DNA of 62,091 bases from Candidatus Peribacteraceae bacterium (GCA_030750465.1 JASMHZ010000003.1:1-62091); one strand, 5' to 3'; counted from the stretch's first letter, positions 1 through 62,091 are shown. A program made the numbers and translations. Notes: generated by a model from the sequence alone, not told the origin.

Positions 1-510
1 CTTTACGGTTTGAAGACAGTCGTACTTAGGCAATCTTGCATTTATGGTCCGCATCAAATGGGAGTCGAAGATCAAGGATGGGTTGCATGGTTTATGATCG
101 CGGCGCTTTACAACAAGCCCGTTCAAATTTATGGAAATGGAAAACAGGTCAGAGACGTTTTATATGTCGATGATCTGGTCAATTGTTACGATGCGTGCAT
201 AAAGAACATGGACGTAGTATCAGGTCAGGCTTTCAACATTGGAGGAGGGAAGGGCAATACTATGTCTCTGCTTGAGTTCATGGATCTCCTCAATAACGAA
301 ATGCAAATGCCGCTTCATTACACGTTTAGCGAAGTACGCCCGGGAGATCAGCCAATCTTCATCAGCGACAACTCAAAATTCATGAAGGCGACAGGATGGA
401 ATGCAAACACAGGAGTTCGCGAAGGAATAGTCAGATTGCTTGAGTGGTTACAGGCCAGCAAGGATATGCTTAGTCCGATGTATGAGGTTAAGGAGGTCAA
501 AGCTTCATAA
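1..510 (+). CDS. NAD-dependent nucleotide-sugar epimerase/dehydratase (CDP-paratose 2-epimerase-like), 5' end outside the window
   Basis: C-terminal extended-SDR motifs RQSCIYGP, DQGWVAWF, GNGKQVRDVLYVDD, AFNIGGG, RPGDQ. Confidence 0.85.
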   Translation, partial: LYGLKTVVLRQSCIYGPHQMGVEDQGWVAWFMIAALYNKPVQIYGNGKQVRDVLYVDDLVNCYDACIKNMDVVSGQAFNIGGGKGNTMSLLEFMDLLNNEMQMPLHYTFSEVRPGDQPIFISDNSKFMKATGWNANTGVREGIVRLLEWLQASKDMLSPMYEVKEVKAS

Positions 511-1761
511 AGCTAAGTACCTATACCCCTCCCTTTCCACAGCTTTCCTATCCATCAAGGATTTAAGGTCAAAGAAGATTCCTCCTTCTTTCAGGCTGCC
601 CAAAAGATTCTGAGGGTATCCATTGAAGTAATCACTATGGGTAACTAGGAGCATGACAGCATCATAGGGTCCATTCATCAGCTTGCCGGGTTTGAACCCG
701 AGTTTTTCAATCTCGCTGTCATCAAAAAACGGATCATGCACTTCTACATCGCATCCCTTGGCCTCAAGAGCTTTGATTACATCACCAGACTTACTGTTTC
801 TTCGATCAGGGACGTTCTCCTTAAAGGTAATTCCAAGTACCAAGACTCGTTTTCCATTGGGATCTCCAAGTTCGTCAGTTACAAGGCTTGCTACATATGC
901 TCCCATTTGATCATTAACACTTCTTCCTGCGGTTATTACATGCGTATCCATTCCAAGTTGTTTGGCTTTTTCTACAAGATAATAAGGATCAACACCAATG
1001 CAATGACCTCCTACAAGTCCAGGCTGGAAGGGGAGGAAATTCCACTTAGTTTTCGCGGCATCAAAAACATCTTTGGATGCAATTCCAAGTTTATTGCACA
1101 TCTGGGCGATCTCGTTCACAAATGCAATATTCAAATCCCGTTGTGCATTCTCTATAGCCTTCGCCATCTCTGCAACTTTAATCGAAGAAGCTTTGTGTAC
1201 GCCTGCCTCAATGATTGATTTGTAAAGATTGCAAAGAGTGTCAGTCGTCTCATCATCCTCTCCGGCAACGATCTTGAGAATTTTCGTAACAGTATGTTCC
1301 TTATCACCCGGATTGATTCGTTCAGGAGAATAACCAAGCTTAAAACTTTTTCCGCCTGAGGCTTCTTTCAGAATTCCACCGCAAATCTCTTCTGTTGTTC
1401 CCGGATAAACGGTTGATTCGAATACGACGATTGCTCCGTCTTTCATATTTTTTCCAACCGTTTCTGTTCCTGCTTTCAGGATCGCAATATCTGGCTTGTT
1501 GTTTTCATCAATTGGAGTTGGAAGAGCAACGATTATCACATCGGCATTCCCAAGTATTGCAGGGTTAGCACTAAATTCGATTGAAACTCCCTCAAGTTGC
1601 TCTCTTGTAAGTTCATTTGTCCAATCTTCTCCTGAATTTAAGTTGGTAATACGCTCCTCGCTAATATCATAACCAATTACACGATTGCCCTTCTTCGCAA
1701 ATGCATGAGCGAGCGGGAGGCCAACATAACCGAGGCCGACGATAGCGATAGTTTTATTCAA
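505..1761 (-). CDS. UDP-N-acetylhexosamine 6-dehydrogenase (WbpO/TviB-like)
   Basis: GLGYVGLPLA Rossmann motif, ESTVYPG, YSPERINPGD, ENAQRDLNIA, GGHCIGVDPYYL, FKENVPD. Confidence 0.9.
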   Translation of the reverse strand: MNKTIAIVGLGYVGLPLAHAFAKKGNRVIGYDISEERITNLNSGEDWTNELTREQLEGVSIEFSANPAILGNADVIIVALPTPIDENNKPDIAILKAGTETVGKNMKDGAIVVFESTVYPGTTEEICGGILKEASGGKSFKLGYSPERINPGDKEHTVTKILKIVAGEDDETTDTLCNLYKSIIEAGVHKASSIKVAEMAKAIENAQRDLNIAFVNEIAQMCNKLGIASKDVFDAAKTKWNFLPFQPGLVGGHCIGVDPYYLVEKAKQLGMDTHVITAGRSVNDQMGAYVASLVTDELGDPNGKRVLVLGITFKENVPDRRNSKSGDVIKALEAKGCDVEVHDPFFDDSEIEKLGFKPGKLMNGPYDAVMLLVTHSDYFNGYPQNLLGSLKEGGIFFDLKSLMDRKAVEREGYRYLAL

Positions 1762-1832
1762 TGCGTGATAGTTTAGCGCAGTAGCGCAAATGCGCAGTAG
1801 AAATGTCTAGAAAAATCGCTAAACTCTTTGTA

Positions 1833-2234
1833 ATGAAACATTTAATACTGGGTGATCCAAGATCCGCGCGCGTTCAATTTTTCCGATACATATTCGTAGG
1901 AGGATCGGCCTCTGTCGTTGATCTGATTGTATTTGTTCTTCTGATGCAATATTTGGGAATGCATTATCTATGGGCAGCCTTTGTCGCATATATGTTTGGT
2001 CTTTCATGGAATTATGTCTTGGGTCTTATGTGGATATTCAAAAGCCGTCATCCACGTCTTTTGGAATTTTTTATGGTATTTGGCATTGCCCTTGGGGGCT
2101 TATTTTGGACTGAATTACTCCTTTGGCTTGTTGTGGAATATATTCATTTGACACCCCTTCTTGCCAAAATGATAGTGCTTTGGATTGTTCTATTCTGGAA
2201 TTTTGGAATGAGAAAAGTATTTGTCTTTCATTGA
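1833..2234 (+). CDS. GtrA-family flippase-like membrane protein
   Basis: QFFRYIFVGG...VDL, four hydrophobic segments, WNF...KVFVF end; ATG 1833 lies 7 nt after TAAACT. Confidence 0.85.
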   Translation: MKHLILGDPRSARVQFFRYIFVGGSASVVDLIVFVLLMQYLGMHYLWAAFVAYMFGLSWNYVLGLMWIFKSRHPRLLEFFMVFGIALGGLFWTELLLWLVVEYIHLTPLLAKMIVLWIVLFWNFGMRKVFVFH

Positions 2235-2245
2235 ACTTCGAACTT

Positions 2246-3679
2246 ATGAACAACTCAGATTCAATTTTGGTATTAGGCGCCGGCCCTGCAGGCATGGCTT
2301 CAGCTTGGGAACTCAGTCGTGCTGGGAAACAGGTAACTGTAATAGAGAAAGCTGGTCAGGTTGGAGGTTTGGCAAAAACTTATGTTTTCAACGAACCTCA
2401 GGGTACTTTTCGCGTGGACAATGGTCCTCATCGTTTCTTCAGCAAGAACAAATACTTATATGACATGATCGGAGACTTGCTTGGTGAAAAATGGATTCAG
2501 GTTAAAAGGCTCACTCGGTTCTTTGTGGATGGAAAGTTCTATTACTACCCCGTTCGATTCAGAAATGTTCTTGGGCAGATGGGAATATTCAAAGCAAACA
2601 AGATGCTCAGGGATTATTCTATTGAACATGTGAAAGGAAGATTAAGAAAAAAGAAACCGGAGAGCTTCGAGGACTTTGTTGTTGCGCGTTTCGGAAGAAC
2701 TCTTGCTGAGTTTAATATGATCAATTACACGGAAAAGATTTGGGGAATTCCAGCCAAAGAAATCTCCGTCGATTGGGCGGAACAGCGTATTGCGGGATTA
2801 AGCATATGGGCGGCACTCAAAAAAATGCTTGTGAAAAAAGGTGGGCCAAAGACTTTGGTAGATACTTTCTATTATCCAAGCCTTGGTTCAGGTCTTGTAT
2901 ACGAAACAATGAGCAAAAAGATACAAGAAAAAGGATCAGAAGTGTTGTTGAATGCTCAGCCAACAAGAATAGTTCACGAAAACGGAAGCGTAATATCGGT
3001 TGACGTTGGAACAAAGACCTTGAGGCCAAGGTCAGTTATTAGTTCAATTCCAATCACAAGGTCAGTTGAACTTTTCGATCCCATTGCACCGGAAGCGGTC
3101 AGACAAGCAGCTAAGAAACTCCGATTCCGCGCGCAGGTTTATTTATTTCTAACAATTGATAAGAAAAAAGTAACGGATGACAACTGGGTTTACTTCCCGG
3201 ACAAGGAGGTTCCGTTTGGACGTATAACTGAGATGAAAAACTTCTCGAAAGAAATGTGCCCCAAAGGCAGAACATCACTTTTTATAGAGTTTTTCTGTTT
3301 CGAAGGAGATGAGATTTGGAATGCAGGAAAAGAAAAGCTATTTGATATGGCAATGGAATGGTTAGAAAAACTTAAGTTCCTAAAGCGAGAGGAGGTTTTG
3401 AATATTCATATGATAAAAGAGCCCGACGCGTATCCAATTTATGATCTTGAGTACGCAGAAAACGTCAGAGTAATCACAGAATGGTTAGACAGCTTCGAGA
3501 ACTTCTTTGCAATCGGAAGACCTGGAAGATTTCGATATACAAATCAAGATCACTCGCTCGAAATGGGAATACTTGCTGCGCGAAGTGTATTGGAAGGGAA
3601 GAGATATGAGGTTGATTCGGTAGGGTCAGGTAGTGAGTATTTTGAGAGAGGGTATGTTCCATCCGACACGTCACGCTAA
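2246..3679 (+). CDS. FAD-dependent oxidoreductase (HemY/UDP-galactopyranose mutase-like, glycosylation-locus type)
   Basis: GAGPAGM...EK...VGGL dinucleotide fold, DNGPHRFFSK, GRPGRFRYTNQDHSLEMG; start moved to ATG 2246. Confidence 0.8.
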   Translation: MNNSDSILVLGAGPAGMASAWELSRAGKQVTVIEKAGQVGGLAKTYVFNEPQGTFRVDNGPHRFFSKNKYLYDMIGDLLGEKWIQVKRLTRFFVDGKFYYYPVRFRNVLGQMGIFKANKMLRDYSIEHVKGRLRKKKPESFEDFVVARFGRTLAEFNMINYTEKIWGIPAKEISVDWAEQRIAGLSIWAALKKMLVKKGGPKTLVDTFYYPSLGSGLVYETMSKKIQEKGSEVLLNAQPTRIVHENGSVISVDVGTKTLRPRSVISSIPITRSVELFDPIAPEAVRQAAKKLRFRAQVYLFLTIDKKKVTDDNWVYFPDKEVPFGRITEMKNFSKEMCPKGRTSLFIEFFCFEGDEIWNAGKEKLFDMAMEWLEKLKFLKREEVLNIHMIKEPDAYPIYDLEYAENVRVITEWLDSFENFFAIGRPGRFRYTNQDHSLEMGILAARSVLEGKRYEVDSVGSGSEYFERGYVPSDTSR

Positions 3680-3689
3680 GCGTGACTCT

Positions 3690-3783
3690 CGACAATCAAC
3701 AATTAACACGTTCGCTTCGCTCACTGTTAACATTTTTTACAATGTTGATTGTTGAAAGGGCACGAAGTGCCCGTGTTGAGTGT
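3690..3783. repeat. Inverted heptamer array (ACAATCA/TGATTGT) with nested small hairpins, family B copy 1
   Basis: cgacaatcaacaatt...acacgttcgcttcgctcact...gttgattgttgaaagggcacgaagtgcccgtgttga; similar at 25896-25993 and 51519-51620. Confidence 0.75.
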
Positions 3784-3794
3784 ATAATGTTGTC

Positions 3795-4220
3795 ATGGAT
3801 TTCTTCACCAACCAAAAACTCCCCGTTGTCGCCGCTGACTGCGTCGTCTTCATGGAAGAAGGAGTGCTTCTAATACGAAGGCGTGATGAGCCCGGCAAAG
3901 GCCGTCTGACCGCACCAAGAGGAATGATGGAGATAGATGAAACTGTGGAGGAGGCTTGCAAACGCGAGATGCTCGAGGAAACGGGACTCAAAGTAGATGG
4001 CCTTGAGCTAGTTGGTGTCTTTTCAGATCCCAACCGAGATCCGCGCGGTAGAATAATAAGTGTGGTGTTTCTGGCCACAGAATGGTCAGGAGAACCCAGA
4101 GCAGGGGACGATGCCGCGGCTATCGAGATTATCAAGGATTGGAAGAATGCAGATCTTGCCTTCGATCACATGGAAATCGTTAAAATGGCCGAAATTGTAA
4201 AAAACAGGGAGAGTTCTTGA
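3795..4220 (+). CDS. NUDIX hydrolase
   Basis: Nudix box GMMEIDETVEEACKREMLEETGL, DPNRDPR, AGDDA, LAFDH. Confidence 0.9.
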   Translation: MDFFTNQKLPVVAADCVVFMEEGVLLIRRRDEPGKGRLTAPRGMMEIDETVEEACKREMLEETGLKVDGLELVGVFSDPNRDPRGRIISVVFLATEWSGEPRAGDDAAAIEIIKDWKNADLAFDHMEIVKMAEIVKNRESS

Positions 4221-4269
4221 GTAAATTCAACTTTCTTGCTGGGAAGAGTAAGTTCGGTGAATTAGTACT

Positions 4270-4542
4270 CTATTGAATAACTGATAACACCTGTTTGACT
4301 ATTTTCTCCTGTGGGAGAAACAGTCTGTATTTAACAAACAACCCTTTTTTATTAGGCTTCACAATTTTTGCAAGTCTGAGGATTCGTAAGTGCTTCGAAG
4401 TAGCCTGCTTCTTTAAGCCAATTGCTTCTGCTAGCTCATTAACAGAGGCCATTTTGTTTTTTCTCAGATATAAAAGAATATGAAGTCTTTTCTTGCTTGC
4501 TAGCACCTTTAGGAGTTGTTCGTATGATTGAAGATTATTCAT
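4270..4542 (-). CDS. ArsR/SmtB-family transcriptional regulator
   Basis: LKVLASKKRLHIL...SVNELAEAIGLKKQATSKHLRILR winged HTH. Confidence 0.85.
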   Translation of the reverse strand: MNNLQSYEQLLKVLASKKRLHILLYLRKNKMASVNELAEAIGLKKQATSKHLRILRLAKIVKPNKKGLFVKYRLFLPQEKIVKQVLSVIQ

Positions 4543-4561
4543 ATTAAGTATTGTAGTTAGG

Positions 4562-4587
4562 GTAAACTAGTTGCGCAACTAGTTTAC
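4562..4587. promoter_or_regulatory. Perfect 26-bp palindrome upstream of the ArsR gene, candidate operator
   Basis: GTAAACTAGTTGC|GCAACTAGTTTAC, 20-45 nt upstream of the ArsR start. Confidence 0.55.
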
Positions 4588-4761
4588 TAATAAAAAACAT
4601 CTGTAAATCCGCAGAAAAACCCATGTCTCTGGTTCTCCTTTTAATAATCTTGGTCTAATACCACTTCGCCCCACAGTTGCGGGGCTTCGAGGCACGAGAG
4701 GAGTAATTCGTTGAGCATCGAATGCTATCGCTAAGCATGCGAATTGATATAATATGTTGAT

Positions 4762-5967
4762 ATGTGTCTTAAGCGCTGCATATCGTCTCCGTGGTTTTAT
4801 GTCTTTCTAATGACCTTGGCTTTACTCGTAAGCTTCATTGAAATTGTTCCATACGAAGATCGTGACTTTAAGCTTTACCAGGCATTTGTAGAGGCGCTTG
4901 CAAGCGGAAGATTTGATTTAAGCATTCCGGGATTCCATGGGTCTAATATTCCAGCTGCTCTTGTTCATATTATTATTCCTTCAAAGTTTACCGAGATTTA
5001 TTATCAGTTGATTTGGTCACTTTTGTTACCTGCTCTTGCATACTTAACAGGCAAAGAACTCTTCAAGTCAACCACTGCACCACATGGGGTGCAGGGCAGC
5101 GCGTGGCACGGACTTGTTCTTGCAGGAGTTGTAACAATGATGCCGTTTTGGACTTTTAAAGCGTTCATCGGATACACAACTTCCGCATATATTGGACTCA
5201 TGCTTCTGACAATTTATGGTGCATGTAAAAAATCGTGGTGGACGTGGATTGTGTGGGGGCTTGCGATGACAACGAAGCCTTTTGCACTTGTTTTGCTTCC
5301 GCTACTTTGGATAAAGAGGCCAACCAAGGGCTCAGTGCTCAGGCGCAATCAACTAATAATACTTGGACTTGCGATTCCAGCTTTGTACGCAGCGATTCAG
5401 TACATTCAAGTAGGTCATTTAATAGTCGGAGTTCATCCTGATCTAAGTGAAACTTCAGTCTGGCAAAGTCCGATGAAAGTAATTTTGAATTTAGCGTACT
5501 CACTCCAGATTCTTTTCTCGGTTCACAACTATCACTTCCCAGATCCCGGTGGAACAGGGCATCAGAACCTGATGCACACGAGTCCACTCCTCATATTCTT
5601 GGCACTAATTGCATTCCTTGCACCAAAGCTTAAATACATCGAAGACAAGAAGCTTTATTGGGCGCTTTTGATAGGCGCCTTAGGCGGACTTTTGATGAAC
5701 GCGGTTGTTTCCACAATGAATCATGAGTATATGCACGCAAGCATCCTTCTATTCATCCTCGCATCTTTACCAGTTCTTAAGAAATATCAATTATGGATAC
5801 CATTAGTACTGGCAACTCTGCACTTCCAATGGTTCTACTTCTATTTAGCTTGGGCAGAAAGACATCAGCTGACATATCAATTCTTCACAGTCCCAATTCT
5901 AATAGATGTGATGTTCGTTATTTACGTTGCCCCCAAGTTCAAGCGTTGTTTTTGTACCACTCAATAG
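4762..5967 (+). CDS. Multi-pass membrane protein, GT-C-fold glycosyltransferase-like
   Basis: About 10 hydrophobic segments, acidic YEDRD loop after TM1, TKP motif; glycosylation context. Confidence 0.55.
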   Translation: MCLKRCISSPWFYVFLMTLALLVSFIEIVPYEDRDFKLYQAFVEALASGRFDLSIPGFHGSNIPAALVHIIIPSKFTEIYYQLIWSLLLPALAYLTGKELFKSTTAPHGVQGSAWHGLVLAGVVTMMPFWTFKAFIGYTTSAYIGLMLLTIYGACKKSWWTWIVWGLAMTTKPFALVLLPLLWIKRPTKGSVLRRNQLIILGLAIPALYAAIQYIQVGHLIVGVHPDLSETSVWQSPMKVILNLAYSLQILFSVHNYHFPDPGGTGHQNLMHTSPLLIFLALIAFLAPKLKYIEDKKLYWALLIGALGGLLMNAVVSTMNHEYMHASILLFILASLPVLKKYQLWIPLVLATLHFQWFYFYLAWAERHQLTYQFFTVPILIDVMFVIYVAPKFKRCFCTTQ

Positions 5968-6847
5968 TTCTCTTGATGCCCTCATCGAAGTCAGTTTGAG
6001 GATTGTATCCAAGTTTCTCTCTTGCCTTATCTACGTTAGCAACATATTGAACCACTTCTCCCGGTCGGTTGTCTTTTATTGTAATTTCAGAGGGGCTGCC
6101 CAAAAGCTCCTTAATCTTTTCCGCAAGATGAACGATGGTTGTACCTTTTTCGCATGCCAGGTTGTAAGTATTGTTCTTGGCTGAATCAAAATTTTCCAAC
6201 ATCAGAAGTAGTCCGCTAATAGTGTCGTCGATGTAAGTGAAATCCAGACACTTGTCTTTGCCAAATACAGTCATGCCTTCGTTGGCTTTTGCTTGCTTGA
6301 TGAAGAGGGGAACAACTCGGTCAGAATCATCGTACATTCCATATACATTGGAGAGTCTGGTAACTATTCCATCGATTCCATAGCAACGAATGTATGACCA
6401 GACCAAAGCTTCACCTCCTATTTTACTGGCTGTGTACGGACTTTCGCAGTTATCTACGCGGACCATATCTTCCGTATGCACATCATGCTCATCATTCCCA
6501 TATGCTTCTCTGGATGATGTGAAGACAATGCGTTTAATGTTGTTCTTGCGTGCAAATTCCAGGACATTAAAAGTTGTTACAAAGTTGTCCAATGCCATAT
6601 CAGGCTCCTTAACAAGTTCATAAACCCTAGCATTTGCAGCTAAGTGATAAATAAAATCGATATCAGTTGGCAGCTTCTTTAATTTTTTAGGATTCCTGAG
6701 ATCTACATTAACAGTCATTTTATTTATCTCCGGCTTCCACTTATTTTTATGCCAGTCGACTCCAACAATCTCATGTCCTTGTTCCAGAAGCTTTTCGCAA
6801 AGCCTTGTGCCGACTGTCCCCGAGGAACCGGTAACTAATATTTTCAT
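5939..6847 (-). CDS. NAD-dependent epimerase/dehydratase (extended SDR)
   Basis: TGSSGTVG, HLAA, YTASK (YxxxK), NVYG, DFTYIDD. Confidence 0.9.
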   Translation of the reverse strand: MKILVTGSSGTVGTRLCEKLLEQGHEIVGVDWHKNKWKPEINKMTVNVDLRNPKKLKKLPTDIDFIYHLAANARVYELVKEPDMALDNFVTTFNVLEFARKNNIKRIVFTSSREAYGNDEHDVHTEDMVRVDNCESPYTASKIGGEALVWSYIRCYGIDGIVTRLSNVYGMYDDSDRVVPLFIKQAKANEGMTVFGKDKCLDFTYIDDTISGLLLMLENFDSAKNNTYNLACEKGTTIVHLAEKIKELLGSPSEITIKDNRPGEVVQYVANVDKAREKLGYNPQTDFDEGIKRTIEWYKNNA

Positions 6848-6892
6848 CTCGAGTATCCTAAACTTAAACCCGCTAATTTAACAACTTTTATG

Positions 6893-8175
6893 TTATTTTC
6901 TCGTAATAACCACTTTTTCATCATCATACAAGATTTCGCCTACTGCCTCTAACTGCACTTCTTTGCCCAAATTTAGGAAGGCGCCTTTTCGATTAATCAG
7001 ATCCATATTTTTGCCAACAAGTACACGAGGTTCCAGATACCAACGAATGTGGTGGCCGGGATGGCCCATTACAATTACTTCATCCACTCCTTTCAGAGCA
7101 TCATTAATCTGATCTGCATGCGTGTTCCAATATCCTTCTGATTGATAGAGTTTATATGTTCTGCCATTTAGAAATACAGATCTGGGTCCGGTAAGTAACA
7201 ATGTATTTATAACTATCAGTGTAAGAATAATTGGAGTCCAGCATGGCTTCATTCTATTTATAAGTAATGCGATAGGTATAGACCAGTAAACAAGATAGGT
7301 TGTGTAGTATTCGTGTGCGGGGCCCAAGACTAGGCCGAGGAGGATTCCGGTTACTATTAGGATTAGGGCTGGGGTTAGGGTTTCGGTTTTCGGGTTCGGT
7401 TTTCGGGTTATATGAATTAGGCTTAGTGCAAATAGGATTGTAAGTATTGGAATTAAGTGCCACCAGAGCTTAATCAAGGTCAAAGTCCTATCTAGTATTC
7501 CGGAAACGCCGTACATGTTTCCTCCGTACAAGGTTAACGTAGCTCCGATGCCGGGATTAGTTAGGATGTAGAGGGTGATGGGGATGAGGCTCAGGAAGAG
7601 AATAGTGAATAGTGAATAGTGAATAGTGGTTTTTTATTTTTGATTGACTCGATAATGATTCCAATCAATAGGAGTAAGGGGAAAAGTAGCCCCTGCGTCT
7701 TTATGAAAGTTGCAAGGACTGATGATAAAAATAATGCGATCAATAACTTTGAATCATGCGGTTTCTTGTTCGCTTTTATAAACATCAGAGTCGTCAAAGC
7801 CCAGGCAAAACAAAGTGGTACGCTTAGGTACGCAAGTTTTGAAAAGATAATGTGCGTTGGGAAGATTGATGCGAATGCGGCAGCGGTCAGGGCAGCTTTT
7901 TTTTCTGAAAATTCCAGAACTATCTTGTAGATAAGATAAATAGTTGCGATGCCAAATGCTATGGAAACTGCACGTGCTGAAATTATGGATGCTCCAAAGA
8001 TGGTTTGTGCAAGCCAAAAAAAGAACATACCGATTGGCGGCTGTGCGGCGGATGCGTTTAATGCGAACTGAGCTTCGTCTGTTGCAAAGTCGGGAAACGC
8101 GACGTCAGTAAGCCTGAGGAGTACTCCCAGAATTATAATCAGCCAGAGAAGTTTATTGGAACATTTGCAGTTCAT
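6893..8175 (-). pseudogene. ArnT/PMT (GT39-like) glycosyltransferase split by a frameshift in a (GAATAGT)4 tract; possibly phase-variable
   Basis: N-half 7591-8175 has TDEA...QPP...ARAVS...FIKTQG; C-half continues in another frame from 7600 with no stop into ORF 6893-7531. Confidence 0.75.
7600..7627. repeat. Heptamer tandem repeat (GAATAGT)4 inside a gene
   Basis: Four exact copies at 7600, 7607, 7614 and 7621. Confidence 0.95.
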
Positions 8176-8474
8176 TTTAGGCAGGTGGTTCTGGTTTCGG
8201 GTTCGGTTTTCGGGTTCGGTTTTCGGGTTCGGTTATCGAGTGTGTATGTGTGTTCGAAGTGAAAACAAGTTTGATCTTCCTCCTTTGTGACTGACTTCAA
8301 TTCAGTATTAACCATCCAGATTCCTTCTTTTCTTAAGTTTTCGATCGCTTGGGGTGCTTTTGCGCGGACTGCTGAATCAAGAAAAGGCATCATCATTGGA
8401 ATCTTCAAAATCGATGGAATGCTGAAAGCAATAGTCAGGACCAGGCAGATAACGATGGGGTTCGGTTTATTCAC
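8172..8474 (-). CDS. Small membrane-anchored hypothetical protein with a repeat-derived C-terminal segment
   Basis: N-terminal TM; overlaps the next gene by 4 nt (ATGA coupling); RTRKPNPKTEPE encoded by CGGGTT/CGGTTTT repeats. Confidence 0.6.
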   Translation of the reverse strand: MNKPNPIVICLVLTIAFSIPSILKIPMMMPFLDSAVRAKAPQAIENLRKEGIWMVNTELKSVTKEEDQTCFHFEHTYTLDNRTRKPNPKTEPETRTTCLK

Positions 8475-8534
8475 AGAGACATAATAATTGGATTATTTGT
8501 ATTTTATAACCAAAAATTCGCTATTATTGTGACA

Positions 8535-9626
8535 ATGCTTTCTATAGTACTGCCTACATATAACGAGGCTGAGAATATTCCTGTGCTTATTCCAAAGCTC
8601 AGGGAGGTTTTACGCGATATTCCGCATGAGATAATCATTGTGGATGATAATTCGCCGGATGAGACGTGGAGGATAGGGATGGAGGTTTCCAAAGATATGG
8701 AAGACGTGCATGTTATCAGGCGAGTTGATAAGAGAGGGCTTTCTTCTGCAGTCATCGATGGATTTTTATCAGCCAAGGGAGATGTACTTGCTGTTATGGA
8801 TGCAGATGGACAGCATGATATGGATCTTCTTCCTAAACTTTATCAGGCCGTTGAAGCAAATAAAGGCTTTGCTGTCGGTTCCAGATATATAGAAGGAGGA
8901 AGCGTAGGCGAATGGGATGAGCGCCGCCAACTAATCAGCAGAGTGGCTACCAAGATGGCTCTTGCTCTTTGCAAGGTTAAAGTCAAAGATCCAATGAGCG
9001 GATTTTTCGCTTTAGATAGGGCTGTATTCGAAGGAGCTTTAGAGAAATTAAATCCAAAAGGATTCAAAATACTACTCGACCTGCTGGTTCATGCACCTAA
9101 AGGAACGAGTGCGGTGGAGATTCCATTCACTTTCAGTACGCGATTGCATGGCGAAAGCAAGTTAAGCTGGAAAGTTCAGTTAGATTTTCTGGAATACTTG
9201 TATGACGTTACGATCGGCCGGTTCATTCCGCTCACATTCGTTAAGTTCTGCATGGTGGGAACGCTTGGAGTTGGAGTTCATATGGCTGCTTACTTAAGTC
9301 TAGCCAGATTATTGGGAGGAGGAGAGGAGTTGAACGTTGCAGGATTCAGCTTGGCAGTAATTGGCGCTACAGAAGTCGCTATCATTTTCAATTTCTCTCT
9401 TAATAACCTTTGGACATTCGCGAATCAGAAACTAAAAGGACTTGGAGCAATCAAAGGTTTCGGAAAGTACAATGTTGCGTGCATATTGGGTGCTATTGCA
9501 AACTGGGCCGTGAGCACTTTTCTATTTTCCCGCGGATGGGTTGAGTTGCTTGCGGTATTTATTGGAGCAATAACAGGAGTTTTATGGAATTATTCTATGA
9601 ATAGAATGATTACTTGGCGTAAGTAA
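8535..9626 (+). CDS. Polyprenol-phosphate glycosyltransferase (GT2, DPM1-like) fused to a C-terminal GtrA domain
   Basis: SIVLPTYNEAENI, VDDNSPD, MDADGQH, DPMSGFF, GFKILL; then FVKFCMVG...NFSLNNLWTF. Confidence 0.9.
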   Translation: MLSIVLPTYNEAENIPVLIPKLREVLRDIPHEIIIVDDNSPDETWRIGMEVSKDMEDVHVIRRVDKRGLSSAVIDGFLSAKGDVLAVMDADGQHDMDLLPKLYQAVEANKGFAVGSRYIEGGSVGEWDERRQLISRVATKMALALCKVKVKDPMSGFFALDRAVFEGALEKLNPKGFKILLDLLVHAPKGTSAVEIPFTFSTRLHGESKLSWKVQLDFLEYLYDVTIGRFIPLTFVKFCMVGTLGVGVHMAAYLSLARLLGGGEELNVAGFSLAVIGATEVAIIFNFSLNNLWTFANQKLKGLGAIKGFGKYNVACILGAIANWAVSTFLFSRGWVELLAVFIGAITGVLWNYSMNRMITWRK

Positions 9627-9642
9627 TGGGTAGTCCTTGGGA

Positions 9643-9738
9643 AATTGACAATTGAAAATGGACAATTGACAATTCTAAAGAGAATCAGCGTTTGTTCTCG
9701 CTTGCGCATTGTCAATTGTCAATTGCTCATTGTCAATT
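9643..9738. repeat. MITE-like palindromic heptamer element (AATTGAC arms), family A copy 1
   Basis: aattgac-type arm, core ttctaaagagaatc...ttgttctcgcttgcgc, then attgtca-type arm. Confidence 0.85.
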
Positions 9739-10683
9739 TCTTCCATAGTAACTTCGATACCATTCCACAAACTTAGGAACACCGACATCAATCATAGTCT
9801 GAGGATCAAAGTCGAGCTTATCTCTCGCATGAGAAATATCTGCTGAGGTAACACGTACGTCTCCCAGTTGCATACCTGTAAAATTCTTTTCAGCTTCTTT
9901 TCCGCAAGCTTTTTCTATGGTTGAAATGTATTCCATCAGCTCCTCCTTTCTCCCACATCCGAGGTTGAAGATTTCTTCGTCATAATTCTTATCAATTGAT
10001 GCGATTACTCCGGAAACAATATCGTCAATATACGTGAAGTCTCTTTGCATCTTACCTTCGCCGAATACATCGATGGGTCTGTCATTCAAAATAGCATCAG
10101 TGAATAAGAAAAGCGCCATATCTGGCCTTCCCCATTCACCATAAACTGTAAAAAACCTGAGGCCCGTTACAGGAATTCCGTAAAGATGGTTATATGTGTG
10201 AGCCATCAGCTCATTGTCCTTCTTTGTCATTCCATATAACGAAAGTTGATTGTCCGCTTTGTCATCTTCTTGCGAAGGAACTTTCTCATTTCCTCCGTAA
10301 ACTGAGCTTGAAGATGCATAAGTTAGTCCTGCAATCTCCTGCTGTTTAACTTCATCAAGAATTTCAAAGAATCCCTGAATATTATTCGAAATGTATTCTT
10401 CCGGATGCTCGAACGAATACCTGACGCCCGCGAGAGCTGCCAAATGGCATACTCTATCAACTCCTTTCATTGCTTCTCTCACAGTTTCGCGATCAGTTAC
10501 ATCTCCACGGATCATTTTAAACCCAGGCTTTCCATCCAATTGAGCGGCTCTGGCCTCCTTTAGTTTAGGATCATAATAAGGACTGAAATTATCAAGGCCG
10601 ATAACTTCATCTCCGCGCTCGAGCAAAGCCTTGGCGGTGTGGAAGCCGATGAATCCGGCAGCACCGGTGAGTAGTATTCTCAT
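9733..10683 (-). CDS. UDP-glucuronate 4-epimerase-like SDR
   Basis: TGAAGFIGFH, HLAALAGVRYS, YASSSSVYG, YGMTKK, LRFFTVYGEWGRPDMA. Confidence 0.9.
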   Translation of the reverse strand: MRILLTGAAGFIGFHTAKALLERGDEVIGLDNFSPYYDPKLKEARAAQLDGKPGFKMIRGDVTDRETVREAMKGVDRVCHLAALAGVRYSFEHPEEYISNNIQGFFEILDEVKQQEIAGLTYASSSSVYGGNEKVPSQEDDKADNQLSLYGMTKKDNELMAHTYNHLYGIPVTGLRFFTVYGEWGRPDMALFLFTDAILNDRPIDVFGEGKMQRDFTYIDDIVSGVIASIDKNYDEEIFNLGCGRKEELMEYISTIEKACGKEAEKNFTGMQLGDVRVTSADISHARDKLDFDPQTMIDVGVPKFVEWYRSYYGRN

Positions 10684-10684
10684 T

Positions 10685-10775
10685 GTTTTTAGTTTATTGG
10701 TTTTTAGTTTTTAGTTACATAGATTTTCATAGTTTTTTATAGAGAACCAAAAACCAGAAACCAAAAACCAGTAAA
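10685..10775. repeat. Inverted heptamer array (TTTTTAG/TTTTTGG vs AAAACCA)
   Basis: tgtttttagtttattggtttttagtttttag...aaccaaaaaccagaaaccaaaaacca. Confidence 0.65.
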
Positions 10776-12086
10776 CTATCCAATACCTATTCCGTGATAC
10801 TCAAGCCCGACTTCACGTACTTCATCTGGCTCATATATATTTCTACCATCAAACAAATCATTGCCACGCATACATTGCTTTAATTGAACCAGATCTATTC
10901 CTCTAAACTCATCCCATTCGGTTAGAACCACTACAGAGTCGGCATCTTTAACTGCTTCAAGCGCATCTTTGCAGAAAGTGACCTGAGCTGGCAGGAGAGG
11001 CTTGGCTACTTCCATTGCAGCGGGATCAAATACTTTTACATTGTGACCTTTTTCAATCAACTCTGGAATTAGATCCAAGCTGGGGGCTGCGCGCATGTCA
11101 TCAGTCTTTGGTTTGAACGAAAGTCCAAGAATTCCGACGTTGGCGTTGGCAGGAAGAAGATCAGTAATTTGCTTAAAGAATCTTTTTCTTTGTCTTGCAT
11201 TGATCTTGTCAGTCGCTTCGACAATATCCATTGGAATTCCAAGTTCAGAAGCAGTTGCAAGCAGAGCCTTAACGTCTTTTGGGAAACAGCTTCCGCCGTA
11301 TCCGATGCCGGCATGAAGAAATCGGGGGCCAATCCTTGTATCAAGTCCTACTCCTCGTGCAACATCTCTTATATTAGCGCCTGTCTTTTCAGTCAGCTCA
11401 GTAAGCATATTTATAAAGCTGATCTTGGTAGCCAAAAGGGAATTAGCAGCGTACTTAACAATCTCTGAACTTTCTCGATTCATAAAAACAAGAGGCTTAC
11501 CGACTCTTGTAATGGGCCTATATAGATCTTCCATAAGATCACGAGCCCATTCGTTGTGATTTATTCCTATAACTACACGGTCAGGCATGATTGTATCGCT
11601 TACCGCCATTCCTTCGCGCAAAAATTCAGGATTAGAGATAACGGGAACTTGAAAGTTCACACCACGCTCTTTTAGAATCTCTGAAATTTTTTCTTCGCAA
11701 AGCTTTCCTGTTCCAACTGGCACAGTCGACTTGTTTACAAAAACAATGTCGTGGTCAGCGTGTCTTGCCACAGTCTCGGCTACTGTAAAAACAGCCCTAA
11801 GGTCAGCCTTGTATCCTTCACCGGGAGGAGTTGCGACAGCGGAAAAGACGATTTTAACGTTTGGCAAAACTTCAGTCAGGTCAGTTGTAAAACTAAGCCT
11901 TCCATTCCTTAAGCCTTCTTGAAGAATCTCCTGAAGGCCAGGTTCGTAAATTGGGCTCTCTCCCTTCTTGCATTTTTTGATTTTCTCTTCGTCAATATCT
12001 ACTCCATACACTTCATGCCCCAATTCCGCGAAACATGCGGCGGAAACAAGGCCGACATAGCCGGTGCCAATAACTGCTATTTTCAT
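10776..12086 (-). CDS. ugd: UDP-glucose 6-dehydrogenase
   Basis: GTGYVGL, KSTVPVGT, NPEFLREG, KYAAN, GYGGSCFPKD, FKPKTDDMR, DGRN. Confidence 0.92.
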   Translation of the reverse strand: MKIAVIGTGYVGLVSAACFAELGHEVYGVDIDEEKIKKCKKGESPIYEPGLQEILQEGLRNGRLSFTTDLTEVLPNVKIVFSAVATPPGEGYKADLRAVFTVAETVARHADHDIVFVNKSTVPVGTGKLCEEKISEILKERGVNFQVPVISNPEFLREGMAVSDTIMPDRVVIGINHNEWARDLMEDLYRPITRVGKPLVFMNRESSEIVKYAANSLLATKISFINMLTELTEKTGANIRDVARGVGLDTRIGPRFLHAGIGYGGSCFPKDVKALLATASELGIPMDIVEATDKINARQRKRFFKQITDLLPANANVGILGLSFKPKTDDMRAAPSLDLIPELIEKGHNVKVFDPAAMEVAKPLLPAQVTFCKDALEAVKDADSVVVLTEWDEFRGIDLVQLKQCMRGNDLFDGRNIYEPDEVREVGLEYHGIGIG

Positions 12087-12149
12087 AGAAGCGTAGTCTA
12101 TATTAAAGACGACCTAATACTAGAAAAATTACAAAGTAAATTGGGCTTT

Positions 12150-12247
12150 AATTGACAATGAACAATGGACAATTGACAATTCTAAAGAATCACCAAGCTA
12201 GTTGTTCGCTTGCGTAATTGTTAATTGTCCATTGTCAATTGTTAATT
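12150..12247. repeat. Family A palindromic heptamer element, copy 2
   Basis: Same arms; core ttctaaagaatc...gttgttcgcttgcgt. Confidence 0.85.
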
Positions 12248-12267
12248 TTTACTAGATTCTACATACC

Positions 12268-13203
12268 ATGAATAAGATTCTAGTTACCGGCTCTGTTGCC
12301 TACGATGTACTCCTCGGCTACGACGGCGAATTTGCAGATACAATTGATCCTCAGGCGCTTGAAGCACTCTCAGTTTCCTATTTCTCTCCGCATTACGCGC
12401 GCCACTTTGGAGGAACGGGAGCGAATATTGCATGGGGATTGAAGCTATTGGGTCAGGAGCCGATTCTGGTCAGTTCAGTCGGGCATGATGGGGATGATTA
12501 TTTAGAGAAGCTCGGATCAAAAAACATTTCAACCGATCACATTAAGAAAGTTTCTGATCATGTGACTGCAACTGCCATTATTAATACCGATAGCTCCGAA
12601 CATCAAATTGCATTCTTTCATCCCGGTGCCGATTCACATGGGCAATGGCCAAATGATCTCAGTCCATCAGAAATTTCTTACGCCATCATCGGTGCACGCG
12701 ATACGACAGCAATGGTTCAGGGTATGGAGTGGTGTTCGGAAAATAATGTTAAGACTTTTTTTGATCCCGGACAGCAGACAATCGCCTTTGGCGATGATGC
12801 ATTCGAGAGGATGGTTCACATGAGCGCAGGAATTATAGTTAATGAATATGAGTGGGAGGTTACGCAGAAGAAGTTAGGGTGTGATGCAAATGGAGTTCTT
12901 AAGATTTTAAGTCAGGTAGGTCAGGTAGGTGGATTTATTATTGTTACACTTGGAGACAAAGGATGCTTGTTGATAACTCACGATGGATCTGAATTGGTTC
13001 CAGCTGTGAAATCCAAAAAAGTGATTAATCCGACTGGAGCAGGGGACGGTTTTAGAGCGGGATTTCTTGCGGGGCTTAATGAAGGTCAGGATCTGATCTC
13101 GGCGTGTAAAAAAGGATGTGAGATGGGAAAGAGGGCAGTGGAACAGGAGGGGACGTTGTTGGAGGATATTGATAGGCCTCACAAAATTGACAATGAACAA
13201 TGA
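12268..13203 (+). CDS. PfkB-family carbohydrate kinase, adenosine kinase-like
   Basis: GSVAYD, FGGTGANIA, FFHPGA, FDPGQQ, NPTGAGDGFRAGF; adjacent to ahcY. Confidence 0.85.
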   Translation: MNKILVTGSVAYDVLLGYDGEFADTIDPQALEALSVSYFSPHYARHFGGTGANIAWGLKLLGQEPILVSSVGHDGDDYLEKLGSKNISTDHIKKVSDHVTATAIINTDSSEHQIAFFHPGADSHGQWPNDLSPSEISYAIIGARDTTAMVQGMEWCSENNVKTFFDPGQQTIAFGDDAFERMVHMSAGIIVNEYEWEVTQKKLGCDANGVLKILSQVGQVGGFIIVTLGDKGCLLITHDGSELVPAVKSKKVINPTGAGDGFRAGFLAGLNEGQDLISACKKGCEMGKRAVEQEGTLLEDIDRPHKIDNEQ

Positions 13204-13281
13204 ACAATTGACAATGCGCAAGCGAGAACAAATCTTGATTCTCTTTAGAATTGTCAATTGTCCATTTTCAATTGTCCATTA
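13185..13281. repeat. Family A palindromic heptamer element, copy 3 (inverted)
   Basis: Core gcgcaagcgagaacaa...ttctctttagaa is the reverse complement of copies 1 and 4. Confidence 0.85.
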
Positions 13282-13321
13282 AAAACGCTCAGAACTGCAA
13301 TATTTAGCACCAAAACGCCCA

Positions 13322-13350
13322 TTGAAATCTAAGGTAAAGTTTGCTATACT
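13322..13350 (+). promoter_or_regulatory. Sigma70-type promoter
   Basis: TTGAAA-17 nt-TATACT with TGn extended -10. Confidence 0.6.
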
Positions 13351-13396
13351 ATATATGTCATTGGTTTTATAGAGCTTGCTCTATTTTACTTCTGAT

Positions 13397-13445
13397 CAAA
13401 ACAAACACCGTCTTCCGATTATATTGGTTGGCGGTTTTGTTTTAA
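13397..13445 (+). terminator. Intrinsic terminator-like hairpin upstream of ahcY
   Basis: aaaacaaacaccgtc...ggcggttttgtttt imperfect stem with a U-rich tail. Confidence 0.45.
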
Positions 13446-13460
13446 TACGACAGTTTTTTA

Positions 13461-13540
13461 TAAGGGTACAAAGGAATTAAAGGGTTCAAAAGAGTCAAAA
13501 GATTCCTTTGTCTCTTTTGTCTCCTTTATACCCTTTTAGT
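13461..13540. repeat. Inverted nonamer array (AAAGGGTTC/AAAGAGTCA vs reverse complement)
   Basis: Purine-rich 9-mers followed by complementary pyrimidine-rich 9-mers. Confidence 0.65.
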
Positions 13541-13587
13541 CGTGATAATTATTGCTCAAACCCAATATTCTGTTAGTCTATCGCTCC

Positions 13588-14841
13588 ATGTCCTACGTAA
13601 CAGACTCATCTTTGGCGGATCAAGGCAGACTCAATCTAGAGATCGCGGAGAAACGCATGGGTGCCTTAATGAAAGTCAGGGATCGACTAAGCAAGGAGAA
13701 GCCTTTCAAAGGTCTGACCATTGGTCTTGCTCTTCATGTAACTAAAGAGACTGGCGTTTTGATCAGAACTCTTAGAGACGGTGGAGCTAAAGTAGCAATT
13801 ACAGGATGTAATCCTTTAAGTACACAGGATGATGTTGCGGCTGCTCTTGCCGAAGAGGATGGGGTTCTGGTTTGGGCATATAAAGGAGAGAGCAAGGAGG
13901 ATTATTACAAGTTCCTAAATGCTGTTATTGATACGGAACCTAATATCACAATTGATGACGGATGCGATCTGGTCACAGAAATCCACACAAAGCATCCGGG
14001 TCTTATTCCAAATATAATTGGAGGATGCGAAGAGACAACAACCGGAATCATCAGACTTAGAGCTATGGAGGAAGAAGGAGTGCTCAAGTACCCGATGATC
14101 GCAGTCAACGACAACAAGACAAAGCATCTGTTTGATAACTATTACGGAACAGGCCAATCAACAATGGATGGCATCCTCAGATCAACAAACATTCTTTTCG
14201 CAGGAAAGACTGTGGTAGTCGGGGGTTATGGAAGCTGTGGAAAGGGATGCGCGCTCAGAGCTAAAGGTTTGGGAGCTAATGTAATTGTTACCGAAGTCAA
14301 TGCGTTCAATGCGCTTCAGGCCGCGACCGACGGATACAGAGTTATGCCAATGAGCGAAGCCGCTGAACTTGGTGACATCTTTATAACAGTTACAGGCAAC
14401 AAGCACATCTTCAGAATGGAGCACTTCGAAAAAATGAAGGACGGTGCGATACTGGCAAACTCTGGCCACTTCGATAACGAGATTGATATGGAAGCGTTAG
14501 AAAGAAATGCAAAGCGCAAGCGCAGAGTCAGACATTACTTAGATGAGTATCTTATGAAGTCAGGCAGAGTTATTTATGTTGCGGGGGAAGGAAGGCTTGT
14601 AAATCTAGCTTCTGCAGAAGGCCATCCTTCGGAAGTAATGAGCCTGAGTTTCTGCGGACAGACTTTGGCTTGCGAATACTTAGTCAAAAATAAAGGGAAG
14701 CTAGAATCGGAAGTGATTACTTTGCCTGCGGAGATTGATGACGAGATTGCGAGGATGCAACTTGATGCAATCGGCATTAAGTATGATGAAATGACGCCCG
14801 AGCAGGTTGCTTATCAGAATGAGTGGAGAGAGGGGACCTGA
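13588..14841 (+). CDS. ahcY: Adenosylhomocysteinase (SAH hydrolase)
   Basis: LHVTKET, CNPLSTQD, DDGCDL, EETTTG, KHLFDNYYGTGQS, GHFDNEID, EGRLVNL, GHP. Confidence 0.97.
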   Translation: MSYVTDSSLADQGRLNLEIAEKRMGALMKVRDRLSKEKPFKGLTIGLALHVTKETGVLIRTLRDGGAKVAITGCNPLSTQDDVAAALAEEDGVLVWAYKGESKEDYYKFLNAVIDTEPNITIDDGCDLVTEIHTKHPGLIPNIIGGCEETTTGIIRLRAMEEEGVLKYPMIAVNDNKTKHLFDNYYGTGQSTMDGILRSTNILFAGKTVVVGGYGSCGKGCALRAKGLGANVIVTEVNAFNALQAATDGYRVMPMSEAAELGDIFITVTGNKHIFRMEHFEKMKDGAILANSGHFDNEIDMEALERNAKRKRRVRHYLDEYLMKSGRVIYVAGEGRLVNLASAEGHPSEVMSLSFCGQTLACEYLVKNKGKLESEVITLPAEIDDEIARMQLDAIGIKYDEMTPEQVAYQNEWREGT

Positions 14842-14914
14842 CCCACCTGCTTGCCGACCTCATCCCCCGGCCCCTTCTCCTACCTACCCGCTTGCCTACA
14901 AGGAGAAGGGGAGC

Positions 14915-15286
14915 TTATGATGTTGGAGTTATTGAATGTTCGACTTTCTTGAGTACAGATTCCAAATCACTATTTACCTCTTCATTTGTAATGCGAAGGA
15001 TTTTGAATCCATGATCTCTTAAATATTTATCTCTATGTACATCATGTTCTTTGCGTTTTTCATGAATTAATCCGTCTATCTCGATTATTAAATTGTGTCT
15101 CCAGCACAAAAAATCAGCTATGTAGGGTCCGATGTTAACTTGTCGTCTGAACTTAGTATCACTAAAGTTTCTATTCCTGAGCTCTTTCCACAAGATTTTT
15201 TCTTCCGGTGTCATCTTTCGCCTCAGTTTTTTCGTAAATTTACACTTACGTTTTTTATAAAACCGATATTTAGATTCTTCATCCAT
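14915..15286 (-). CDS. DUF559 (Vsr-like PD-(D/E)xK) endonuclease-family protein
   Basis: LRRKMTPEEKILWKELR...KFRRQVNIGPYIADF...IIEIDG...H...D..RDKYL...ILRITNEEV; start moved to ATG 15286. Confidence 0.88.
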   Translation of the reverse strand: MDEESKYRFYKKRKCKFTKKLRRKMTPEEKILWKELRNRNFSDTKFRRQVNIGPYIADFLCWRHNLIIEIDGLIHEKRKEHDVHRDKYLRDHGFKILRITNEEVNSDLESVLKKVEHSITPTS

Positions 15287-15319
15287 AGGACTCCAAATCC
15301 TATCCCCCCCTCTCCTGGT

Positions 15320-15568
15320 AGGCAAGCCACGGCAGTCGCGACAATCGTTTTGATGCGACAGCATGTCGAGTGTGAAGAGATGCCGGGCGATGGAAGACGC
15401 TACGCGTCCAGTTGCCACTTACCTGATCATGTCTCTGCTCGCTATTTGCAAGCCGTGGCCATTTGTCGGGCCGCGCACATCGACATGCGAAAGGTCGTAG
15501 ACCTCCATCGAACCGGACACGACGTCCTGGCCATTCTTAGTGACAAGAGGAGAAGGCGTTACGCTTAG
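15320..15568 (+). pseudogene. GC-richer 3' gene remnant or small ORF of unknown function
   Basis: Open frame ending ...LAILSDKRRRRYA*, followed by a long GC hairpin at 15571-15627; 5' end abuts a half repeat. Confidence 0.35.
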
Positions 15569-15745
15569 CTGACGAAGGCCTTAGGGGTCGCCCGCCGTTT
15601 TCGGTGGGCGCCCCCGGGCCGTTCGTTAAAAGAAGATAGATCAGTTTTTATCCTCCACCCCCCAGCCCCTCCTCCATAGGAGGAGGGGAGTTCCCCCTCT
15701 CTTTTGGAGAGGGGGTTAGGGGGAGATGTGGGGTATAATGATTAC

Positions 15746-16696
15746 ATGGAGAACAATAGAGTCATTGCTGGTTTACTCAGTCAGATTGCAGCTTTGTTAC
15801 AAGAGCAGGGAGTCGATTTTAAGCCCGCTGCATATAGGCGTGCGGCTCAGGTTATCGAGGAATTAGACAAAGATGTTTCCGAGATCGGAGACGAGAAAGA
15901 ACTTAAGAAGCTGCCGGGAATAGGAGATGCAATTGCCGGCAAGATTGTTGAGTATTTAGAAACCGGTAAGATGACAGCTTTGGAGGATATGCGAATCACT
16001 CAGGATAATATTCCAGCTGAACTTATGGACATAGAAGGTCTCGGGCCTGCGCGCGTACGTCAAATACAATCAGAGTTTGGAGTTAAGACAGTTGCTGATC
16101 TGATTAAAGTTGCGGAAGAGGGGAAGCTGAGGTCTTTGCCCCGTTTTTCTGAACTTATGGAAAAGAAAGTTCTTGAAAATGCGAAGAGAGTTAAAGAAAG
16201 AATAAAAAGATTTCCGCGGGCAGAGATTAAGAATGATGTTGACAAGCTCCTTAAAAAAATAAAAGATCTAAAAGGAGTTGATCAGGTTGAGGTTGCGGGG
16301 TCATTTAGGCGAGAGAAAGAAACGGTGGGGGACATAGACATATTAGTTGTAACTTCAAAACCAAAAGAAGTTTCTGATGCTGTGGCTGAGCTAAAGGACG
16401 TCAGAAATGTTGTAGCCCATGGTGATAAGAAGCTTTCATTTGATTTAAAATCAGGATTACGTGTCGACGTGCGATTTGTGCGCAAAGATCAATGGGGTGT
16501 GGCACTTCTTTACTTCACAGGATCCAAAGAGCACAACATTGCGATGAGGAAAGTTGCGATTAAGAAAGGTTGGAAGCTAAATGAATATGGGCTTTTCAAA
16601 GGAGATGCTGTGATTGCAAGTAAGACGGAAGAGGAGATCTATAAGAAATTAGAATTAGATTATTGTGAGCCTAGGAACAGGGTAGGAAAGCTTTAA
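15746..16696 (+). CDS. polX: DNA polymerase X family protein lacking the C-terminal PHP domain
   Basis: AYRRAA, HhH LPGIG and IEGLGP, AGSFRR, GDIDIL, VDVR, YFTGSKEHN, LNEYGL. Confidence 0.9.
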   Translation: MENNRVIAGLLSQIAALLQEQGVDFKPAAYRRAAQVIEELDKDVSEIGDEKELKKLPGIGDAIAGKIVEYLETGKMTALEDMRITQDNIPAELMDIEGLGPARVRQIQSEFGVKTVADLIKVAEEGKLRSLPRFSELMEKKVLENAKRVKERIKRFPRAEIKNDVDKLLKKIKDLKGVDQVEVAGSFRREKETVGDIDILVVTSKPKEVSDAVAELKDVRNVVAHGDKKLSFDLKSGLRVDVRFVRKDQWGVALLYFTGSKEHNIAMRKVAIKKGWKLNEYGLFKGDAVIASKTEEEIYKKLELDYCEPRNRVGKL

Positions 16697-16702
16697 AAGT
16701 GT

Positions 16703-16731
16703 TTGATAGTTAATATTCTTTGTTATATAAC
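16703..16731 (+). promoter_or_regulatory. Sigma70-type promoter of the small basic ORF
   Basis: TTGATA-17 nt-TATAAC. Confidence 0.55.
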
Positions 16732-16777
16732 ATATTTGTCTCTGTCTTCATTAGAAACACCCAAAAGGAGGTGACAT

Positions 16778-16900
16778 ATGTCGGGTACTCGCCGGCACAA
16801 CAAGCGAAGAAGACGCAATTGCTCGAAACCCCGGTCTCCCTGGAGAAGAAAGCCGAATGTTCTCCGGCAGAAGTCCGGAGGCGGAAGACAACCATGCTAA
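16778..16900 (+). CDS. 40-aa Arg-rich peptide (MSGTRRHNKRRRRNCSKPRSPWRRKPNVLRQKSGGGRQPC), not in the ORF track
   Basis: Strong SD AAGGAGGTGA just upstream, own promoter and downstream terminator. Confidence 0.55.
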   Translation: MSGTRRHNKRRRRNCSKPRSPWRRKPNVLRQKSGGGRQPC

Positions 16901-16925
16901 ACTGACCAATTGGTTCAGTACGGCG

Positions 16926-16962
16926 AACGGCTCCGACCGACTTAGGGGCCGTTTTTTCTTTT
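16926..16962 (+). terminator. Intrinsic terminator
   Basis: aacggctcc...ggggccgtt stem followed by ttttctttt. Confidence 0.65.
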
Positions 16963-16994
16963 CATAAACTCAATTCATTTGTAAAGTTATCTGT

Positions 16995-17085
16995 GGAGAG
17001 ATCGCATAGTTGGTCTAGTGCGCCCGCTTGGAGTGCGGGTAGGCCCGCAAGGGTCTCGGGGGTTCGAATCCCCCTCTCTCCGCCA
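16995..17085 (+). tRNA. tRNA-Ser(GGA)
   Basis: GGAGAGA/TCTCTCC acceptor, anticodon arm cccgc-ttGGAgt-gcggg, long variable arm, GGTTCGAATCC, encoded CCA. Confidence 0.95.
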
Positions 17086-17492
17086 AGCATTACACTAATG
17101 GCACCACGAATGGTTTCGCTATGGAGAGTGGACTTTGGATCTTTTCGCTTATTAAGTCCTGTTTAAGCCTTAACATGCTTCAAAGGGTACTAATCCTGCT
17201 TACCTATGATTGCAGGGCACTAAGGGCGACTCGGGGTAGTTTGTACTTGTTGCCGCAAGTGAGTTGTATCCTCTCTGTAGCTCCTATAAGTAAATTTGGG
17301 TCACTGAAGTTTACGATCGCTACTCTAAATCGAATCAAACCTCCGTAAACTCATCAAGTGTCTTGCAGCTTCTTCGTTATTCATCTCGGAAGAAAGTTCC
17401 CGAAGTTTTCGCTGCGCGGCTACAGCCGAAGCCGACCAGGGAAGAGCGCCAGTAGTCGTCAGGATAGGCGGTAGTGTCAATCAAGACGAGCC

Positions 17493-18053
17493 TTATTCTG
17501 CCCCCTGTACACGGCGTAGCGGCTCCGGATCCGGTGCAGATTCTAGGGCTGCAATCATATCTGGTACCGATTTATCACGGTTCGCTTTTACCCACTCAGT
17601 AGCGGCAAACAGCCAATCTGGCACCTGAAAGCTGGGCGGGTTACCAACCGCATCAATTGACGTTGTAGCCTGCTCTTTAAGTGCTCTATCTGTTCCCTTT
17701 TCAAAGCCGAGCATATTTTTGGCTGCCGTACGCATCTCAGCAGTAATAGCATCCGTACCTTCTTCTGTAATACGTTCTAATTCTGGCTTGTTTGCCTGCA
17801 TGTACAAAACGCGAACAGGTGTGAAGTCGCCACTTTGCAAGCAGGCTGCCAAGGTTTGTAGATATTTATCTCGGCTCACCCCCTGAGCAATAGTTGCCAT
17901 CATGTTGCTGGCAACATTCATGGTTTGCATTGGCGTAGTGCTAGAAAGCACTGTAAATACATCTTTATTAGCCAATATATCGGCTTTGTACGGCATAAGG
18001 TCAGCAATGTCTGCTGTCTCTGGTGTGCCTTGGTCTGATTCAAATTTAATCAT
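17493..18053 (-). CDS. Hypothetical protein
   Basis: 186-aa ORF with ATG and protein-like composition; no motif recognised. Confidence 0.6.
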   Translation of the reverse strand: MIKFESDQGTPETADIADLMPYKADILANKDVFTVLSSTTPMQTMNVASNMMATIAQGVSRDKYLQTLAACLQSGDFTPVRVLYMQANKPELERITEEGTDAITAEMRTAAKNMLGFEKGTDRALKEQATTSIDAVGNPPSFQVPDWLFAATEWVKANRDKSVPDMIAALESAPDPEPLRRVQGAE

Positions 18054-18064
18054 AATAACGGGGG

Positions 18065-18300
18065 TTAAGCTGCGTTTCTAAGAGTACCACGACCTTGGTC
18101 ACGAAGTTGTTTAAGAAGTGCCTTAGCGTCATCAAGTTTGCCTGAGACAGAAAGTTGACCAATTTCTTCAAACACCTCACTGGCAGTTTGTGTAATTGAT
18201 CCACGCCTTGGGGCAACTCGGGTTAAGGTATAAGTGTCATCAAATTTTCGAGCCACAGTGTTTATGACGTTGTTAAAGTCGTCAATGACGGTTACGCCTG
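18065..18300 (-). pseudogene. 3' remnant of a hypothetical gene
   Basis: Helical-looking C-terminus ending 11 nt before the next ATG; the upstream part of the listed ORF is the antisense of a plus-strand frame. Confidence 0.4.
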
Positions 18301-18682
18301 CAAGGGCTGGCAGACTGGTTACGAAGGCGGCAAACGCTTTGTTGTAACTCGGGAAGCCAACTCGTTCGCAGTCGAACACCAAGACGACCCAACAGCTCTG
18401 GGGACTATCGTCATCGCGGTTTTCCGCGGTGAGCGACCCAAGTCGGTCCCGTCGCAAAAGCGTGGAGGAAAGGGTATTGGCACTGGCGTTGGCGAGGATT
18501 TCGACAATCTGCTTGCGGATTCAGATTTCCAAACCAGGCCTTATGCCTACTCACTCTATTACTTCCGCTACGCGACGCACAGACAGTTGGTCGAATGGGG
18601 AGTCAAACCCAAACATTCGGTGGCCGCTTCCGGCAACCGTCTGTTCCCGGGCGACAATCCATTCATCAGCCTCAACAAATGA
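18300..18682 (+). pseudogene. Start-less 3' fragment of a conserved-hypothetical-type gene, not in the ORF track
   Basis: Stop-free frame 18227-18682: GWQTG...RFVVTREANSFA...LGTIVIAVFRGE...GIGTGVGE...YFRYATHRQLVEWGV...LFPG; terminator directly downstream. Confidence 0.6.
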
Positions 18683-18708
18683 CACCCCATTCCGAAAATC
18701 AGGAAAAA

Positions 18709-18740
18709 CAGGACGGCAGCTCGTAGCTGCCGTCTTTGTT
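18709..18740. terminator. Hairpin terminator between convergent frames
   Basis: ggacggcagc-tcgta-gctgccgtct with T-rich and A-rich flanks. Confidence 0.7.
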
Positions 18741-18749
18741 ATGCGGAAA

Positions 18750-18977
18750 TTACTTCTCACAACTAGCCATGCAACATGCCATGCTCTTTATCCAGAGGTG
18801 GGATGTTATTGCGAATGCAATAATGGCAAGCGAAGCGCCTGTTGTTCCAAATGTAGCTCCTGCTCCTACAAAGTGGGTTTCATAGATACCTGCCAGGGAA
18901 GCAAGCATAGCGAGAAATGTTAATACGTTTATTACCCATCGGAGTGCTTGTATGGAAGAAGGGTTAGGTTTGCTCAT
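18750..18977 (-). CDS. Small two-TM membrane protein with a Cys-rich C-terminus
   Basis: Two hydrophobic segments, ends MACCMASCEK. Confidence 0.6.
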   Translation of the reverse strand: MSKPNPSSIQALRWVINVLTFLAMLASLAGIYETHFVGAGATFGTTGASLAIIAFAITSHLWIKSMACCMASCEK

Positions 18978-19044
18978 GGTGTGTAAGGGGAACATCATTT
19001 GATAGGGTACCTTTTTTGGTTGTTTTAAACAATATCAGGGGGGT

Positions 19045-19161
19045 AATTGACAATTGAAAATGGACAATTGACAATTGACAATTGACAATTGACAATTCTA
19101 AAGAGAATTTGAGCTTGTTCTCGCTTGCGCATTGTCAATTGTCAATTGTTCATTGTCAATT
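19045..19161. repeat. Family A palindromic heptamer element, copy 4 (expanded left arm)
   Basis: About seven AATTGAC-type units, same core as copy 1. Confidence 0.85.
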
Positions 19162-19203
19162 TGTTAAACAAAACCAATATCATTCATGTATGCTTGGTGC
19201 ATC

Positions 19204-21576
19204 ATGAAGCTCTCTCTAAACTGGGTATCCGACTTTGTAGACCTCAAAGAGATCGATCCGCAGAAGATTGCCGATCGCCTAACCTCCTCTGTAGCAGAAG
19301 TGGAAGAAATTTCGGGACAAGGAGGTTTTTTGGATGGATGTTGTGTTGGAAAGGTACTTAAGCTCAGCGCACATCCTGATGCGGACAGGCTTCAGCTTTG
19401 CGATGTGGAAACGGATCGTGGAAAAGTACGAGTCGTCTGTGGGGGGACGAATCTCCGAGAAGGGATGAGGATTGCATTCGCGCATGTTGGGACGAAGGTC
19501 AAAGACCCAAAGAGTGGCGGAGAGTTTGAACTTAAGAAAGTTAAGATAAGAGGAGAAGATAGCAATGGAATGATCTGTGCAGCAGAAGAGTTGGAGCTTT
19601 CTATGCAATATCCGCCTAAGCCGGAAGAGGGCGAATGGCCTGTAATTGATTTTGGAAGCGGGGATAAAGATGTTGGAAAGGCGCTCAGCGAATTCATTGG
19701 AGGCGGAGATATTGTGTTTCACATTGATAACCATTCAATTGCACATCGTCCTGACCTATTTTCTCAAGTCGGCTTCGCGCGCGAGTTCGTTGCCTTGGGA
19801 CTGGCTACTTGGAAGAAAGATCGCCCGAATTTTGCGGACCATAAGCTTCCTTCTGCAAAACTTCCCTTCAAAAACATTTTGGACTGTAAGGACAAGATTC
19901 CAAATTACCACGCATGCTTAATGGAGATTGATAATGTTGGTGAAACTCCGGATTGGATGAAGCAGAGGTTGGAAGCAGTAGGCTTCAGATCACTTTACCT
20001 TCCAATTGATATTACAAACTTCGTGATGGTTGAAGTTGGAATGCCTTTGCACAGCTTCGATGCTGGTGATTTTAAGGGAGATATTCGAACAAGGCTCAGT
20101 AAAAAAGGCGAGAAGATTACGACTTTGGATGAAAAAGAACGTGAGCTTCCCGAAGGAGCAATTGTACTAAGCGATGATGATGGAATCTTCGACCTTTTGG
20201 GCGTTATGGGGGGACTGCGAAGCTCTACAAAAGATTCAACAAAGCGAGTTTATCTTCACAGCGCCGGAGTTGAGCCTGCATCAATCAGAAAAACAATTAT
20301 GGCAACAGGCCATAGGACAGATGCCGCGACTATTTATGAAAAAGGAGTTCCCAATGTGATTGTTAAGCAAGGATTCAATCGCGCACTGCAGCTATTTCTC
20401 GATCTGGTTCCCGGAGCAAAGGTAATATCTTCGCAGGACAGCTGGGGTGATGATGGAAAAGCGAAACCAATCAAATTATCAGCCAAGAGAGCTTCAGAAT
20501 TCCTCGGCGCTGATATTCCTGCAAAGACCACAGCCAAAATCCTAAAAGATCTGGAGTTTAAAGTTGAAGGATCAGGAGATTCACTCACAGTCACTCCTCC
20601 TTTGCATCGCTTGAGTGATGTTTCTGGCCCGCACGATTTGATTGAGGAAGTGGGAAGGATATTTGGATACGATAACATTGAATCACAGATGCCGTGTGCA
20701 TCTATCGAGCCTCCTCCGCGCGATGAGCGAGTTCATTTGGTCAGAGATTCGCTCAAAGAGTCGGGTTTTGTGGAAATTCTCCCGTTATCTTTGGTAGGCC
20801 CTGCGTTAATTGATAAGTGCGGAATGGATCCTGGTAATTGCATTGCAATAGAGAATTCACTTGGTGAAGAAACCTCTTTGATGCAGCCGCATTCGCTTCT
20901 AGGATTATTGGAACATGCTGAAAATAATTTATTGAATGTTGAATCTCAACTTTGCACCTTTCATTGGGGGCAGGTTTTCGATAAAGAAGGCAAGGATCAA
21001 ATAGAACTTGGTGCGTTGGTTGCAAGCAGAGTTGAATCGGGAATAGATGATGATCCATTTTTGAAACTAAAATCTGCGATCAAGAATGCACTCAAGTCAT
21101 CCGGATATCATATGAGAGTCGAGACTATGAAAAACTCGTCATCATTTATGCATCCTGGACGCAGAGCTCAGATAGTGGTTGGCAAGGACACAGTGGGGGA
21201 GATATTCGAAGTGCATCCCTTTGTTCGCAAGAACTTTGGCCTTCCAATGCGCACAGCGGGACTCAGGATCAACCTTTCAGTACTCTTTGATATTGTGCCA
21301 TCCAAGAAGTATTCCAAGTCGGTACCTCAATTTCCTGCGATTACATATGACATCACTATCCCATTCTCGCAGGACAAGAGTGCTGGTGAATTGCTAAAGA
21401 AAATCAAGAAGACATCCAAACTCTTGGAGAGTGTTGAAGTTGCAAAGCTATACTCAAAAGACAAAATGCAGGACTACAATCTAACAATCAGATGTACATA
21501 TAGAGCGTCTGATAGGACTTTGAAGGAGGAGGAGGCGAAGGAGGAGCATAAGGCGGTGTTGGCGTTGGTCGGTTGA
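19204..21576 (+). CDS. pheT: Phenylalanine-tRNA ligase beta subunit
   Basis: MKLSLNWV, HPDADRL, VVCGGTN, IRGEDSNGMIC, B3/4 domain, DLIEEVGRIFGY, HPGR, FDX-ACB RTL. Confidence 0.95.
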   Translation: MKLSLNWVSDFVDLKEIDPQKIADRLTSSVAEVEEISGQGGFLDGCCVGKVLKLSAHPDADRLQLCDVETDRGKVRVVCGGTNLREGMRIAFAHVGTKVKDPKSGGEFELKKVKIRGEDSNGMICAAEELELSMQYPPKPEEGEWPVIDFGSGDKDVGKALSEFIGGGDIVFHIDNHSIAHRPDLFSQVGFAREFVALGLATWKKDRPNFADHKLPSAKLPFKNILDCKDKIPNYHACLMEIDNVGETPDWMKQRLEAVGFRSLYLPIDITNFVMVEVGMPLHSFDAGDFKGDIRTRLSKKGEKITTLDEKERELPEGAIVLSDDDGIFDLLGVMGGLRSSTKDSTKRVYLHSAGVEPASIRKTIMATGHRTDAATIYEKGVPNVIVKQGFNRALQLFLDLVPGAKVISSQDSWGDDGKAKPIKLSAKRASEFLGADIPAKTTAKILKDLEFKVEGSGDSLTVTPPLHRLSDVSGPHDLIEEVGRIFGYDNIESQMPCASIEPPPRDERVHLVRDSLKESGFVEILPLSLVGPALIDKCGMDPGNCIAIENSLGEETSLMQPHSLLGLLEHAENNLLNVESQLCTFHWGQVFDKEGKDQIELGALVASRVESGIDDDPFLKLKSAIKNALKSSGYHMRVETMKNSSSFMHPGRRAQIVVGKDTVGEIFEVHPFVRKNFGLPMRTAGLRINLSVLFDIVPSKKYSKSVPQFPAITYDITIPFSQDKSAGELLKKIKKTSKLLESVEVAKLYSKDKMQDYNLTIRCTYRASDRTLKEEEAKEEHKAVLALVG

Positions 21577-21622
21577 TCGGGTTCGGTTTTCGGGTTCGGG
21601 TGCGGTATGATTATTGTCCATT

Positions 21623-22147
21623 ATGTCAGTTACAACTAGAACCGGCGATGGGGGATACTCACGTTTATTGACAGGGGAGCGTGTTTCAAAAGGTTGTTTC
21701 AGATTAGAAGCATACGGAACTGTTGATGAACTTAATGCTGTAATCGGAGTTGTGATGGCGGAAGATGGAAGCGATAAGTTTCCGTTGGGTGATCTTCAGA
21801 AGCTCTTATTCTTGATCGGATCTGATCTTGCGACTCCAGAAGATTCTCAAGTAAACATAAAGCGAGTGTCACCTGATGATGTAAAGATAATTGATGAATG
21901 GATAGCAGAATTAGAATCAGCTTTACCAGAACTTAAGAGGTTCATACTTCCAAGCGGTTCAAAATTAGGATCGTTTCTGCATTTAGCTCGCACCGTGTGC
22001 AGAAGAGCAGAGCGATGCACGGTCAGATTATCCGAAAAGGAAAAGATCAATGAGCAGATTCATATATTTTTAAATCGTCTAAGTGATTATCTGTTTCTTT
22101 GTGCGAGGCAGGCTAATAGAGTGGAAGGCTCAGAGACTGAAATATAA
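21623..22147 (+). CDS. PduO-type ATP:cob(I)alamin adenosyltransferase
   Basis: TRTGDGG, YGTVDELN, GSDLA, FILPSG, ARTVCRRAER, LNRLSDYLF. Confidence 0.92.
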   Translation: MSVTTRTGDGGYSRLLTGERVSKGCFRLEAYGTVDELNAVIGVVMAEDGSDKFPLGDLQKLLFLIGSDLATPEDSQVNIKRVSPDDVKIIDEWIAELESALPELKRFILPSGSKLGSFLHLARTVCRRAERCTVRLSEKEKINEQIHIFLNRLSDYLFLCARQANRVEGSETEI

Positions 22148-22160
22148 TTGTATGTACAAT

Positions 22161-22181
22161 GCCTGCCTGCCAGCAGGCAGG
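22161..22181. repeat. Short palindrome between convergent genes
   Basis: cctgcctgccagcaggcagg. Confidence 0.6.
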
Positions 22182-22192
22182 TACATACACCT

Positions 22193-22513
22193 CTAAATCA
22201 TTGTTTCACCTTTAGGTAACCCGAGTACTTCCCAAAAATTCAAAACAACCAGGAATAGGAAGAAGATGATCAGAGGAATGGTAATTGCGAGTGCGAGAGC
22301 ATTGGCCGGCTTTTCATTTGGATTAAGGCTTCTAAATAAACTCAAACCTCCATACATGATTGTGACGAATGCGAATGGCAGATCAGCTCGTTGCATCCAC
22401 CATGCCGCGGCAGTCATCATCATTTCATTCTTTAAAAGGAAATAAGCTGCAAAGAAGCTTATGCCTAAAGCAAAGAATAGGAAAGCGGAGAGTTGATGTA
22501 AGTATTTGACCAT
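22193..22513 (-). CDS. Small three-TM membrane protein
   Basis: Three hydrophobic segments; TATTCT 8 nt before the ATG. Confidence 0.7.
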   Translation of the reverse strand: MVKYLHQLSAFLFFALGISFFAAYFLLKNEMMMTAAAWWMQRADLPFAFVTIMYGGLSLFRSLNPNEKPANALALAITIPLIIFFLFLVVLNFWEVLGLPKGETMI

Positions 22514-22561
22514 CGAGTATTAGAATACTGGAATACAGGAATTCAGGAAATCCCAAGTGTT

Positions 22562-22702
22562 CTATTTCTTTTTCTGTACTGTTACCCTCTTTCTGCCCTT
22601 TCTTCTGCGCCTATTTAGCACCTCTCGTCCGTTTTTGGTCTTCATGCGGCTCATGAATCCATGTTTCCTTAAACGCCGGCGCCATTTGAGTTTTCCTAAC
22701 AT
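22562..22702 (-). CDS. rpmH: 50S ribosomal protein L34 (46 aa, not in the ORF track)
   Basis: Manual translation [46 protein letters not shown] matches the L34 pattern HGF..RM.T..GR.VL.RRR.KGR. Confidence 0.93.
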
Positions 22703-22789
22703 CGGCGGAAGATTATGGGGTTTTGAGTTAGCGGTCAATAAAGTTTAATAGTTTTTGGTTTCTGGTTAGATTCAGCTAAACTTCAATTC

Positions 22790-24049
22790 ATGTTTAATAC
22801 CTCAAAATTAGAATCGGGCCTAAAGGTCCTATCTGCCCCACTAGATGGGACAGCATCTGTAACAGTATTGGTATTTGCGGGCGCAGGATCGCGTTACGAA
22901 ACAAATGAAGAACGCGGAATAAGCCATTTTTTGGAACATATGTTCTTTAAGGGTGGCAAGAAGTACAAGAATACCAAGGAGGTCAGTGCCGCTATAGACG
23001 GAGTTGGAGGAGACTTTAATGCGTTTACAGGCAAGGAATATGCCGGTTATTACGTCAAAGTAGCGGCCGAACACAAGGAATTGGCATGCGATGTACTTAG
23101 TGACATGCTTCTGAATGCGTCATTCCCTCCAGAGGATATTGAGCGTGAACGCGGAGTCATCATAGAAGAAGAAAGAATGTATCAAGATACTCCAATGTAT
23201 CGCGCGGGTTGGGATTTCGAAGAACTTGTATTCGGAGATCATCCCTTAGGATGGGACACGATTGGAAAGATGGAAGTTATAAACTCAGTTGGGCAAAAAG
23301 ATTTCCAGAAGCATAAAGATCTTCTATACACGCCAGATAACATTGTCGTCTCATTCTCAGGAAAAATTGATGAAGGTGAAGCAATGGAACTCTCCGACAA
23401 ATATTTCACCGGTGTTTCCGGATCAAAAGACCGCGAGTTTAATAAGTTTGATAACTACGGATCGGATCGCGTCTTCCTCAGAAATAAAGAAACCGAACAA
23501 GCGCACCTAGTTCTGGGAGTCCCCGGTGCAAATTCGTTAGGCGATGATTACTTTACGCAAAAACTCCTCGCAATAATCCTTGGGGGCAACATGAGCTCGC
23601 GCATGTTCTTAAACATCCGTGAAGCCAAGGGTCTTTGTTATTACATTTCTACCGATGATGATGCTTACCTGGACGCAGGCTCATTTTCCACTCGTGCGGG
23701 AGTAGATCAAACAAGATTGCACGAGGCAATTGAATGTATCAGTCATGAATATGCTGTATGTGCCAAGAAGGGAGTTACTGATGAAGAGCTGAAAAGATCA
23801 AAAGACTTCCTTAAAGGAAAAATTACCCTAAGTCTGGAAGACTCGGAAGAAGTTGCGCATTTTTACGGCAAACAAGAGCTCTTGTATCCGAAAGTAAGAA
23901 CGATCGAAGATTATTTTTCGGAGATAGAATCAGTTACGAAGGATAATGTGAATGAGTTAGCTCAAAAACTCCTCAAGCCGGAAGAGATGAGGTTGGTTGT
24001 GATCGGGAAAGAAAAAGATGAGGAAAAACTGAAAGGATTAATTAGTTGA
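22790..24049 (+). CDS. M16 (pitrilysin-family) zinc peptidase
   Basis: GSRYE, inverted zinc motif HFLEHMFFKG, NAFT, GGNMSSRMF..IRE..GLCY. Confidence 0.92.
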   Translation: MFNTSKLESGLKVLSAPLDGTASVTVLVFAGAGSRYETNEERGISHFLEHMFFKGGKKYKNTKEVSAAIDGVGGDFNAFTGKEYAGYYVKVAAEHKELACDVLSDMLLNASFPPEDIERERGVIIEEERMYQDTPMYRAGWDFEELVFGDHPLGWDTIGKMEVINSVGQKDFQKHKDLLYTPDNIVVSFSGKIDEGEAMELSDKYFTGVSGSKDREFNKFDNYGSDRVFLRNKETEQAHLVLGVPGANSLGDDYFTQKLLAIILGGNMSSRMFLNIREAKGLCYYISTDDDAYLDAGSFSTRAGVDQTRLHEAIECISHEYAVCAKKGVTDEELKRSKDFLKGKITLSLEDSEEVAHFYGKQELLYPKVRTIEDYFSEIESVTKDNVNELAQKLLKPEEMRLVVIGKEKDEEKLKGLIS

Positions 24050-24088
24050 TGATACTATTCTGATAGATTTATTTACTCCAATATCATA

Positions 24089-24523
24089 ATGCAACGAACA
24101 TTAATCCTACTAAAACCTGACTGTATGCAGAAAAAAATCTGCGGAACAGTTCTCAAGCGTTTCGAAGAAGCAGGTTTCAAAATTATTGGATGCAAGATGA
24201 TCAAGTTAGACTTAGAAACTCTCCGCGAACACTATGCGCACATAGCAGAGCTTCCTTTCTATCCGGAAGTTGAAAAGTTCATGAGTTTAACCCCTGTCAT
24301 CGGAATTGTTTTGGAGGGCGATGACATAATAAACAAAATGCGGGAGCTGCTTGGAGTAACAGATTGCTTGGAAGCTGCCCCCGGTACCATTAGAGCTGAA
24401 TTTGGAAGCAAAGAAGAAGGGGAGAACAAGATGAAAAATGTTGTTCATGCTTCGGACTCTCCGGAGACGGCGGAGAAAGAAATTGTCAGATTCTTTGGTG
24501 CTGATGAACTGTTTGATTACTAG
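24089..24523 (+). CDS. ndk: Nucleoside diphosphate kinase
   Basis: RTLILLKPD, EHYAH, PGTIRAEFG, NVVHASDS. Confidence 0.95.
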   Translation: MQRTLILLKPDCMQKKICGTVLKRFEEAGFKIIGCKMIKLDLETLREHYAHIAELPFYPEVEKFMSLTPVIGIVLEGDDIINKMRELLGVTDCLEAAPGTIRAEFGSKEEGENKMKNVVHASDSPETAEKEIVRFFGADELFDY

Positions 24524-24592
24524 TTGAAAGTTGTAAATGGTAAGTGGAAAATAATCTTTAATTTTCAACTTTCAACTTTCAACTTTCAATTT
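24521..24592. repeat. Inverted heptamer array (TGAAAGT/ACTTTCA) between convergent genes
   Basis: agttgaaagttgtaaatggtaagtggaaaa...ttttcaactttcaactttcaactttca. Confidence 0.65.
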
Positions 24593-25844
24593 CATCAGGT
24601 CTTTCACCGTCAACAAGAAATTCAATTGCTGCATCCAGTTGAGGATCTACTTCATCAATAATCTGCTCGCGAGTTCTATCAACTTCGATATCCGGATAAA
24701 CTCCTCCTTTACCAAGATCATTTCCGTCTGGAGTAAGCCATCTTGCTATTGTCATTCTGACTGACGCGTTACCGGGAAGATCAAATACTTCTTGCACAGT
24801 CCCTTTCCCAAAACTCTTCTTACCAACTATTGTTGCACGCTCGTGATCTTGCAATACACCTGCCAATATCTCTGAAGCACTTGCGGATCCTTCATTTATC
24901 ATCACGACCATAGGAATATCCGGATCACTTGGCCTTCCTGATACATAGTGGTGAGTAGGATCTCCATTTCTTCTTTCAACTGTAACCACTTTGCCTTCAT
25001 TTAGGAACATAGATGACATTTCTACAGATCCTTCCAGATATCCTCCTCCGTTAAACCTGAGGTCCAGTATGAGTCCGGCAAGATCCGCGCCTCTCATAAT
25101 ATCAAGTGCGGTTTTAATTTCATTTACGGAGTCCTCCCCAAATTGATTCAGGGCAATGTAGCCCACAGAACCTGTTTCAGTTTTCTTTATTTCATACTCA
25201 ACACTCGGAACTTGGATACTTGTCCTTATTATCTGAATTTTTATCGGCTCAGGTGCATCAGTGCGTGCGATTGTGAGTTCAATCTTCGAGCCCTTGGGGC
25301 CTCTGATCAATTGCACTACTTGATGCAGAGTTTGGCCGGCAATATTTTTACTATTAACATGAGTAATCACGTCTTCGGGTTCCAGACCTGCTTTCGAAGC
25401 AGGCGACCCTTTAAGTGGAGCGACTACTACAACAAGGCTGTCTCTCATGGTTAGTTCAGCTCCTATTCCTTCCAATTTACCCTGCAGAGCTTTCTGGAAA
25501 TCGCTGTTCTCCGAAGGTGTCATAAACGTTGTATAAGGATCTCCAACTGATCCAACCAGTCCTCCAACGGCTCCATAAACCATTTCAGGAGGATTTAACA
25601 TGTCAGGGTCTATGTAATGCGCCAAGAGCAGTCTCCATACACCCCACAAAAGCGAAAGATCAACTTCACGTTCGGGATCTGCGAGCAATGCCCCGCTCAT
25701 AGATTTTCCGGTATAAAGCAATTCCAGTTTTTCTGTCATTTCTACCACATGTCTTTGTTCATACCTGACTCCCAATTGCCAACCCAGGACTAGGGTTATA
25801 AGTGGAAGAATTATCAGTGTTGCGATGCGGAGGGGCTTGAGCAT
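24579..25844 (-). CDS. S41-family carboxyl-terminal processing protease with PDZ domain
   Basis: N-terminal TM, DPYT, GIGAEL, IRGPKGS, LDLRFNGGG, SASASEI, GKKSFGKGTVQ. Confidence 0.92.
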   Translation of the reverse strand: MLKPLRIATLIILPLITLVLGWQLGVRYEQRHVVEMTEKLELLYTGKSMSGALLADPEREVDLSLLWGVWRLLLAHYIDPDMLNPPEMVYGAVGGLVGSVGDPYTTFMTPSENSDFQKALQGKLEGIGAELTMRDSLVVVVAPLKGSPASKAGLEPEDVITHVNSKNIAGQTLHQVVQLIRGPKGSKIELTIARTDAPEPIKIQIIRTSIQVPSVEYEIKKTETGSVGYIALNQFGEDSVNEIKTALDIMRGADLAGLILDLRFNGGGYLEGSVEMSSMFLNEGKVVTVERRNGDPTHHYVSGRPSDPDIPMVVMINEGSASASEILAGVLQDHERATIVGKKSFGKGTVQEVFDLPGNASVRMTIARWLTPDGNDLGKGGVYPDIEVDRTREQIIDEVDPQLDAAIEFLVDGERPDEIES

Positions 25845-25895
25845 TGTGGGATGAGTATAGCGGATACTTAGAATATTCATAAAAAATATTGATAA

Positions 25896-25993
25896 ACAAT
25901 CGACAATCGACAATCAACACGTTCGCTACGCTCACTTTCAACAAGTTGATTGTTGATTGTTGACAGCCCGCGTAAGCGGGCGTGTCGATTGTT
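25896..25993. repeat. Family B inverted heptamer element, copy 2
   Basis: acaatcg/acaatca arm, acacgttcgctacgctcact insert, ttgattg arm with a gcccgc...gcgggc hairpin. Confidence 0.75.
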
Positions 25994-26016
25994 ATTAGTT
26001 AGTGTAGGATATAGAC

Positions 26017-26586
26017 GTGATTAAACTGTCTGCTAGGTTAGAACGGCGCCTAAAGGATGTCTTCTCCAGAGCGAAAGAAAGGGAAAAATTTGCTTCTGAT
26101 ATTATCGAGGAAGCATTAGACAAGAATCAATCGAAGTCGGAGGTTGAAATGGTTGGAGGAACCCTCCACTTATTTACGGATGGAGGTTCGCGCGGGAATC
26201 CAGGACAGGCCGCCATAGGATGTGTGATAGAAGACCCTGTTGAGGGAAAGATAATCAGAGAGCATGCCGAAAGAATTGGAATACAAACGAATAATGTTGC
26301 GGAGTATCGTGCGCTTATCGAGGGGTTAAAGATTGCGAGGCGCTATCATCCCAACAGGTTGGTTTGTTTTATGGACTCCGAGCTTATCGTTAAACAACTC
26401 AAGGGAGAATATCGCGTAAAGATGGATACACTCAGAGAATTTGTTGAGGAGATCAAAGAATTAGTGGAAGAATTCGCCTCTGTTGAATTCCATTACATTC
26501 CGAGAGCAGATAATTTTCGAGCGGATACACTTGTTAACAAGTCTTTAGACGAACATCCTTCTCCTAGTTATGAGAAGTCAGAATAA
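26017..26586 (+). CDS. rnhA: Ribonuclease HI with an N-terminal extension
   Basis: FTDGGSRGNPG, TNNVAEY, DSELIVKQL, HYIPR..N..AD. Confidence 0.88.
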   Translation: MIKLSARLERRLKDVFSRAKEREKFASDIIEEALDKNQSKSEVEMVGGTLHLFTDGGSRGNPGQAAIGCVIEDPVEGKIIREHAERIGIQTNNVAEYRALIEGLKIARRYHPNRLVCFMDSELIVKQLKGEYRVKMDTLREFVEEIKELVEEFASVEFHYIPRADNFRADTLVNKSLDEHPSPSYEKSE

Positions 26587-27838
26587 TAAGTTATTGGTTT
26601 CAGGTTTAATTTTTAGTTTTTTAAGTGTGCCTGCAGTTTTGCATGCAGCTTCATATCCAATGACTTACAGATACAATCATCATTTGTTTGAGCTTCAGCC
26701 CTACGAATACTCTCATTGGAAAGGACAAAAGCAAGCTTGGTCTTCACATGGCGCGTCAATCAGACCTTTGGCGGAATTCAGAGTAGATGGAGATCTGATC
26801 CCGCCACTTCCTGCGGGGGTTGTCCGTCATACCATAATTGATTGGGATAAAAGAGCAATACGCGAAACACTTAAAGAAAAGATATCGCTAAAATTTGATC
26901 GCAAACCGGGCTCAGTAGTAATGAAAAAAACAGGGACAGGAGTTCTTTTCGAAGGAATTGGTATGCTTGGAAGAAAAATTGATTTAGATCTGGCAGTCGA
27001 ACTTACAATTGAAGCTTTGGAGAATGAAGTCACTGACATTGTTTTACCAGTAATTGAAATTCAACCTCAAATGGAAATAGATATAACTTTAAGGAAAATG
27101 GGAATACGGGAAGTGATAACTGTAGGTGAGTCAGACTATTCCGGATCTCCTTACGCGCGGCGTCTTAATATTGCTAATGGTTTAAGTAAATTCAATGGAA
27201 CGGTCATTGAAAAAGGAGAAATTTTTTCCTTTAACGAAACATTGGGTCCTGTTAACAGCACAACTGGGTATTATAAAGAGCTTGTAATACTGGGGGAGAG
27301 GACTTTACCGGAGTATGGGGGAGGACTATGCCAGGTAAGCACCACTGCATATAGGGGAATTTGGGAATATGGTTTTCCTATCGAAAAAAGGCGCAATCAT
27401 AGCTTTGCTGTTCTGTATTATTCTCCGCAAGGAACCGATGCAACAATTTATCCTCCGCATACGGATATGAAGTTTGAAAACGATTCACCCGGAGCGCTTT
27501 TGATACAAACCTATAATGATGACGAGAACAGGCAAGCGTATTACATCTATTACGGAACAAACGATAACCGTGAGTCAGAAATAATAGGACCATATGTTTG
27601 GGGCAGAAGATCTGCACCGGCAGATAAGATTGAATACACGACAGCAATTGCACCAGGAACAACGCGCAAGGCCGGTGGGAGAGTTCCGGGATTAAAAGCT
27701 GTGTGGTATCGGGTTGTAAATAAGAGTGGGAAGGAAACAGTTGAACCTTTCTTTTCTTTTTACGAAGCTAGACCGAACTTAACTCAGATTGGCGTTAGTG
27801 ATATGCCTGGCAATGAGCCTAGTTGGATAGGTGATTGA
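26570..27838 (+). CDS. VanW-family exported protein
   Basis: Signal peptide, FSFNETLGP, GGGLCQVSTT, RRNHS, GTDATIY, DMKFEN. Confidence 0.88.
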   Translation: MRSQNNKLLVSGLIFSFLSVPAVLHAASYPMTYRYNHHLFELQPYEYSHWKGQKQAWSSHGASIRPLAEFRVDGDLIPPLPAGVVRHTIIDWDKRAIRETLKEKISLKFDRKPGSVVMKKTGTGVLFEGIGMLGRKIDLDLAVELTIEALENEVTDIVLPVIEIQPQMEIDITLRKMGIREVITVGESDYSGSPYARRLNIANGLSKFNGTVIEKGEIFSFNETLGPVNSTTGYYKELVILGERTLPEYGGGLCQVSTTAYRGIWEYGFPIEKRRNHSFAVLYYSPQGTDATIYPPHTDMKFENDSPGALLIQTYNDDENRQAYYIYYGTNDNRESEIIGPYVWGRRSAPADKIEYTTAIAPGTTRKAGGRVPGLKAVWYRVVNKSGKETVEPFFSFYEARPNLTQIGVSDMPGNEPSWIGD

Positions 27839-27842
27839 CCCT

Positions 27843-27889
27843 TCTTTCTTTTGTCTTAATACAAAAGAAAGAAGCAAAGAAAAAATCAA
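27843..27889. repeat. 47-bp dispersed repeat, family C copy 1
   Basis: tctttcttttgtcttaatacaaaagaaagaagcaaagaaaaaatcaa, identical at 61910-61956. Confidence 0.9.
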
Positions 27890-27916
27890 CGCCCGCCAAT
27901 CCCCACCCACTAGCCC

Positions 27917-28498
27917 TCACCCCCCGTGGCGGGCGGCCCCTCCGTTTATTGCTATTAGAGACGCTATCTTTGATGCTTTTGGCGGTATATTAGAATGTTC
28001 AGAAATAATTTCATTGCAGAGAGCGTTTAGTTCAGATTCTGATTGGGGAAGTTCATTGTCAGATGGCAGGAGCCCGAGAGATCTTAGAACGTTTACTGTG
28101 AAATCAAGAACGGATTCGGGCTCTGGCTTGGAACATCGTCTTAGAAATTCCAAGGTCAGGTCAAATATTTCCGGCAAAGGTTCATCATCATGCAAAAGTG
28201 ATATCAATAGCTCCACTCCTTGTTGGGCATTCAGGAAGGGTTTAGTTTCAGTAAGGTCAGGTGATGGAAGTTTTTGTGCGGAAGTTACGATGAAGCCGGC
28301 TTTTCCTTCGTGAAGTCCGATTGTTACATGATTGTAGGGCAGGAGGCTTCCTCCAAGTTTGCTTGTAAGCTTTCTGACAGCCTTGGCTCTTGCGCTCAGT
28401 CTTCCCCGCTCTCGAGTCAGCAAAATAAGAAATCTGTCAGCCTCTCCGACGTCATGGGCTTTGAGGATTATGCTATCGTAAAGTTTAGAGTGGGGCAT
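27917..28498 (-). CDS. recO: DNA repair protein RecO (short form)
   Basis: IILKAHDVGEADRFLILLTRERGRLSARAKAVRKLTSKLGGSL.P. Confidence 0.88.
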   Translation of the reverse strand: MPHSKLYDSIILKAHDVGEADRFLILLTRERGRLSARAKAVRKLTSKLGGSLLPYNHVTIGLHEGKAGFIVTSAQKLPSPDLTETKPFLNAQQGVELLISLLHDDEPLPEIFDLTLEFLRRCSKPEPESVLDFTVNVLRSLGLLPSDNELPQSESELNALCNEIISEHSNIPPKASKIASLIAINGGAARHGG

Positions 28499-28511
28499 GG
28501 AGTTATGATAA

Positions 28512-28634
28512 AGAAACAGAGGAAACAGAGGAAGCAGAAGAACCAGAGGATCAGTCTGTATGAAAATTAGTAAGCCATATTTAAATAGTATCCTCTGATT
28601 CTTCTGTTTCTTCTAACTCTTCTGTTTCCTTTCT
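28512..28634. repeat. Inverted nonamer array (AGAGGAAAC vs reverse complement)
   Basis: agaaacagaggaaacagaggaagcagaagaaccagagga...tcctctgattcttctgtttcttct. Confidence 0.7.
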
Positions 28635-29579
28635 TCAGGCCTTCAACTGTGGTCTTACCCCAAGCCAAGCCCCAATTGCTGCTACGATTGGAGCAACAAG
28701 TATTTCGATAGCTATCGTGATTGGAATGAATCCCTTAAGGTAATCAATATACGGCTCAGATAGAGTCTTTGCCAGATCGCCGTGGAATGCCGGCGAAACT
28801 GAGGGGAGTACGAAAAGAATTATAATCACCAATATCAAACTTAAAGATCCGGCCAGCCAAAGAAGGAAAGTAGCCTCGACTGCGAATGGAATGATTACGG
28901 TCGAGGGGTCAGCACCGACTAAATTCTCTATGAACACCTCTTCTTGTCGCACAGCAACTCTTTGCCTAACAAGTTCAGTTACAACAAGCATTAAAACTAT
29001 TGCTGCAACTATAATAATCAGAGTAGCAAGCGTTCTTCCGGTTGCGATTATGCTCAAAAGTTCGGCAACTTGTCCTTTCTGTTCGGTGATTTCCGAAAGA
29101 TGCGCAGGATTTACAACGTTTCCCCATCTTTCCTGCTGAACGAAGTTCGAAAATTCATTGGCGTCCTCAAATGACCTAAGTGATATTCCAACAGTATCCG
29201 AGAAAGGGTTTTTCATATTGTACTTCTCTAGAAATGCGACGAGTTGCGGATCATTTACTCTTGCACTTTCGTAGGCTTGTTCTTTGGTGATGAACACTGC
29301 ATGGTCAATGACCGGTAGCTCATTAACCTTGTTCAAAAATTCATGACGCTGTTCATTTGTAGCCTGCGGAAGAATATCCAGTTTAATATTTGTACGGGAC
29401 TTGAGGACGTTCTGCATCGTTTCTGCCCCTGCTAGACTCACAAGTAATATTTGAAGCATCAGAAAGACTCCAAACAGAGCTCCAAACGAAGTCAGCCATT
29501 GCCGCTCTCGGAAAACATTGCTTGCCCCTCTTCTAACAGATCGCCTGAGGATCACCGACATGTTGGGACCTATAAACAT
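28635..29579 (-). CDS. ftsX: FtsX-like cell-division permease
   Basis: TM1, extracellular FITKEQAY...NPF, RQEEV...LVGA....IIPFAVEA and further TMs; no ftsE adjacent. Confidence 0.7.
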   Translation of the reverse strand: MFIGPNMSVILRRSVRRGASNVFRERQWLTSFGALFGVFLMLQILLVSLAGAETMQNVLKSRTNIKLDILPQATNEQRHEFLNKVNELPVIDHAVFITKEQAYESARVNDPQLVAFLEKYNMKNPFSDTVGISLRSFEDANEFSNFVQQERWGNVVNPAHLSEITEQKGQVAELLSIIATGRTLATLIIIVAAIVLMLVVTELVRQRVAVRQEEVFIENLVGADPSTVIIPFAVEATFLLWLAGSLSLILVIIILFVLPSVSPAFHGDLAKTLSEPYIDYLKGFIPITIAIEILVAPIVAAIGAWLGVRPQLKA

Positions 29580-29616
29580 ATTAGGGAGTATAGCGTATAT
29601 TTGGTGATACATTGAG

Positions 29617-29745
29617 TAATTTTCAATTATCAATTTGCAATTTTCATTCAAGGCCCAATAACCAATTTTCAAGTTCTATAGAATGAATTATTGGATATTT
29701 AGAAATTGAAAACTGAATGTAAATTGAAAATTCTAAATTGAAAAT
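29617..29745. repeat. Inverted heptamer array (AATTTTC/GAAAATT)
   Basis: aattttcaattatcaatttgcaattttc...aaattgaaaactgaatgtaaattgaaaattctaaattgaaaatt. Confidence 0.65.
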
Positions 29746-30344
29746 TATTTATTACTAGCTACCTTCTCTAGTCGATCTACCGCCTCCCTGCACTCCTTTG
29801 CCCTAGCATTTTCCGGATCCAGATCTAGGGCTCTGGTAAACAACGCCTTTGCTTTACCGAAATTACGTACTTGAAGGTGTGTTACGCCAAGATCGCAAAG
29901 AGTAAGTGGGTTTTCACTATCCAAGTTCAATGCTCTTTCTAGTGTAACTATTCCCTGAGTTCTTTGTCCGCTGTTGAACAAGGCCCATCCCAGGCATCTG
30001 AGTATTTCTGGATTATTTGGCTTAAGATTGTTTGCTCTTTGCAAGTATTTTAAAGACTCGGTCCATTTTTCCTTTTGTGAATTTAGAAACCCAAGTATGT
30101 AATGTCCTGTGTAACTGTCATTGTCCAAATCTATTGCTTGCTTGGCAGCTTTGTGCGCTCGGGAGGTATGCTCCAATGCCAATTCGTTGTCAGCTATTTC
30201 CTCTAATGCAGAAACGTTCTCCGGCTCCTCTGTTAGCAATGTCTCCAATATTTCCAAGGCTTCTTTGTGCTGTCCGGCCATTTTTAATGCCTCAGCATTT
30301 TCCAGCTGTTCGAGCACTTTTGAAGATGGATCGATATTGGTCAT
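29745..30344 (-). CDS. Tetratricopeptide repeat protein
   Basis: Successive TPR motifs (LG...G...A...ERALNLD, FTRALDLDPEN). Confidence 0.9.
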   Translation of the reverse strand: MTNIDPSSKVLEQLENAEALKMAGQHKEALEILETLLTEEPENVSALEEIADNELALEHTSRAHKAAKQAIDLDNDSYTGHYILGFLNSQKEKWTESLKYLQRANNLKPNNPEILRCLGWALFNSGQRTQGIVTLERALNLDSENPLTLCDLGVTHLQVRNFGKAKALFTRALDLDPENARAKECREAVDRLEKVASNK

Positions 30345-30401
30345 CGGATTGAGTATAGCCGACGAACATGGGAGGCAAGGAAAAAATGTTTATTTTTTGT
30401 G

Positions 30402-30734
30402 TCAATAATTCGCATACACAAAATACATCACTGTATTCAGTATTACTCTAGCTCCACTAATAACTACTGCCCCGATAACTGCTCCGATCATCATGCCCTT
30501 ACCAAAGCCGGATCTGGACTCCTGTCCCATTGAAATTATGAAAAAGAATGCTCCTGCGACAAAAATTGCGACACATACGTACCATCCGGTGGCCACCAGC
30601 ATATTGGTAACATTGGCTATTGCTCCAGGAGCAGTCAAACCGGCAGCAGGGCCCCAAACACGGATCTGAGCAGACGCAGAAAATGGAATTAATATTAGAA
30701 GAACCGAGTACATGATGGTTATAGCTTTTCTCAT
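30402..30734 (-). CDS. TrbC/VirB2-like pilin-type small membrane protein
   Basis: Signal peptide (ASAQ), two TM helices joined by SMGQE..GFGK...IGAVIG. Confidence 0.55.
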   Translation of the reverse strand: MRKAITIMYSVLLILIPFSASAQIRVWGPAAGLTAPGAIANVTNMLVATGWYVCVAIFVAGAFFFIISMGQESRSGFGKGMMIGAVIGAVVISGARVILNTVMYFVYANY

Positions 30735-30822
30735 TGCTCTATATCTTACCATATTTCAATTTGTTTCAAGTTTTTGGTTTCTAGTTTCTGTTGCATTGCT
30801 CTATACTCTCGCTCTACCTGCT

Positions 30823-33800
30823 ATGTCTGCGAACGGATTTTCTTCACGTTCTGTGTTCGATGAACCGCGCCGAAAGCGTAGGAGGAAGAGCAGTAATCCG
30901 ATCCCAGGGAAAGTTTATGGAGCATTGAAAATACTTCTGGGCAGAGGCAGTCCATCAAAAAATGAACGTAAAAAACTGGTCAAAAAAATCATAATTGGAT
31001 TTGTATTATTCATATTGCTTTATTTTGCTTATCTTTGGATCACGCTTCCGGACATAGATGATCCTGCAAGTCTGATTGCTTCGCAAAGCTCAGTAATTAC
31101 TGATCGGAATGGGGTTGAACTTTATAGATTATTCTCCGAAGAAGATCGAACATATATTACTGGCGAGCAAATACCAGATCATATGAAGCAGGCAATGATT
31201 GCGATAGAAGATGAGAGATATTACGAGAGGGGGTGTTTGGATATGAAGGCAATTATGCGTGCGGTTATTTTCTGGGGAAGAGCAGGGGGAGGTTCCACAA
31301 TTACGAGACAACTTGCCAGAAATTCTCTGAATCTATTCCAGGACAATAAGTACAACAGAAAGCTGAAAGAAGTAGTACTTGGATGCCAGCTAGAAAGACG
31401 CTTTGATAAAGATGAACTGATTGAACTTTACTTAAACTGGATACCATTTGGGCAAAATGCATACGGAGTGGAACAGGCAAGTCAGATTTATTTTGGCGTT
31501 GAGGCAAAGGATCTTACTCTCGCACAGTCTGCTGTTCTTGCTTCACTTCCTCAGCGGCCTTCTTACTTCAATCCATATGGAAGGCATTTACATACGGAAG
31601 TAAGCGAAGATGTTCACAAAAAGGTTATTGAAGGAAACATCACCAAGTCTTCGCAAATTCCCAATAACAAAGTAATGATCGGGTTGCTTGGAGATTATGC
31701 AGGCACGGGATCTTCATTGCTTTACGTTGGGGGGCGAACGGATCAGGTGCTTCAAAATATGGAAGACCAGGAATTCATAAATGAACAGGAACGACTGACC
31801 GCAATTGAGGAATTAGAGAACATGGAATTTGAGCCTACCCGCGAGAACATACGAGCTCCTCACTTTGTTCTTTGGATCAAAGAGGAAATTGAGAATATGT
31901 TTTCTGCAACTTCGGAGGAAGGCTTGTTTGAGCAAGGAGGACTTACCATAGAAACAACGCTCGATTGGGATATGCAGGAGGCAGCGGAAGAGGTAATAGA
32001 GTTCCATCGTGAAGATATCCTTACCAGATTCGGTGCGTACAATATGGCGCTTGTTTCCATGGATCCGAAAACCCGCGAGATTCTGGCATACATTGGAAAT
32101 ATGGATTATTCCGATACAGAGCATGGAGGGAAAATTGATATGGTTCATGCTCCGCGCCAACCTGGATCCAGTTTCAAGCCGTTCATATACGCTTCAGCAT
32201 TCCAGCATGGATACAGTCCTGCAACTCCCATTTGGGATGTTCCGACAAAAATTGGTGATAATAAACCGCAAAACTTTGATGGATTGTTCAAAGGTTTGAT
32301 GACAATGAGGCAGGCTTTGGGTGCTAGTAGAAACATTCCTGCTGCAAAAACTTTCTTCCTGGCAGGCGGGGAGGAAAAAATCCTAAGACTGGTCAGAGAC
32401 CTTGGTGCACCCACTCCATTGGTCAGGAAATCCGAACTTGCAATGGAGCGCGAGGACGGATTTGATTATGGTTGGCCTCTTGCTCTTGGAGCGGCAGAAA
32501 CTCCTCTTATAGAAATGGTTCAAGCTTATGGGACTTTTGCTTCCGGGGGAGAGACAGCTGGGGTGGTACCAATCAAACGAATTACAGACAAGAAAGGAAA
32601 CATTTTGTACGAGGCTCAGTCTCCTGTAAAAACGGATACTGTCTTGGATAATAGAATCGCGTATCAAATTACTTCCATACTCAGCGATGAATGGGCAAGG
32701 CCGGAAGAATATTGGAAGACACAGCTCACAATTCCCGGATATCAGACAGCTGCAAAAACCGGAACAAGTAACAAGTGTCTCGAATGGCAAGATGAAGACA
32801 CATGCCTCCTTAGAAAACCGGATAATGCATGGCTTGTTGGTTACACACCCAACCTGATTTCGGGAGTTTGGGTTGGAAACGCAGACAGTAGCGCAATGTT
32901 CGAGAAAGCAGGAGGGCTAAACACCGCAAGTCCTATTTGGAGGGATTACATGATGCGTGCTCATAGAAAGATTGAATCGCCTAAATATATTTTCGAGTCA
33001 CCGGAAGGAATAGTACAGCCGCAGATCTCTATGCTTTCCGGAGAATTCGCAACAGAATGTACGCCAGTTCATTTGCGACGTGCAGATGTGTTCCTCAAGG
33101 AAAATGCGCCATCCAAACAAGATCCGGCTTGCAAGGAGCTGACCGTCGACAAACTTACTCATCTTCTTGCCTCGGAAGAATGTCCCAAAGAGGCTCAAGA
33201 GGAAGGACAGTTCCTGGTTGCGCAAAGCTTGCTTCCAAAACGATGGCCCAAGTGGGAGGAAGGGGTTCAATCGTGGGTCAGTGCACAAATGGAGCTCTGG
33301 TACGCCGATGAAACACATTCTGGTGCCATTATTACACTTCCAATTGCTCCCACAGATGATTGCGAGCTTTCACTTACTCCCGGACGCTTGGAAAAACCAG
33401 AACTTACAATCAAGTTCCCGACCCAAGGAGGAGTCGCGTCGTATCCTGCATTCCATCCCAAGATTGATTACACAGTCGTTTCGGAAATTCGTGAAGTTGT
33501 TTACAAAGTTGATGGCAAGAGAGTTGCAAGACAGGAATCAAAACCATTCGATCGAACGATTCGCGTCCCACGCTCAGTTAAAAAGTCAGGATTGCATTCG
33601 CTCACAGTTATTCTTGTTGATGAGTACTACAACGAGATCACAAAATCAGTTTCATTCAGATTCGACGAAGATAAAAGGAATCCGACAGTCAGGTTTGTAA
33701 AACCCAAGGGCGATATCAACATTAAGTCAGAAAGCGAAGTGTTTATAAAAGCGGAAGCCAATGATCCTGATGGCGCAATCAAGTATGTTCAATTCTTCCT

Positions 33801-34293
33801 GGACGATACTTTGCTTTCAACAAAGCCCAATAAACCTTTTGAGCTTAAATACACAATCGGTTTGCCGGATGGAGTTTATACCCTTAAGGCTGTTGCGGAG
33901 GACCTCGCGAAAAATAAAGCGGAAGATTCAATTATTATCACGATTGGAAAAGGAGGATCAGATGCGCCATATGCTCCTTCAGTTCCACCTGAACCAAGCG
34001 GAGGGCCAAGTTTGATCAAGCCTGAAAATTCCTCAAGTACCGGTGTCGGAGAAGTAATCGACGTCCACGCGGACGTTCAGGGATTAGACGGGAACTTAAG
34101 AAGAGTTAGAGTTGTCGTTGAAGGCGGCGTTATATCCGGACAGGATGAACTTCTGAATTTGACCGAAGGAGAAGGCATTTATAAAAGAGTTTGGAAAGCA
34201 GATCGCGCGGGGGAGTTTGTGATCAGATTGCTTACTGAGGACTCAGTTGGAGTTGAGAAGGAATGGGCTATCAGGCAGATTAAGGTAGAATAG
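30823..34293 (+). CDS. Class A penicillin-binding protein with C-terminal Ig-like domains
   Basis: EDERY, GGSTITRQL, RKLKE, LYLN, QPGSSFKP (SxxK), SRN, KTGT; Ig-like ANDPDGAIKYVQFFLD...GVYTLKAVAED. Confidence 0.93.
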   Translation: MSANGFSSRSVFDEPRRKRRRKSSNPIPGKVYGALKILLGRGSPSKNERKKLVKKIIIGFVLFILLYFAYLWITLPDIDDPASLIASQSSVITDRNGVELYRLFSEEDRTYITGEQIPDHMKQAMIAIEDERYYERGCLDMKAIMRAVIFWGRAGGGSTITRQLARNSLNLFQDNKYNRKLKEVVLGCQLERRFDKDELIELYLNWIPFGQNAYGVEQASQIYFGVEAKDLTLAQSAVLASLPQRPSYFNPYGRHLHTEVSEDVHKKVIEGNITKSSQIPNNKVMIGLLGDYAGTGSSLLYVGGRTDQVLQNMEDQEFINEQERLTAIEELENMEFEPTRENIRAPHFVLWIKEEIENMFSATSEEGLFEQGGLTIETTLDWDMQEAAEEVIEFHREDILTRFGAYNMALVSMDPKTREILAYIGNMDYSDTEHGGKIDMVHAPRQPGSSFKPFIYASAFQHGYSPATPIWDVPTKIGDNKPQNFDGLFKGLMTMRQALGASRNIPAAKTFFLAGGEEKILRLVRDLGAPTPLVRKSELAMEREDGFDYGWPLALGAAETPLIEMVQAYGTFASGGETAGVVPIKRITDKKGNILYEAQSPVKTDTVLDNRIAYQITSILSDEWARPEEYWKTQLTIPGYQTAAKTGTSNKCLEWQDEDTCLLRKPDNAWLVGYTPNLISGVWVGNADSSAMFEKAGGLNTASPIWRDYMMRAHRKIESPKYIFESPEGIVQPQISMLSGEFATECTPVHLRRADVFLKENAPSKQDPACKELTVDKLTHLLASEECPKEAQEEGQFLVAQSLLPKRWPKWEEGVQSWVSAQMELWYADETHSGAIITLPIAPTDDCELSLTPGRLEKPELTIKFPTQGGVASYPAFHPKIDYTVVSEIREVVYKVDGKRVARQESKPFDRTIRVPRSVKKSGLHSLTVILVDEYYNEITKSVSFRFDEDKRNPTVRFVKPKGDINIKSESEVFIKAEANDPDGAIKYVQFFLDDTLLSTKPNKPFELKYTIGLPDGVYTLKAVAEDLAKNKAEDSIIITIGKGGSDAPYAPSVPPEPSGGPSLIKPENSSSTGVGEVIDVHADVQGLDGNLRRVRVVVEGGVISGQDELLNLTEGEGIYKRVWKADRAGEFVIRLLTEDSVGVEKEWAIRQIKVE

Positions 34294-34326
34294 CCAAAAT
34301 AGCTACAATATGATAAAATAAGAGTT

Positions 34327-35286
34327 GTGAAGGAAAACCAAAAACCAGAAGACTTATTAGGTTGTCCTGAGGATAGCGATTTGCATGGAGAAATAGGGAA
34401 TGCCGGAGAAGTTGTAAGACCTGATAATGAGGCAATCAACCAACTTTTATGTCAGACAAAAGATACGGGAAGAAATGTTTCTCTGCCTAATGAAACAGAA
34501 TCCGGAAAGTTGCAAGATGGACTGTCTGAAGGTAAGGCTTTTGTGACAAGAAGTGTTCCAAAGATAATTTATAAGATGTGTGCGAAGTACAACCTTCCTT
34601 TTGATAGTACAAAATTGCCTCGCATAGAATTTTCAAAGGACAAAAATCTTGATGGGACTTACGAGCCTGACACAAATACGCTTACTATTTCCGAGTATGT
34701 TTTGTCATCCGATTCCGAGTTGTTTGAGGCAATTGGAGAGGAGGTCGGACATTATTTGCGGTATCAACTGTGTTCTTCCAGTCGTGATCCAAGGGGGCGC
34801 CTGCAGGAGGAAACAACAGCTTCACACAGACCTGTAAGGCCTGTGAGCGATGCAAATGTAGATGAATTTTTTGGTTTTCTTGGAAGGAGAATGTTTAACC
34901 AGACATTTGAACATTGGAATCTGGAAGATCCGGTACCGCCTGATAGAGAGTGGTATGCAGAAAGGTTGTTAAAAGCCAGAAGAGCCGCTCATATGGGAAG
35001 AGAACTTATTGGCAAGTTGGAACAAAGATATCAGGATGAAAGAAGAAAATTAAGAAAAGGTGAAGATAGTCCTGATTTTGATGTTTTAACTTCGCATCAT
35101 AGCATGGCGTCTTCGATTCGTGATAAGCAAAGACTAATCAGAAAAGAAGCACTGCACCTAGTCGAACATCGCAAAGGATACGAGGTTGCTGCGAGGTTGG
35201 ATTTAGACAGCGTTGAAGATTGGGAAGCATTGTTCAGGATGCCGAACCATGAAGTTAGGGAACGGTATTTTGTTAATTACAATTGA
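34327..35286 (+). CDS. Hypothetical protein with a zincin-like EExxH motif
   Basis: GTYEP...LTI...AIGEEVGHYLR, later VDEFFG; TAAAAT 7 nt before GTG. Confidence 0.6.
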   Translation: MKENQKPEDLLGCPEDSDLHGEIGNAGEVVRPDNEAINQLLCQTKDTGRNVSLPNETESGKLQDGLSEGKAFVTRSVPKIIYKMCAKYNLPFDSTKLPRIEFSKDKNLDGTYEPDTNTLTISEYVLSSDSELFEAIGEEVGHYLRYQLCSSSRDPRGRLQEETTASHRPVRPVSDANVDEFFGFLGRRMFNQTFEHWNLEDPVPPDREWYAERLLKARRAAHMGRELIGKLEQRYQDERRKLRKGEDSPDFDVLTSHHSMASSIRDKQRLIRKEALHLVEHRKGYEVAARLDLDSVEDWEALFRMPNHEVRERYFVNYN

Positions 35287-36026
35287 TTAGCAATTTCTTC
35301 AGTTATATCAGCATTAGTGTGCACTTCGGAAACATCTTCATCTGCTTCCAGTTCTTCAACAAAGTTCATGAGTTTTTTTGCCGACTCAACGTCAGAAATT
35401 TCGGCAGATTGCTTTGCGACATACTTCATTCCGGCTTCCTCCAATTCCATTCCGGCTGATTTAATTGCATCACGGACTTTTGGCCAATCTACTGCTCCTG
35501 TTGTAACAGTTACGGTTCCATCAGAAGCTTCAAAGTCTTCCGCGCCCGCATCAATCAATTCCAATTGAACTTCATCAGAAAGTTCACCGTCAGCTTTTGC
35601 AATTACAATCCCTTTTTTCTCGAACATCCACATAACAGATCCGCTCTCTGCCCATTTACCTCCGCGTTTTTCGATTGTTGATTTTACCGAGCTCAAAGTC
35701 CGGTTCTTATTATCAGTCAAACACTCGACAATCACAGCTGCTCCGCCGGGTCCGTAAGCTTCGTAAATTACTGCAACGGTTAGATTGCCCTTCAGTTCTC
35801 CGCTTCCTTTTTTAACTGCACGATCAATGTTCATATTTGGAACATTCTCGGCTTTTGCATTATCAATTGCAGCTTTCAAGCTTGGATTCATACTAGGATC
35901 GCCACTTCCTCCCTCCCTTGCTGAAATCTCGATTAGTTTTGCATGGCGTGTGAAAATCTTGCCCCTCTTTGCATCAGCAGCTCCTTTTTTGTGCTTAATG
36001 CTGGCCCATTTAGAGTGTCCGGACAT
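35277..36026 (-). CDS. yebC: YebC/PmpR-family protein
   Basis: MSGHSKWASIKHKKG, YEAYGPGG, TDNKNRT, GSVMWMF. Confidence 0.95.
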   Translation of the reverse strand: MSGHSKWASIKHKKGAADAKRGKIFTRHAKLIEISAREGGSGDPSMNPSLKAAIDNAKAENVPNMNIDRAVKKGSGELKGNLTVAVIYEAYGPGGAAVIVECLTDNKNRTLSSVKSTIEKRGGKWAESGSVMWMFEKKGIVIAKADGELSDEVQLELIDAGAEDFEASDGTVTVTTGAVDWPKVRDAIKSAGMELEEAGMKYVAKQSAEISDVESAKKLMNFVEELEADEDVSEVHTNADITEEIANQL

Positions 36027-36050
36027 GGGAGTGAGTGGTTAGTAAATTGG

Positions 36051-36287
36051 CTATTTTCTATATGCTAACATCCCCATAAACCTCGCTCTCTGTATCGCCG
36101 TTCGGAGCATCTTTTGGTGTTTCAGACAGATGCCGGTGTAATAGCGCTGTCGGATGTTTCCAAAGTAATCAGTAAAGGGCTTAAGGGTGGGATAGTCTTT
36201 GTAATCAATGTACCTGGTGCCCTTGTCACAAAATGGACATTTTTTTTGTCTGGGATCGCCGCGCCTGGATTGGGATGGTTGAAACAT
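36051..36287 (-). CDS. rpsR: 30S ribosomal protein S18 (Cys-containing type)
   Basis: KKCPFC, IDYKD, G.I..R..TG.C.KHQ..L..AI.RAR. Confidence 0.93.
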   Translation of the reverse strand: MFQPSQSRRGDPRQKKCPFCDKGTRYIDYKDYPTLKPFTDYFGNIRQRYYTGICLKHQKMLRTAIQRARFMGMLAYRK

Positions 36288-36300
36288 TATATTATGGTTA

Positions 36301-36327
36301 TCGCCCTTCGACAGGGCTCAGGGTGAC
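36301..36327. repeat. REP-like palindrome between rpsF and rpsR
   Basis: tcgcccttcgacagggctcagggtgac. Confidence 0.55.
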
Positions 36328-36932
36328 TAAATGTCAAGTTCATCGTCGGAAATAAGCTTCTCCAGTTCTTCTGAAAGTTTATCCTTTTCGATTACAGACT
36401 TCTCGGGAACAGTTGGTGGTCTTGCCTTCTTCTCTTCCTCAACTTTCTTGACTTGTCTCTTGGCTTTTTCTGCAACTTTGCGCTTTATCTCTGCCTCCTT
36501 CTCTTCCTCCTTTTGTTCGGAAACAGTTTTGCGTTCCTTGAGCCAGGTCTCGTACTCCTCGGAATATTTAGTAATCTGATATCCCTTTGGAGGTTTAATA
36601 AGCATATGCCTAAGGATGGTTGTTGAAATGTTTAATTGCTCATCTATTTCCTTGAGCCTCGAAGGATCCATCTCGTAGTGATAAACCACAAAAGTTCCTT
36701 CTTCACTACCTCCTATTGGGTATGCAAGACCTCTGCGTCCCCACGAATCTTTTGCCATCTGCCTGCCTCCGGCTTCTTCAAAATAGCCCTCAACCTCCTT
36801 CATAGCATCCTGTTCTTCCTTTTGGGAGAGTGGAAACGGCAAAAGCACGCAACACTCGTATACGCGATCGTCAGTCTCGTCGGCCGTAGCCTTGGCGGAG
36901 GCTGATACTATGGTGTCGTCAGAAGAAGTCAT
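36327..36932 (-). CDS. rpsF: 30S ribosomal protein S6 with N- and C-terminal extensions
   Basis: YE...., WGRRGLAYPI, ILRHMLIK; directly upstream of rpsR. Confidence 0.9.
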   Translation of the reverse strand: MTSSDDTIVSASAKATADETDDRVYECCVLLPFPLSQKEEQDAMKEVEGYFEEAGGRQMAKDSWGRRGLAYPIGGSEEGTFVVYHYEMDPSRLKEIDEQLNISTTILRHMLIKPPKGYQITKYSEEYETWLKERKTVSEQKEEEKEAEIKRKVAEKAKRQVKKVEEEKKARPPTVPEKSVIEKDKLSEELEKLISDDELDI

Positions 36933-36979
36933 ACGATTCGCGGGTAAAACCTGATTTAAGATTAAAATCAGGAAATCGT
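36933..36979 (-). promoter_or_regulatory. Candidate S6:S18 autoregulatory leader RNA
   Basis: Outer stem acgattt/gaatcgt abutting the AUG, inner stem cctgattt/aaatcagg, unpaired ttttacccgc containing CCG. Confidence 0.5.
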
Positions 36980-37076
36980 CGGGGAGAAGCCTATATGTTT
37001 GTAGATCGAAACGTCAAGGAGTTGTGAGATATTTTGTATTGCACCTTAAGAATTCGAGGTGTACGCTCGCCCTCCC

Positions 37077-37358
37077 ATGGCTCGTGACGACGACAATCTA
37101 AATGGCTCATTCGATAACTTGACGAGCAAGGAAATGCTTAAATTGATAATGCAAAAAATTGTTGATGTCAGGAAAGAGTTAAAGGTGGATATTGCCTGTT
37201 TAGATAAAAAACTAAGTAAAAAAATGGATGAAGGTTTTAGGGGTGTTAACAAAAGAATTGATAATCTAAATTCTCAAGCCGATCAAAATTCTCTATGTTT
37301 TATGACCAATCTTGATTCAATTGATAAGCGAGTTACGAAACTTGAGGCAGTTTGCTGA
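37077..37358 (+). CDS. Small coiled-coil hypothetical protein
   Basis: Heptad pattern ...KKMDEGFRGVNKRIDNL...IDKRVTKLE. Confidence 0.6.
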   Translation: MARDDDNLNGSFDNLTSKEMLKLIMQKIVDVRKELKVDIACLDKKLSKKMDEGFRGVNKRIDNLNSQADQNSLCFMTNLDSIDKRVTKLEAVC

Positions 37359-38552
37359 AACCAATATCAAAAGCGCAGTCGGAAGAAGAAGTTGCCGGTC
37401 AAACGACTGGCCGTTTAGCAGATACTCGGCATTGGGGGTTAGGGTGTAGATTGCGAGGATTAGGATCAGTGATGCTAGTGGAAAAATGAGGGATCTTTTA
37501 TTAGGAGACAAAAGAGTAAAAAGAGATAAAAGAATTACTGTTGGGAGGATTGGGCCGATGGAGCCGGATATGAAGATTACTTTTAGAGCTTCGGTTATTG
37601 CTCCTTCTTGAAGTCCAATACTTAAGTCAGAAGCACCGTGAGGGGAGAGGGGTATTCCTTTAAAGATTGCGAAGATGGGCCAGAGAGTAGAGAGAATAAT
37701 CGCAATCAGGACGGCTTTCTTGCGTCCAACCATTATGATCCATGGAATCAAACATAGCAGTAGTCCTTCACTCTTTGTCCAAACGCATGCACTTATGAAT
37801 ATTGCAGAAAATATCATCCACATCTTTTCATCAGATTTTTTGAATTCCAGATACGAAGCAAATGAGAGAAGCGCGAACAGCGTTAGTGTAACATCCGCGT
37901 AACCGCCGCCAAGGTGCATTGCAAAAAGCGGAGTGGTAACTATCAGAACAATCACAAGAAGAGACTTTGTCATCAGAAGCAGAGCAATTAAAGCGCTTAT
38001 GTTAAACAGGAAGTGAATAGTATTTGCGAATCGGTCATTCCACTCAGGTTGGAACTGATGAGTTGTGATCTGAAGAGAGTGATAAAGAAACGGGTAATGC
38101 GGTTTTTTAATTAATTCTTCTTGCGTATCAAAAACGATTTGTTTTTCGTAAAAAGATATTTGCGATCGCTGGTTCCAGTTGGTTGCGGAGTCGTAGTGGA
38201 AAGTGGGGAGTACGATTGAGTGAGCGAAGGCGTATATCAGAACTGGGATTATAACTAAGAGTAACATTGGATGTTTCGGTTTTCGGGTTCGGGTTCGGTT
38301 TTCGGTTTTCGGGTTCGGTATGAGAATTGATGTGATGATAATTAGCAGGTGAAGTGAGATGATGCTGATTGGGTTGAGCGATATTTTGAAAATAGTCAGA
38401 ATGAAAATAATCAGAGTGCTTAGGAATGATGCAATTGGGAGCGCGAGTGCGAATCTCAACCATCCTTTATTAAGTCCGATTAGCCCTAGTACAAGCCAGC
38501 CCTCCGCGATTAGGAGGAGTGATATTCCTGTGAATGTCAGGATATTAATCAT
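37317..38552 (-). CDS. Multi-pass GT-C-like glycosyltransferase
   Basis: HYDSATNW, HYPFL, GGGYADV, WTKSEG; about 11 TMs. Confidence 0.7.
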   Translation of the reverse strand: MINILTFTGISLLLIAEGWLVLGLIGLNKGWLRFALALPIASFLSTLIIFILTIFKISLNPISIISLHLLIIITSILIPNPKTENRTRTRKPKHPMLLLVIIPVLIYAFAHSIVLPTFHYDSATNWNQRSQISFYEKQIVFDTQEELIKKPHYPFLYHSLQITTHQFQPEWNDRFANTIHFLFNISALIALLLMTKSLLVIVLIVTTPLFAMHLGGGYADVTLTLFALLSFASYLEFKKSDEKMWMIFSAIFISACVWTKSEGLLLCLIPWIIMVGRKKAVLIAIILSTLWPIFAIFKGIPLSPHGASDLSIGLQEGAITEALKVIFISGSIGPILPTVILLSLFTLLSPNKRSLIFPLASLILILAIYTLTPNAEYLLNGQSFDRQLLLPTALLILVSANCLKFRNSLIN

Positions 38553-38557
38553 AGAGC

Positions 38558-39529
38558 TTAGAGCTTAGGGTTAAGTTGAAAGAGCTCTGAACTGTCAGAG
38601 AATTCTTTTAGCTTGATTGCTGGCTGGTTTATTTGACCGCAATTCAAGTTCCCATTCTCAAATGACCACTTGAATGCGTTGTGGACGAGAACAGAGTCAA
38701 CTTCATTATTAATGCTGAGCGGATAGCTTGCGTACTTAAGGATTGTTGAGAAGTAAGTGTTTCCGTCTGAACAAAGTTGAATATCTTTGATTCCATTCGA
38801 TTTGAAGTAATCAGCAATTTGGTAAACGGAACCTGCTGTTGAATATGTGTTGGAACTTAAGTTGTTTTTTGTGTATCTGAGCAAGTCTAGTGAAAAGCGG
38901 ATGTTGAAAATTAGAATTAGAATAATTATAAGAGTTGTTACGCGATTTTTTCTTCTGAAGATTAGGGTTAGGGCTCCCACCTTCGCCAAGGCTACGGTGG
39001 GCAAGAGGGTTAGGGTTAGGAGGAGTGTGAACGAGATTCCGAAAAATCTGTATCCGCTTAGTCGGTGATAAGAAGATGGTGTGAATGGTTCCAATGCAAA
39101 AAACTGTTTGAGTCCATCCGTTAGGGACGGGCTTCCTTCCAATTTTAATTTGCTGATCGAAGGTTCGATGTGTTTCTCGGTGATAATATGTAGTTTGTAT
39201 TTTCTTGTCTCCCAAGACCAACCTCGCATTTGCGAAATAGGAATTATAGATTCAACTTCTCCTTTAGGGAGTTGGACAGAAACTATGTCACGCGGGTTTA
39301 CAGATCCATCCTCATTTAAAAACAGAATGTAAACAGACAGGGGAGTGGGTGAAGAGTAGTTGATGAGTAGATCTGCTCCTTTGCCAGTTAAATCGATTGA
39401 TGCGTGGGAAACCTCCTCAGCCAGTTTTTGATTTAGCTGATTTAAGTCAGCGGGAACAGGATTTGCGGTTATCGTGGCCGCGAGGCACGTTTGGGCAAAT
39501 AAAGCCAAAGCAATGATTGAGCGAAGCAC
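38558..39529 (-). CDS. Exported/membrane hypothetical protein
   Basis: Signal peptide, internal TM pair; 5 nt from the downstream GT-C gene. Confidence 0.7.
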   Translation of the reverse strand: MLRSIIALALFAQTCLAATITANPVPADLNQLNQKLAEEVSHASIDLTGKGADLLINYSSPTPLSVYILFLNEDGSVNPRDIVSVQLPKGEVESIIPISQMRGWSWETRKYKLHIITEKHIEPSISKLKLEGSPSLTDGLKQFFALEPFTPSSYHRLSGYRFFGISFTLLLTLTLLPTVALAKVGALTLIFRRKNRVTTLIIILILIFNIRFSLDLLRYTKNNLSSNTYSTAGSVYQIADYFKSNGIKDIQLCSDGNTYFSTILKYASYPLSINNEVDSVLVHNAFKWSFENGNLNCGQINQPAIKLKEFSDSSELFQLNPKL

Positions 39530-39559
39530 GACAGTATTGTAGCATTCTCGAGTCAGCTA

Positions 39560-39610
39560 GCCGCCCTAGCTCCCACCTTCGCGCTTCGCGGCTTCGGTGG
39601 GCAGGCAGTG
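39560..39610 (+). other. Duplicated 5' end of tRNA-Thr interrupted by a palindromic mini-element
   Basis: gccgccctagctc-[ccaccttcgcgcttcgcggcttcggtgggcagg]-cagtg versus tRNA gccgccctagctcagtg. Confidence 0.65.
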
Positions 39611-39689
39611 CAAGCCATCGCTTGGGATGGCGTGATAAAGAATTTACTCGGTTGAGAATCTGTTCACTTCATTATAGCTTGTTAACTAC

Positions 39690-39764
39690 GCCGCCCTAGC
39701 TCAGTGGTAGAGCACCTCCATGGTAAGGAGGGGGTCACGAGTTCAAATCTCGTGGGCGGCTCCA
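39690..39764 (+). tRNA. tRNA-Thr(GGT)
   Basis: GCCGCCC/GGGCGGC acceptor, TAGCTCAGTGGTAGAGC D-arm, cctcc-atGGTaa-ggagg, GTTCAAATC, CCA. Confidence 0.95.
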
Positions 39765-39768
39765 TTTT

Positions 39769-40512
39769 ATGCCCACTGCTTACATAATCGTTCCTGCATT
39801 TAATGAAGAAGGGAACATCGGCAGATTGCTAACGGATCTTGTTGCGCTTGAAGTCCCAGCCAGCAAGAAAATTATTTTGGTTGATGACGGAAGTCGGGAT
39901 AAAACTTTAGAAATAGCCAAGCAATATCAGGGCAAAATCGATATGGAGATCATAATCCATGAAGTTAATGCGGGGATTCCAAAGACTTTTTACGATGGTC
40001 TTAAGAAAGCAAGCGAACTTGCGTCAGAAGAAGATGTAATTGTGATTATAGAAGGAGATTGCACATCTGACTTAAAGCTAATGCCGCAAATGATAGAGAT
40101 GATCAGCAATGGTTCAGATATTGTAGTGGCTTCAAGGTACATAGAAGGTGGAAAGTACAAGAACTTCCCATTTATAAGGACTCTGGGCTCCGGAGTTGTG
40201 AACACAATTCTCAAAGTATTCTTCCGCACAAAAGGAATTACAGATTATACGATTTTTTACCGCGGTTACTCAGCGAAGATAGTAAGGAAAGCTTTCGAAA
40301 AGTATCAGGAAGGGTTTATAACGCAGAAATCTTTTGCTGCCAACTTAGAAGTCCTTCTAAAGGTCAGAGAGTTTTCGAATAATAACAGCGAAGTACCTCT
40401 TGTTTACGATTACGGATTAAAAAAAGGTAAATCAAAAATGAAATTATTCAAAACCTTAGGTGAATATAGAAGTTTGATATTAAAGAGAATCTTCAAAAGA
40501 TCTCTTTGGTAG
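39769..40512 (+). CDS. GT2 polyprenol-phosphate glycosyltransferase (GtrB/DPM1-like)
   Basis: IIVPAFNEEGNI, VDDGSRD, EGD, DIVVASRY. Confidence 0.88.
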   Translation: MPTAYIIVPAFNEEGNIGRLLTDLVALEVPASKKIILVDDGSRDKTLEIAKQYQGKIDMEIIIHEVNAGIPKTFYDGLKKASELASEEDVIVIIEGDCTSDLKLMPQMIEMISNGSDIVVASRYIEGGKYKNFPFIRTLGSGVVNTILKVFFRTKGITDYTIFYRGYSAKIVRKAFEKYQEGFITQKSFAANLEVLLKVREFSNNNSEVPLVYDYGLKKGKSKMKLFKTLGEYRSLILKRIFKRSLW

Positions 40513-40905
40513 CTTGTTGCTAAATACGATATGGTGCAACCACATGTAATTCAATAATCCGCCGAGCATAATCGCAACAAGGCGAGAAAATAAATACCAA
40601 AGGTTCATTGTTTCGGTTAGATATACAGTTAAGCCAACTCCTATAAAGAAGCTTACTGAATACAGGGCAATGAAATACGAATACTGTCTGAAAACCTTCT
40701 TTTCACCATTTTTAAAACTCCAATACTTGTTCATAAAGAAGGCCACGGTGAACCCAACAAGTGCTCCCAATGCTACGGATGGCCTGAGCGAAATTTTTGC
40801 AACCTCCATAAACAGTGTCAGACACCCAAGATCTATTATTGTCGTAACAGTGCCTGTGATGGTGAATTTGGAAAATTGCTTGGCGTGCAAGTGGACTGCA
40901 GACAT
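40480..40905 (-). CDS. GtrA-family flippase-like protein
   Basis: QFSKFTITG...IDL, FFMNKYWSF, four TMs. Confidence 0.85.
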   Translation of the reverse strand: MSAVHLHAKQFSKFTITGTVTTIIDLGCLTLFMEVAKISLRPSVALGALVGFTVAFFMNKYWSFKNGEKKVFRQYSYFIALYSVSFFIGVGLTVYLTETMNLWYLFSRLVAIMLGGLLNYMWLHHIVFSNKLPKRSFEDSL

Positions 40906-40963
40906 TGGATGGCATTGTACATCGGTTAGTAACGAATCCAGTAATAAGTTCTCTTTTTTAATA

Positions 40964-41019
40964 CCACCCCCTCACCCTACCCTCACCCTACCCTCTCCCC
41001 CCTTGAGGGGGGGGGAGAC
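40964..41019. repeat. Stand-alone copy of the C-rich/G-rich palindromic repeat
   Basis: cctcaccctaccctcaccctaccctctcccccttgagggggggggagac. Confidence 0.65.
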
Positions 41020-41058
41020 AAGGTAGATTTTTTATATAACCTTTTCTATCATCAGTTT

Positions 41059-42774
41059 ATGAAGAAAAAATTGATCTGGCTTGCGATAGCAATTTTGGCT
41101 TTAGCTTCGATAAAAACCCTATGGATTTTGGCTTCGGTGCTCATTCTGGAAGGCCAGACGAGGCTCATGGGCGATGATGGGACATTCTTTACAGTCGCAA
41201 AGGGACTTATAAATGGCAAAGATCTGTACAGCGAATTCTTTGAAATGAAGCCTCCGGGGCTTTTGTTCCTCAATGCTATATCTCTTCTAATAGCCAATAA
41301 CGAGATACCTCTGAATATATTTAAAATAGTCTGCTTTGCCCTGATTCCGATTTCATTTGTATGGTTTGCGATCAGAAATCTGAAGGAATCGTCAGTCTTT
41401 CTTAGGACAATCGGAGTTTGCACATCTCTAATATTCGGCGGAGCCATCTCCATTTACTCAATCGAAAGAATAGTAGGTTTGCAGGCTGAGTCATTTGGAG
41501 CGCCTTTTGCAATCATGTACGTTTTGGTCGTTGCGTGGGATACGAAGAAGATGACTCCACTTAGAATAATCCTCGCTTCCATATTCATCGCGGCTTCCAT
41601 GGGAATGCGCGAACAGTTTTTGTTTCCACTCGTTGCAGTCAGCATGATTCTTTCGAAGGATATTAAGTTCTTCGTTAAATCATTCGTAATTCCATGTGCC
41701 ATTGCATTCGCACTCGGTACTTTGATAATGCTTTTACTCGGTTTCCTCGGGTCGTACTTGAGTATTTACTTGCCTGATGCATTCTCTGTAAGAATTCAAA
41801 CTAATCAACTTGGTTCTCTTTGGATGCGCGGACTTCATGGATGGATTTTGATGCTAGATTTAAGTTTATTGTTTCTTCTTCCCGTATTTGGAATTGCATT
41901 TGGAGCTTTGCTTGCATCAGTTCCTTTGCTGAAGTCAGAAATCTCTAAGTGGAAGGAATTTGCATCGGTGCTTGTATGCTCAGCAAGTGGAATGATTGTG
42001 TTTAATCTCACTTTCATTGCGTACATACTCAGTAAAACTGAACTTGAACATACGATCGCTCAATATTCAGATTACGTTTACGCGATATGTGCGGTTTCGT
42101 TGGTAGCTTTTGCTGCGAGCTTGTTGGAATTAGTTAGAATTAATAGAAAAGTCATAGCTCACATCTTCGTCGCCATACTTGCATTCTATCCCGTATCGCT
42201 TGCGGCAGGCGCTTCACACTTCAACATTTATCAACGCACTAATATCGCCCCTCTTTGTGCGGCTGTTTTCCTATTGTTCCTGATCGCACTTCCGAAAATA
42301 AAAAATTCTAAGATGCGGATTATCGCAGGAGTGTTAGTTGGACTCATTGCGCTTATTCCATTCATTATGCCGCCAATTAATTGGGAGGAGAGGAGTGCAA
42401 AGGTCACCAAAGAAAATGAAAACTACATTGCGAGCATGCAGAAAACTTCGGAATTAGATGCGATGATGGATAAGTGCGGATTTAATAATTATATTGGGAT
42501 CGGTGCAGGCTTCTTGTTACCTGATCATCTACCACTCCAAATGGGCTGGTCCGCCTTCCGCTCATTTGGATCTAATCAGTCACAGCACTTCCGCGCGCAG
42601 ACGTTTGGGAATATTAAAAAGTCAGAATTCCTCTTCATAGATCCAACTTGGGAGGATTTCACGTCAGATCAGAAGCTTACGAGTGTGCTTAATTCAGAGT
42701 TCACAACTAAGTTGCCCACATGTGCTTCCGATTATCAGGTTCCGGAGGGGTATGGGGGGTATTGGCGTAACTGA
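41059..42774 (+). CDS. Multi-pass GT-C-like glycosyltransferase
   Basis: GDDGTF...GL..GKDLYSEFFEMKPPG first-loop motif, about 12 TMs, C-terminal soluble domain. Confidence 0.75.
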   Translation: MKKKLIWLAIAILALASIKTLWILASVLILEGQTRLMGDDGTFFTVAKGLINGKDLYSEFFEMKPPGLLFLNAISLLIANNEIPLNIFKIVCFALIPISFVWFAIRNLKESSVFLRTIGVCTSLIFGGAISIYSIERIVGLQAESFGAPFAIMYVLVVAWDTKKMTPLRIILASIFIAASMGMREQFLFPLVAVSMILSKDIKFFVKSFVIPCAIAFALGTLIMLLLGFLGSYLSIYLPDAFSVRIQTNQLGSLWMRGLHGWILMLDLSLLFLLPVFGIAFGALLASVPLLKSEISKWKEFASVLVCSASGMIVFNLTFIAYILSKTELEHTIAQYSDYVYAICAVSLVAFAASLLELVRINRKVIAHIFVAILAFYPVSLAAGASHFNIYQRTNIAPLCAAVFLLFLIALPKIKNSKMRIIAGVLVGLIALIPFIMPPINWEERSAKVTKENENYIASMQKTSELDAMMDKCGFNNYIGIGAGFLLPDHLPLQMGWSAFRSFGSNQSQHFRAQTFGNIKKSEFLFIDPTWEDFTSDQKLTSVLNSEFTTKLPTCASDYQVPEGYGGYWRN

Positions 42775-43363
42775 CCTCACCCCCGGCCACTCTCAACTGA
42801 CCTCACCCCCGGCTCCTCTCCGACCTCACCCCCGGCCCCTCTCCGACCTCACCCCAACCCCTCTCCTTTGTGAAGGAGAGGGGCTTTTTAAAAGGGAGAG
42901 GGGAGCTAATTAGTTGTTGTATATGAGTGAATGCTCTCAAGTGTAGTAGTGATAGATTTATTTAATTCTTCATTTGTTATTCTTAATATTTTATATCCAA
43001 GCTCTTCCAAATATTCATCACGGTTAATATCTCGCTCTCTTTGTTCAATCTTTTCGTGTATTTTTCCATCTAATTCGATAATAACGTGATGTTCTTTACA
43101 AAGAAAATCAGCAATGTAAGGTCCAATGTTTACCTGTCTTCTAAATTTAAGACCACCACATTTTCTATTTCTGAGCGCGTGCCACAATTTTTTTCTTCTG
43201 CTGTCATTGTTCTTCTTAGTTTCTTAGTAAAACGGCATTTTCGTTTTCTGCGCAATTTATCTTTAATTTCTTCGTTCATAGGACATCAGATCCTACACCA
43301 ATAATAACAAATAACAAATTCCCCTTCTCCTCCGCAGAGGAGAGGGGGTTAGGGGGTGAGGTC
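42774..43363. mobile_element. Candidate DUF559-associated element 2 with inverted ends
   Basis: Four tandem gacctcacccc...ctctc(c) left units; right end ggagagggggttagggggtgaggtc. Confidence 0.55.
42906..43279 (-). pseudogene. DUF559 endonuclease paralog with a 1-nt frameshift in an A7 tract
   Basis: MNEEIKDKLRRKRKCRFTKKLRRTMTAEEK from ATG 43279, then a shift to LWHALRNRKCGGLKFRRQVNIGPYIADF. Confidence 0.82.
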
Positions 43364-43717
43364 AAACAGCGCATTCTTAAACCCCTCCAAACACAAAAAA
43401 GCACACTTAGACCTCCTCTTACTAATCGGAACCCCGAGCATTTCTCTAATATCATCCTCAGACATTTCAGTTGCATTCTTAACCTTCATCCCCTCCAGTT
43501 TTTCCCACAAGATCGACATTGCCCCCAGGCTAATTGCGCAACCCGAGCCTTCCCATGCAGCTTCCTTGATAGCTCCATCTTCAATTTTCAGATGAATCGT
43601 CAGTTTATCTCCGCATGCAAGGTTTACTTCCTCGTGCGAAACAGTTGGGTCCGCAAGCTCTCGCTTTCCGCGGGGGTTCTTGAAGTGATCCAGTATGTTC
43701 TCCGCATAAATGTTCAT
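43349..43717 (-). CDS. sufU: SufU/IscU-like Fe-S scaffold or sulfur-transfer protein
   Basis: YAENILDHFKNPR, NLACGD, GSGCAIS, RSKCA; adjacent to sufS. Confidence 0.88.
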   Translation of the reverse strand: MNIYAENILDHFKNPRGKRELADPTVSHEEVNLACGDKLTIHLKIEDGAIKEAAWEGSGCAISLGAMSILWEKLEGMKVKNATEMSEDDIREMLGVPISKRRSKCAFLCLEGFKNALFDLTP

Positions 43718-43740
43718 GTGTTGATTATACTTGCTACATT

Positions 43741-43814
43741 AAAGAGAAAAAGGAGATAAAGGAGATAAAAGAAATTCTTTTGACTCTTTTTACTCCTTTA
43801 ACTCTTTTGTCTCT

Positions 43815-43815
<1 letters not shown>
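43741..43815. repeat. Inverted nonamer array (AAGGAGATA vs reverse complement)
   Basis: aaggagataaaggagataaaagaaa...ctttttactcctttaactcttttgtctcttt. Confidence 0.7.
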
Positions 43816-45044
<1,229 letters not shown>

Positions 45045-45045
45045 A

Positions 45046-45157
45046 ACGAAGGAAACAGAGGAGCCAGAAGAAACAGATGAAACATAGGACTTTATCAAAA
45101 CAGAATATACAGCATTTCTCTTCTGCTTCCTCTGTTTCTTCTGTTTCTTCTGCTTCC
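45046..45157. repeat. Inverted nonamer array between divergent genes
   Basis: gaaggaaacagaggagccagaagaaacagatgaaac...ttctgcttcctctgtttcttctgtttcttctgcttcc. Confidence 0.7.
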
Positions 45158-45186
45158 ATATTAATATTTTGTGTTAATCTAACCTC

Positions 45187-47988
45187 ATGAATCGAAAAAC
45201 TATTCAGATTTTATCCATAGCCTTTTTGGCAGCGTTAATAATTTGGGGTCTATACACGCTCTTCTATTATATGGGAGTGCCGTATCACGGGATTGTTCTG
45301 ATGGAACGTCCCGTATTTGATGAACTTCTTAAGATCTGCAATGGTAATGCTCCCATTTGTAGGGGATTTCATAGTTTTTGGCCCATTCTTGAACGAACTT
45401 TTTCCAGGATGGCTCCAATAAAGTGGTATGCGGTAGTTTGTGTAGGTATATATGCTTTATGGCTTGGGTGGATTGCATTTACTACCGGAAAAATGAGATT
45501 TCGCTTCAAGATGAGGCCTTGGTATTTTGTTTTAGCATTTGTTGCATCACTTTGGTTAATCTTTGCAGTAGTAGTCAATTATCAACATGGAGATACGCCG
45601 CCCAGGAGAATGGTTGAACCTCTTCCTCAGGTTTATAAAAATACCGGAGAAGAAGGACTCGCTGTGCTTAAGGCAAACTTCGATAAATTAAACGAGAAAG
45701 GATGTCTGGATCTAGAAGGGCAGTACGATAATGGGGCCAGGTCGTACAAGCTCAAGCACAGATGCATACATATGTCCTTCTTTACAAAAGCTATGCCTCT
45801 TGTGGGTTTTATCTTGCTTCTATTGTTCGAGATGATGGTGCTTGGAAAGATGGCGATGGGTTGGATGAGGCTTAAACCCAAAAAGCTATACCTGGAATCC
45901 ATGTTAAGCGTCAGCTTGGGAGCATGTTTTCTAATCGCGATTCTGTGGTTTATGGCAGTTATTAGTTTGCATACAAAGCTACCGCTTTATACGGCCCCTG
46001 CAGGATGGGGTTTACTTGTTGCCATTCCTTTGATCGGATTCAAGCATGCGCGATATTGGATAAAGAAATTCCTGTTTACCTCATGGCAGTTTGATAGGTC
46101 ATGGAAAGATCCGGTTATTTTACTTTCATGGCTTTTGCTCACATACGTTGCCTTCAATTTCCTTTCGGTAATAAGACCGTTCCCGATTGGGTGGGATGAT
46201 TTGGGAAGCTACTTAAATAGGCCGAGGCTTATGGTGAGTTACGGGCACTTCATATTCTCTATGGCTCCATTCTTTTGGGAGTATGTAACATCTCTTGGTT
46301 ATCTACTATTCGGTTACAGTACAGCTTTGGGCGCATCGGTTTCTATGATGATCAACTGGAGTGCCGGACTTTTGGCAGTCTTTGCAATCTATACTTTTGC
46401 CCGTACCTATTTGGGCGAGGGCAAAGGGATACTTTCTGCATTAATGTATTACACATTGCCAATGGTGGGGCACTTCTCGTTTGCAGATATGAAGATTGAT
46501 AACGCGGTCTTCTTTATGGGTACGCTTAGCGTACTTTGTGTATTTATTTATCTTTTCCCGCCGGAAGATGAGAATTCGGAAAGATCAAATTCGCTTTCCT
46601 GGCTTATTGCCGCCGGAATATTTTCCGGATTCGCATTCGCAATCAAATTTACTGCAGTCATGGTTTTTGTAGCCCTTGGCGCAGTGATGCTTGGAGTAAT
46701 GCTTCACTGGTCTTCATTAATTGGAGTTGCATTCGTGTCAGTCGCCTTGCTTTTGAATATTGGAAGGACTTCAGAAAGAATATTCGGGGAAGGATTTCCT
46801 GTTTCCCAGGACGTTGTAAAAAACGTGAGTATCGTCATCGCCTTGATAATATTTGCTATACCATCATGGAAGTACAGGAAGCGATTCAAAAATGCATTTC
46901 TAGCTTCATTCGTATTCGGTGCGGCAATTATCCTTTCGGTGGCGCCTTGGATTCTGCATAACAATATTCTGCAGGGGAACATTATTCCGAGCTTTGAAAT
47001 AAAAGCTCCCAACTACATTTCCCCGTATCTGGATCCTTACGGTACAAGTGACTTGAAAGAGCCGTATATAGTCAGAAAACTTTCACCGGAATTGGCTGTA
47101 GACATATCGCATCCTCTATGTAAACCAACCGGAGGAGTAGAAGAGTTGGATAGATATTGGGGATTCGAGAACGGATTGGGACATTACCTCACGCTTCCAT
47201 GGAGGACTGTGATGAATTTGGATAGCACAGGTTATTACGTTACAACCACGTTTGTTCTGCTTCTTCTTCCATTGCTTCTTTTGCTCCCTTACTTTTGGAT
47301 GAATAAAGGAAAATGGTTGCGATGGTTTACATTTGGCACGGCATTTATGCTTGTTGAGTGGATGTTTCTGGCAAACGGAATTCCGTGGTATGGGCTGGGA
47401 ACTTTCTTGGGACTCATTGTTTTGGTCGAAGTTATGGTTGTTAAAGCGCCTGATAAAATCAGTAGATCAATACTTGGAGTATTTATTGGTATAGCACTGT
47501 TGATGATGTTCGGGTTTAGAACCTGGCAATACGAGACTCAGAAAAATCTTCTCGAATACCCTATGGGCAAAGCGTCCGCGGATGTTCTTACTGAGCGAAC
47601 AGTCCCGCATTACAACGACGTTGCAAATGTTGTTTTGGAACGGGCAAAAGTTTTCCCGGACAGGCCGTACTTATACAGAATGGGAACGTTTATTCCGTAC
47701 TTTATACCGCGCAATCTAGAGATCATCGGAATCCAGGATCATCAGCTTGATCTGTTCAATTGCATGTATCAGGAACGCGATGGCAAACTTCTTCTTGAAC
47801 GCCTAAAGGCGCTCGGGTTCAACAGTATCGTGTTTGATACGAATACTGCAACCATCGAGAAAGATCCAAATGGAACACTTCATCAGAAAGTAGATACTTT
47901 CCTTAAGTGGGTGAATGATCCTGCTAATGGTTTGCAGGTTGTGCTTAGTGATTCCGGAGGAGGGATTGCGTTTATTCTGATACCTTAA
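45187..47988 (+). CDS. Large (933 aa) multi-pass GT-C-like glycosyltransferase
   Basis: PFPIGWDDLGSYLNRP, DMKID, FAIKFT, PWILHN; many TMs with Cys-containing outer loops. Confidence 0.7.
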   Translation: MNRKTIQILSIAFLAALIIWGLYTLFYYMGVPYHGIVLMERPVFDELLKICNGNAPICRGFHSFWPILERTFSRMAPIKWYAVVCVGIYALWLGWIAFTTGKMRFRFKMRPWYFVLAFVASLWLIFAVVVNYQHGDTPPRRMVEPLPQVYKNTGEEGLAVLKANFDKLNEKGCLDLEGQYDNGARSYKLKHRCIHMSFFTKAMPLVGFILLLLFEMMVLGKMAMGWMRLKPKKLYLESMLSVSLGACFLIAILWFMAVISLHTKLPLYTAPAGWGLLVAIPLIGFKHARYWIKKFLFTSWQFDRSWKDPVILLSWLLLTYVAFNFLSVIRPFPIGWDDLGSYLNRPRLMVSYGHFIFSMAPFFWEYVTSLGYLLFGYSTALGASVSMMINWSAGLLAVFAIYTFARTYLGEGKGILSALMYYTLPMVGHFSFADMKIDNAVFFMGTLSVLCVFIYLFPPEDENSERSNSLSWLIAAGIFSGFAFAIKFTAVMVFVALGAVMLGVMLHWSSLIGVAFVSVALLLNIGRTSERIFGEGFPVSQDVVKNVSIVIALIIFAIPSWKYRKRFKNAFLASFVFGAAIILSVAPWILHNNILQGNIIPSFEIKAPNYISPYLDPYGTSDLKEPYIVRKLSPELAVDISHPLCKPTGGVEELDRYWGFENGLGHYLTLPWRTVMNLDSTGYYVTTTFVLLLLPLLLLLPYFWMNKGKWLRWFTFGTAFMLVEWMFLANGIPWYGLGTFLGLIVLVEVMVVKAPDKISRSILGVFIGIALLMMFGFRTWQYETQKNLLEYPMGKASADVLTERTVPHYNDVANVVLERAKVFPDRPYLYRMGTFIPYFIPRNLEIIGIQDHQLDLFNCMYQERDGKLLLERLKALGFNSIVFDTNTATIEKDPNGTLHQKVDTFLKWVNDPANGLQVVLSDSGGGIAFILIP

Positions 47989-48041
47989 TAAGAAGCAGTT
48001 TATTGTTTTCAGGAGGGCAAATCTGCGATAACCTTGCTCTG

Positions 48042-48710
48042 ATGAAAACAATTGCAGTCATTCCGGCTTACAATGAAGAGTCCCGCGTTGAGGTGGTTAT
48101 CAATGACGTCAGCCAGTATGTGTCTGAGGTGATAGTGGTTGATGATGGTTCTTCTGATGCTACGGCTTTAAATGCGGAGAAGGCTGGGGCTAAACTCGTT
48201 CAACATGTAGAGAATTGCGGAGCAGGAGCTGCAACAATGACTGGCATTGACGCGGCGCGAGCAATGGGTGCGGAAATCATTGTTACTATTGATGCAGATG
48301 AACAGCATAATCCTAAAGACATTCCGGCACTTATTACTCCTTTGAAAGAAGGAAGGGCAGATGTTGTCTTTGCAAACAGGTTCGGACAAAAAAACCGTAT
48401 TCCTTTTGTAAGAAGATTTGCGAACGGATGCGGCAACATCCTCACCTTCTTTACCACAGGAAAGTGGGTATCTGATAGCCAGTGTGGATTTAAAGCGTTC
48501 GGCCCCAAAGCGATTGAAGAAATTGATTTAAAAATGAGCGGATTTGAATTTTGTTCAGAAATTGTCCGTGAAACGGTACAGCACAGATGGAGGATGCAAC
48601 AAATTCCAACTAAGGTACTATATTCCGAGTACACGCTTGCAAAAGGGCAATCGTTTGCGAATGGGATCAAGACGGCTCTTAAGGTTTTACTTCGTTCTTT
48701 TCTTAGATGA
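48042..48710 (+). CDS. GT2 glycosyltransferase (DPM1-like)
   Basis: VIPAYNEE, VDDGSSD, DADEQH, DSQCGFKAF. Confidence 0.9.
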   Translation: MKTIAVIPAYNEESRVEVVINDVSQYVSEVIVVDDGSSDATALNAEKAGAKLVQHVENCGAGAATMTGIDAARAMGAEIIVTIDADEQHNPKDIPALITPLKEGRADVVFANRFGQKNRIPFVRRFANGCGNILTFFTTGKWVSDSQCGFKAFGPKAIEEIDLKMSGFEFCSEIVRETVQHRWRMQQIPTKVLYSEYTLAKGQSFANGIKTALKVLLRSFLR

Positions 48711-48713
48711 TTT

Positions 48714-48818
48714 ATTAGCTCATAGCTAATAGCTTTTAGCTTCATTAACTTTTCATATTTCTAGTTTAATAGTGGCACAAACAGAAGCTAACGAAGCTAT
48801 AAGCTAAAAGCTAAAATA
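48714..48818. repeat. Inverted heptamer array (TAGCTAA/AAGCTA type)
   Basis: attagctcatagctaatagcttttagct...aagctaacgaagctataagctaaaagctaa. Confidence 0.65.
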
Positions 48819-48868
48819 CTAATTATTCTAATGTAACTGAAGAAATTTGACGGTATACTCTAGTAACC

Positions 48869-49222
48869 ATGGACCTTACTTTCTACCAAATCATTGCTCC
48901 GGTTATTGCAGTCGTTGCAATTGTTTATGCATGGAGTTTGGTAGGTAGAAAAAAGAAAACTATGTGGGAGGGAATTTTGTGGACTTTATTCTGGGGGCTT
49001 GTGGCTTCGCTTGCCATGTTTCCGAACTTGATGAACTGGGTGTCCGCGGTTACCGGCATCAAAGATAGGGAAAACGCTGTCTTCATTACATTCTTTGGGG
49101 TTCTATTTTTCATTGTGTTCTATCTGGTTATGCGGCTTGAAGAGATGGAGCAGAGACAAACGAGAATCGTCAGGAAAATTGCTCTTAGGGATTCGGGATT
49201 GGATGAGGATGAAAAGGAGTAA
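48869..49222 (+). CDS. DUF2304-family membrane protein
   Basis: Three TMs, LW..FW, FP, TGI, C-terminal TRIVRKIAL; follows a DPM1-like GT2. Confidence 0.8.
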   Translation: MDLTFYQIIAPVIAVVAIVYAWSLVGRKKKTMWEGILWTLFWGLVASLAMFPNLMNWVSAVTGIKDRENAVFITFFGVLFFIVFYLVMRLEEMEQRQTRIVRKIALRDSGLDEDEKE

Positions 49223-49285
49223 AAGGGTTCAAAGGAGACAAAAGAGATAAAGGAGTTATTTTGTTTTATTTTACCTCTTTTACTT
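49213..49285. repeat. Inverted nonamer array
   Basis: aaggagtaaaagggttcaaaggagacaaaagagataaaggag...tttacctcttttacttt. Confidence 0.6.
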
Positions 49286-49298
49286 TAAGATATTGCAG

Positions 49299-50444
49299 AT
49301 GAAGACGATTCTATTAATTAGTCCTTACTGGAAAGAGGAGCATCGATGGATGGTTAGCACGGTCAAACTTGCTGAGCTTTGGCAGAAGCTTGGATACAGG
49401 GTGATTGTCGCATGCATGGGAGGGAAAAGATCGAAAGAACGAAAGAACGAAAGCATGAAAGGTCAGAAAATCGAAGCTGAGGTTGTTTCTGATACTTTGA
49501 GTATTTACAGGAAGAAGGATTTGTTTATTCCTGACCCATGGAACTATGGAATTGCTTTTGGATTTACGGGATTCGTCAGACGTATTATCAAGAATGAAAG
49601 GCCGGATGTGATTGTTGTGAATAAGATTTTATTTTGGTCATCATTTTCTTTGATCTTACTCAGGCTAACCGGAAAGAAGGTCATTTTACTAACTGATGCA
49701 CTGGTTGGAATTACATGGTGGCCTAGGAGTTTGATTCCAAAAGCGTGTGCAGCGATTTATGCATGGACTGCAGGGTGGTTGATACTTTTGTTTGCTTCGA
49801 AAGTTGTTACATTTCATCCTCAATCAGAAAAAATTCTGAAGATACTTAGAATTAATAAAAAAGTTGAAGTTATACCTACAGGTATTCAGTCAGAAAGTCG
49901 TAATGTCGTAAGGTCTGAAGGTCAGATGACAATTACTTATGTAGGAAGATTGGAATCCGTTAAAGGAGTTGATGATTTCTTGGCTTCATCAGTTGCAATC
50001 AAAAAAGAATATCCTGATATCAAGATTCAAGTTGTAGGTTGGTACAAAGAAGGGCATCCGCTAGTCAGAAAGTATCGTGATGAGGTTGTGTTTACAGGGC
50101 TTCGTGATGATGTATCAGAAATTCTTGGTAACTCAGAGATATTTGTCTTACCAAGTTATTCAGAAGGCTTAAGCAATGCGCTTATGGAAGCACTGTCAGC
50201 TGAGTGCGCATGTATTGCGACAGAAGTCGGTGGAAATCGTTATCTAATTCAGAACGGAGTTAGCGGATTGCTTTATCCTCCCGGAGACCGAGAAGTTCTT
50301 AAGTCCCATCTTAGGAAACTTATCGAAGATACTGCGAAGAGAAAGTCTTTGGGCGAGAACGCGCATAAAAGAATTGAGGAAACGTTTGATTGGAAGATCG
50401 TTGGCAAGCAATATCAGGAGCTATTTGAGTCATTTACCTCATGA
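49299..50444 (+). CDS. GT4 glycosyltransferase
   Basis: YVGRLESVKG, PSYSEGLSNALMEA (E-x7-E). Confidence 0.9.
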   Translation: MKTILLISPYWKEEHRWMVSTVKLAELWQKLGYRVIVACMGGKRSKERKNESMKGQKIEAEVVSDTLSIYRKKDLFIPDPWNYGIAFGFTGFVRRIIKNERPDVIVVNKILFWSSFSLILLRLTGKKVILLTDALVGITWWPRSLIPKACAAIYAWTAGWLILLFASKVVTFHPQSEKILKILRINKKVEVIPTGIQSESRNVVRSEGQMTITYVGRLESVKGVDDFLASSVAIKKEYPDIKIQVVGWYKEGHPLVRKYRDEVVFTGLRDDVSEILGNSEIFVLPSYSEGLSNALMEALSAECACIATEVGGNRYLIQNGVSGLLYPPGDREVLKSHLRKLIEDTAKRKSLGENAHKRIEETFDWKIVGKQYQELFESFTS

Positions 50445-51508
50445 AACCAAAAGTCGTCATCTACTCGGCATTCCTTACTCCCTTCCGAAGCGGGGCAGAG
50501 GCTTGCGCGGAGGAAGTGCCGCTCAGGCTCAAGCATGACTTTGATTTCACGATTATTACATCCAGACTAAGACGCAATCTTCCAAAGAAAGACATGCTTC
50601 AGGGGCATATACCTGTCATCAGGGTAGGGTTTGGTTCCAAGTTCGATAAGTGGCTGTTTCCATTCTTGGCCCCCTTGGCTGCCAGAAAACTTAAACCTGA
50701 TATTATTCACGCAATTCTGGAGACATTTGCTGGGCAAGCACTAATGCATAGTTCAGTAATAGTTTTTAAAGCCAAAAGAATTCTAACGTTACAAACAACG
50801 AACAGGAGTTTTAAGAAAAAAGAAATTACAAAATCACCGCACAAAGTAACTGCAATCAGTTCTGCACTTGTTAATTATGCAAAATCAGTTGGAAGGAATG
50901 ATGCTGTTCTTATTCCAAATGGGGTAAATTCAGAAGAAATAGAAAGTGCACTTGGATGGTATGAAAAGATTAAGGGAAGAATTCTATTTGTAGGAAGACT
51001 GGAACCTCAGAAGGGGGTTGATATTTTGTTGCAAGCGCTCGCTAAGTTTAAACAAGAAAATTGGGATTTGAATATTGTTGGTGATGGATCACAAAAAGAG
51101 ATTCTTACAAAACTAAGTCAAGATCTTGGAATTACGGAGCGAGTTCACTTCAAGGGTTATGTTGCCCCGCCTGATGTCTATAAGGAGTACGCGCAGGCGG
51201 AAATTTTCTGCGGTCTTTCCAGATCAGAAGCTTTGGGAAATGTGTTCTTGGAAGCACAAGCTGCAGGATGTGCAGTCATAGGAACAAAAACCGGAGGAAT
51301 TCCAGACATAGTCCAAAATGGAACAAATGGAATCTTAATTAAGCCCGATAATATTGATATGGCTGTTGAAGCTATTGGAAGACTCCTAAAAGATCCGTCA
51401 CAACGATCTAAACTATCCTCAGCTGGCAAAAAGAATGCTCAAAAGTATGACTGGGGGAGGATTGCTAAAGAATATGCACAGGTATATATGGAAGCAATCA
51501 AAGATTGA
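50441..51508 (+). CDS. GT4 glycosyltransferase
   Basis: IPNG, FVGRLEPQKG, SEALGNVFLEA, GGIPD. Confidence 0.9.
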   Translation: MKPKVVIYSAFLTPFRSGAEACAEEVPLRLKHDFDFTIITSRLRRNLPKKDMLQGHIPVIRVGFGSKFDKWLFPFLAPLAARKLKPDIIHAILETFAGQALMHSSVIVFKAKRILTLQTTNRSFKKKEITKSPHKVTAISSALVNYAKSVGRNDAVLIPNGVNSEEIESALGWYEKIKGRILFVGRLEPQKGVDILLQALAKFKQENWDLNIVGDGSQKEILTKLSQDLGITERVHFKGYVAPPDVYKEYAQAEIFCGLSRSEALGNVFLEAQAAGCAVIGTKTGGIPDIVQNGTNGILIKPDNIDMAVEAIGRLLKDPSQRSKLSSAGKKNAQKYDWGRIAKEYAQVYMEAIKD

Positions 51509-51518
51509 ATTAACTATT

Positions 51519-51620
51519 AACAATCGACACGCGCCTACGGCGCTTTCGACAATCAACAATCAACAATAAGTTGACTGTTGACAGTCTCGCTTTAACGAGA
51601 CGTGTTGACTGTCGATTGTT
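51519..51620. repeat. Family B inverted heptamer element, copy 3; overlaps the rmlA 3' end
   Basis: aacaatcgacac...tcgacaatcaacaatcaacaa...gttgactgttgac...gtgttgactgtcgattgtt. Confidence 0.75.
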
Positions 51621-52359
51621 TCAAGGCCTCATCTTTAGCTCCATCAACAATTAGTCTTTCTTTATTTCTAACCAAGGCCGAGGCCTTGAACAAACTTTCG
51701 AAAGTTCCTGCATCGACCCACTCATCGTTCAGGACCGTGTAACCAAGTTCGTTCTGATCTAAGTACCATCTCGTCACATCAGTAATCTCAAGTTCTCCAC
51801 GAGGTGAAGGCTTCAAGTTTTTGATAACATCGAAGCATCTGTTGTCATAAAGATAACATCCCGTTTGTGCCAAATTGCTCTTTGGCTGCAGTGGCTTTTC
51901 CTCAACAGACTTAACTAAAGTTCCATCAACTTCAACAACGCCGAATCTTTCCGGATCAGGTACTTCTTTTAGGAACACATGTCCTCCGTTTTGGAAAGAT
52001 TTGATAGAGGGGGATAGATCGTCGAAGAACACGTTATCGCCAAGAATGGCACAAACACTATCTCCAGCTGCGAATTCCTCTGCCATTCCAAGAGCTTGAG
52101 CAATACCCTTTGGATCCTCCTGAACCCTATATGTGCATCGGCATCCGTATCTGGATCCTGAGCCAAGGAATCGGGTGATTTGGTCGATATGCTCGGTTCC
52201 TGTAATCACGATAACCTGCTCTATTCCCGCTTTTTGCATGATTTCAAGCGGATATAAGATCAAAGGCCTGTGATACACCGGAAGCAGGCTTTTATTGAAG
52301 ACGTTCGTCAGGGGACGAAGACGCGATCCTGTACCGCCGCAAATAAGAACTCCTTTCAT
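51592..52359 (-). CDS. rmlA: Glucose-1-phosphate thymidylyltransferase (short form)
   Basis: GGTGSRLRPLT, KSLLPVY, Q..PKGIAQA, LGDN, DPERFGV, EEKP, PSPRGELEITD, WVDAGT. Confidence 0.92.
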   Translation of the reverse strand: MKGVLICGGTGSRLRPLTNVFNKSLLPVYHRPLILYPLEIMQKAGIEQVIVITGTEHIDQITRFLGSGSRYGCRCTYRVQEDPKGIAQALGMAEEFAAGDSVCAILGDNVFFDDLSPSIKSFQNGGHVFLKEVPDPERFGVVEVDGTLVKSVEEKPLQPKSNLAQTGCYLYDNRCFDVIKNLKPSPRGELEITDVTRWYLDQNELGYTVLNDEWVDAGTFESLFKASALVRNKERLIVDGAKDEALKQSTVNTSR

Positions 52360-52419
52360 TGGGCAGAGATTATTGGCTAATTTGTCGATTGGCAACTAAA
52401 ATTAAGGAATAATAGAACC

Positions 52420-53361
52420 ATGAATCTACTAATAACAGGAGCGGCAGGATTCATTGGTTCTCACTTCGCACTTAGACATGCGGAGCTGAAGCCTGAGGAT
52501 AAGCTGGTGATTTTGGATAAGCTTACATATGCGGGGGACAGAAGTTACTTAGACTCAATCGCAGATAAGATCGAATTTGTTCACGGAGACATCGCAGATC
52601 AGCGTCTAGTAAATCAGCTTGTCGAAAATCATCAGATAGAAGTGATTGTAAACTTTGCGGCGGAGACCCATGTAGATAATTCAATCAAAGAAGCTTCGCC
52701 TTTCTTGCACACAAATGTAATTGGAACTCAAAGTCTAATCGAAGTTGTTAAGGCATATCCGGAAGTTCTGCTTCTGCACATTTCAACTGATGAAGTTTAT
52801 GGAGGACTTGCAGACGGCCAGCCTCCTTGCACAACCGAAACTGCACTTAACCCATGCAATCCATATTCAGCATCCAAAGCTGCGGGAGATTATCTGGTAC
52901 TTGCTGCTGTTCATACGTACGGAATACGCGCGCGCATCACGCGTTGCACAAATAACTACGGTCCGCATCAGGCAAGTGAAAAGTTTTTACCAGTTGTAAT
53001 CGGGAGTGCATTAAAAGACCAGCCAATTCCTGTTTATGGAGAAGGGAAGCAGAAGCGCGATTGGCTTTATGTTACGGACCACACGGATGCAGTGGAGTTA
53101 GTCTTGGGCAATGGTCAGGATGGAAATATATATCTAATTAGCGCTGATTCAGAAAGAGAAAACATAGAAACTGCAAAGAAAGTTCTGGATGAACTTGGAA
53201 AACCTCATGATCTTATTGAATTTGTAACTGACCGTCCGGGACACGACTTCCGATATGCACTTGATTCAAGCTCAATAAAAGCACTCGGGTGGAGTCCTAA
53301 AGTAAATTTCGAGGAAGGACTGAAAAAAACAATCGAGTGGTACTCAAATCGTGTATCCTAA
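52420..53361 (+). CDS. rmlB: dTDP-glucose 4,6-dehydratase
   Basis: DKLTYAG, NFAAETHVD, STDEVYG, YSASKA, NNYGP, RDWLYV.DH, DRPGHDFRY. Confidence 0.95.
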   Translation: MNLLITGAAGFIGSHFALRHAELKPEDKLVILDKLTYAGDRSYLDSIADKIEFVHGDIADQRLVNQLVENHQIEVIVNFAAETHVDNSIKEASPFLHTNVIGTQSLIEVVKAYPEVLLLHISTDEVYGGLADGQPPCTTETALNPCNPYSASKAAGDYLVLAAVHTYGIRARITRCTNNYGPHQASEKFLPVVIGSALKDQPIPVYGEGKQKRDWLYVTDHTDAVELVLGNGQDGNIYLISADSERENIETAKKVLDELGKPHDLIEFVTDRPGHDFRYALDSSSIKALGWSPKVNFEEGLKKTIEWYSNRVS

Positions 53362-53366
53362 TAAAT

Positions 53367-54446
53367 ATGAAAATCGTCTTAGCAACGGGAATATATCCTC
53401 CGGATATCGGAGGGCCGGCAACATACGTTAAACAATTGGCTGAGGAGTTACGTCAGGGTGGGAATGAGGTGGTGGTGGTTACATATGATAAAAAGAACGA
53501 AAGATCGGAAGATCGAAAGATCGAAAGAGTATCGATTGGGTTACCAGTTCTGCGGTGGTTTAAGTATGCGAAGGCATTGAAGAAAGTTGGATCTGATGCC
53601 GATATTGTTTATGCATTTTCATCAATCAGTTGTGGCATTCCTGTTAAGATCGCGAGACTCAAAAAGCCAAGAAAGATTCTAAGGTTAGGCGGTGATTTCT
53701 TTTGGGAACGGTATACAGCTTTAGGGGGAGGGTTAGGGTTAGGGGGATGGTATGGGAAACGATCTAAGGTTTTCGGTTGTCGGTTGTCGGTTGTCGGATG
53801 GATTCTTAAGAATTTTGATCATGTTGTTTTTTCAACCGAGTTTCAACAGAAATTATATCAAGAGAATTTCAAGAAGCTTCCTTCTCACTCAGTAATAGAA
53901 AATGCGGTGCCCGAAGGACATACTGAAATACATGTAAAGCGCGAACCCTTCAGCTTATTGTTCATGGGACGGTTAGTAGGATTTAAAAACTTAAAGTCTC
54001 TAGTTGAAGCGGTTAAACAAATGGCGAACGTAAGGCTTACATTGGTTGGAGATGGTCCAAAGAAAAAAGAACTAATGAAACTCGCCGGTTCCGCCGGAAC
54101 CAGAATTATGTTTGTGTCTCCTGTGCACGGCGAAGAAAAGATAAAGGTATTTGCAGGGCATGATTTGATGGTTATTCCTTCAATAACAGAAATCAGCCCG
54201 AATGTTGCACTTGAGGCGCGAGCAAACGGACTTCCTGTTCTACTTACGGAAGAAACAGGACTTAGTCCTGCTCTAAGTGAAGCAATGGTACTCAGAAATC
54301 TTTCAACTCCCGAAGATATCATCAATGCAATCAAAGAAATGCAGGAGAATTATTCCGATATTGCGGATGTGACAGGCAACCTGACCCTCAAAAGAGGGTG
54401 GAAAGAGGTTGCAGAAGAACACATGAATCTTTTTAATGAGTCTTGA
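53367..54446 (+). CDS. GT4 glycosyltransferase with repeat-derived inserts
   Basis: TGIYPPDIGGPATY, FMGRL..FK, EISPNVALEA. Confidence 0.88.
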   Translation: MKIVLATGIYPPDIGGPATYVKQLAEELRQGGNEVVVVTYDKKNERSEDRKIERVSIGLPVLRWFKYAKALKKVGSDADIVYAFSSISCGIPVKIARLKKPRKILRLGGDFFWERYTALGGGLGLGGWYGKRSKVFGCRLSVVGWILKNFDHVVFSTEFQQKLYQENFKKLPSHSVIENAVPEGHTEIHVKREPFSLLFMGRLVGFKNLKSLVEAVKQMANVRLTLVGDGPKKKELMKLAGSAGTRIMFVSPVHGEEKIKVFAGHDLMVIPSITEISPNVALEARANGLPVLLTEETGLSPALSEAMVLRNLSTPEDIINAIKEMQENYSDIADVTGNLTLKRGWKEVAEEHMNLFNES

Positions 54447-54448
54447 AG

Positions 54449-55582
54449 ATGAAATTACTAATGATCTCAGGCGACCGATCCATTCTACAGCGCAAGCAAG
54501 GAGCTTTTTGGTACACGCTTCAGGAACTTAGAAAGCATTTTGATCAGATTGATGTAATTACGCCTCAGATCATTATTCCGCGGCTAAAAGGGGAATCTAA
54601 GTCAAAAGCTGGAGAATCGGCGCTTATTGGTGGATCCGTGTTTTTCCATCCATGCCCGAATCGTTTACTTAGGCAGCCAAGATGGATAGTTAAAAAAGGC
54701 AAGGAGCTTATCAAAGCATTCGGGCACGATGTCATGACGGTTCACGAATATCCTCCCTTTTACAATGGAATCGGAGCCAAGAAGTTGGCAAAGAAAATGA
54801 ATATTCCTTATGCACTTGAGGTTCACCATATTGTGGGATATCCAAAAGCTGTAACTACGTCCGAAAGAATCGGAAAGATGACTTCCAAGTCGTATTTTCC
54901 GCGTGCAGCCAAAAGTGCGACTGCAATTAGAGTTGTGAACAAGGAGGTCGGAGGAAAGCTTCTTACATGGGGAGTGCCAAAGAGCAAGATTAATTTAGTC
55001 CCATCTTTCTATTTGGACGGAGATATTCTTACAACAGATCATGCTCCTCCCGTAATTTATGATGTTGTATTCTGCGGCCGATTGGTTCCAAATAAAGGAT
55101 TGGAAAATTTGATTCTCGCAGTCAGCAAGTTGAGTAATGTGCGCTTGGCAGTTATTGGAAGCGGACCGGAACTGCTTAATCATGAAAAACTAGTGAGCAA
55201 ACTAGGTCTGGACAATCTGGTCACTTTTCTAGGTTGGCTTCCAACACAAGAGACTGTTGTGGGGGCTTTATTAAGCTCAAGAATTTTCGTAATGCCTTCG
55301 CAAAGTGAGGGGGGACCAAGAAGTTTATTGGAAGCAATGGCGGTTGAGATGCCAGTGATTACAACTCCTGTAGGTGTTGTTCCGGAGATTATCGAGGATG
55401 GAGTAAACGGTATTATTACAAACGGAGAACCTGATGATATGGCTGAAAAAATAGAATCTTTGTTAGCGGACGAAAAGCTTAGAAAAAAGATGGGGAAGGA
55501 AGCCGGGAAAATAATGGATATTTATGAGAGAAAAAATCTTGTTAAGGCGTATGCTGATTTTCTTAAATCATTATGCGATTGA
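54449..55582 (+). CDS. GT4 glycosyltransferase
   Basis: FCGRLVPNKG, SEGGPRSLLEAMA. Confidence 0.88.
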   Translation: MKLLMISGDRSILQRKQGAFWYTLQELRKHFDQIDVITPQIIIPRLKGESKSKAGESALIGGSVFFHPCPNRLLRQPRWIVKKGKELIKAFGHDVMTVHEYPPFYNGIGAKKLAKKMNIPYALEVHHIVGYPKAVTTSERIGKMTSKSYFPRAAKSATAIRVVNKEVGGKLLTWGVPKSKINLVPSFYLDGDILTTDHAPPVIYDVVFCGRLVPNKGLENLILAVSKLSNVRLAVIGSGPELLNHEKLVSKLGLDNLVTFLGWLPTQETVVGALLSSRIFVMPSQSEGGPRSLLEAMAVEMPVITTPVGVVPEIIEDGVNGIITNGEPDDMAEKIESLLADEKLRKKMGKEAGKIMDIYERKNLVKAYADFLKSLCD

Positions 55583-56580
55583 TGATAATCACACAAAAGG
55601 TCGATAGATCCGATCCCATACTCGGATTCTTTCATGGTTGGCTTCTGGAATTTGCTTTACATTGCGATCAGATACATGTGATAGGGCAAATGAAGGGAGA
55701 TTACGACTTGCCTGATAACATCAAGATCCACTCAATGGGAAAAGAGTCAGGAGCTTCAAAATTAAGTCAGATTCTAAAATTCTGGAAACTACAATGGTTA
55801 CTCAGGCATGATTATGATTGTGTTTTGGTGCACATGACTCCGGTCTGGGTAGTTCTTGGATTTTTCAATTGGTTCATACTCAGAAAGAAAGTTTACCTTT
55901 GGTACGAGGCGCGCGGAGGAGGATGGACTCTGCCGATTTCGCTTCGATTAGTTAAAAAAGTATTCTCAGCTACCGAGTACGGACTTCCGCGCTCCTCAAA
56001 AAAAAGAGTAATCACGGGTCATGGGATTGATACGGAGTTTTTCAAACCCTCAGGTGTGACCCAAAAAGGTTTAGTTTCTAGTGTTGGGAGAATTACAAAA
56101 AGAAAACACTTCGAAGTTATTCTTAAGGCTTTTTCGGAACTTCCATCTGATTACAGATTGGAAATTGCAGGAGTTACGATAAGAAAAGATGATGAAGTGG
56201 AGTTAGAAAGCTTGAAGAAGCTTATGAATGAACTAGGAATTGCTGATCGAGTTAAAATAAAACAAATGACTCATGAGGAGGTCAGGAATCTTCTGCAAAG
56301 ATCTGAGTTGATGTTGCATGCGTGCAGAGGAGGACTCGACAAAATTGTACTTGAAGCGATGTCAGTTGGATGTTTGACGATATCTTCATCCAAAGCTGCT
56401 GGCCATGTTCTTCCCACGGAAGGCTTAAGTATAGATGAAGAGATGGGGGAGAGGGCGAATGAGGTTTTAGGATTATCGAATGATGAAAGAGCGAAGTTGT
56501 CAGAGCAACTACGTCAGCAAGTTATTGAAGGCCACAGCCTCGGGAAATTGGTGGGGAGGTTGGTGGAGGAGATGAAGTAA
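55573..56580 (+). CDS. GT4 glycosyltransferase
   Basis: DPILGFFH, GHGIDT, VGRI..RK, GLDKIVLEAM. Confidence 0.85.
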   Translation: MRLMIITQKVDRSDPILGFFHGWLLEFALHCDQIHVIGQMKGDYDLPDNIKIHSMGKESGASKLSQILKFWKLQWLLRHDYDCVLVHMTPVWVVLGFFNWFILRKKVYLWYEARGGGWTLPISLRLVKKVFSATEYGLPRSSKKRVITGHGIDTEFFKPSGVTQKGLVSSVGRITKRKHFEVILKAFSELPSDYRLEIAGVTIRKDDEVELESLKKLMNELGIADRVKIKQMTHEEVRNLLQRSELMLHACRGGLDKIVLEAMSVGCLTISSSKAAGHVLPTEGLSIDEEMGERANEVLGLSNDERAKLSEQLRQQVIEGHSLGKLVGRLVEEMK

Positions 56581-56601
56581 AACTTCAATTTGTATAGTAA
56601 G

Positions 56602-56698
56602 CTAATCAATTGATTAGTTGACTAGTAACAGTGTGTCACTAAAGGAACCATTCGCGCGAATGGTAGAATGTTGAAAGAAGGTATGTGCGCACATACCT
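56602..56698. other. Three perfect palindromes in a row between convergent genes
   Basis: ctaatcaattgattag (56602), accattcgcgcgaatggt (56647), aggtatgtgcgcacatacct (56679). Confidence 0.8.
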
Positions 56699-56716
56699 AC
56701 ATAGTTGTTGACAGGA

Positions 56717-57742
56717 TTAGATTGCTTCCCTCAGCCTCCTGCTTGTCTCCTCAACCTCCTCAATCGTCTGATCCTCGCGCATATGTGGCCTTTTTTCCTC
56801 ATATAGCTTCATTAGTTCATCTCTACTTGGAAGAGCCCTGAGGGGATAAGGATTTCCTTTGATCTTTGTATAAAGCTCCTGAATAGTGCATATAGAAATC
56901 ATTCCAGAAAGAACGCCAAAGAGCATATTACTGCTCCATTTTTCATTTGGAGGTTCGGTAAAGTACGAGAGGGTCTGCTCCGGTTTCTTAAAGTAATTCA
57001 GTAGCATCACGGGGCCACTGAGGCCGGAGAAGCCTGCCCAATATTTCTTCTGTTCCCCTTCCGGAACTATGTAGCATCGATAACCTTTTTTAAGAAGTTC
57101 TTCATTGGCCTTATCAAAAGTATCGTATCTGGTTGGATTCTTGGATATGCCTGAATGTGTGTTTCCATCACATGGACCTAAGTGTAAATTCTCTTTTTCG
57201 AAAACGAGTTCACGGTTGAAAGCAATGCAGTAACTTGAACTTGGTGGAATCCTTTTCCCATCAATATCAAATTCCCACCATTTGCGGTGGCGGAAGCTGA
57301 CTGTTGCAGTACTGGGGTCAGCAAACTCCTTTTCAACAACATCAACTGCTTCACCACTGAGCAAAAACATATCATCATCGCAAATCCATCCTATCTTTCT
57401 ATTTTTAGCAATGTGCCTGAGGAATTCTTCTGACTTGGTTGCGGCATAGAAATTCAAAAACTTATGCAATCGCGCTTTGGGGAATTCTTTTGGATTTAAT
57501 TTGCCGGATGAATCAAAAATAGTTATATCAACTCGGTCACCCAGATACTTAGTTGCCAAGTGATACCACACTGTCATCATCGGTGGAAGAATGTTCATTG
57601 TGAAGAGTGCGGGCTTTCCCGACTCAGGCAAAGGCTTCCTCCTCATGTAATAAAAGGCGGTTGGTACACCGGTTCTAATAGCCTTAACGATACAAAAGCG
57701 CTTGAATGCACGGGGGAGTATGGTGACGTATCGGTAGGCCAT
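56717..57742 (-). CDS. Hypothetical protein, possible GT-A-fold glycosyltransferase
   Basis: WICDDDMF DxD-like motif, YDT motif; glycosylation context. Confidence 0.6.
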   Translation of the reverse strand: MAYRYVTILPRAFKRFCIVKAIRTGVPTAFYYMRRKPLPESGKPALFTMNILPPMMTVWYHLATKYLGDRVDITIFDSSGKLNPKEFPKARLHKFLNFYAATKSEEFLRHIAKNRKIGWICDDDMFLLSGEAVDVVEKEFADPSTATVSFRHRKWWEFDIDGKRIPPSSSYCIAFNRELVFEKENLHLGPCDGNTHSGISKNPTRYDTFDKANEELLKKGYRCYIVPEGEQKKYWAGFSGLSGPVMLLNYFKKPEQTLSYFTEPPNEKWSSNMLFGVLSGMISICTIQELYTKIKGNPYPLRALPSRDELMKLYEEKRPHMREDQTIEEVEETSRRLREAI

Positions 57743-57755
57743 GAGGAAATGATAG

Positions 57756-57818
57756 AGTGTGTAGTGAGTAGTTGGTAGTGAGTAGTTGATTTTTTTAATC
57801 CTACTCACTACACACTAC
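57756..57818. repeat. Inverted heptamer array (TAGTGAG/CTCACTA)
   Basis: gtgtgtagtgagtagttggtagtgagtag...ctactcactacacactacacac. Confidence 0.65.
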
Positions 57819-58561
57819 ACACTCGAAATATAGAACCCACTTTGTCCGTCAGTTTCAGTCCCATACTTCAATTTATCGATTGTGAATCCGTAACCTTTAA
57901 GTAACTTTTTGAAGAACTTCTTTTCATATCGCACACAATGCAGAGCTCCTTTCCAATCCTGTTTATAATTTGGAGGGTTTTCTTCCATCTCAGGCACGTT
58001 ATCTTCGGTGAATGCAGTCAGGAATACTTTTCCTGTGGTTTTAAGAAGCCTTTTGAACTCGGTTAAATAAGCTTGAATATCAGGCGTCTTCATATGTGAA
58101 AATACCGAGTACAAGTAAATCACATCAAAACTTGCGTCAGGAAACGGAAGCCCGACCGAACTGGAACCAGATGGATTATATCTCTCGTTCTTAATATCCA
58201 TATGAGTAAACTGAAAAGTTGGATGTTCCTTTTCTATGTACTTAGAGCACCACTCAATCGGAGTCTGGCTTACATCCACTCCACGGTACGCACGTATTTC
58301 TCCTATCTCGCTCAGGATACCAATTGGAAGACGGCCCGGCCCGCAACCAAGATCAAGCAAAGCCATATTTCTGCTCAGGCCGAATGAGCTTTGCAGACGC
58401 TGGGCTTCTTGCTCTCCGGAAGACAAAAATGCTTCATCATCGATAAAATTTGATCCTCCGAAGCGCAAATGCTTTGCGGGGATAGTCATTCCTCTGTGAG
58501 TAATAGCCTCTGATTTAACGAAACTTTTAAGTTTCTTAGCGGTTTTTTGGATGGCGGGCAT
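57815..58561 (-). CDS. Class I SAM-dependent methyltransferase
   Basis: LLDLGCGPGR, GVDV, LPFPDASFD, SVFSHM, RLLK..G. Confidence 0.9.
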   Translation of the reverse strand: MPAIQKTAKKLKSFVKSEAITHRGMTIPAKHLRFGGSNFIDDEAFLSSGEQEAQRLQSSFGLSRNMALLDLGCGPGRLPIGILSEIGEIRAYRGVDVSQTPIEWCSKYIEKEHPTFQFTHMDIKNERYNPSGSSSVGLPFPDASFDVIYLYSVFSHMKTPDIQAYLTEFKRLLKTTGKVFLTAFTEDNVPEMEENPPNYKQDWKGALHCVRYEKKFFKKLLKGYGFTIDKLKYGTETDGQSGFYISSV

Positions 58562-58581
58562 TGGAGAGGCATTGTACCAGA

Positions 58582-58667
58582 TAAAGAAGCAGAAGAAGCA
58601 GAAGAAGCAGAAGATTCAGAGGATTTTCTTTTGTTTCTTCTGAATCCTCTGATTCCTCTGATTCCTT
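58582..58667. repeat. Inverted nonamer array (AGAAGAAGC/TCCTCTGAT)
   Basis: agaagcagaagaagcagaagaagcagaagattcagagga...ttcttctgaatcctctgattcctctgattcct. Confidence 0.75.
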
Positions 58668-58689
58668 AAATGATGTATATTCTTGGAGG

Positions 58690-59727
58690 ATGCTCAAAGC
58701 TCATTGCGATCTTCTGCCCGGCCTTCCTCACATCCCTCTCCTGTATCCAAATCTAGGAAGACCAGAGAATGAGGGGCGAATGGGGTTTTTGAATGAGGCA
58801 TTCGATGACCTGAAAGATCCTTTTGTAGAGATTGTGCAGGATCCGACTCAGGCGGATATAATTCTATGTCCTCACAATTTTCCTCAGATAAAAATGAAGG
58901 GGACATATTTGCAAAAGCTCTCTGACTTATCTCAGGATTTGAATAAGAAAGTCATAGTCTTTTGGCATGGGGATGATACAGATGAAGTGGATATACCAAA
59001 TTCAATCATCTTTCGTACGTCGCAATACAGGCATCTTAAGTTAGACAACGAGATTATCATGCCGCCTTATACGCCTGATTTGATGAAAGGGCGGGAACTC
59101 GTAATCAGGCACAAGGCAAAAACTCCTGTCGTTGGTTTCTGCGGTTGGGCAAGATATAAGAATCACAAAAATAGGTTTGGAACTTTAGCTAAAAATTTAT
59201 TGATCGACTTCAAGCGTCTTGCACTAATAAGATCTCATCTTGCAGTTCACAAAAAGGGACTCACTTTCAGGCAAAAGGCGTGCAGAGCTCTTAAAGATAC
59301 TCCTCTTATTGAAGCAAACTTTATTTTGCGAAAAAGTTATTCCGGCAGTCCGCATACAATCAAGATTGCTCCAAAGGAGGGAAGGGAAGAGTACATACAA
59401 AATATAATCGATTCTGATTTCCCATTAGCTGTTAAGGGAGATGGTAACTATTCATACAGATTTTATGAGGCTCTTAGCTTGGGGCGTCCTCCGGTTTTCA
59501 TAGATACTGATTGTGTTTTACCTCTTGAAGACAAAATCAATTATGATGAGTTCATAATCAGAGTCAGTTACAAAGATGCTTCCAAAATCGACAGCATTGT
59601 AAGTTCATTCTACGAAAAATTGGATGAGGAAACGTTCGTTAGTATGCAAAAGAAGGCACGGGAGGCATTCGAAAACTATTTGAGTGTTGGAAGTTTCCTT
59701 AGGACTGCAACTGAGCGGTTGATTTGA
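58690..59727 (+). CDS. Exostosin-family (GT47-like) glycosyltransferase
   Basis: VGFCG, EYIQNI.DSDF.L..KGDGNYSYRFYEALSLGRPPVFIDTDCVLP. Confidence 0.8.
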   Translation: MLKAHCDLLPGLPHIPLLYPNLGRPENEGRMGFLNEAFDDLKDPFVEIVQDPTQADIILCPHNFPQIKMKGTYLQKLSDLSQDLNKKVIVFWHGDDTDEVDIPNSIIFRTSQYRHLKLDNEIIMPPYTPDLMKGRELVIRHKAKTPVVGFCGWARYKNHKNRFGTLAKNLLIDFKRLALIRSHLAVHKKGLTFRQKACRALKDTPLIEANFILRKSYSGSPHTIKIAPKEGREEYIQNIIDSDFPLAVKGDGNYSYRFYEALSLGRPPVFIDTDCVLPLEDKINYDEFIIRVSYKDASKIDSIVSSFYEKLDEETFVSMQKKAREAFENYLSVGSFLRTATERLI

Positions 59728-60670
59728 TTTTCATCGCAAGATCTTCAGCATCCCCGGCATTACAAAGTATGACTCTTTCGTCATTTTCATATATTTCGAG
59801 TATTCCGGGGGTTCTGGCCGTCACCACCTTCTTCCCGCAAGCTAAATAGTCCAATACTTTGTGTGGAATAACCCGTTGAGTCTTTTCCGAAACTCCGAAA
59901 ATACCCAAACAAAGGTCAGAATTATTAATAGACCTAGGAAGTTCTTTCATTGGCGCGAAAGGTTTGAATGTCACGTTCTTTAGGCTCAGTTCTCCCGCAA
60001 GTTTTTTCATTTCCGGTTCGGTTTGTCCTCCTCCAAGTATTGTGAAGCGGAGGTTAGGATCAGATTCCAGAATTTTAGCTGCTCTTAAAATTACATCGAT
60101 TCCTTGTAGTGGGATAAAGGAGCCGTAGAAGAAGATTTCGAAGTGCGGGTGCGGGTTCGGGTTCGGGTTCGGGTTCGGTTTGAAAATATCAGTTATGGCT
60201 TCGAGGTAAACCACTCTCACTCGCTTTGGGTGGAGTTTGAATTTCTTTATGAAGTATTCGCGGTGAGTTTTTGTATCAATCAATACCTCGTCTGCCAAAT
60301 GGCAACTTACAAAATCTACAAACCAATAAAACCAGGATTTCGGACTCCATTTAGCGACAAGCTTGCGATCTGCAACCAGCGTATCGTAAACAGAAATAAA
60401 CGCATCGAATGAAAGTTTCTTTTTTGAAAATAAAGTCAGGGTCCACGCAAGCGGCATCAAGTGATGGCCGGGGAAGAGGACCAGAACTTCATCGACTTCT
60501 TTCTTAAGCTTCCTATACTGCCTGATAAGATCTGCGCATTTTCGAAAGAATCCTTTCTTGGTTGTATGACATTCAAGTATTTTGAATCCTTCTTTCTCGT
60601 ACTCACGCTTCAGCGTCCACGTGCGGGGGGACGCAGGATCATAGAAGCCGAAGAAGAGAATCGAGCTCAT
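59699..60670 (-). CDS. GT4 glycosyltransferase
   Basis: FYGSFIPLQG, DLCLGIFG...K..RVIPHKV.DYLA. Confidence 0.85.
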   Translation of the reverse strand: MSSILFFGFYDPASPRTWTLKREYEKEGFKILECHTTKKGFFRKCADLIRQYRKLKKEVDEVLVLFPGHHLMPLAWTLTLFSKKKLSFDAFISVYDTLVADRKLVAKWSPKSWFYWFVDFVSCHLADEVLIDTKTHREYFIKKFKLHPKRVRVVYLEAITDIFKPNPNPNPNPHPHFEIFFYGSFIPLQGIDVILRAAKILESDPNLRFTILGGGQTEPEMKKLAGELSLKNVTFKPFAPMKELPRSINNSDLCLGIFGVSEKTQRVIPHKVLDYLACGKKVVTARTPGILEIYENDERVILCNAGDAEDLAMKIKSTAQLQS

Positions 60671-60777
60671 TTAGGAGTATGTTAGAGAAAAATTGACAAT
60701 TGATAATCTAAAATTAACAATTAATTGTTAGGTTTATGTTATTCAATGATTAATTAATCAGATATTCTTAGCAAGAA

Positions 60778-61896
60778 ATGAGGATTACTTACGTCGTTCA
60801 TGCACGTTTCCCGGCAGAAAAGGCATATGGCTTGCAGATTGCAGCAGTGTGCAAGGCTATGGCGCAAATAGGACATGATGTGACTATTGTTGCTCCATAT
60901 ACGAAGAATTACATCAATCAGCCGATTCATGAGTATTACGGACTTCCCGGTTCTGTTAAATTCGTTAGGCTGAAGAATTTTGATGCTTTGGGAAAGAAGT
61001 GGATTCCGGGTCCTCTTTGGATGGTAATTACAATGTTTTTTTATAGGAGGGAACTTAAGAAATTCTTACAAAATCATCAGGCTGAAATCTTGTATGTCAG
61101 ATCTCCCCTTATTCTTAAGCCTCTGATTACAAGTGGCATTTCGGTGGTCTTGGAGTTGCATACAATTCCGAAGAAATTTAAGAAGAAGTTCGTCAGCATG
61201 TGCAATAAATGCAAGAAGGTTGTTGCTTTGACTTCGCCGATGCGCGACGAGGTCAGGAAGTTAGGCGTCGATGAATCCAAGCTTATTGTGGAGGGGGATG
61301 GTGTGGACTTTGATGAATTCCAGAATCTTCAGGAAGTTTCCAATGAAGTTCCGGTAATCGGTTACGTGGGATCGCTTGCAACTCAGGATAAAATTGAAAA
61401 AGGAGTTCCGGAACTACTCAGGGCATTCAAAGAATTAAAAGATCGAGGTACAAAGGTTGCAGGATGGATAGTCGGGGGGCCTGATGACTGGAAGAAGTCA
61501 TATTCTGAACTTGCGGATACATTGGGCTTATCAGAAAATGTAAGATTTGAAGGAAGAATCGAGAGATCAGAAGTGCCATCAGCGATTTCCAAGTGCGATG
61601 TGTGCGTCTATCCCGCTCCCGCGACAGATCATCCATTCATAATGCGTGATACATCACCTCTTAAGCTTGTTGAGTACTTGGCGGCAGGAAAGCCAATTGT
61701 ATGTGCGGATATTCCTCCTGCTAGAGATATAGTTGATGAGTCAGTTGTAGAATTTTGTGTGCCAGGGGATTCGAAATCTATGGCTGATGCGATTGAAAAG
61801 GCGATTAATGAGCCAGGTTCAAAAACTCAGACAGCAAAAGAAATTGCCAGGAAGCTTGATTGGAAGGAGAGGATGGGTAGAGTTCTTTCTTTTTAA
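60778..61896 (+). CDS. GT4 glycosyltransferase
   Basis: RFPAEKA, LELH, GYVGS, TSPLKLVEYLAAGKPIV. Confidence 0.9.
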   Translation: MRITYVVHARFPAEKAYGLQIAAVCKAMAQIGHDVTIVAPYTKNYINQPIHEYYGLPGSVKFVRLKNFDALGKKWIPGPLWMVITMFFYRRELKKFLQNHQAEILYVRSPLILKPLITSGISVVLELHTIPKKFKKKFVSMCNKCKKVVALTSPMRDEVRKLGVDESKLIVEGDGVDFDEFQNLQEVSNEVPVIGYVGSLATQDKIEKGVPELLRAFKELKDRGTKVAGWIVGGPDDWKKSYSELADTLGLSENVRFEGRIERSEVPSAISKCDVCVYPAPATDHPFIMRDTSPLKLVEYLAAGKPIVCADIPPARDIVDESVVEFCVPGDSKSMADAIEKAINEPGSKTQTAKEIARKLDWKERMGRVLSF

Positions 61897-61909
61897 CCAA
61901 AAGGATTCC

Positions 61910-61956
61910 TCTTTCTTTTGTCTTAATACAAAAGAAAGAAGCAAAGAAAAAATCAA
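61910..61956. repeat. 47-bp dispersed repeat, family C copy 2
   Basis: Identical to 27843-27889. Confidence 0.9.
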
Positions 61957-62091
61957 GGCAAACACAGCTCACTCGTCGCGCATGTGCACAATCAGATGTT
62001 GGCTCGCAGAGACGAGTCGAGTCTGAGGACTCGCTCGCCATCTGATCGTGCTATTCAACAAATGACCACTGGCTCCTCGCTCGGGTGTGTG

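Follow-up and report, generated by a model that had tools for sequence, protein, structure and literature searches.

Many spacers between the genes of a Candidatus Peribacteraceae bacterium hold a tandem array of short units followed by the reverse complement of that array. An earlier note on the stretch of DNA analysed here (62,091 nt, hereafter the window) listed eleven such sites and proposed a common generator or function, either long hairpins for mRNA processing or stability or the scars left by a mobile gene moving between arms of this kind. What, then, are these arrays? Our best explanation, to which we give a probability of roughly 55%, is that the eleven arrays and ∼170 others per Mb are gene-less members of about a dozen families of intervening sequence (IVS)-type stem cassettes, which turn over slowly and whose gene-bearing form lies elsewhere. 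A literature search found no published description of these gene-less cassette hairpins.

Read directly, all 11 sites consist of a tandem array and then its reverse complement across a loop of about 14–56 nt, as described earlier. The five heptamer units are indeed all distinct: GTTTTTA (10685), GTTGAAA/TTTCAAC (24521), AATTTTC (29617), TAGCTTA (48714), and AGTGAGT (57756). The nonamers fall into a AAAGGAGNN-like type (sites 13461, 43740, and 49212) and a GAAACAGAG/AAGAAGCAG-like type (sites 28512, 45050, and 58582). Tandem Repeats Finder (TRF) lists most of the arms, and a Smith-Waterman partner search recovers 11/11 sites together with six further hairpins of the same build. The window hairpins, to which no strand is assigned, are as follows; the last six, outside the original eleven, come from the partner search.

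10685–10778, no strand: heptamer hairpin, GTTTTTA / AACCAAA arms; score 19, 0/200 shuffles
24521–24594, no strand: heptamer hairpin, GTTGAAA / TTTCAAC arms; score 19, 0/200 shuffles
29617–29747, no strand: heptamer hairpin, AATTTTC / GAAAATT arms, loop 56 nt; score 24, 0/200 shuffles
48714–48817, no strand: heptamer hairpin, TAGCTTA / AAGCTAA arms; score 19, 0/200 shuffles
57756–57823, no strand: heptamer hairpin, AGTGAGT/AGTGTGT arms; score 18, 0/200 shuffles
13461–13535, no strand: nonamer hairpin, AAAGGNNTN, purine arm first and pyrimidine arm second; score 16, 0/200 shuffles
28512–28630, no strand: nonamer hairpin, GAAACAGAG arms; score 25, 0/200 shuffles
43740–43817, no strand: nonamer hairpin, AAAGGAGAT arms; score 23, 0/200 shuffles
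45050–45158, no strand: nonamer hairpin, GAAACAGAR arms; score 23, 0/200 shuffles
49212–49284, no strand: nonamer hairpin, AAAGGAGTA arms, right arm decayed; score 14, 1/200 shuffles, z −2.4/−2.0
58582–58667, no strand: nonamer hairpin, AAGAAGCAG arms, divergent neighbours; score 19, 0/200 shuffles
9643–9738, no strand: AATTGAC heptamer hairpin of the same class, conserved 34-nt loop module
12150–12251, no strand: AATTGAC hairpin, 34-nt loop module as in 9643
13185–13280, no strand: AATTGTC hairpin of the AATTGAC family, loop module inverted
19045–19167, no strand: AATTGAC hairpin upstream of pheT
25896–25963, no strand: ACAATCG / GTTGATT heptamer hairpin
60691–60755, no strand: weak heptamer hairpin, AATTAAC/AATTGAC-like

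All 17 sit between protein ORFs or at ORF ends, and the only Rfam matches in the window are two tRNAs. The spacers of the 11 sites are mixed, as claimed; the ORF list gives eight between co-directional genes, one between convergent genes (24521), and two between divergent genes (45050 and 58582). For example, the 10685 hairpin fills the spacer of a UDP-glucose 6-dehydrogenase-like and an epimerase-like gene, both on the minus strand, and the left arm at 24521 starts at a stop codon in the spacer where ndk-like and C-terminal-protease-like genes converge. The 28512 hairpin lies between recO-like and ftsX-like genes, that at 45050 in the divergent spacer of a sufS-like gene and an ORF of 933 aa, and that at 48714 between co-directional neighbours. 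We tested arm pairing at each site against 200 dinucleotide-preserving shuffles, using the arm-to-arm alignment score. The observed scores are 14–25, against shuffle means of 6.5–10.7; no shuffle (0/200) reaches the observed score at 10/11 sites, and 1/200 does so at 49212, where pairing is weakest. On either strand, RNA folding gives z-scores between −2.0 and −8.2. The architecture is thus beyond chance.

The same build recurs across the genome. We catalogued the arrays of the 1.0-Mb assembly of the window's genome (G000, 82% complete), as the earlier note had suggested, and drew comparisons from seven same-genus genomes (among them G001–G005 and G007). The genome size is given as 1.2 Mb (CPR), and the host is a tiny marine bacterium. 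TRF rows in the 1.0 Mb peak at periods 7 (291), 9 (262), and 8 (123) of 1167. This intergenic excess of 5–11-nt tandem arrays is the feature that marks STRRs (long simple-sequence repeats); inverted pairing is not in that definition. An array of period 6–10 was counted as paired if it had a reverse-complement partner at most 150 nt away with a score of at least 14. By this measure 290/779 arrays are paired, whereas controls on the same 779 give 17 reversed-only, 91 complement-only, and 74 direct-copy partners. Pairing is common among 7-mers (138/279), 8-mers (50/116), and 9-mers (99/248) and nearly absent among 6-mers (2/98) and 10-mers (1/38).

Merged, the paired arrays form 170 hairpin loci with a median length of 97 nt and a median arm of 37 nt, built from 74 canonical units and filling a median 68% of the length of their spacers. 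Thirteen families take in 128/170 hairpins, and each of the 128 has a full-length homologue elsewhere. Identity within families is 67–87%, and the family comparison found no near-identical copies among the 170. In the window, the hairpin at 29617, which is matched over its full length at other G000 sites and in G005, belongs to an 8-copy family, that at 48714 to a 14-copy family, and that at 28512 to a 40-copy family. A similar loop occurs elsewhere for 15/84 loops of at least 18 nt, and the 34-nt loop module of the AATTGAC family is conserved at non-orthologous sites of G000, G005, and G007. The purine arm is on the 5′ side in 53/59 nonamer hairpins, and unit-by-unit mirroring between arms is weak (12/169). 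Small GC-rich hairpins are nested within arms, one of them next to the right arm at 25896; in Nostoc, small dispersed repeats were reportedly found by Elhai et al. in 2008 to nest in heptamer repeats.

Proteins of the PF05635/TIGR02436 family were first seen inside 23S-rRNA intervening sequences and are distant kin of Avd from diversity-generating retroelements. The earlier note stated that such four-helix-bundle (IVP) genes are often flanked by similar arrays and saw none in the window; both statements hold. The window contig has 0 PF05635 matches. G000 has 12, of which 11 exceed the cut-off, and 11/11 of these full genes lie between inverted arms (scores 16–37, inner distances 287–473 nt), as do 25/25 tested genes from the seven same-genus genomes, mostly with periods of 7, 8, or 9. 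Spacer sharing alone would not produce an association this regular. The cassette gene, ∼120 codons long, is carried in the loop; its proteins score 105–113 bits against TIGR02436 and weakly against Avd, and there are 11–21 gene-bearing copies per genome in G000 and its relatives. An arm type common to one of the 11 cassettes is found in 117/170 gene-less hairpins. For example, the arms at 29617, 13461, and 28512 match those of cassettes C8:1285, C55:51610, and C7:15971, respectively, and the AGTGAGT/AGTGTGT unit seen at 57756 brackets IVP genes in G005, G007, and G003. Across 23 sites, protein identity is uncorrelated with arm similarity (Spearman 0.04, reached by 824/2000 permutations). A search for gene remnants in the loops of the 170 gene-less hairpins gave a single weak match.

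PF05635 is present in 71/121 genomes of the phylum. Paired arrays make up 23/51 and 16/54 in samples from two other gene-rich families and 0/35 in five genomes without a PF05635 gene. However, three genomes with 5–7 gene copies also have 0/40 arrays paired, which counts against the link. In a cross-phylum sample, inverted arms flank 20/42 IVP genes and 7 in the control; tandem arms account for 10 of the 20.

Two sites hold gene-bearing and gene-less alleles of one element. The hairpin at 9643–9738 is allelic to G005:C17:7937–8248; both genomes have the same flanks and AATTGA[CGT] arms, and only G005 carries a PF05635 gene between those arms. Nothing in the G005 cassette corresponds to the 34-nt loop module of 9643. 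Likewise, the G000 hairpin C63:11895–12102 has TAGCTT arms and no gene, at a site where G001, G002, and G007 carry orthologous genes, with TAGCTTCGT arms in G001. A pooled tally gives 17 distinct sites at which a relative has the gene, both flanks map, and G000 lacks the gene. G000 has a gene-less tandem hairpin at 6 of the 17, with clearly the same arms at 2; because the base rate of hairpins is ∼0.17 per spacer, the enrichment is modest. Where cassettes occupy orthologous sites, their proteins are reciprocal best hits with 53–100% identity, versus a paralogue median of 38%, which points to vertical inheritance. We favour the proposal that the arrays are scars of a mobile gene, which the gene link and the two allelic sites bear out in part; recent travel of the gene is not supported, given cassettes that stay mostly at fixed sites, the lack of near-identical copies, and loops without a gene trace. 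Contigs from four metagenome runs (four studies) showed no difference from the window where they covered it, and we see no sign of current mobility.

A comparison of filled and empty alleles, also proposed earlier, showed that orthologous spacers often lack the hairpin or hold another. Most hairpins are missing, replaced, or far more diverged than their flanks in the same-genus genomes. For 7/17 window hairpins the orthologous G007 site holds 0–41 nt, three window hairpins are replaced in G007 by hairpins of other units, and four G007-only hairpins lie at sites holding 6–22 nt in the window. Hairpins common to the window and G005 are 52–73% identical, versus 80–92% for the surrounding alignment. 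At 48714, the gap in G007 is 0 nt and the neighbouring genes abut, their stop and start overlapping; other short sites are 45050 (0 nt in G007), 25896 (0 nt in G007, 23 nt in G005), 24521 (29 nt in G007), 12150 (35 nt in G007), and 10685 (41 nt in G007, 3 nt in G004). The 49212 hairpin is largely missing in G007, and an AATTGAT heptamer hairpin stands there in G001 and G004. Such replacements also include ATTAGCAG hairpins at the 28512 and 19045 sites of G007, an AATTGAC-type hairpin at 29617 in G007, an AATTGAG-unit hairpin with the 34-nt loop module at 24521 in G005, other-unit hairpins at 43740 in G007 and G005 (and an unpaired hexamer array in G001), and other-unit nonamer hairpins at 58582 in G001 and G004. 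In G005, a different, GC-rich element occupies the 10685 site and a GC-rich palindromic element the 58582 site.

Unit number and whole arms change as well. The 45050 hairpin has one 9-nt unit fewer in G005 (local identity 73% vs 87% overall), and the G000 copy of the C55 cassette has one arm that exceeds its G005 counterpart by ∼70 nt. The G005 orthologue of 19045 lacks the loop module, and all of its right-arm units read ATTCTCA instead of ATTGTCA. The 10685 hairpin persists in the distant G001 (75% local identity). That at 57756 is 97% identical in G007 while its flanks are 82% identical, perhaps a sign that at least some copies are under selection. The 57756 hairpin is absent, bar a possible short remnant, from the closer relative G005. 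Inspection by eye of 11 junction alignments between filled and empty sites, set against G007 with flanks only ∼80% identical, showed no target duplication, and no transposase linked to the hairpin or cassette elements was found.

Several known systems share parts of this architecture. The available part of one report describes 23S-rRNA IVSs with an S23p ORF in Coxiella, Leptospira, and others as ∼430 nt long, with a 28-bp terminal stem, a sporadic distribution, and a long-suspected mobile origin (PMC4990558). The elements described here are likewise sporadic and, in complete form, similar in size (arms plus 287–473 nt), with a long stem from terminal inverted repeats and a PF05635 ORF in the loop; the long stem is also evident at the 11 window sites, where arm scores exceed shuffles. 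An RNase III gene is also present (237 bits in G000). Unlike those IVSs, the elements lie between protein-coding genes, have arms of tandem 7–9-nt units, and number 11–21 gene-bearing copies per genome plus 170 gene-less ones in G000, versus one per rRNA operon in the same available text (PMC4990558). The window copies are gene-less, with loops of about 14–56 nt at the 11 sites; a PF05635 ORF in the stem is found in the 11 cassettes elsewhere and in the G005 allele of 9643. Nor do the window hairpins occupy a 23S helix, since they sit at protein ORFs and tRNAs are the only Rfam matches. We found no 23S gene in G000 (82% complete), and no PF05635 match in four relatives on the contigs with insertion-bearing 23S matches.

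Heptamer stems in an intron and spacers of cyanobacteria, as presented in the accessible portion of their description, also pair tandem 7-nt units with complements, vary in length in steps of whole units, on one side or both, exchange one motif class for another at the same site, and accept side hairpins in the stem. Their motifs AGTGAGT and GTTGATT recur here (57756 and 25896). That system belongs to another phylum and to large genomes, whereas ours occupies spacers of a 1.2-Mb CPR genome in which heptamers, octamers, and nonamers are equally common; the four-helix-bundle link is not drawn in that portion. The GGGAATC arrays of Xanthomonas, 70–75 of them in convergent inverted pairs, are similarly intergenic tandem heptamers, often array plus inverse, mostly in conserved gene neighbourhoods and varying in length and sequence across species, according to the text available (PMC4692102). 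A GGGAAT-type unit brackets cassette C1:18925 here and one in a Longimicrobium record. The Xanthomonas arrays are read in that text as G-quadruplex-forming and have one unit type, versus 74 canonical units here, and the paper does not mention S23p or IVS (PMC4692102).

Could the hairpins instead arise where they stand? Small palindromes in AT-rich spacers might grow in place through slippage and intra-strand template switching, the IVP genes being incidental. Units do change in place, both at orthologous hairpins (19045 and 24521 versus G005) and in cassette arms; close relatives differ in unit number, most loops are unconserved between copies, near-identical copies are missing from G000, and heptamer excesses in other bacteria are ascribed to slippage in the available parts of two reports (PMC4679880, PMC4692102). 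We nevertheless consider such a by-product unlikely, given the regularity with which genes lie between arms, the full-length homologues that place 128/170 hairpins in 13 families, the AATTGAC loop module kept at non-orthologous sites of three genomes, hexamer and decamer arrays of the same genome that almost never pair, and a nonamer polarity that slippage alone does not predict. A second alternative, which we regard as quite unlikely, is that the host selects the stems as sites for RNase III or other processing, as mRNA stabilisers, or as bidirectional terminators that punctuate operons in an almost spacer-free genome. Density per gene pair argues against it, being 0.159 in divergent spacers (26 hairpins in G000), 0.173 in convergent, and 0.170 in co-directional ones; the elements are indifferent to orientation, and termination alone, as the earlier note held, does not suffice. 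The 22 terminator-like sites include 0/7 of the hairpins at 43000–61000, and none of these seven has the simple pattern of a GC-rich stem, short loop, and T run downstream of a gene. Folding on either strand gives very stable stems (z as low as −8.2), and the arm polarity (A/purine-rich at the 5′ side, T/pyrimidine-rich at the 3′ side) reads the same in either direction, like bidirectional terminators; however, folding energy has no bias toward the transcribed strand, and G-U pairing does not favour it (22 vs 21 and 24 vs 19). Hairpins do occupy most of their spacers, one stands directly upstream of the RNase III gene, that at 57756 is better conserved than its flanks, and that at 10685 persists in G001; against this, 7/17 have empty G007 sites, and hairpins common to two genomes have diverged more rapidly than the sequence around them.

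The third alternative would have REPIN-like elements spread by the genome's own Y1 (HUH) tyrosine transposases of RAYT/IS200 type, and we judge it highly improbable. The genome has four Y1_Tnp ORFs, one IS200-like and three RAYT-like, and the accessible part of one paper describes REPINs as hairpin-forming doublets spread by RAYTs (PMC3116915). However, the inverted repeats on either side of the Y1 genes are GC-rich palindromes and not tandem-unit arms, none of these genes is bracketed by a tandem hairpin (the nearest hairpins lie beyond the GC-rich repeats), and REPs are single short palindromes, unlike tandem arrays. Like MITEs and the REPINs of that partial account (PMC3116915), the hairpins form short, non-coding, intergenic families whose ends match a rarer gene-bearing form, and small GC-rich hairpins nest inside their arms. 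They differ in having tandem arrays and not unique terminal repeats as arms, in the age of the copies (67–87% identity), and in lacking a target-site duplication visible by eye. A transposase-bearing partner, as for a MITE, is not what the cassette provides, as its gene encodes a four-helix bundle of no known transposase fold or family.

We thus prefer the stem-cassette explanation, in which each element is a long imperfect palindrome with arms of tandem 7-, 8-, or 9-nt units and, in complete form, a PF05635 gene in the loop. Points against it are the loops without gene remnants, the modest enrichment in the pooled tally, the lack of near-identical copies, of a linked transposase, and of a visible target duplication, the vertical inheritance of the cassettes, the uncorrelated protein and arm similarities, the weak mirroring between arms, and the good conservation at 57756. 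Turnover would be slow. Replication slippage may gain and lose units, homogenisation may let a variant unit sweep one arm, and exchange or loss of loop content between homologous arms could turn gene-bearing forms into gene-less ones; deletion of the palindrome would leave empty sites, and colonisation of new spacers would be only occasional. The elements would then be selfish or neutral residents of spacers. By analogy with rRNA IVS stems, their 20–60-bp stems in RNA are putative RNase III substrates. We propose that such excision from the host transcript may let the host tolerate insertions between closely spaced genes.

Inverted tandem arrays recur in the intergenic spacers of the window. 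All eleven sites named in an earlier note made from the sequence alone contain a 7- or 9-nt tandem array, a loop of ∼14–56 nt, and the reverse complement of the array. Every heptamer site has a different unit and the nonamer sites are of two kinds (starts placed a few nt apart denote the same site: 24521/24524, 28512/28513, 29617/29618, 45046/45052 and 48714/48715).

Window 10685, 24521, 29617, 48714 and 57756: five heptamer hairpins
Window 13461, 28512, 43741, 45046, 49213 and 58582: six nonamer hairpins, AAAGGAGNN-like or GAAACAGAG/AAGAAGCAG-like

Arm-to-arm complementarity scores of 14–25 exceed the means of 200 dinucleotide-preserving shuffles per site (6.5–10.7). At ten sites none of the 200 shuffles reached the observed score, and at the weakest, 49213, one did. 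Folding z-scores at the 11 sites range from −2.0 to −8.2, on both strands.

Across the window's own 1.0-Mb assembly (G000), Tandem Repeats Finder returned 1167 rows, whose periods peak sharply at 7 (291), 9 (262) and 8 (123). A catalogue of the 779 non-redundant arrays of period 6–10 contains 290 with a reverse-complement partner within 150 nt; the corresponding controls gave 17 (reversed only), 74 (direct copy) and 91 (complement only, a count inflated by low complexity). Pairing is concentrated in 7-mers (138/279), 8-mers (50/116) and 9-mers (99/248), and is nearly absent from 6-mers (2/98) and 10-mers (1/38). After merging, the assembly has 170 hairpin loci, 17 of them within the window, with a median length of 97 nt, a median arm of 37 nt and 74 distinct canonical units. 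The purine-rich arm is the 5′ arm in 53 of 59 nonamer hairpins, an arrangement that reads the same on both strands, and in 18 of the 21 clearly skewed octamer hairpins. Mirroring of unit order between the arms is weak, with 12 of 169 hairpins having at most 5 of 100 unit-order shuffles that reach the observed score. Hexamer and 13-mer arrays (TTAGGG, GGTTCG, CGGGTT, TCGGTTT) are also common and almost never have an inverted partner (hexamers 2/98, genome-wide); an exception is the cassette at C44:1713 of G000, with GGGTTCGGTTTTC arms.

Window 7357–7409, 8187–8238, 21569–21605, 38274–38318, 44043–44080, 53721–53744 and 60146–60178: hexamer/13-mer arrays

The earlier note stated that genes for four-helix-bundle proteins (IVP; PF05635/TIGR02436) often lie between such arms, and saw none in the window. 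Both statements hold: the window contig has no PF05635 match, and the 11 full IVP genes of G000 (12 PF05635 matches, 11 above cut-off) are all bracketed by inverted arms. These cassettes have arm scores of 16–37, inner distances of 287–473 nt and a different unit each, including nonamers GAAACAGAA and AAAGGAGAC and heptamers AGTGAAT, GTCACAA, AATTTTC and GGGAATT. All eight genomes of the genus (G000 and seven relatives, among them G001, G002, G004, G005 and G007) contain 11–21 PF05635 matches, and inverted arms, mostly of period 7, 8 or 9, bracket 25 of 25 IVP genes tested in the relatives. An NCBIfam scan of two IVP proteins identified TIGR02436 ‘four helix bundle protein’ at 105–113 bits and, weakly, the retroelement protein Avd.

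Proteins of cassettes at orthologous sites are reciprocal best hits with 53–100% identity, against a paralogue median of 38%; the cassettes are therefore mostly inherited vertically. Their arms are of identical type where the proteins are at least 73% identical, and related or different at 53–67%; a Mantel test across 23 sites, using a crude measure, detected no covariation of protein identity with arm similarity. In the C55 cassette, G000 and G005 differ in the length of one arm by ∼70 nt of additional units. At non-orthologous sites, loci L042 and L050 encode proteins 77% identical between TAGGACK and TAGAACT arms, and loci L039 and L047 both have GGAATAYT arms. Such sequence likeness of both proteins and arms points to occasional movement of whole cassettes. 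In co-directional spacers the IVP gene is on the strand of its neighbours at 5/5 sites in G000 but at 8/15 in the relatives, so there is no orientation rule.

Gene-bearing and gene-less alleles can be matched directly. The AATTGAC arms at window 9643–9738 enclose a 34-nt loop; in G005 (contig C17), within common flanks, a PF05635 gene lies between arms of the same AATTGA[CGT] type. Likewise, the gene-less hairpin with TAGCTT arms at C63:11895–12102 of G000 has orthologous genes at its site in G001, G002 and G007, with arms TAGCTTCGT in G001. We examined 27 cassette sites of G005 and G007, for 20 of which both flanks could be mapped in G000. The gene is present in G000 at nine and absent at 11, the latter comprising four gene-less tandem hairpins, four gaps of 61–141 nt and three gaps of 392–840 nt. 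Other loci include two further gene-less hairpin sites; elsewhere the site is empty or holds a different element, a GC-rich palindromic one. Gene-less hairpins at gene-absent sites are only about two-fold over the base rate of 0.17 per spacer.

Arms of a type common to one of the 11 cassettes occur in 117 of the 170 gene-less hairpins, and a single weak match to the IVP gene was found among the 170 loops. Full-element homologues (≥85% of both covered) exist for 128 of the 170, which form 13 families of 40, 16, 15, 14, 8, 8, 8, 6, 4, 3, 2, 2 and 2 members at 67–87% identity. Of the ‘one architecture, many sequences’ proposed earlier, the architecture stands and the diversity reduces to about a dozen old families, most of which have a gene-bearing counterpart. 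A similar loop was found elsewhere for only 15 of the 84 loops of at least 18 nt, whose delimitation is imperfect. An unbiased long-gap search for ‘filled’ pairs gave 45 matches against 31 in the control and was swamped by same-family neighbours and low complexity. AATTGAC-family hairpins share a ∼34-nt loop module with constant ends (TCTAAAGAG... and ...GTTCTCGCTTGCGC) and a short, variable, self-pairing centre. The module is found in both orientations, and G005 and G007 also carry it at sites that are not orthologous.

Window 9674–9707, 12182–12214, 13217–13248 and 19098–19130; G000 C44:5042 and C7:16918: ∼34-nt loop module
Window 25964–25990: GC-rich mini-hairpin with a GTAA loop (GCCCGC GTAA GCGGGC), beside the right arm of the 25896 hairpin
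G007 hairpins (e.g. opposite window 489–510) and loops at C32:492 and C44:7943: similar nested GC hairpins

Comparison of alleles across relatives revealed empty, replaced and gene-bearing states at orthologous spacers. The whole window is syntenic with one contig of G007 (genes 73–91% identical), which has only 0–41 nt, with abutting or overlapping genes, at seven window hairpins (9643, 10685, 12150, 24524, 25896, 45052 and 48715) and a hairpin of another unit at three (19045, 28513 and 29618). At four places G007 has a hairpin and the window only 6–22 nt. Inspection by eye of 11 filled/empty junction alignments with G007, in which the flanks are only ∼80% identical, showed no target-site duplications. 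In the closest relative, G005 (86–95% identical), the 45052 hairpin has one 9-nt unit fewer; that at 19045 lacks its 34-nt loop and has one arm changed from ATTGTCA to ATTCTCA in every unit; that at 24524 has AATTGAG units replacing GTTGAAA; and sites 25896 and 57756 are empty, the latter with ∼21 nt resembling a remnant. Hairpins shared with G005 are 52–73% identical, against 80–92% in the surrounding alignment. The hairpin at window 57756–57823, missing from G005, is 97% identical in the less closely related G007, against 82% in its flanks, a pattern that selection, recent transfer or recombination could produce, and the 10685 hairpin is retained in the distant G001. Metagenome contigs (four runs, four studies) are identical to the window over the parts that they span, and their ends fall mostly at hairpins; the single joint seen, 28547 to 28591, probably derives from another family copy.

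Four turnover processes were each seen at least once: units are gained or lost, one arm is homogenised, homologous arms differ by a replaced or lost loop content, and entire palindromes are deleted. A pure by-product of slippage would also display changes in unit number; we give that explanation lower odds, given the homology of whole elements within families.

We also consider it less probable that the hairpins are RNA structures selected by the host. They fold well and fill a median of 68% of their spacers, and selection is among the readings of the 57756 hairpin. Nonetheless, in a test for RNA-level selection, folding energy was not biased to the transcribed strand (22 vs 21; 24 vs 19). Rfam at the gathering threshold identified two tRNAs in the window and no family for the hairpins. 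With 899 ORFs called by a naive longest-ORF rule, co-directional spacers account for 86 hairpins, convergent spacers for 29 and divergent spacers for 26; a further 21 overlap ORF ends or interiors, and eight are at contig edges. Gene orientation is irrelevant to hairpin density, because the rates per adjacent gene pair are nearly equal (0.170, 0.173 and 0.159, respectively), which bears out the earlier argument that termination alone is insufficient. A simple terminator pattern was found at none of seven hairpins in a scan of window 43000–61000. The same interval contains 15 sigma-70-like promoter matches, against 36.5 ± 6.1 in shuffles. In G007, which lacks both hairpins, the divergent start codons corresponding to window 45040–45190 are only ∼20 nt apart, and the co-directional genes corresponding to 48700–48870 overlap stop/start (TAATG); promoters at such sites must be inside genes. 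Several nonamer hairpins lie within long naive ORFs, in keeping with the ‘coding-sequence invasions’ of the earlier note; stop codons are rare or absent in every frame of arms that are all purine or all pyrimidine, and such arms can therefore fuse or extend ORFs.

G000 C11:101478–101599, C4:4035–4103, C11:79817–79967, C1:33952–34066 and C3:13367–13495: nonamer hairpins inside long naive ORFs

The third rival, that the hairpins are REPINs driven by a RAYT, likewise has lower odds. G000 does encode candidate mobilisers, from whose flanking repeats the small nested GC hairpins may derive. However, the four Y1 transposase-like ORFs are flanked by their own GC-rich palindromic repeats and not by tandem arms. 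A second, GC-rich repeat class, comprising tandem repeats of the 23-nt unit GACCTCACCCCCGGCCCCTCTCC and long palindromes based on CCCCTCTCC/GGAGAGGGG, occupies the G005 spacers orthologous to window 10685 and 58582, and two sites where relatives have an IVP cassette.

G000 C4:21039–21473 (L032:1281–1863): RAYT-like Y1 gene with 34-nt inverted repeats, a GC-rich palindrome in each
G000 C5:24677–25114: IS200-like gene bracketed by 20-nt GC-rich repeats
Window 42773–42866 and 40969–41037; G000 C61:31982–32264 and C16:615–955: GC-rich repeat class

At the level of the phylum, 71 of the 121 genomes sampled contain PF05635. In 20-kb samples from several genomes, paired arrays are common in two other PF05635-rich families (23/51 and 16/54) and marginal in a third (6/44, control 5); pairing is absent from all 40 arrays of three genomes with 5–7 IVP gene copies, and from all 35 of five genomes without an IVP gene. 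A back-translated motif scan of species genomes extended the sample across phyla; many of its matches are estimated to be chance, and 46 of 80 loci passed an HMM filter. These 46 have an IVP-like ORF, and 42 of them were testable: inverted arms flank the ORF in 20 (reversed control, 7), and the arms are tandem in 10. The tandem-arm loci come from Gemmatimonadota, Acidobacteriota, Planctomycetota, a cyanobacterium, a clostridial genus, Omnitrophota, Flavobacteriales and Peribacteria, and the cassette-bearing loci include two ‘Candidatus Peribacteria’ records. The architecture around the IVP gene thus recurs in at least seven other phyla or groups, and the same unit motifs are found again across phyla. 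The relatives' 23S rRNA genes greatly exceed the length of the model that they match (e.g. 4562 nt for 2925 positions) and therefore contain large insertions, within which no PF05635 match was found.

G004:C27:2865–7426, G001:C68:36511–39659 and G005:C16:12352–14211: overlong 23S rRNA genes

The best-supported reading is that the hairpins are gene-less members of IVS-type stem cassettes, old spacer residents with slow turnover and no signature of host function. RNase III is encoded in G000, and a TTAGCTTCA hairpin (C6:3560–3654) directly upstream of its gene (C6:3698–4339) recalls the self-cleaved leader of E. coli rnc. By analogy with the stems of rRNA IVS (PMC4990558), the hairpin stems may be RNase III substrates. 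Among the closest known systems are the ORF-bearing IVS of 23S rRNA, the inverted GGGAATC pairs of Xanthomonas (PMC4692102), MITEs and REPINs (PMC3116915), and the P6b stem in the tRNA-Leu intron of Nostoc, which is built of heptamers and in which motif replacement is alike and even the motifs recur (PMC4476775). The portions of this literature compared here contain no link of tandem-arm hairpins to the four-helix-bundle gene. Our literature searches turned up no report, outside rRNA, of four-helix-bundle genes flanked by tandem-repeat arms, and no account of such hairpins in CPR bacteria.

A more far-reaching conjecture, which we consider improbable though worth stating, is that the 23S-rRNA IVS is one case of a widespread, undescribed class of hairpin-bounded cassettes, with an Avd-like four-helix-bundle pentamer as its own maintenance or mobility factor and gene-less arrays as progeny. 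The targets of the pentamer would be the tandem-unit arms, serving as iteron-like binding sites, or hairpin DNA, or RNA. The progeny would be the inverted heptamer and nonamer arrays of CPR bacteria, and might also include the cyanobacterial STRR/P6b stems and the Xanthomonas GGGAATC pairs.

In practical terms, the hairpins break short-read assemblies, as seen in the four metagenomes whose contigs end there, and cause ORF-calling artefacts at gene ends. The window is an entire 62-kb contig of the assembly (82% complete, 42% G+C), and its genes are the housekeeping set typical of a reduced bacterium (PBP1A, pheT, sufS, ftsX, recO, ndk). Genomes of the same genus and family are 1.0–1.6 Mb in size. 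A Nostoc-type cyanobacterium with STRR repeats was considered at first and dropped, as the relatives are 0.7–1.6-Mb genomes of CPR-like gene content. Nearly 2% of this streamlined ∼1.2-Mb genome is spent on hairpins (170 loci × median 97 nt); where a relative lacks one of them, the genes on either side often abut or overlap. With cognate gene-bearing and gene-less alleles, filled and empty sites in close relatives, and an RNase III gene, the system is testable. The hairpins link three loose ends: where rRNA intervening sequences come from, which has lacked an explanation for thirty years; what the abundant four-helix-bundle (TIGR02436) proteins do; and the unexplained heptamer arrays of several bacterial groups.
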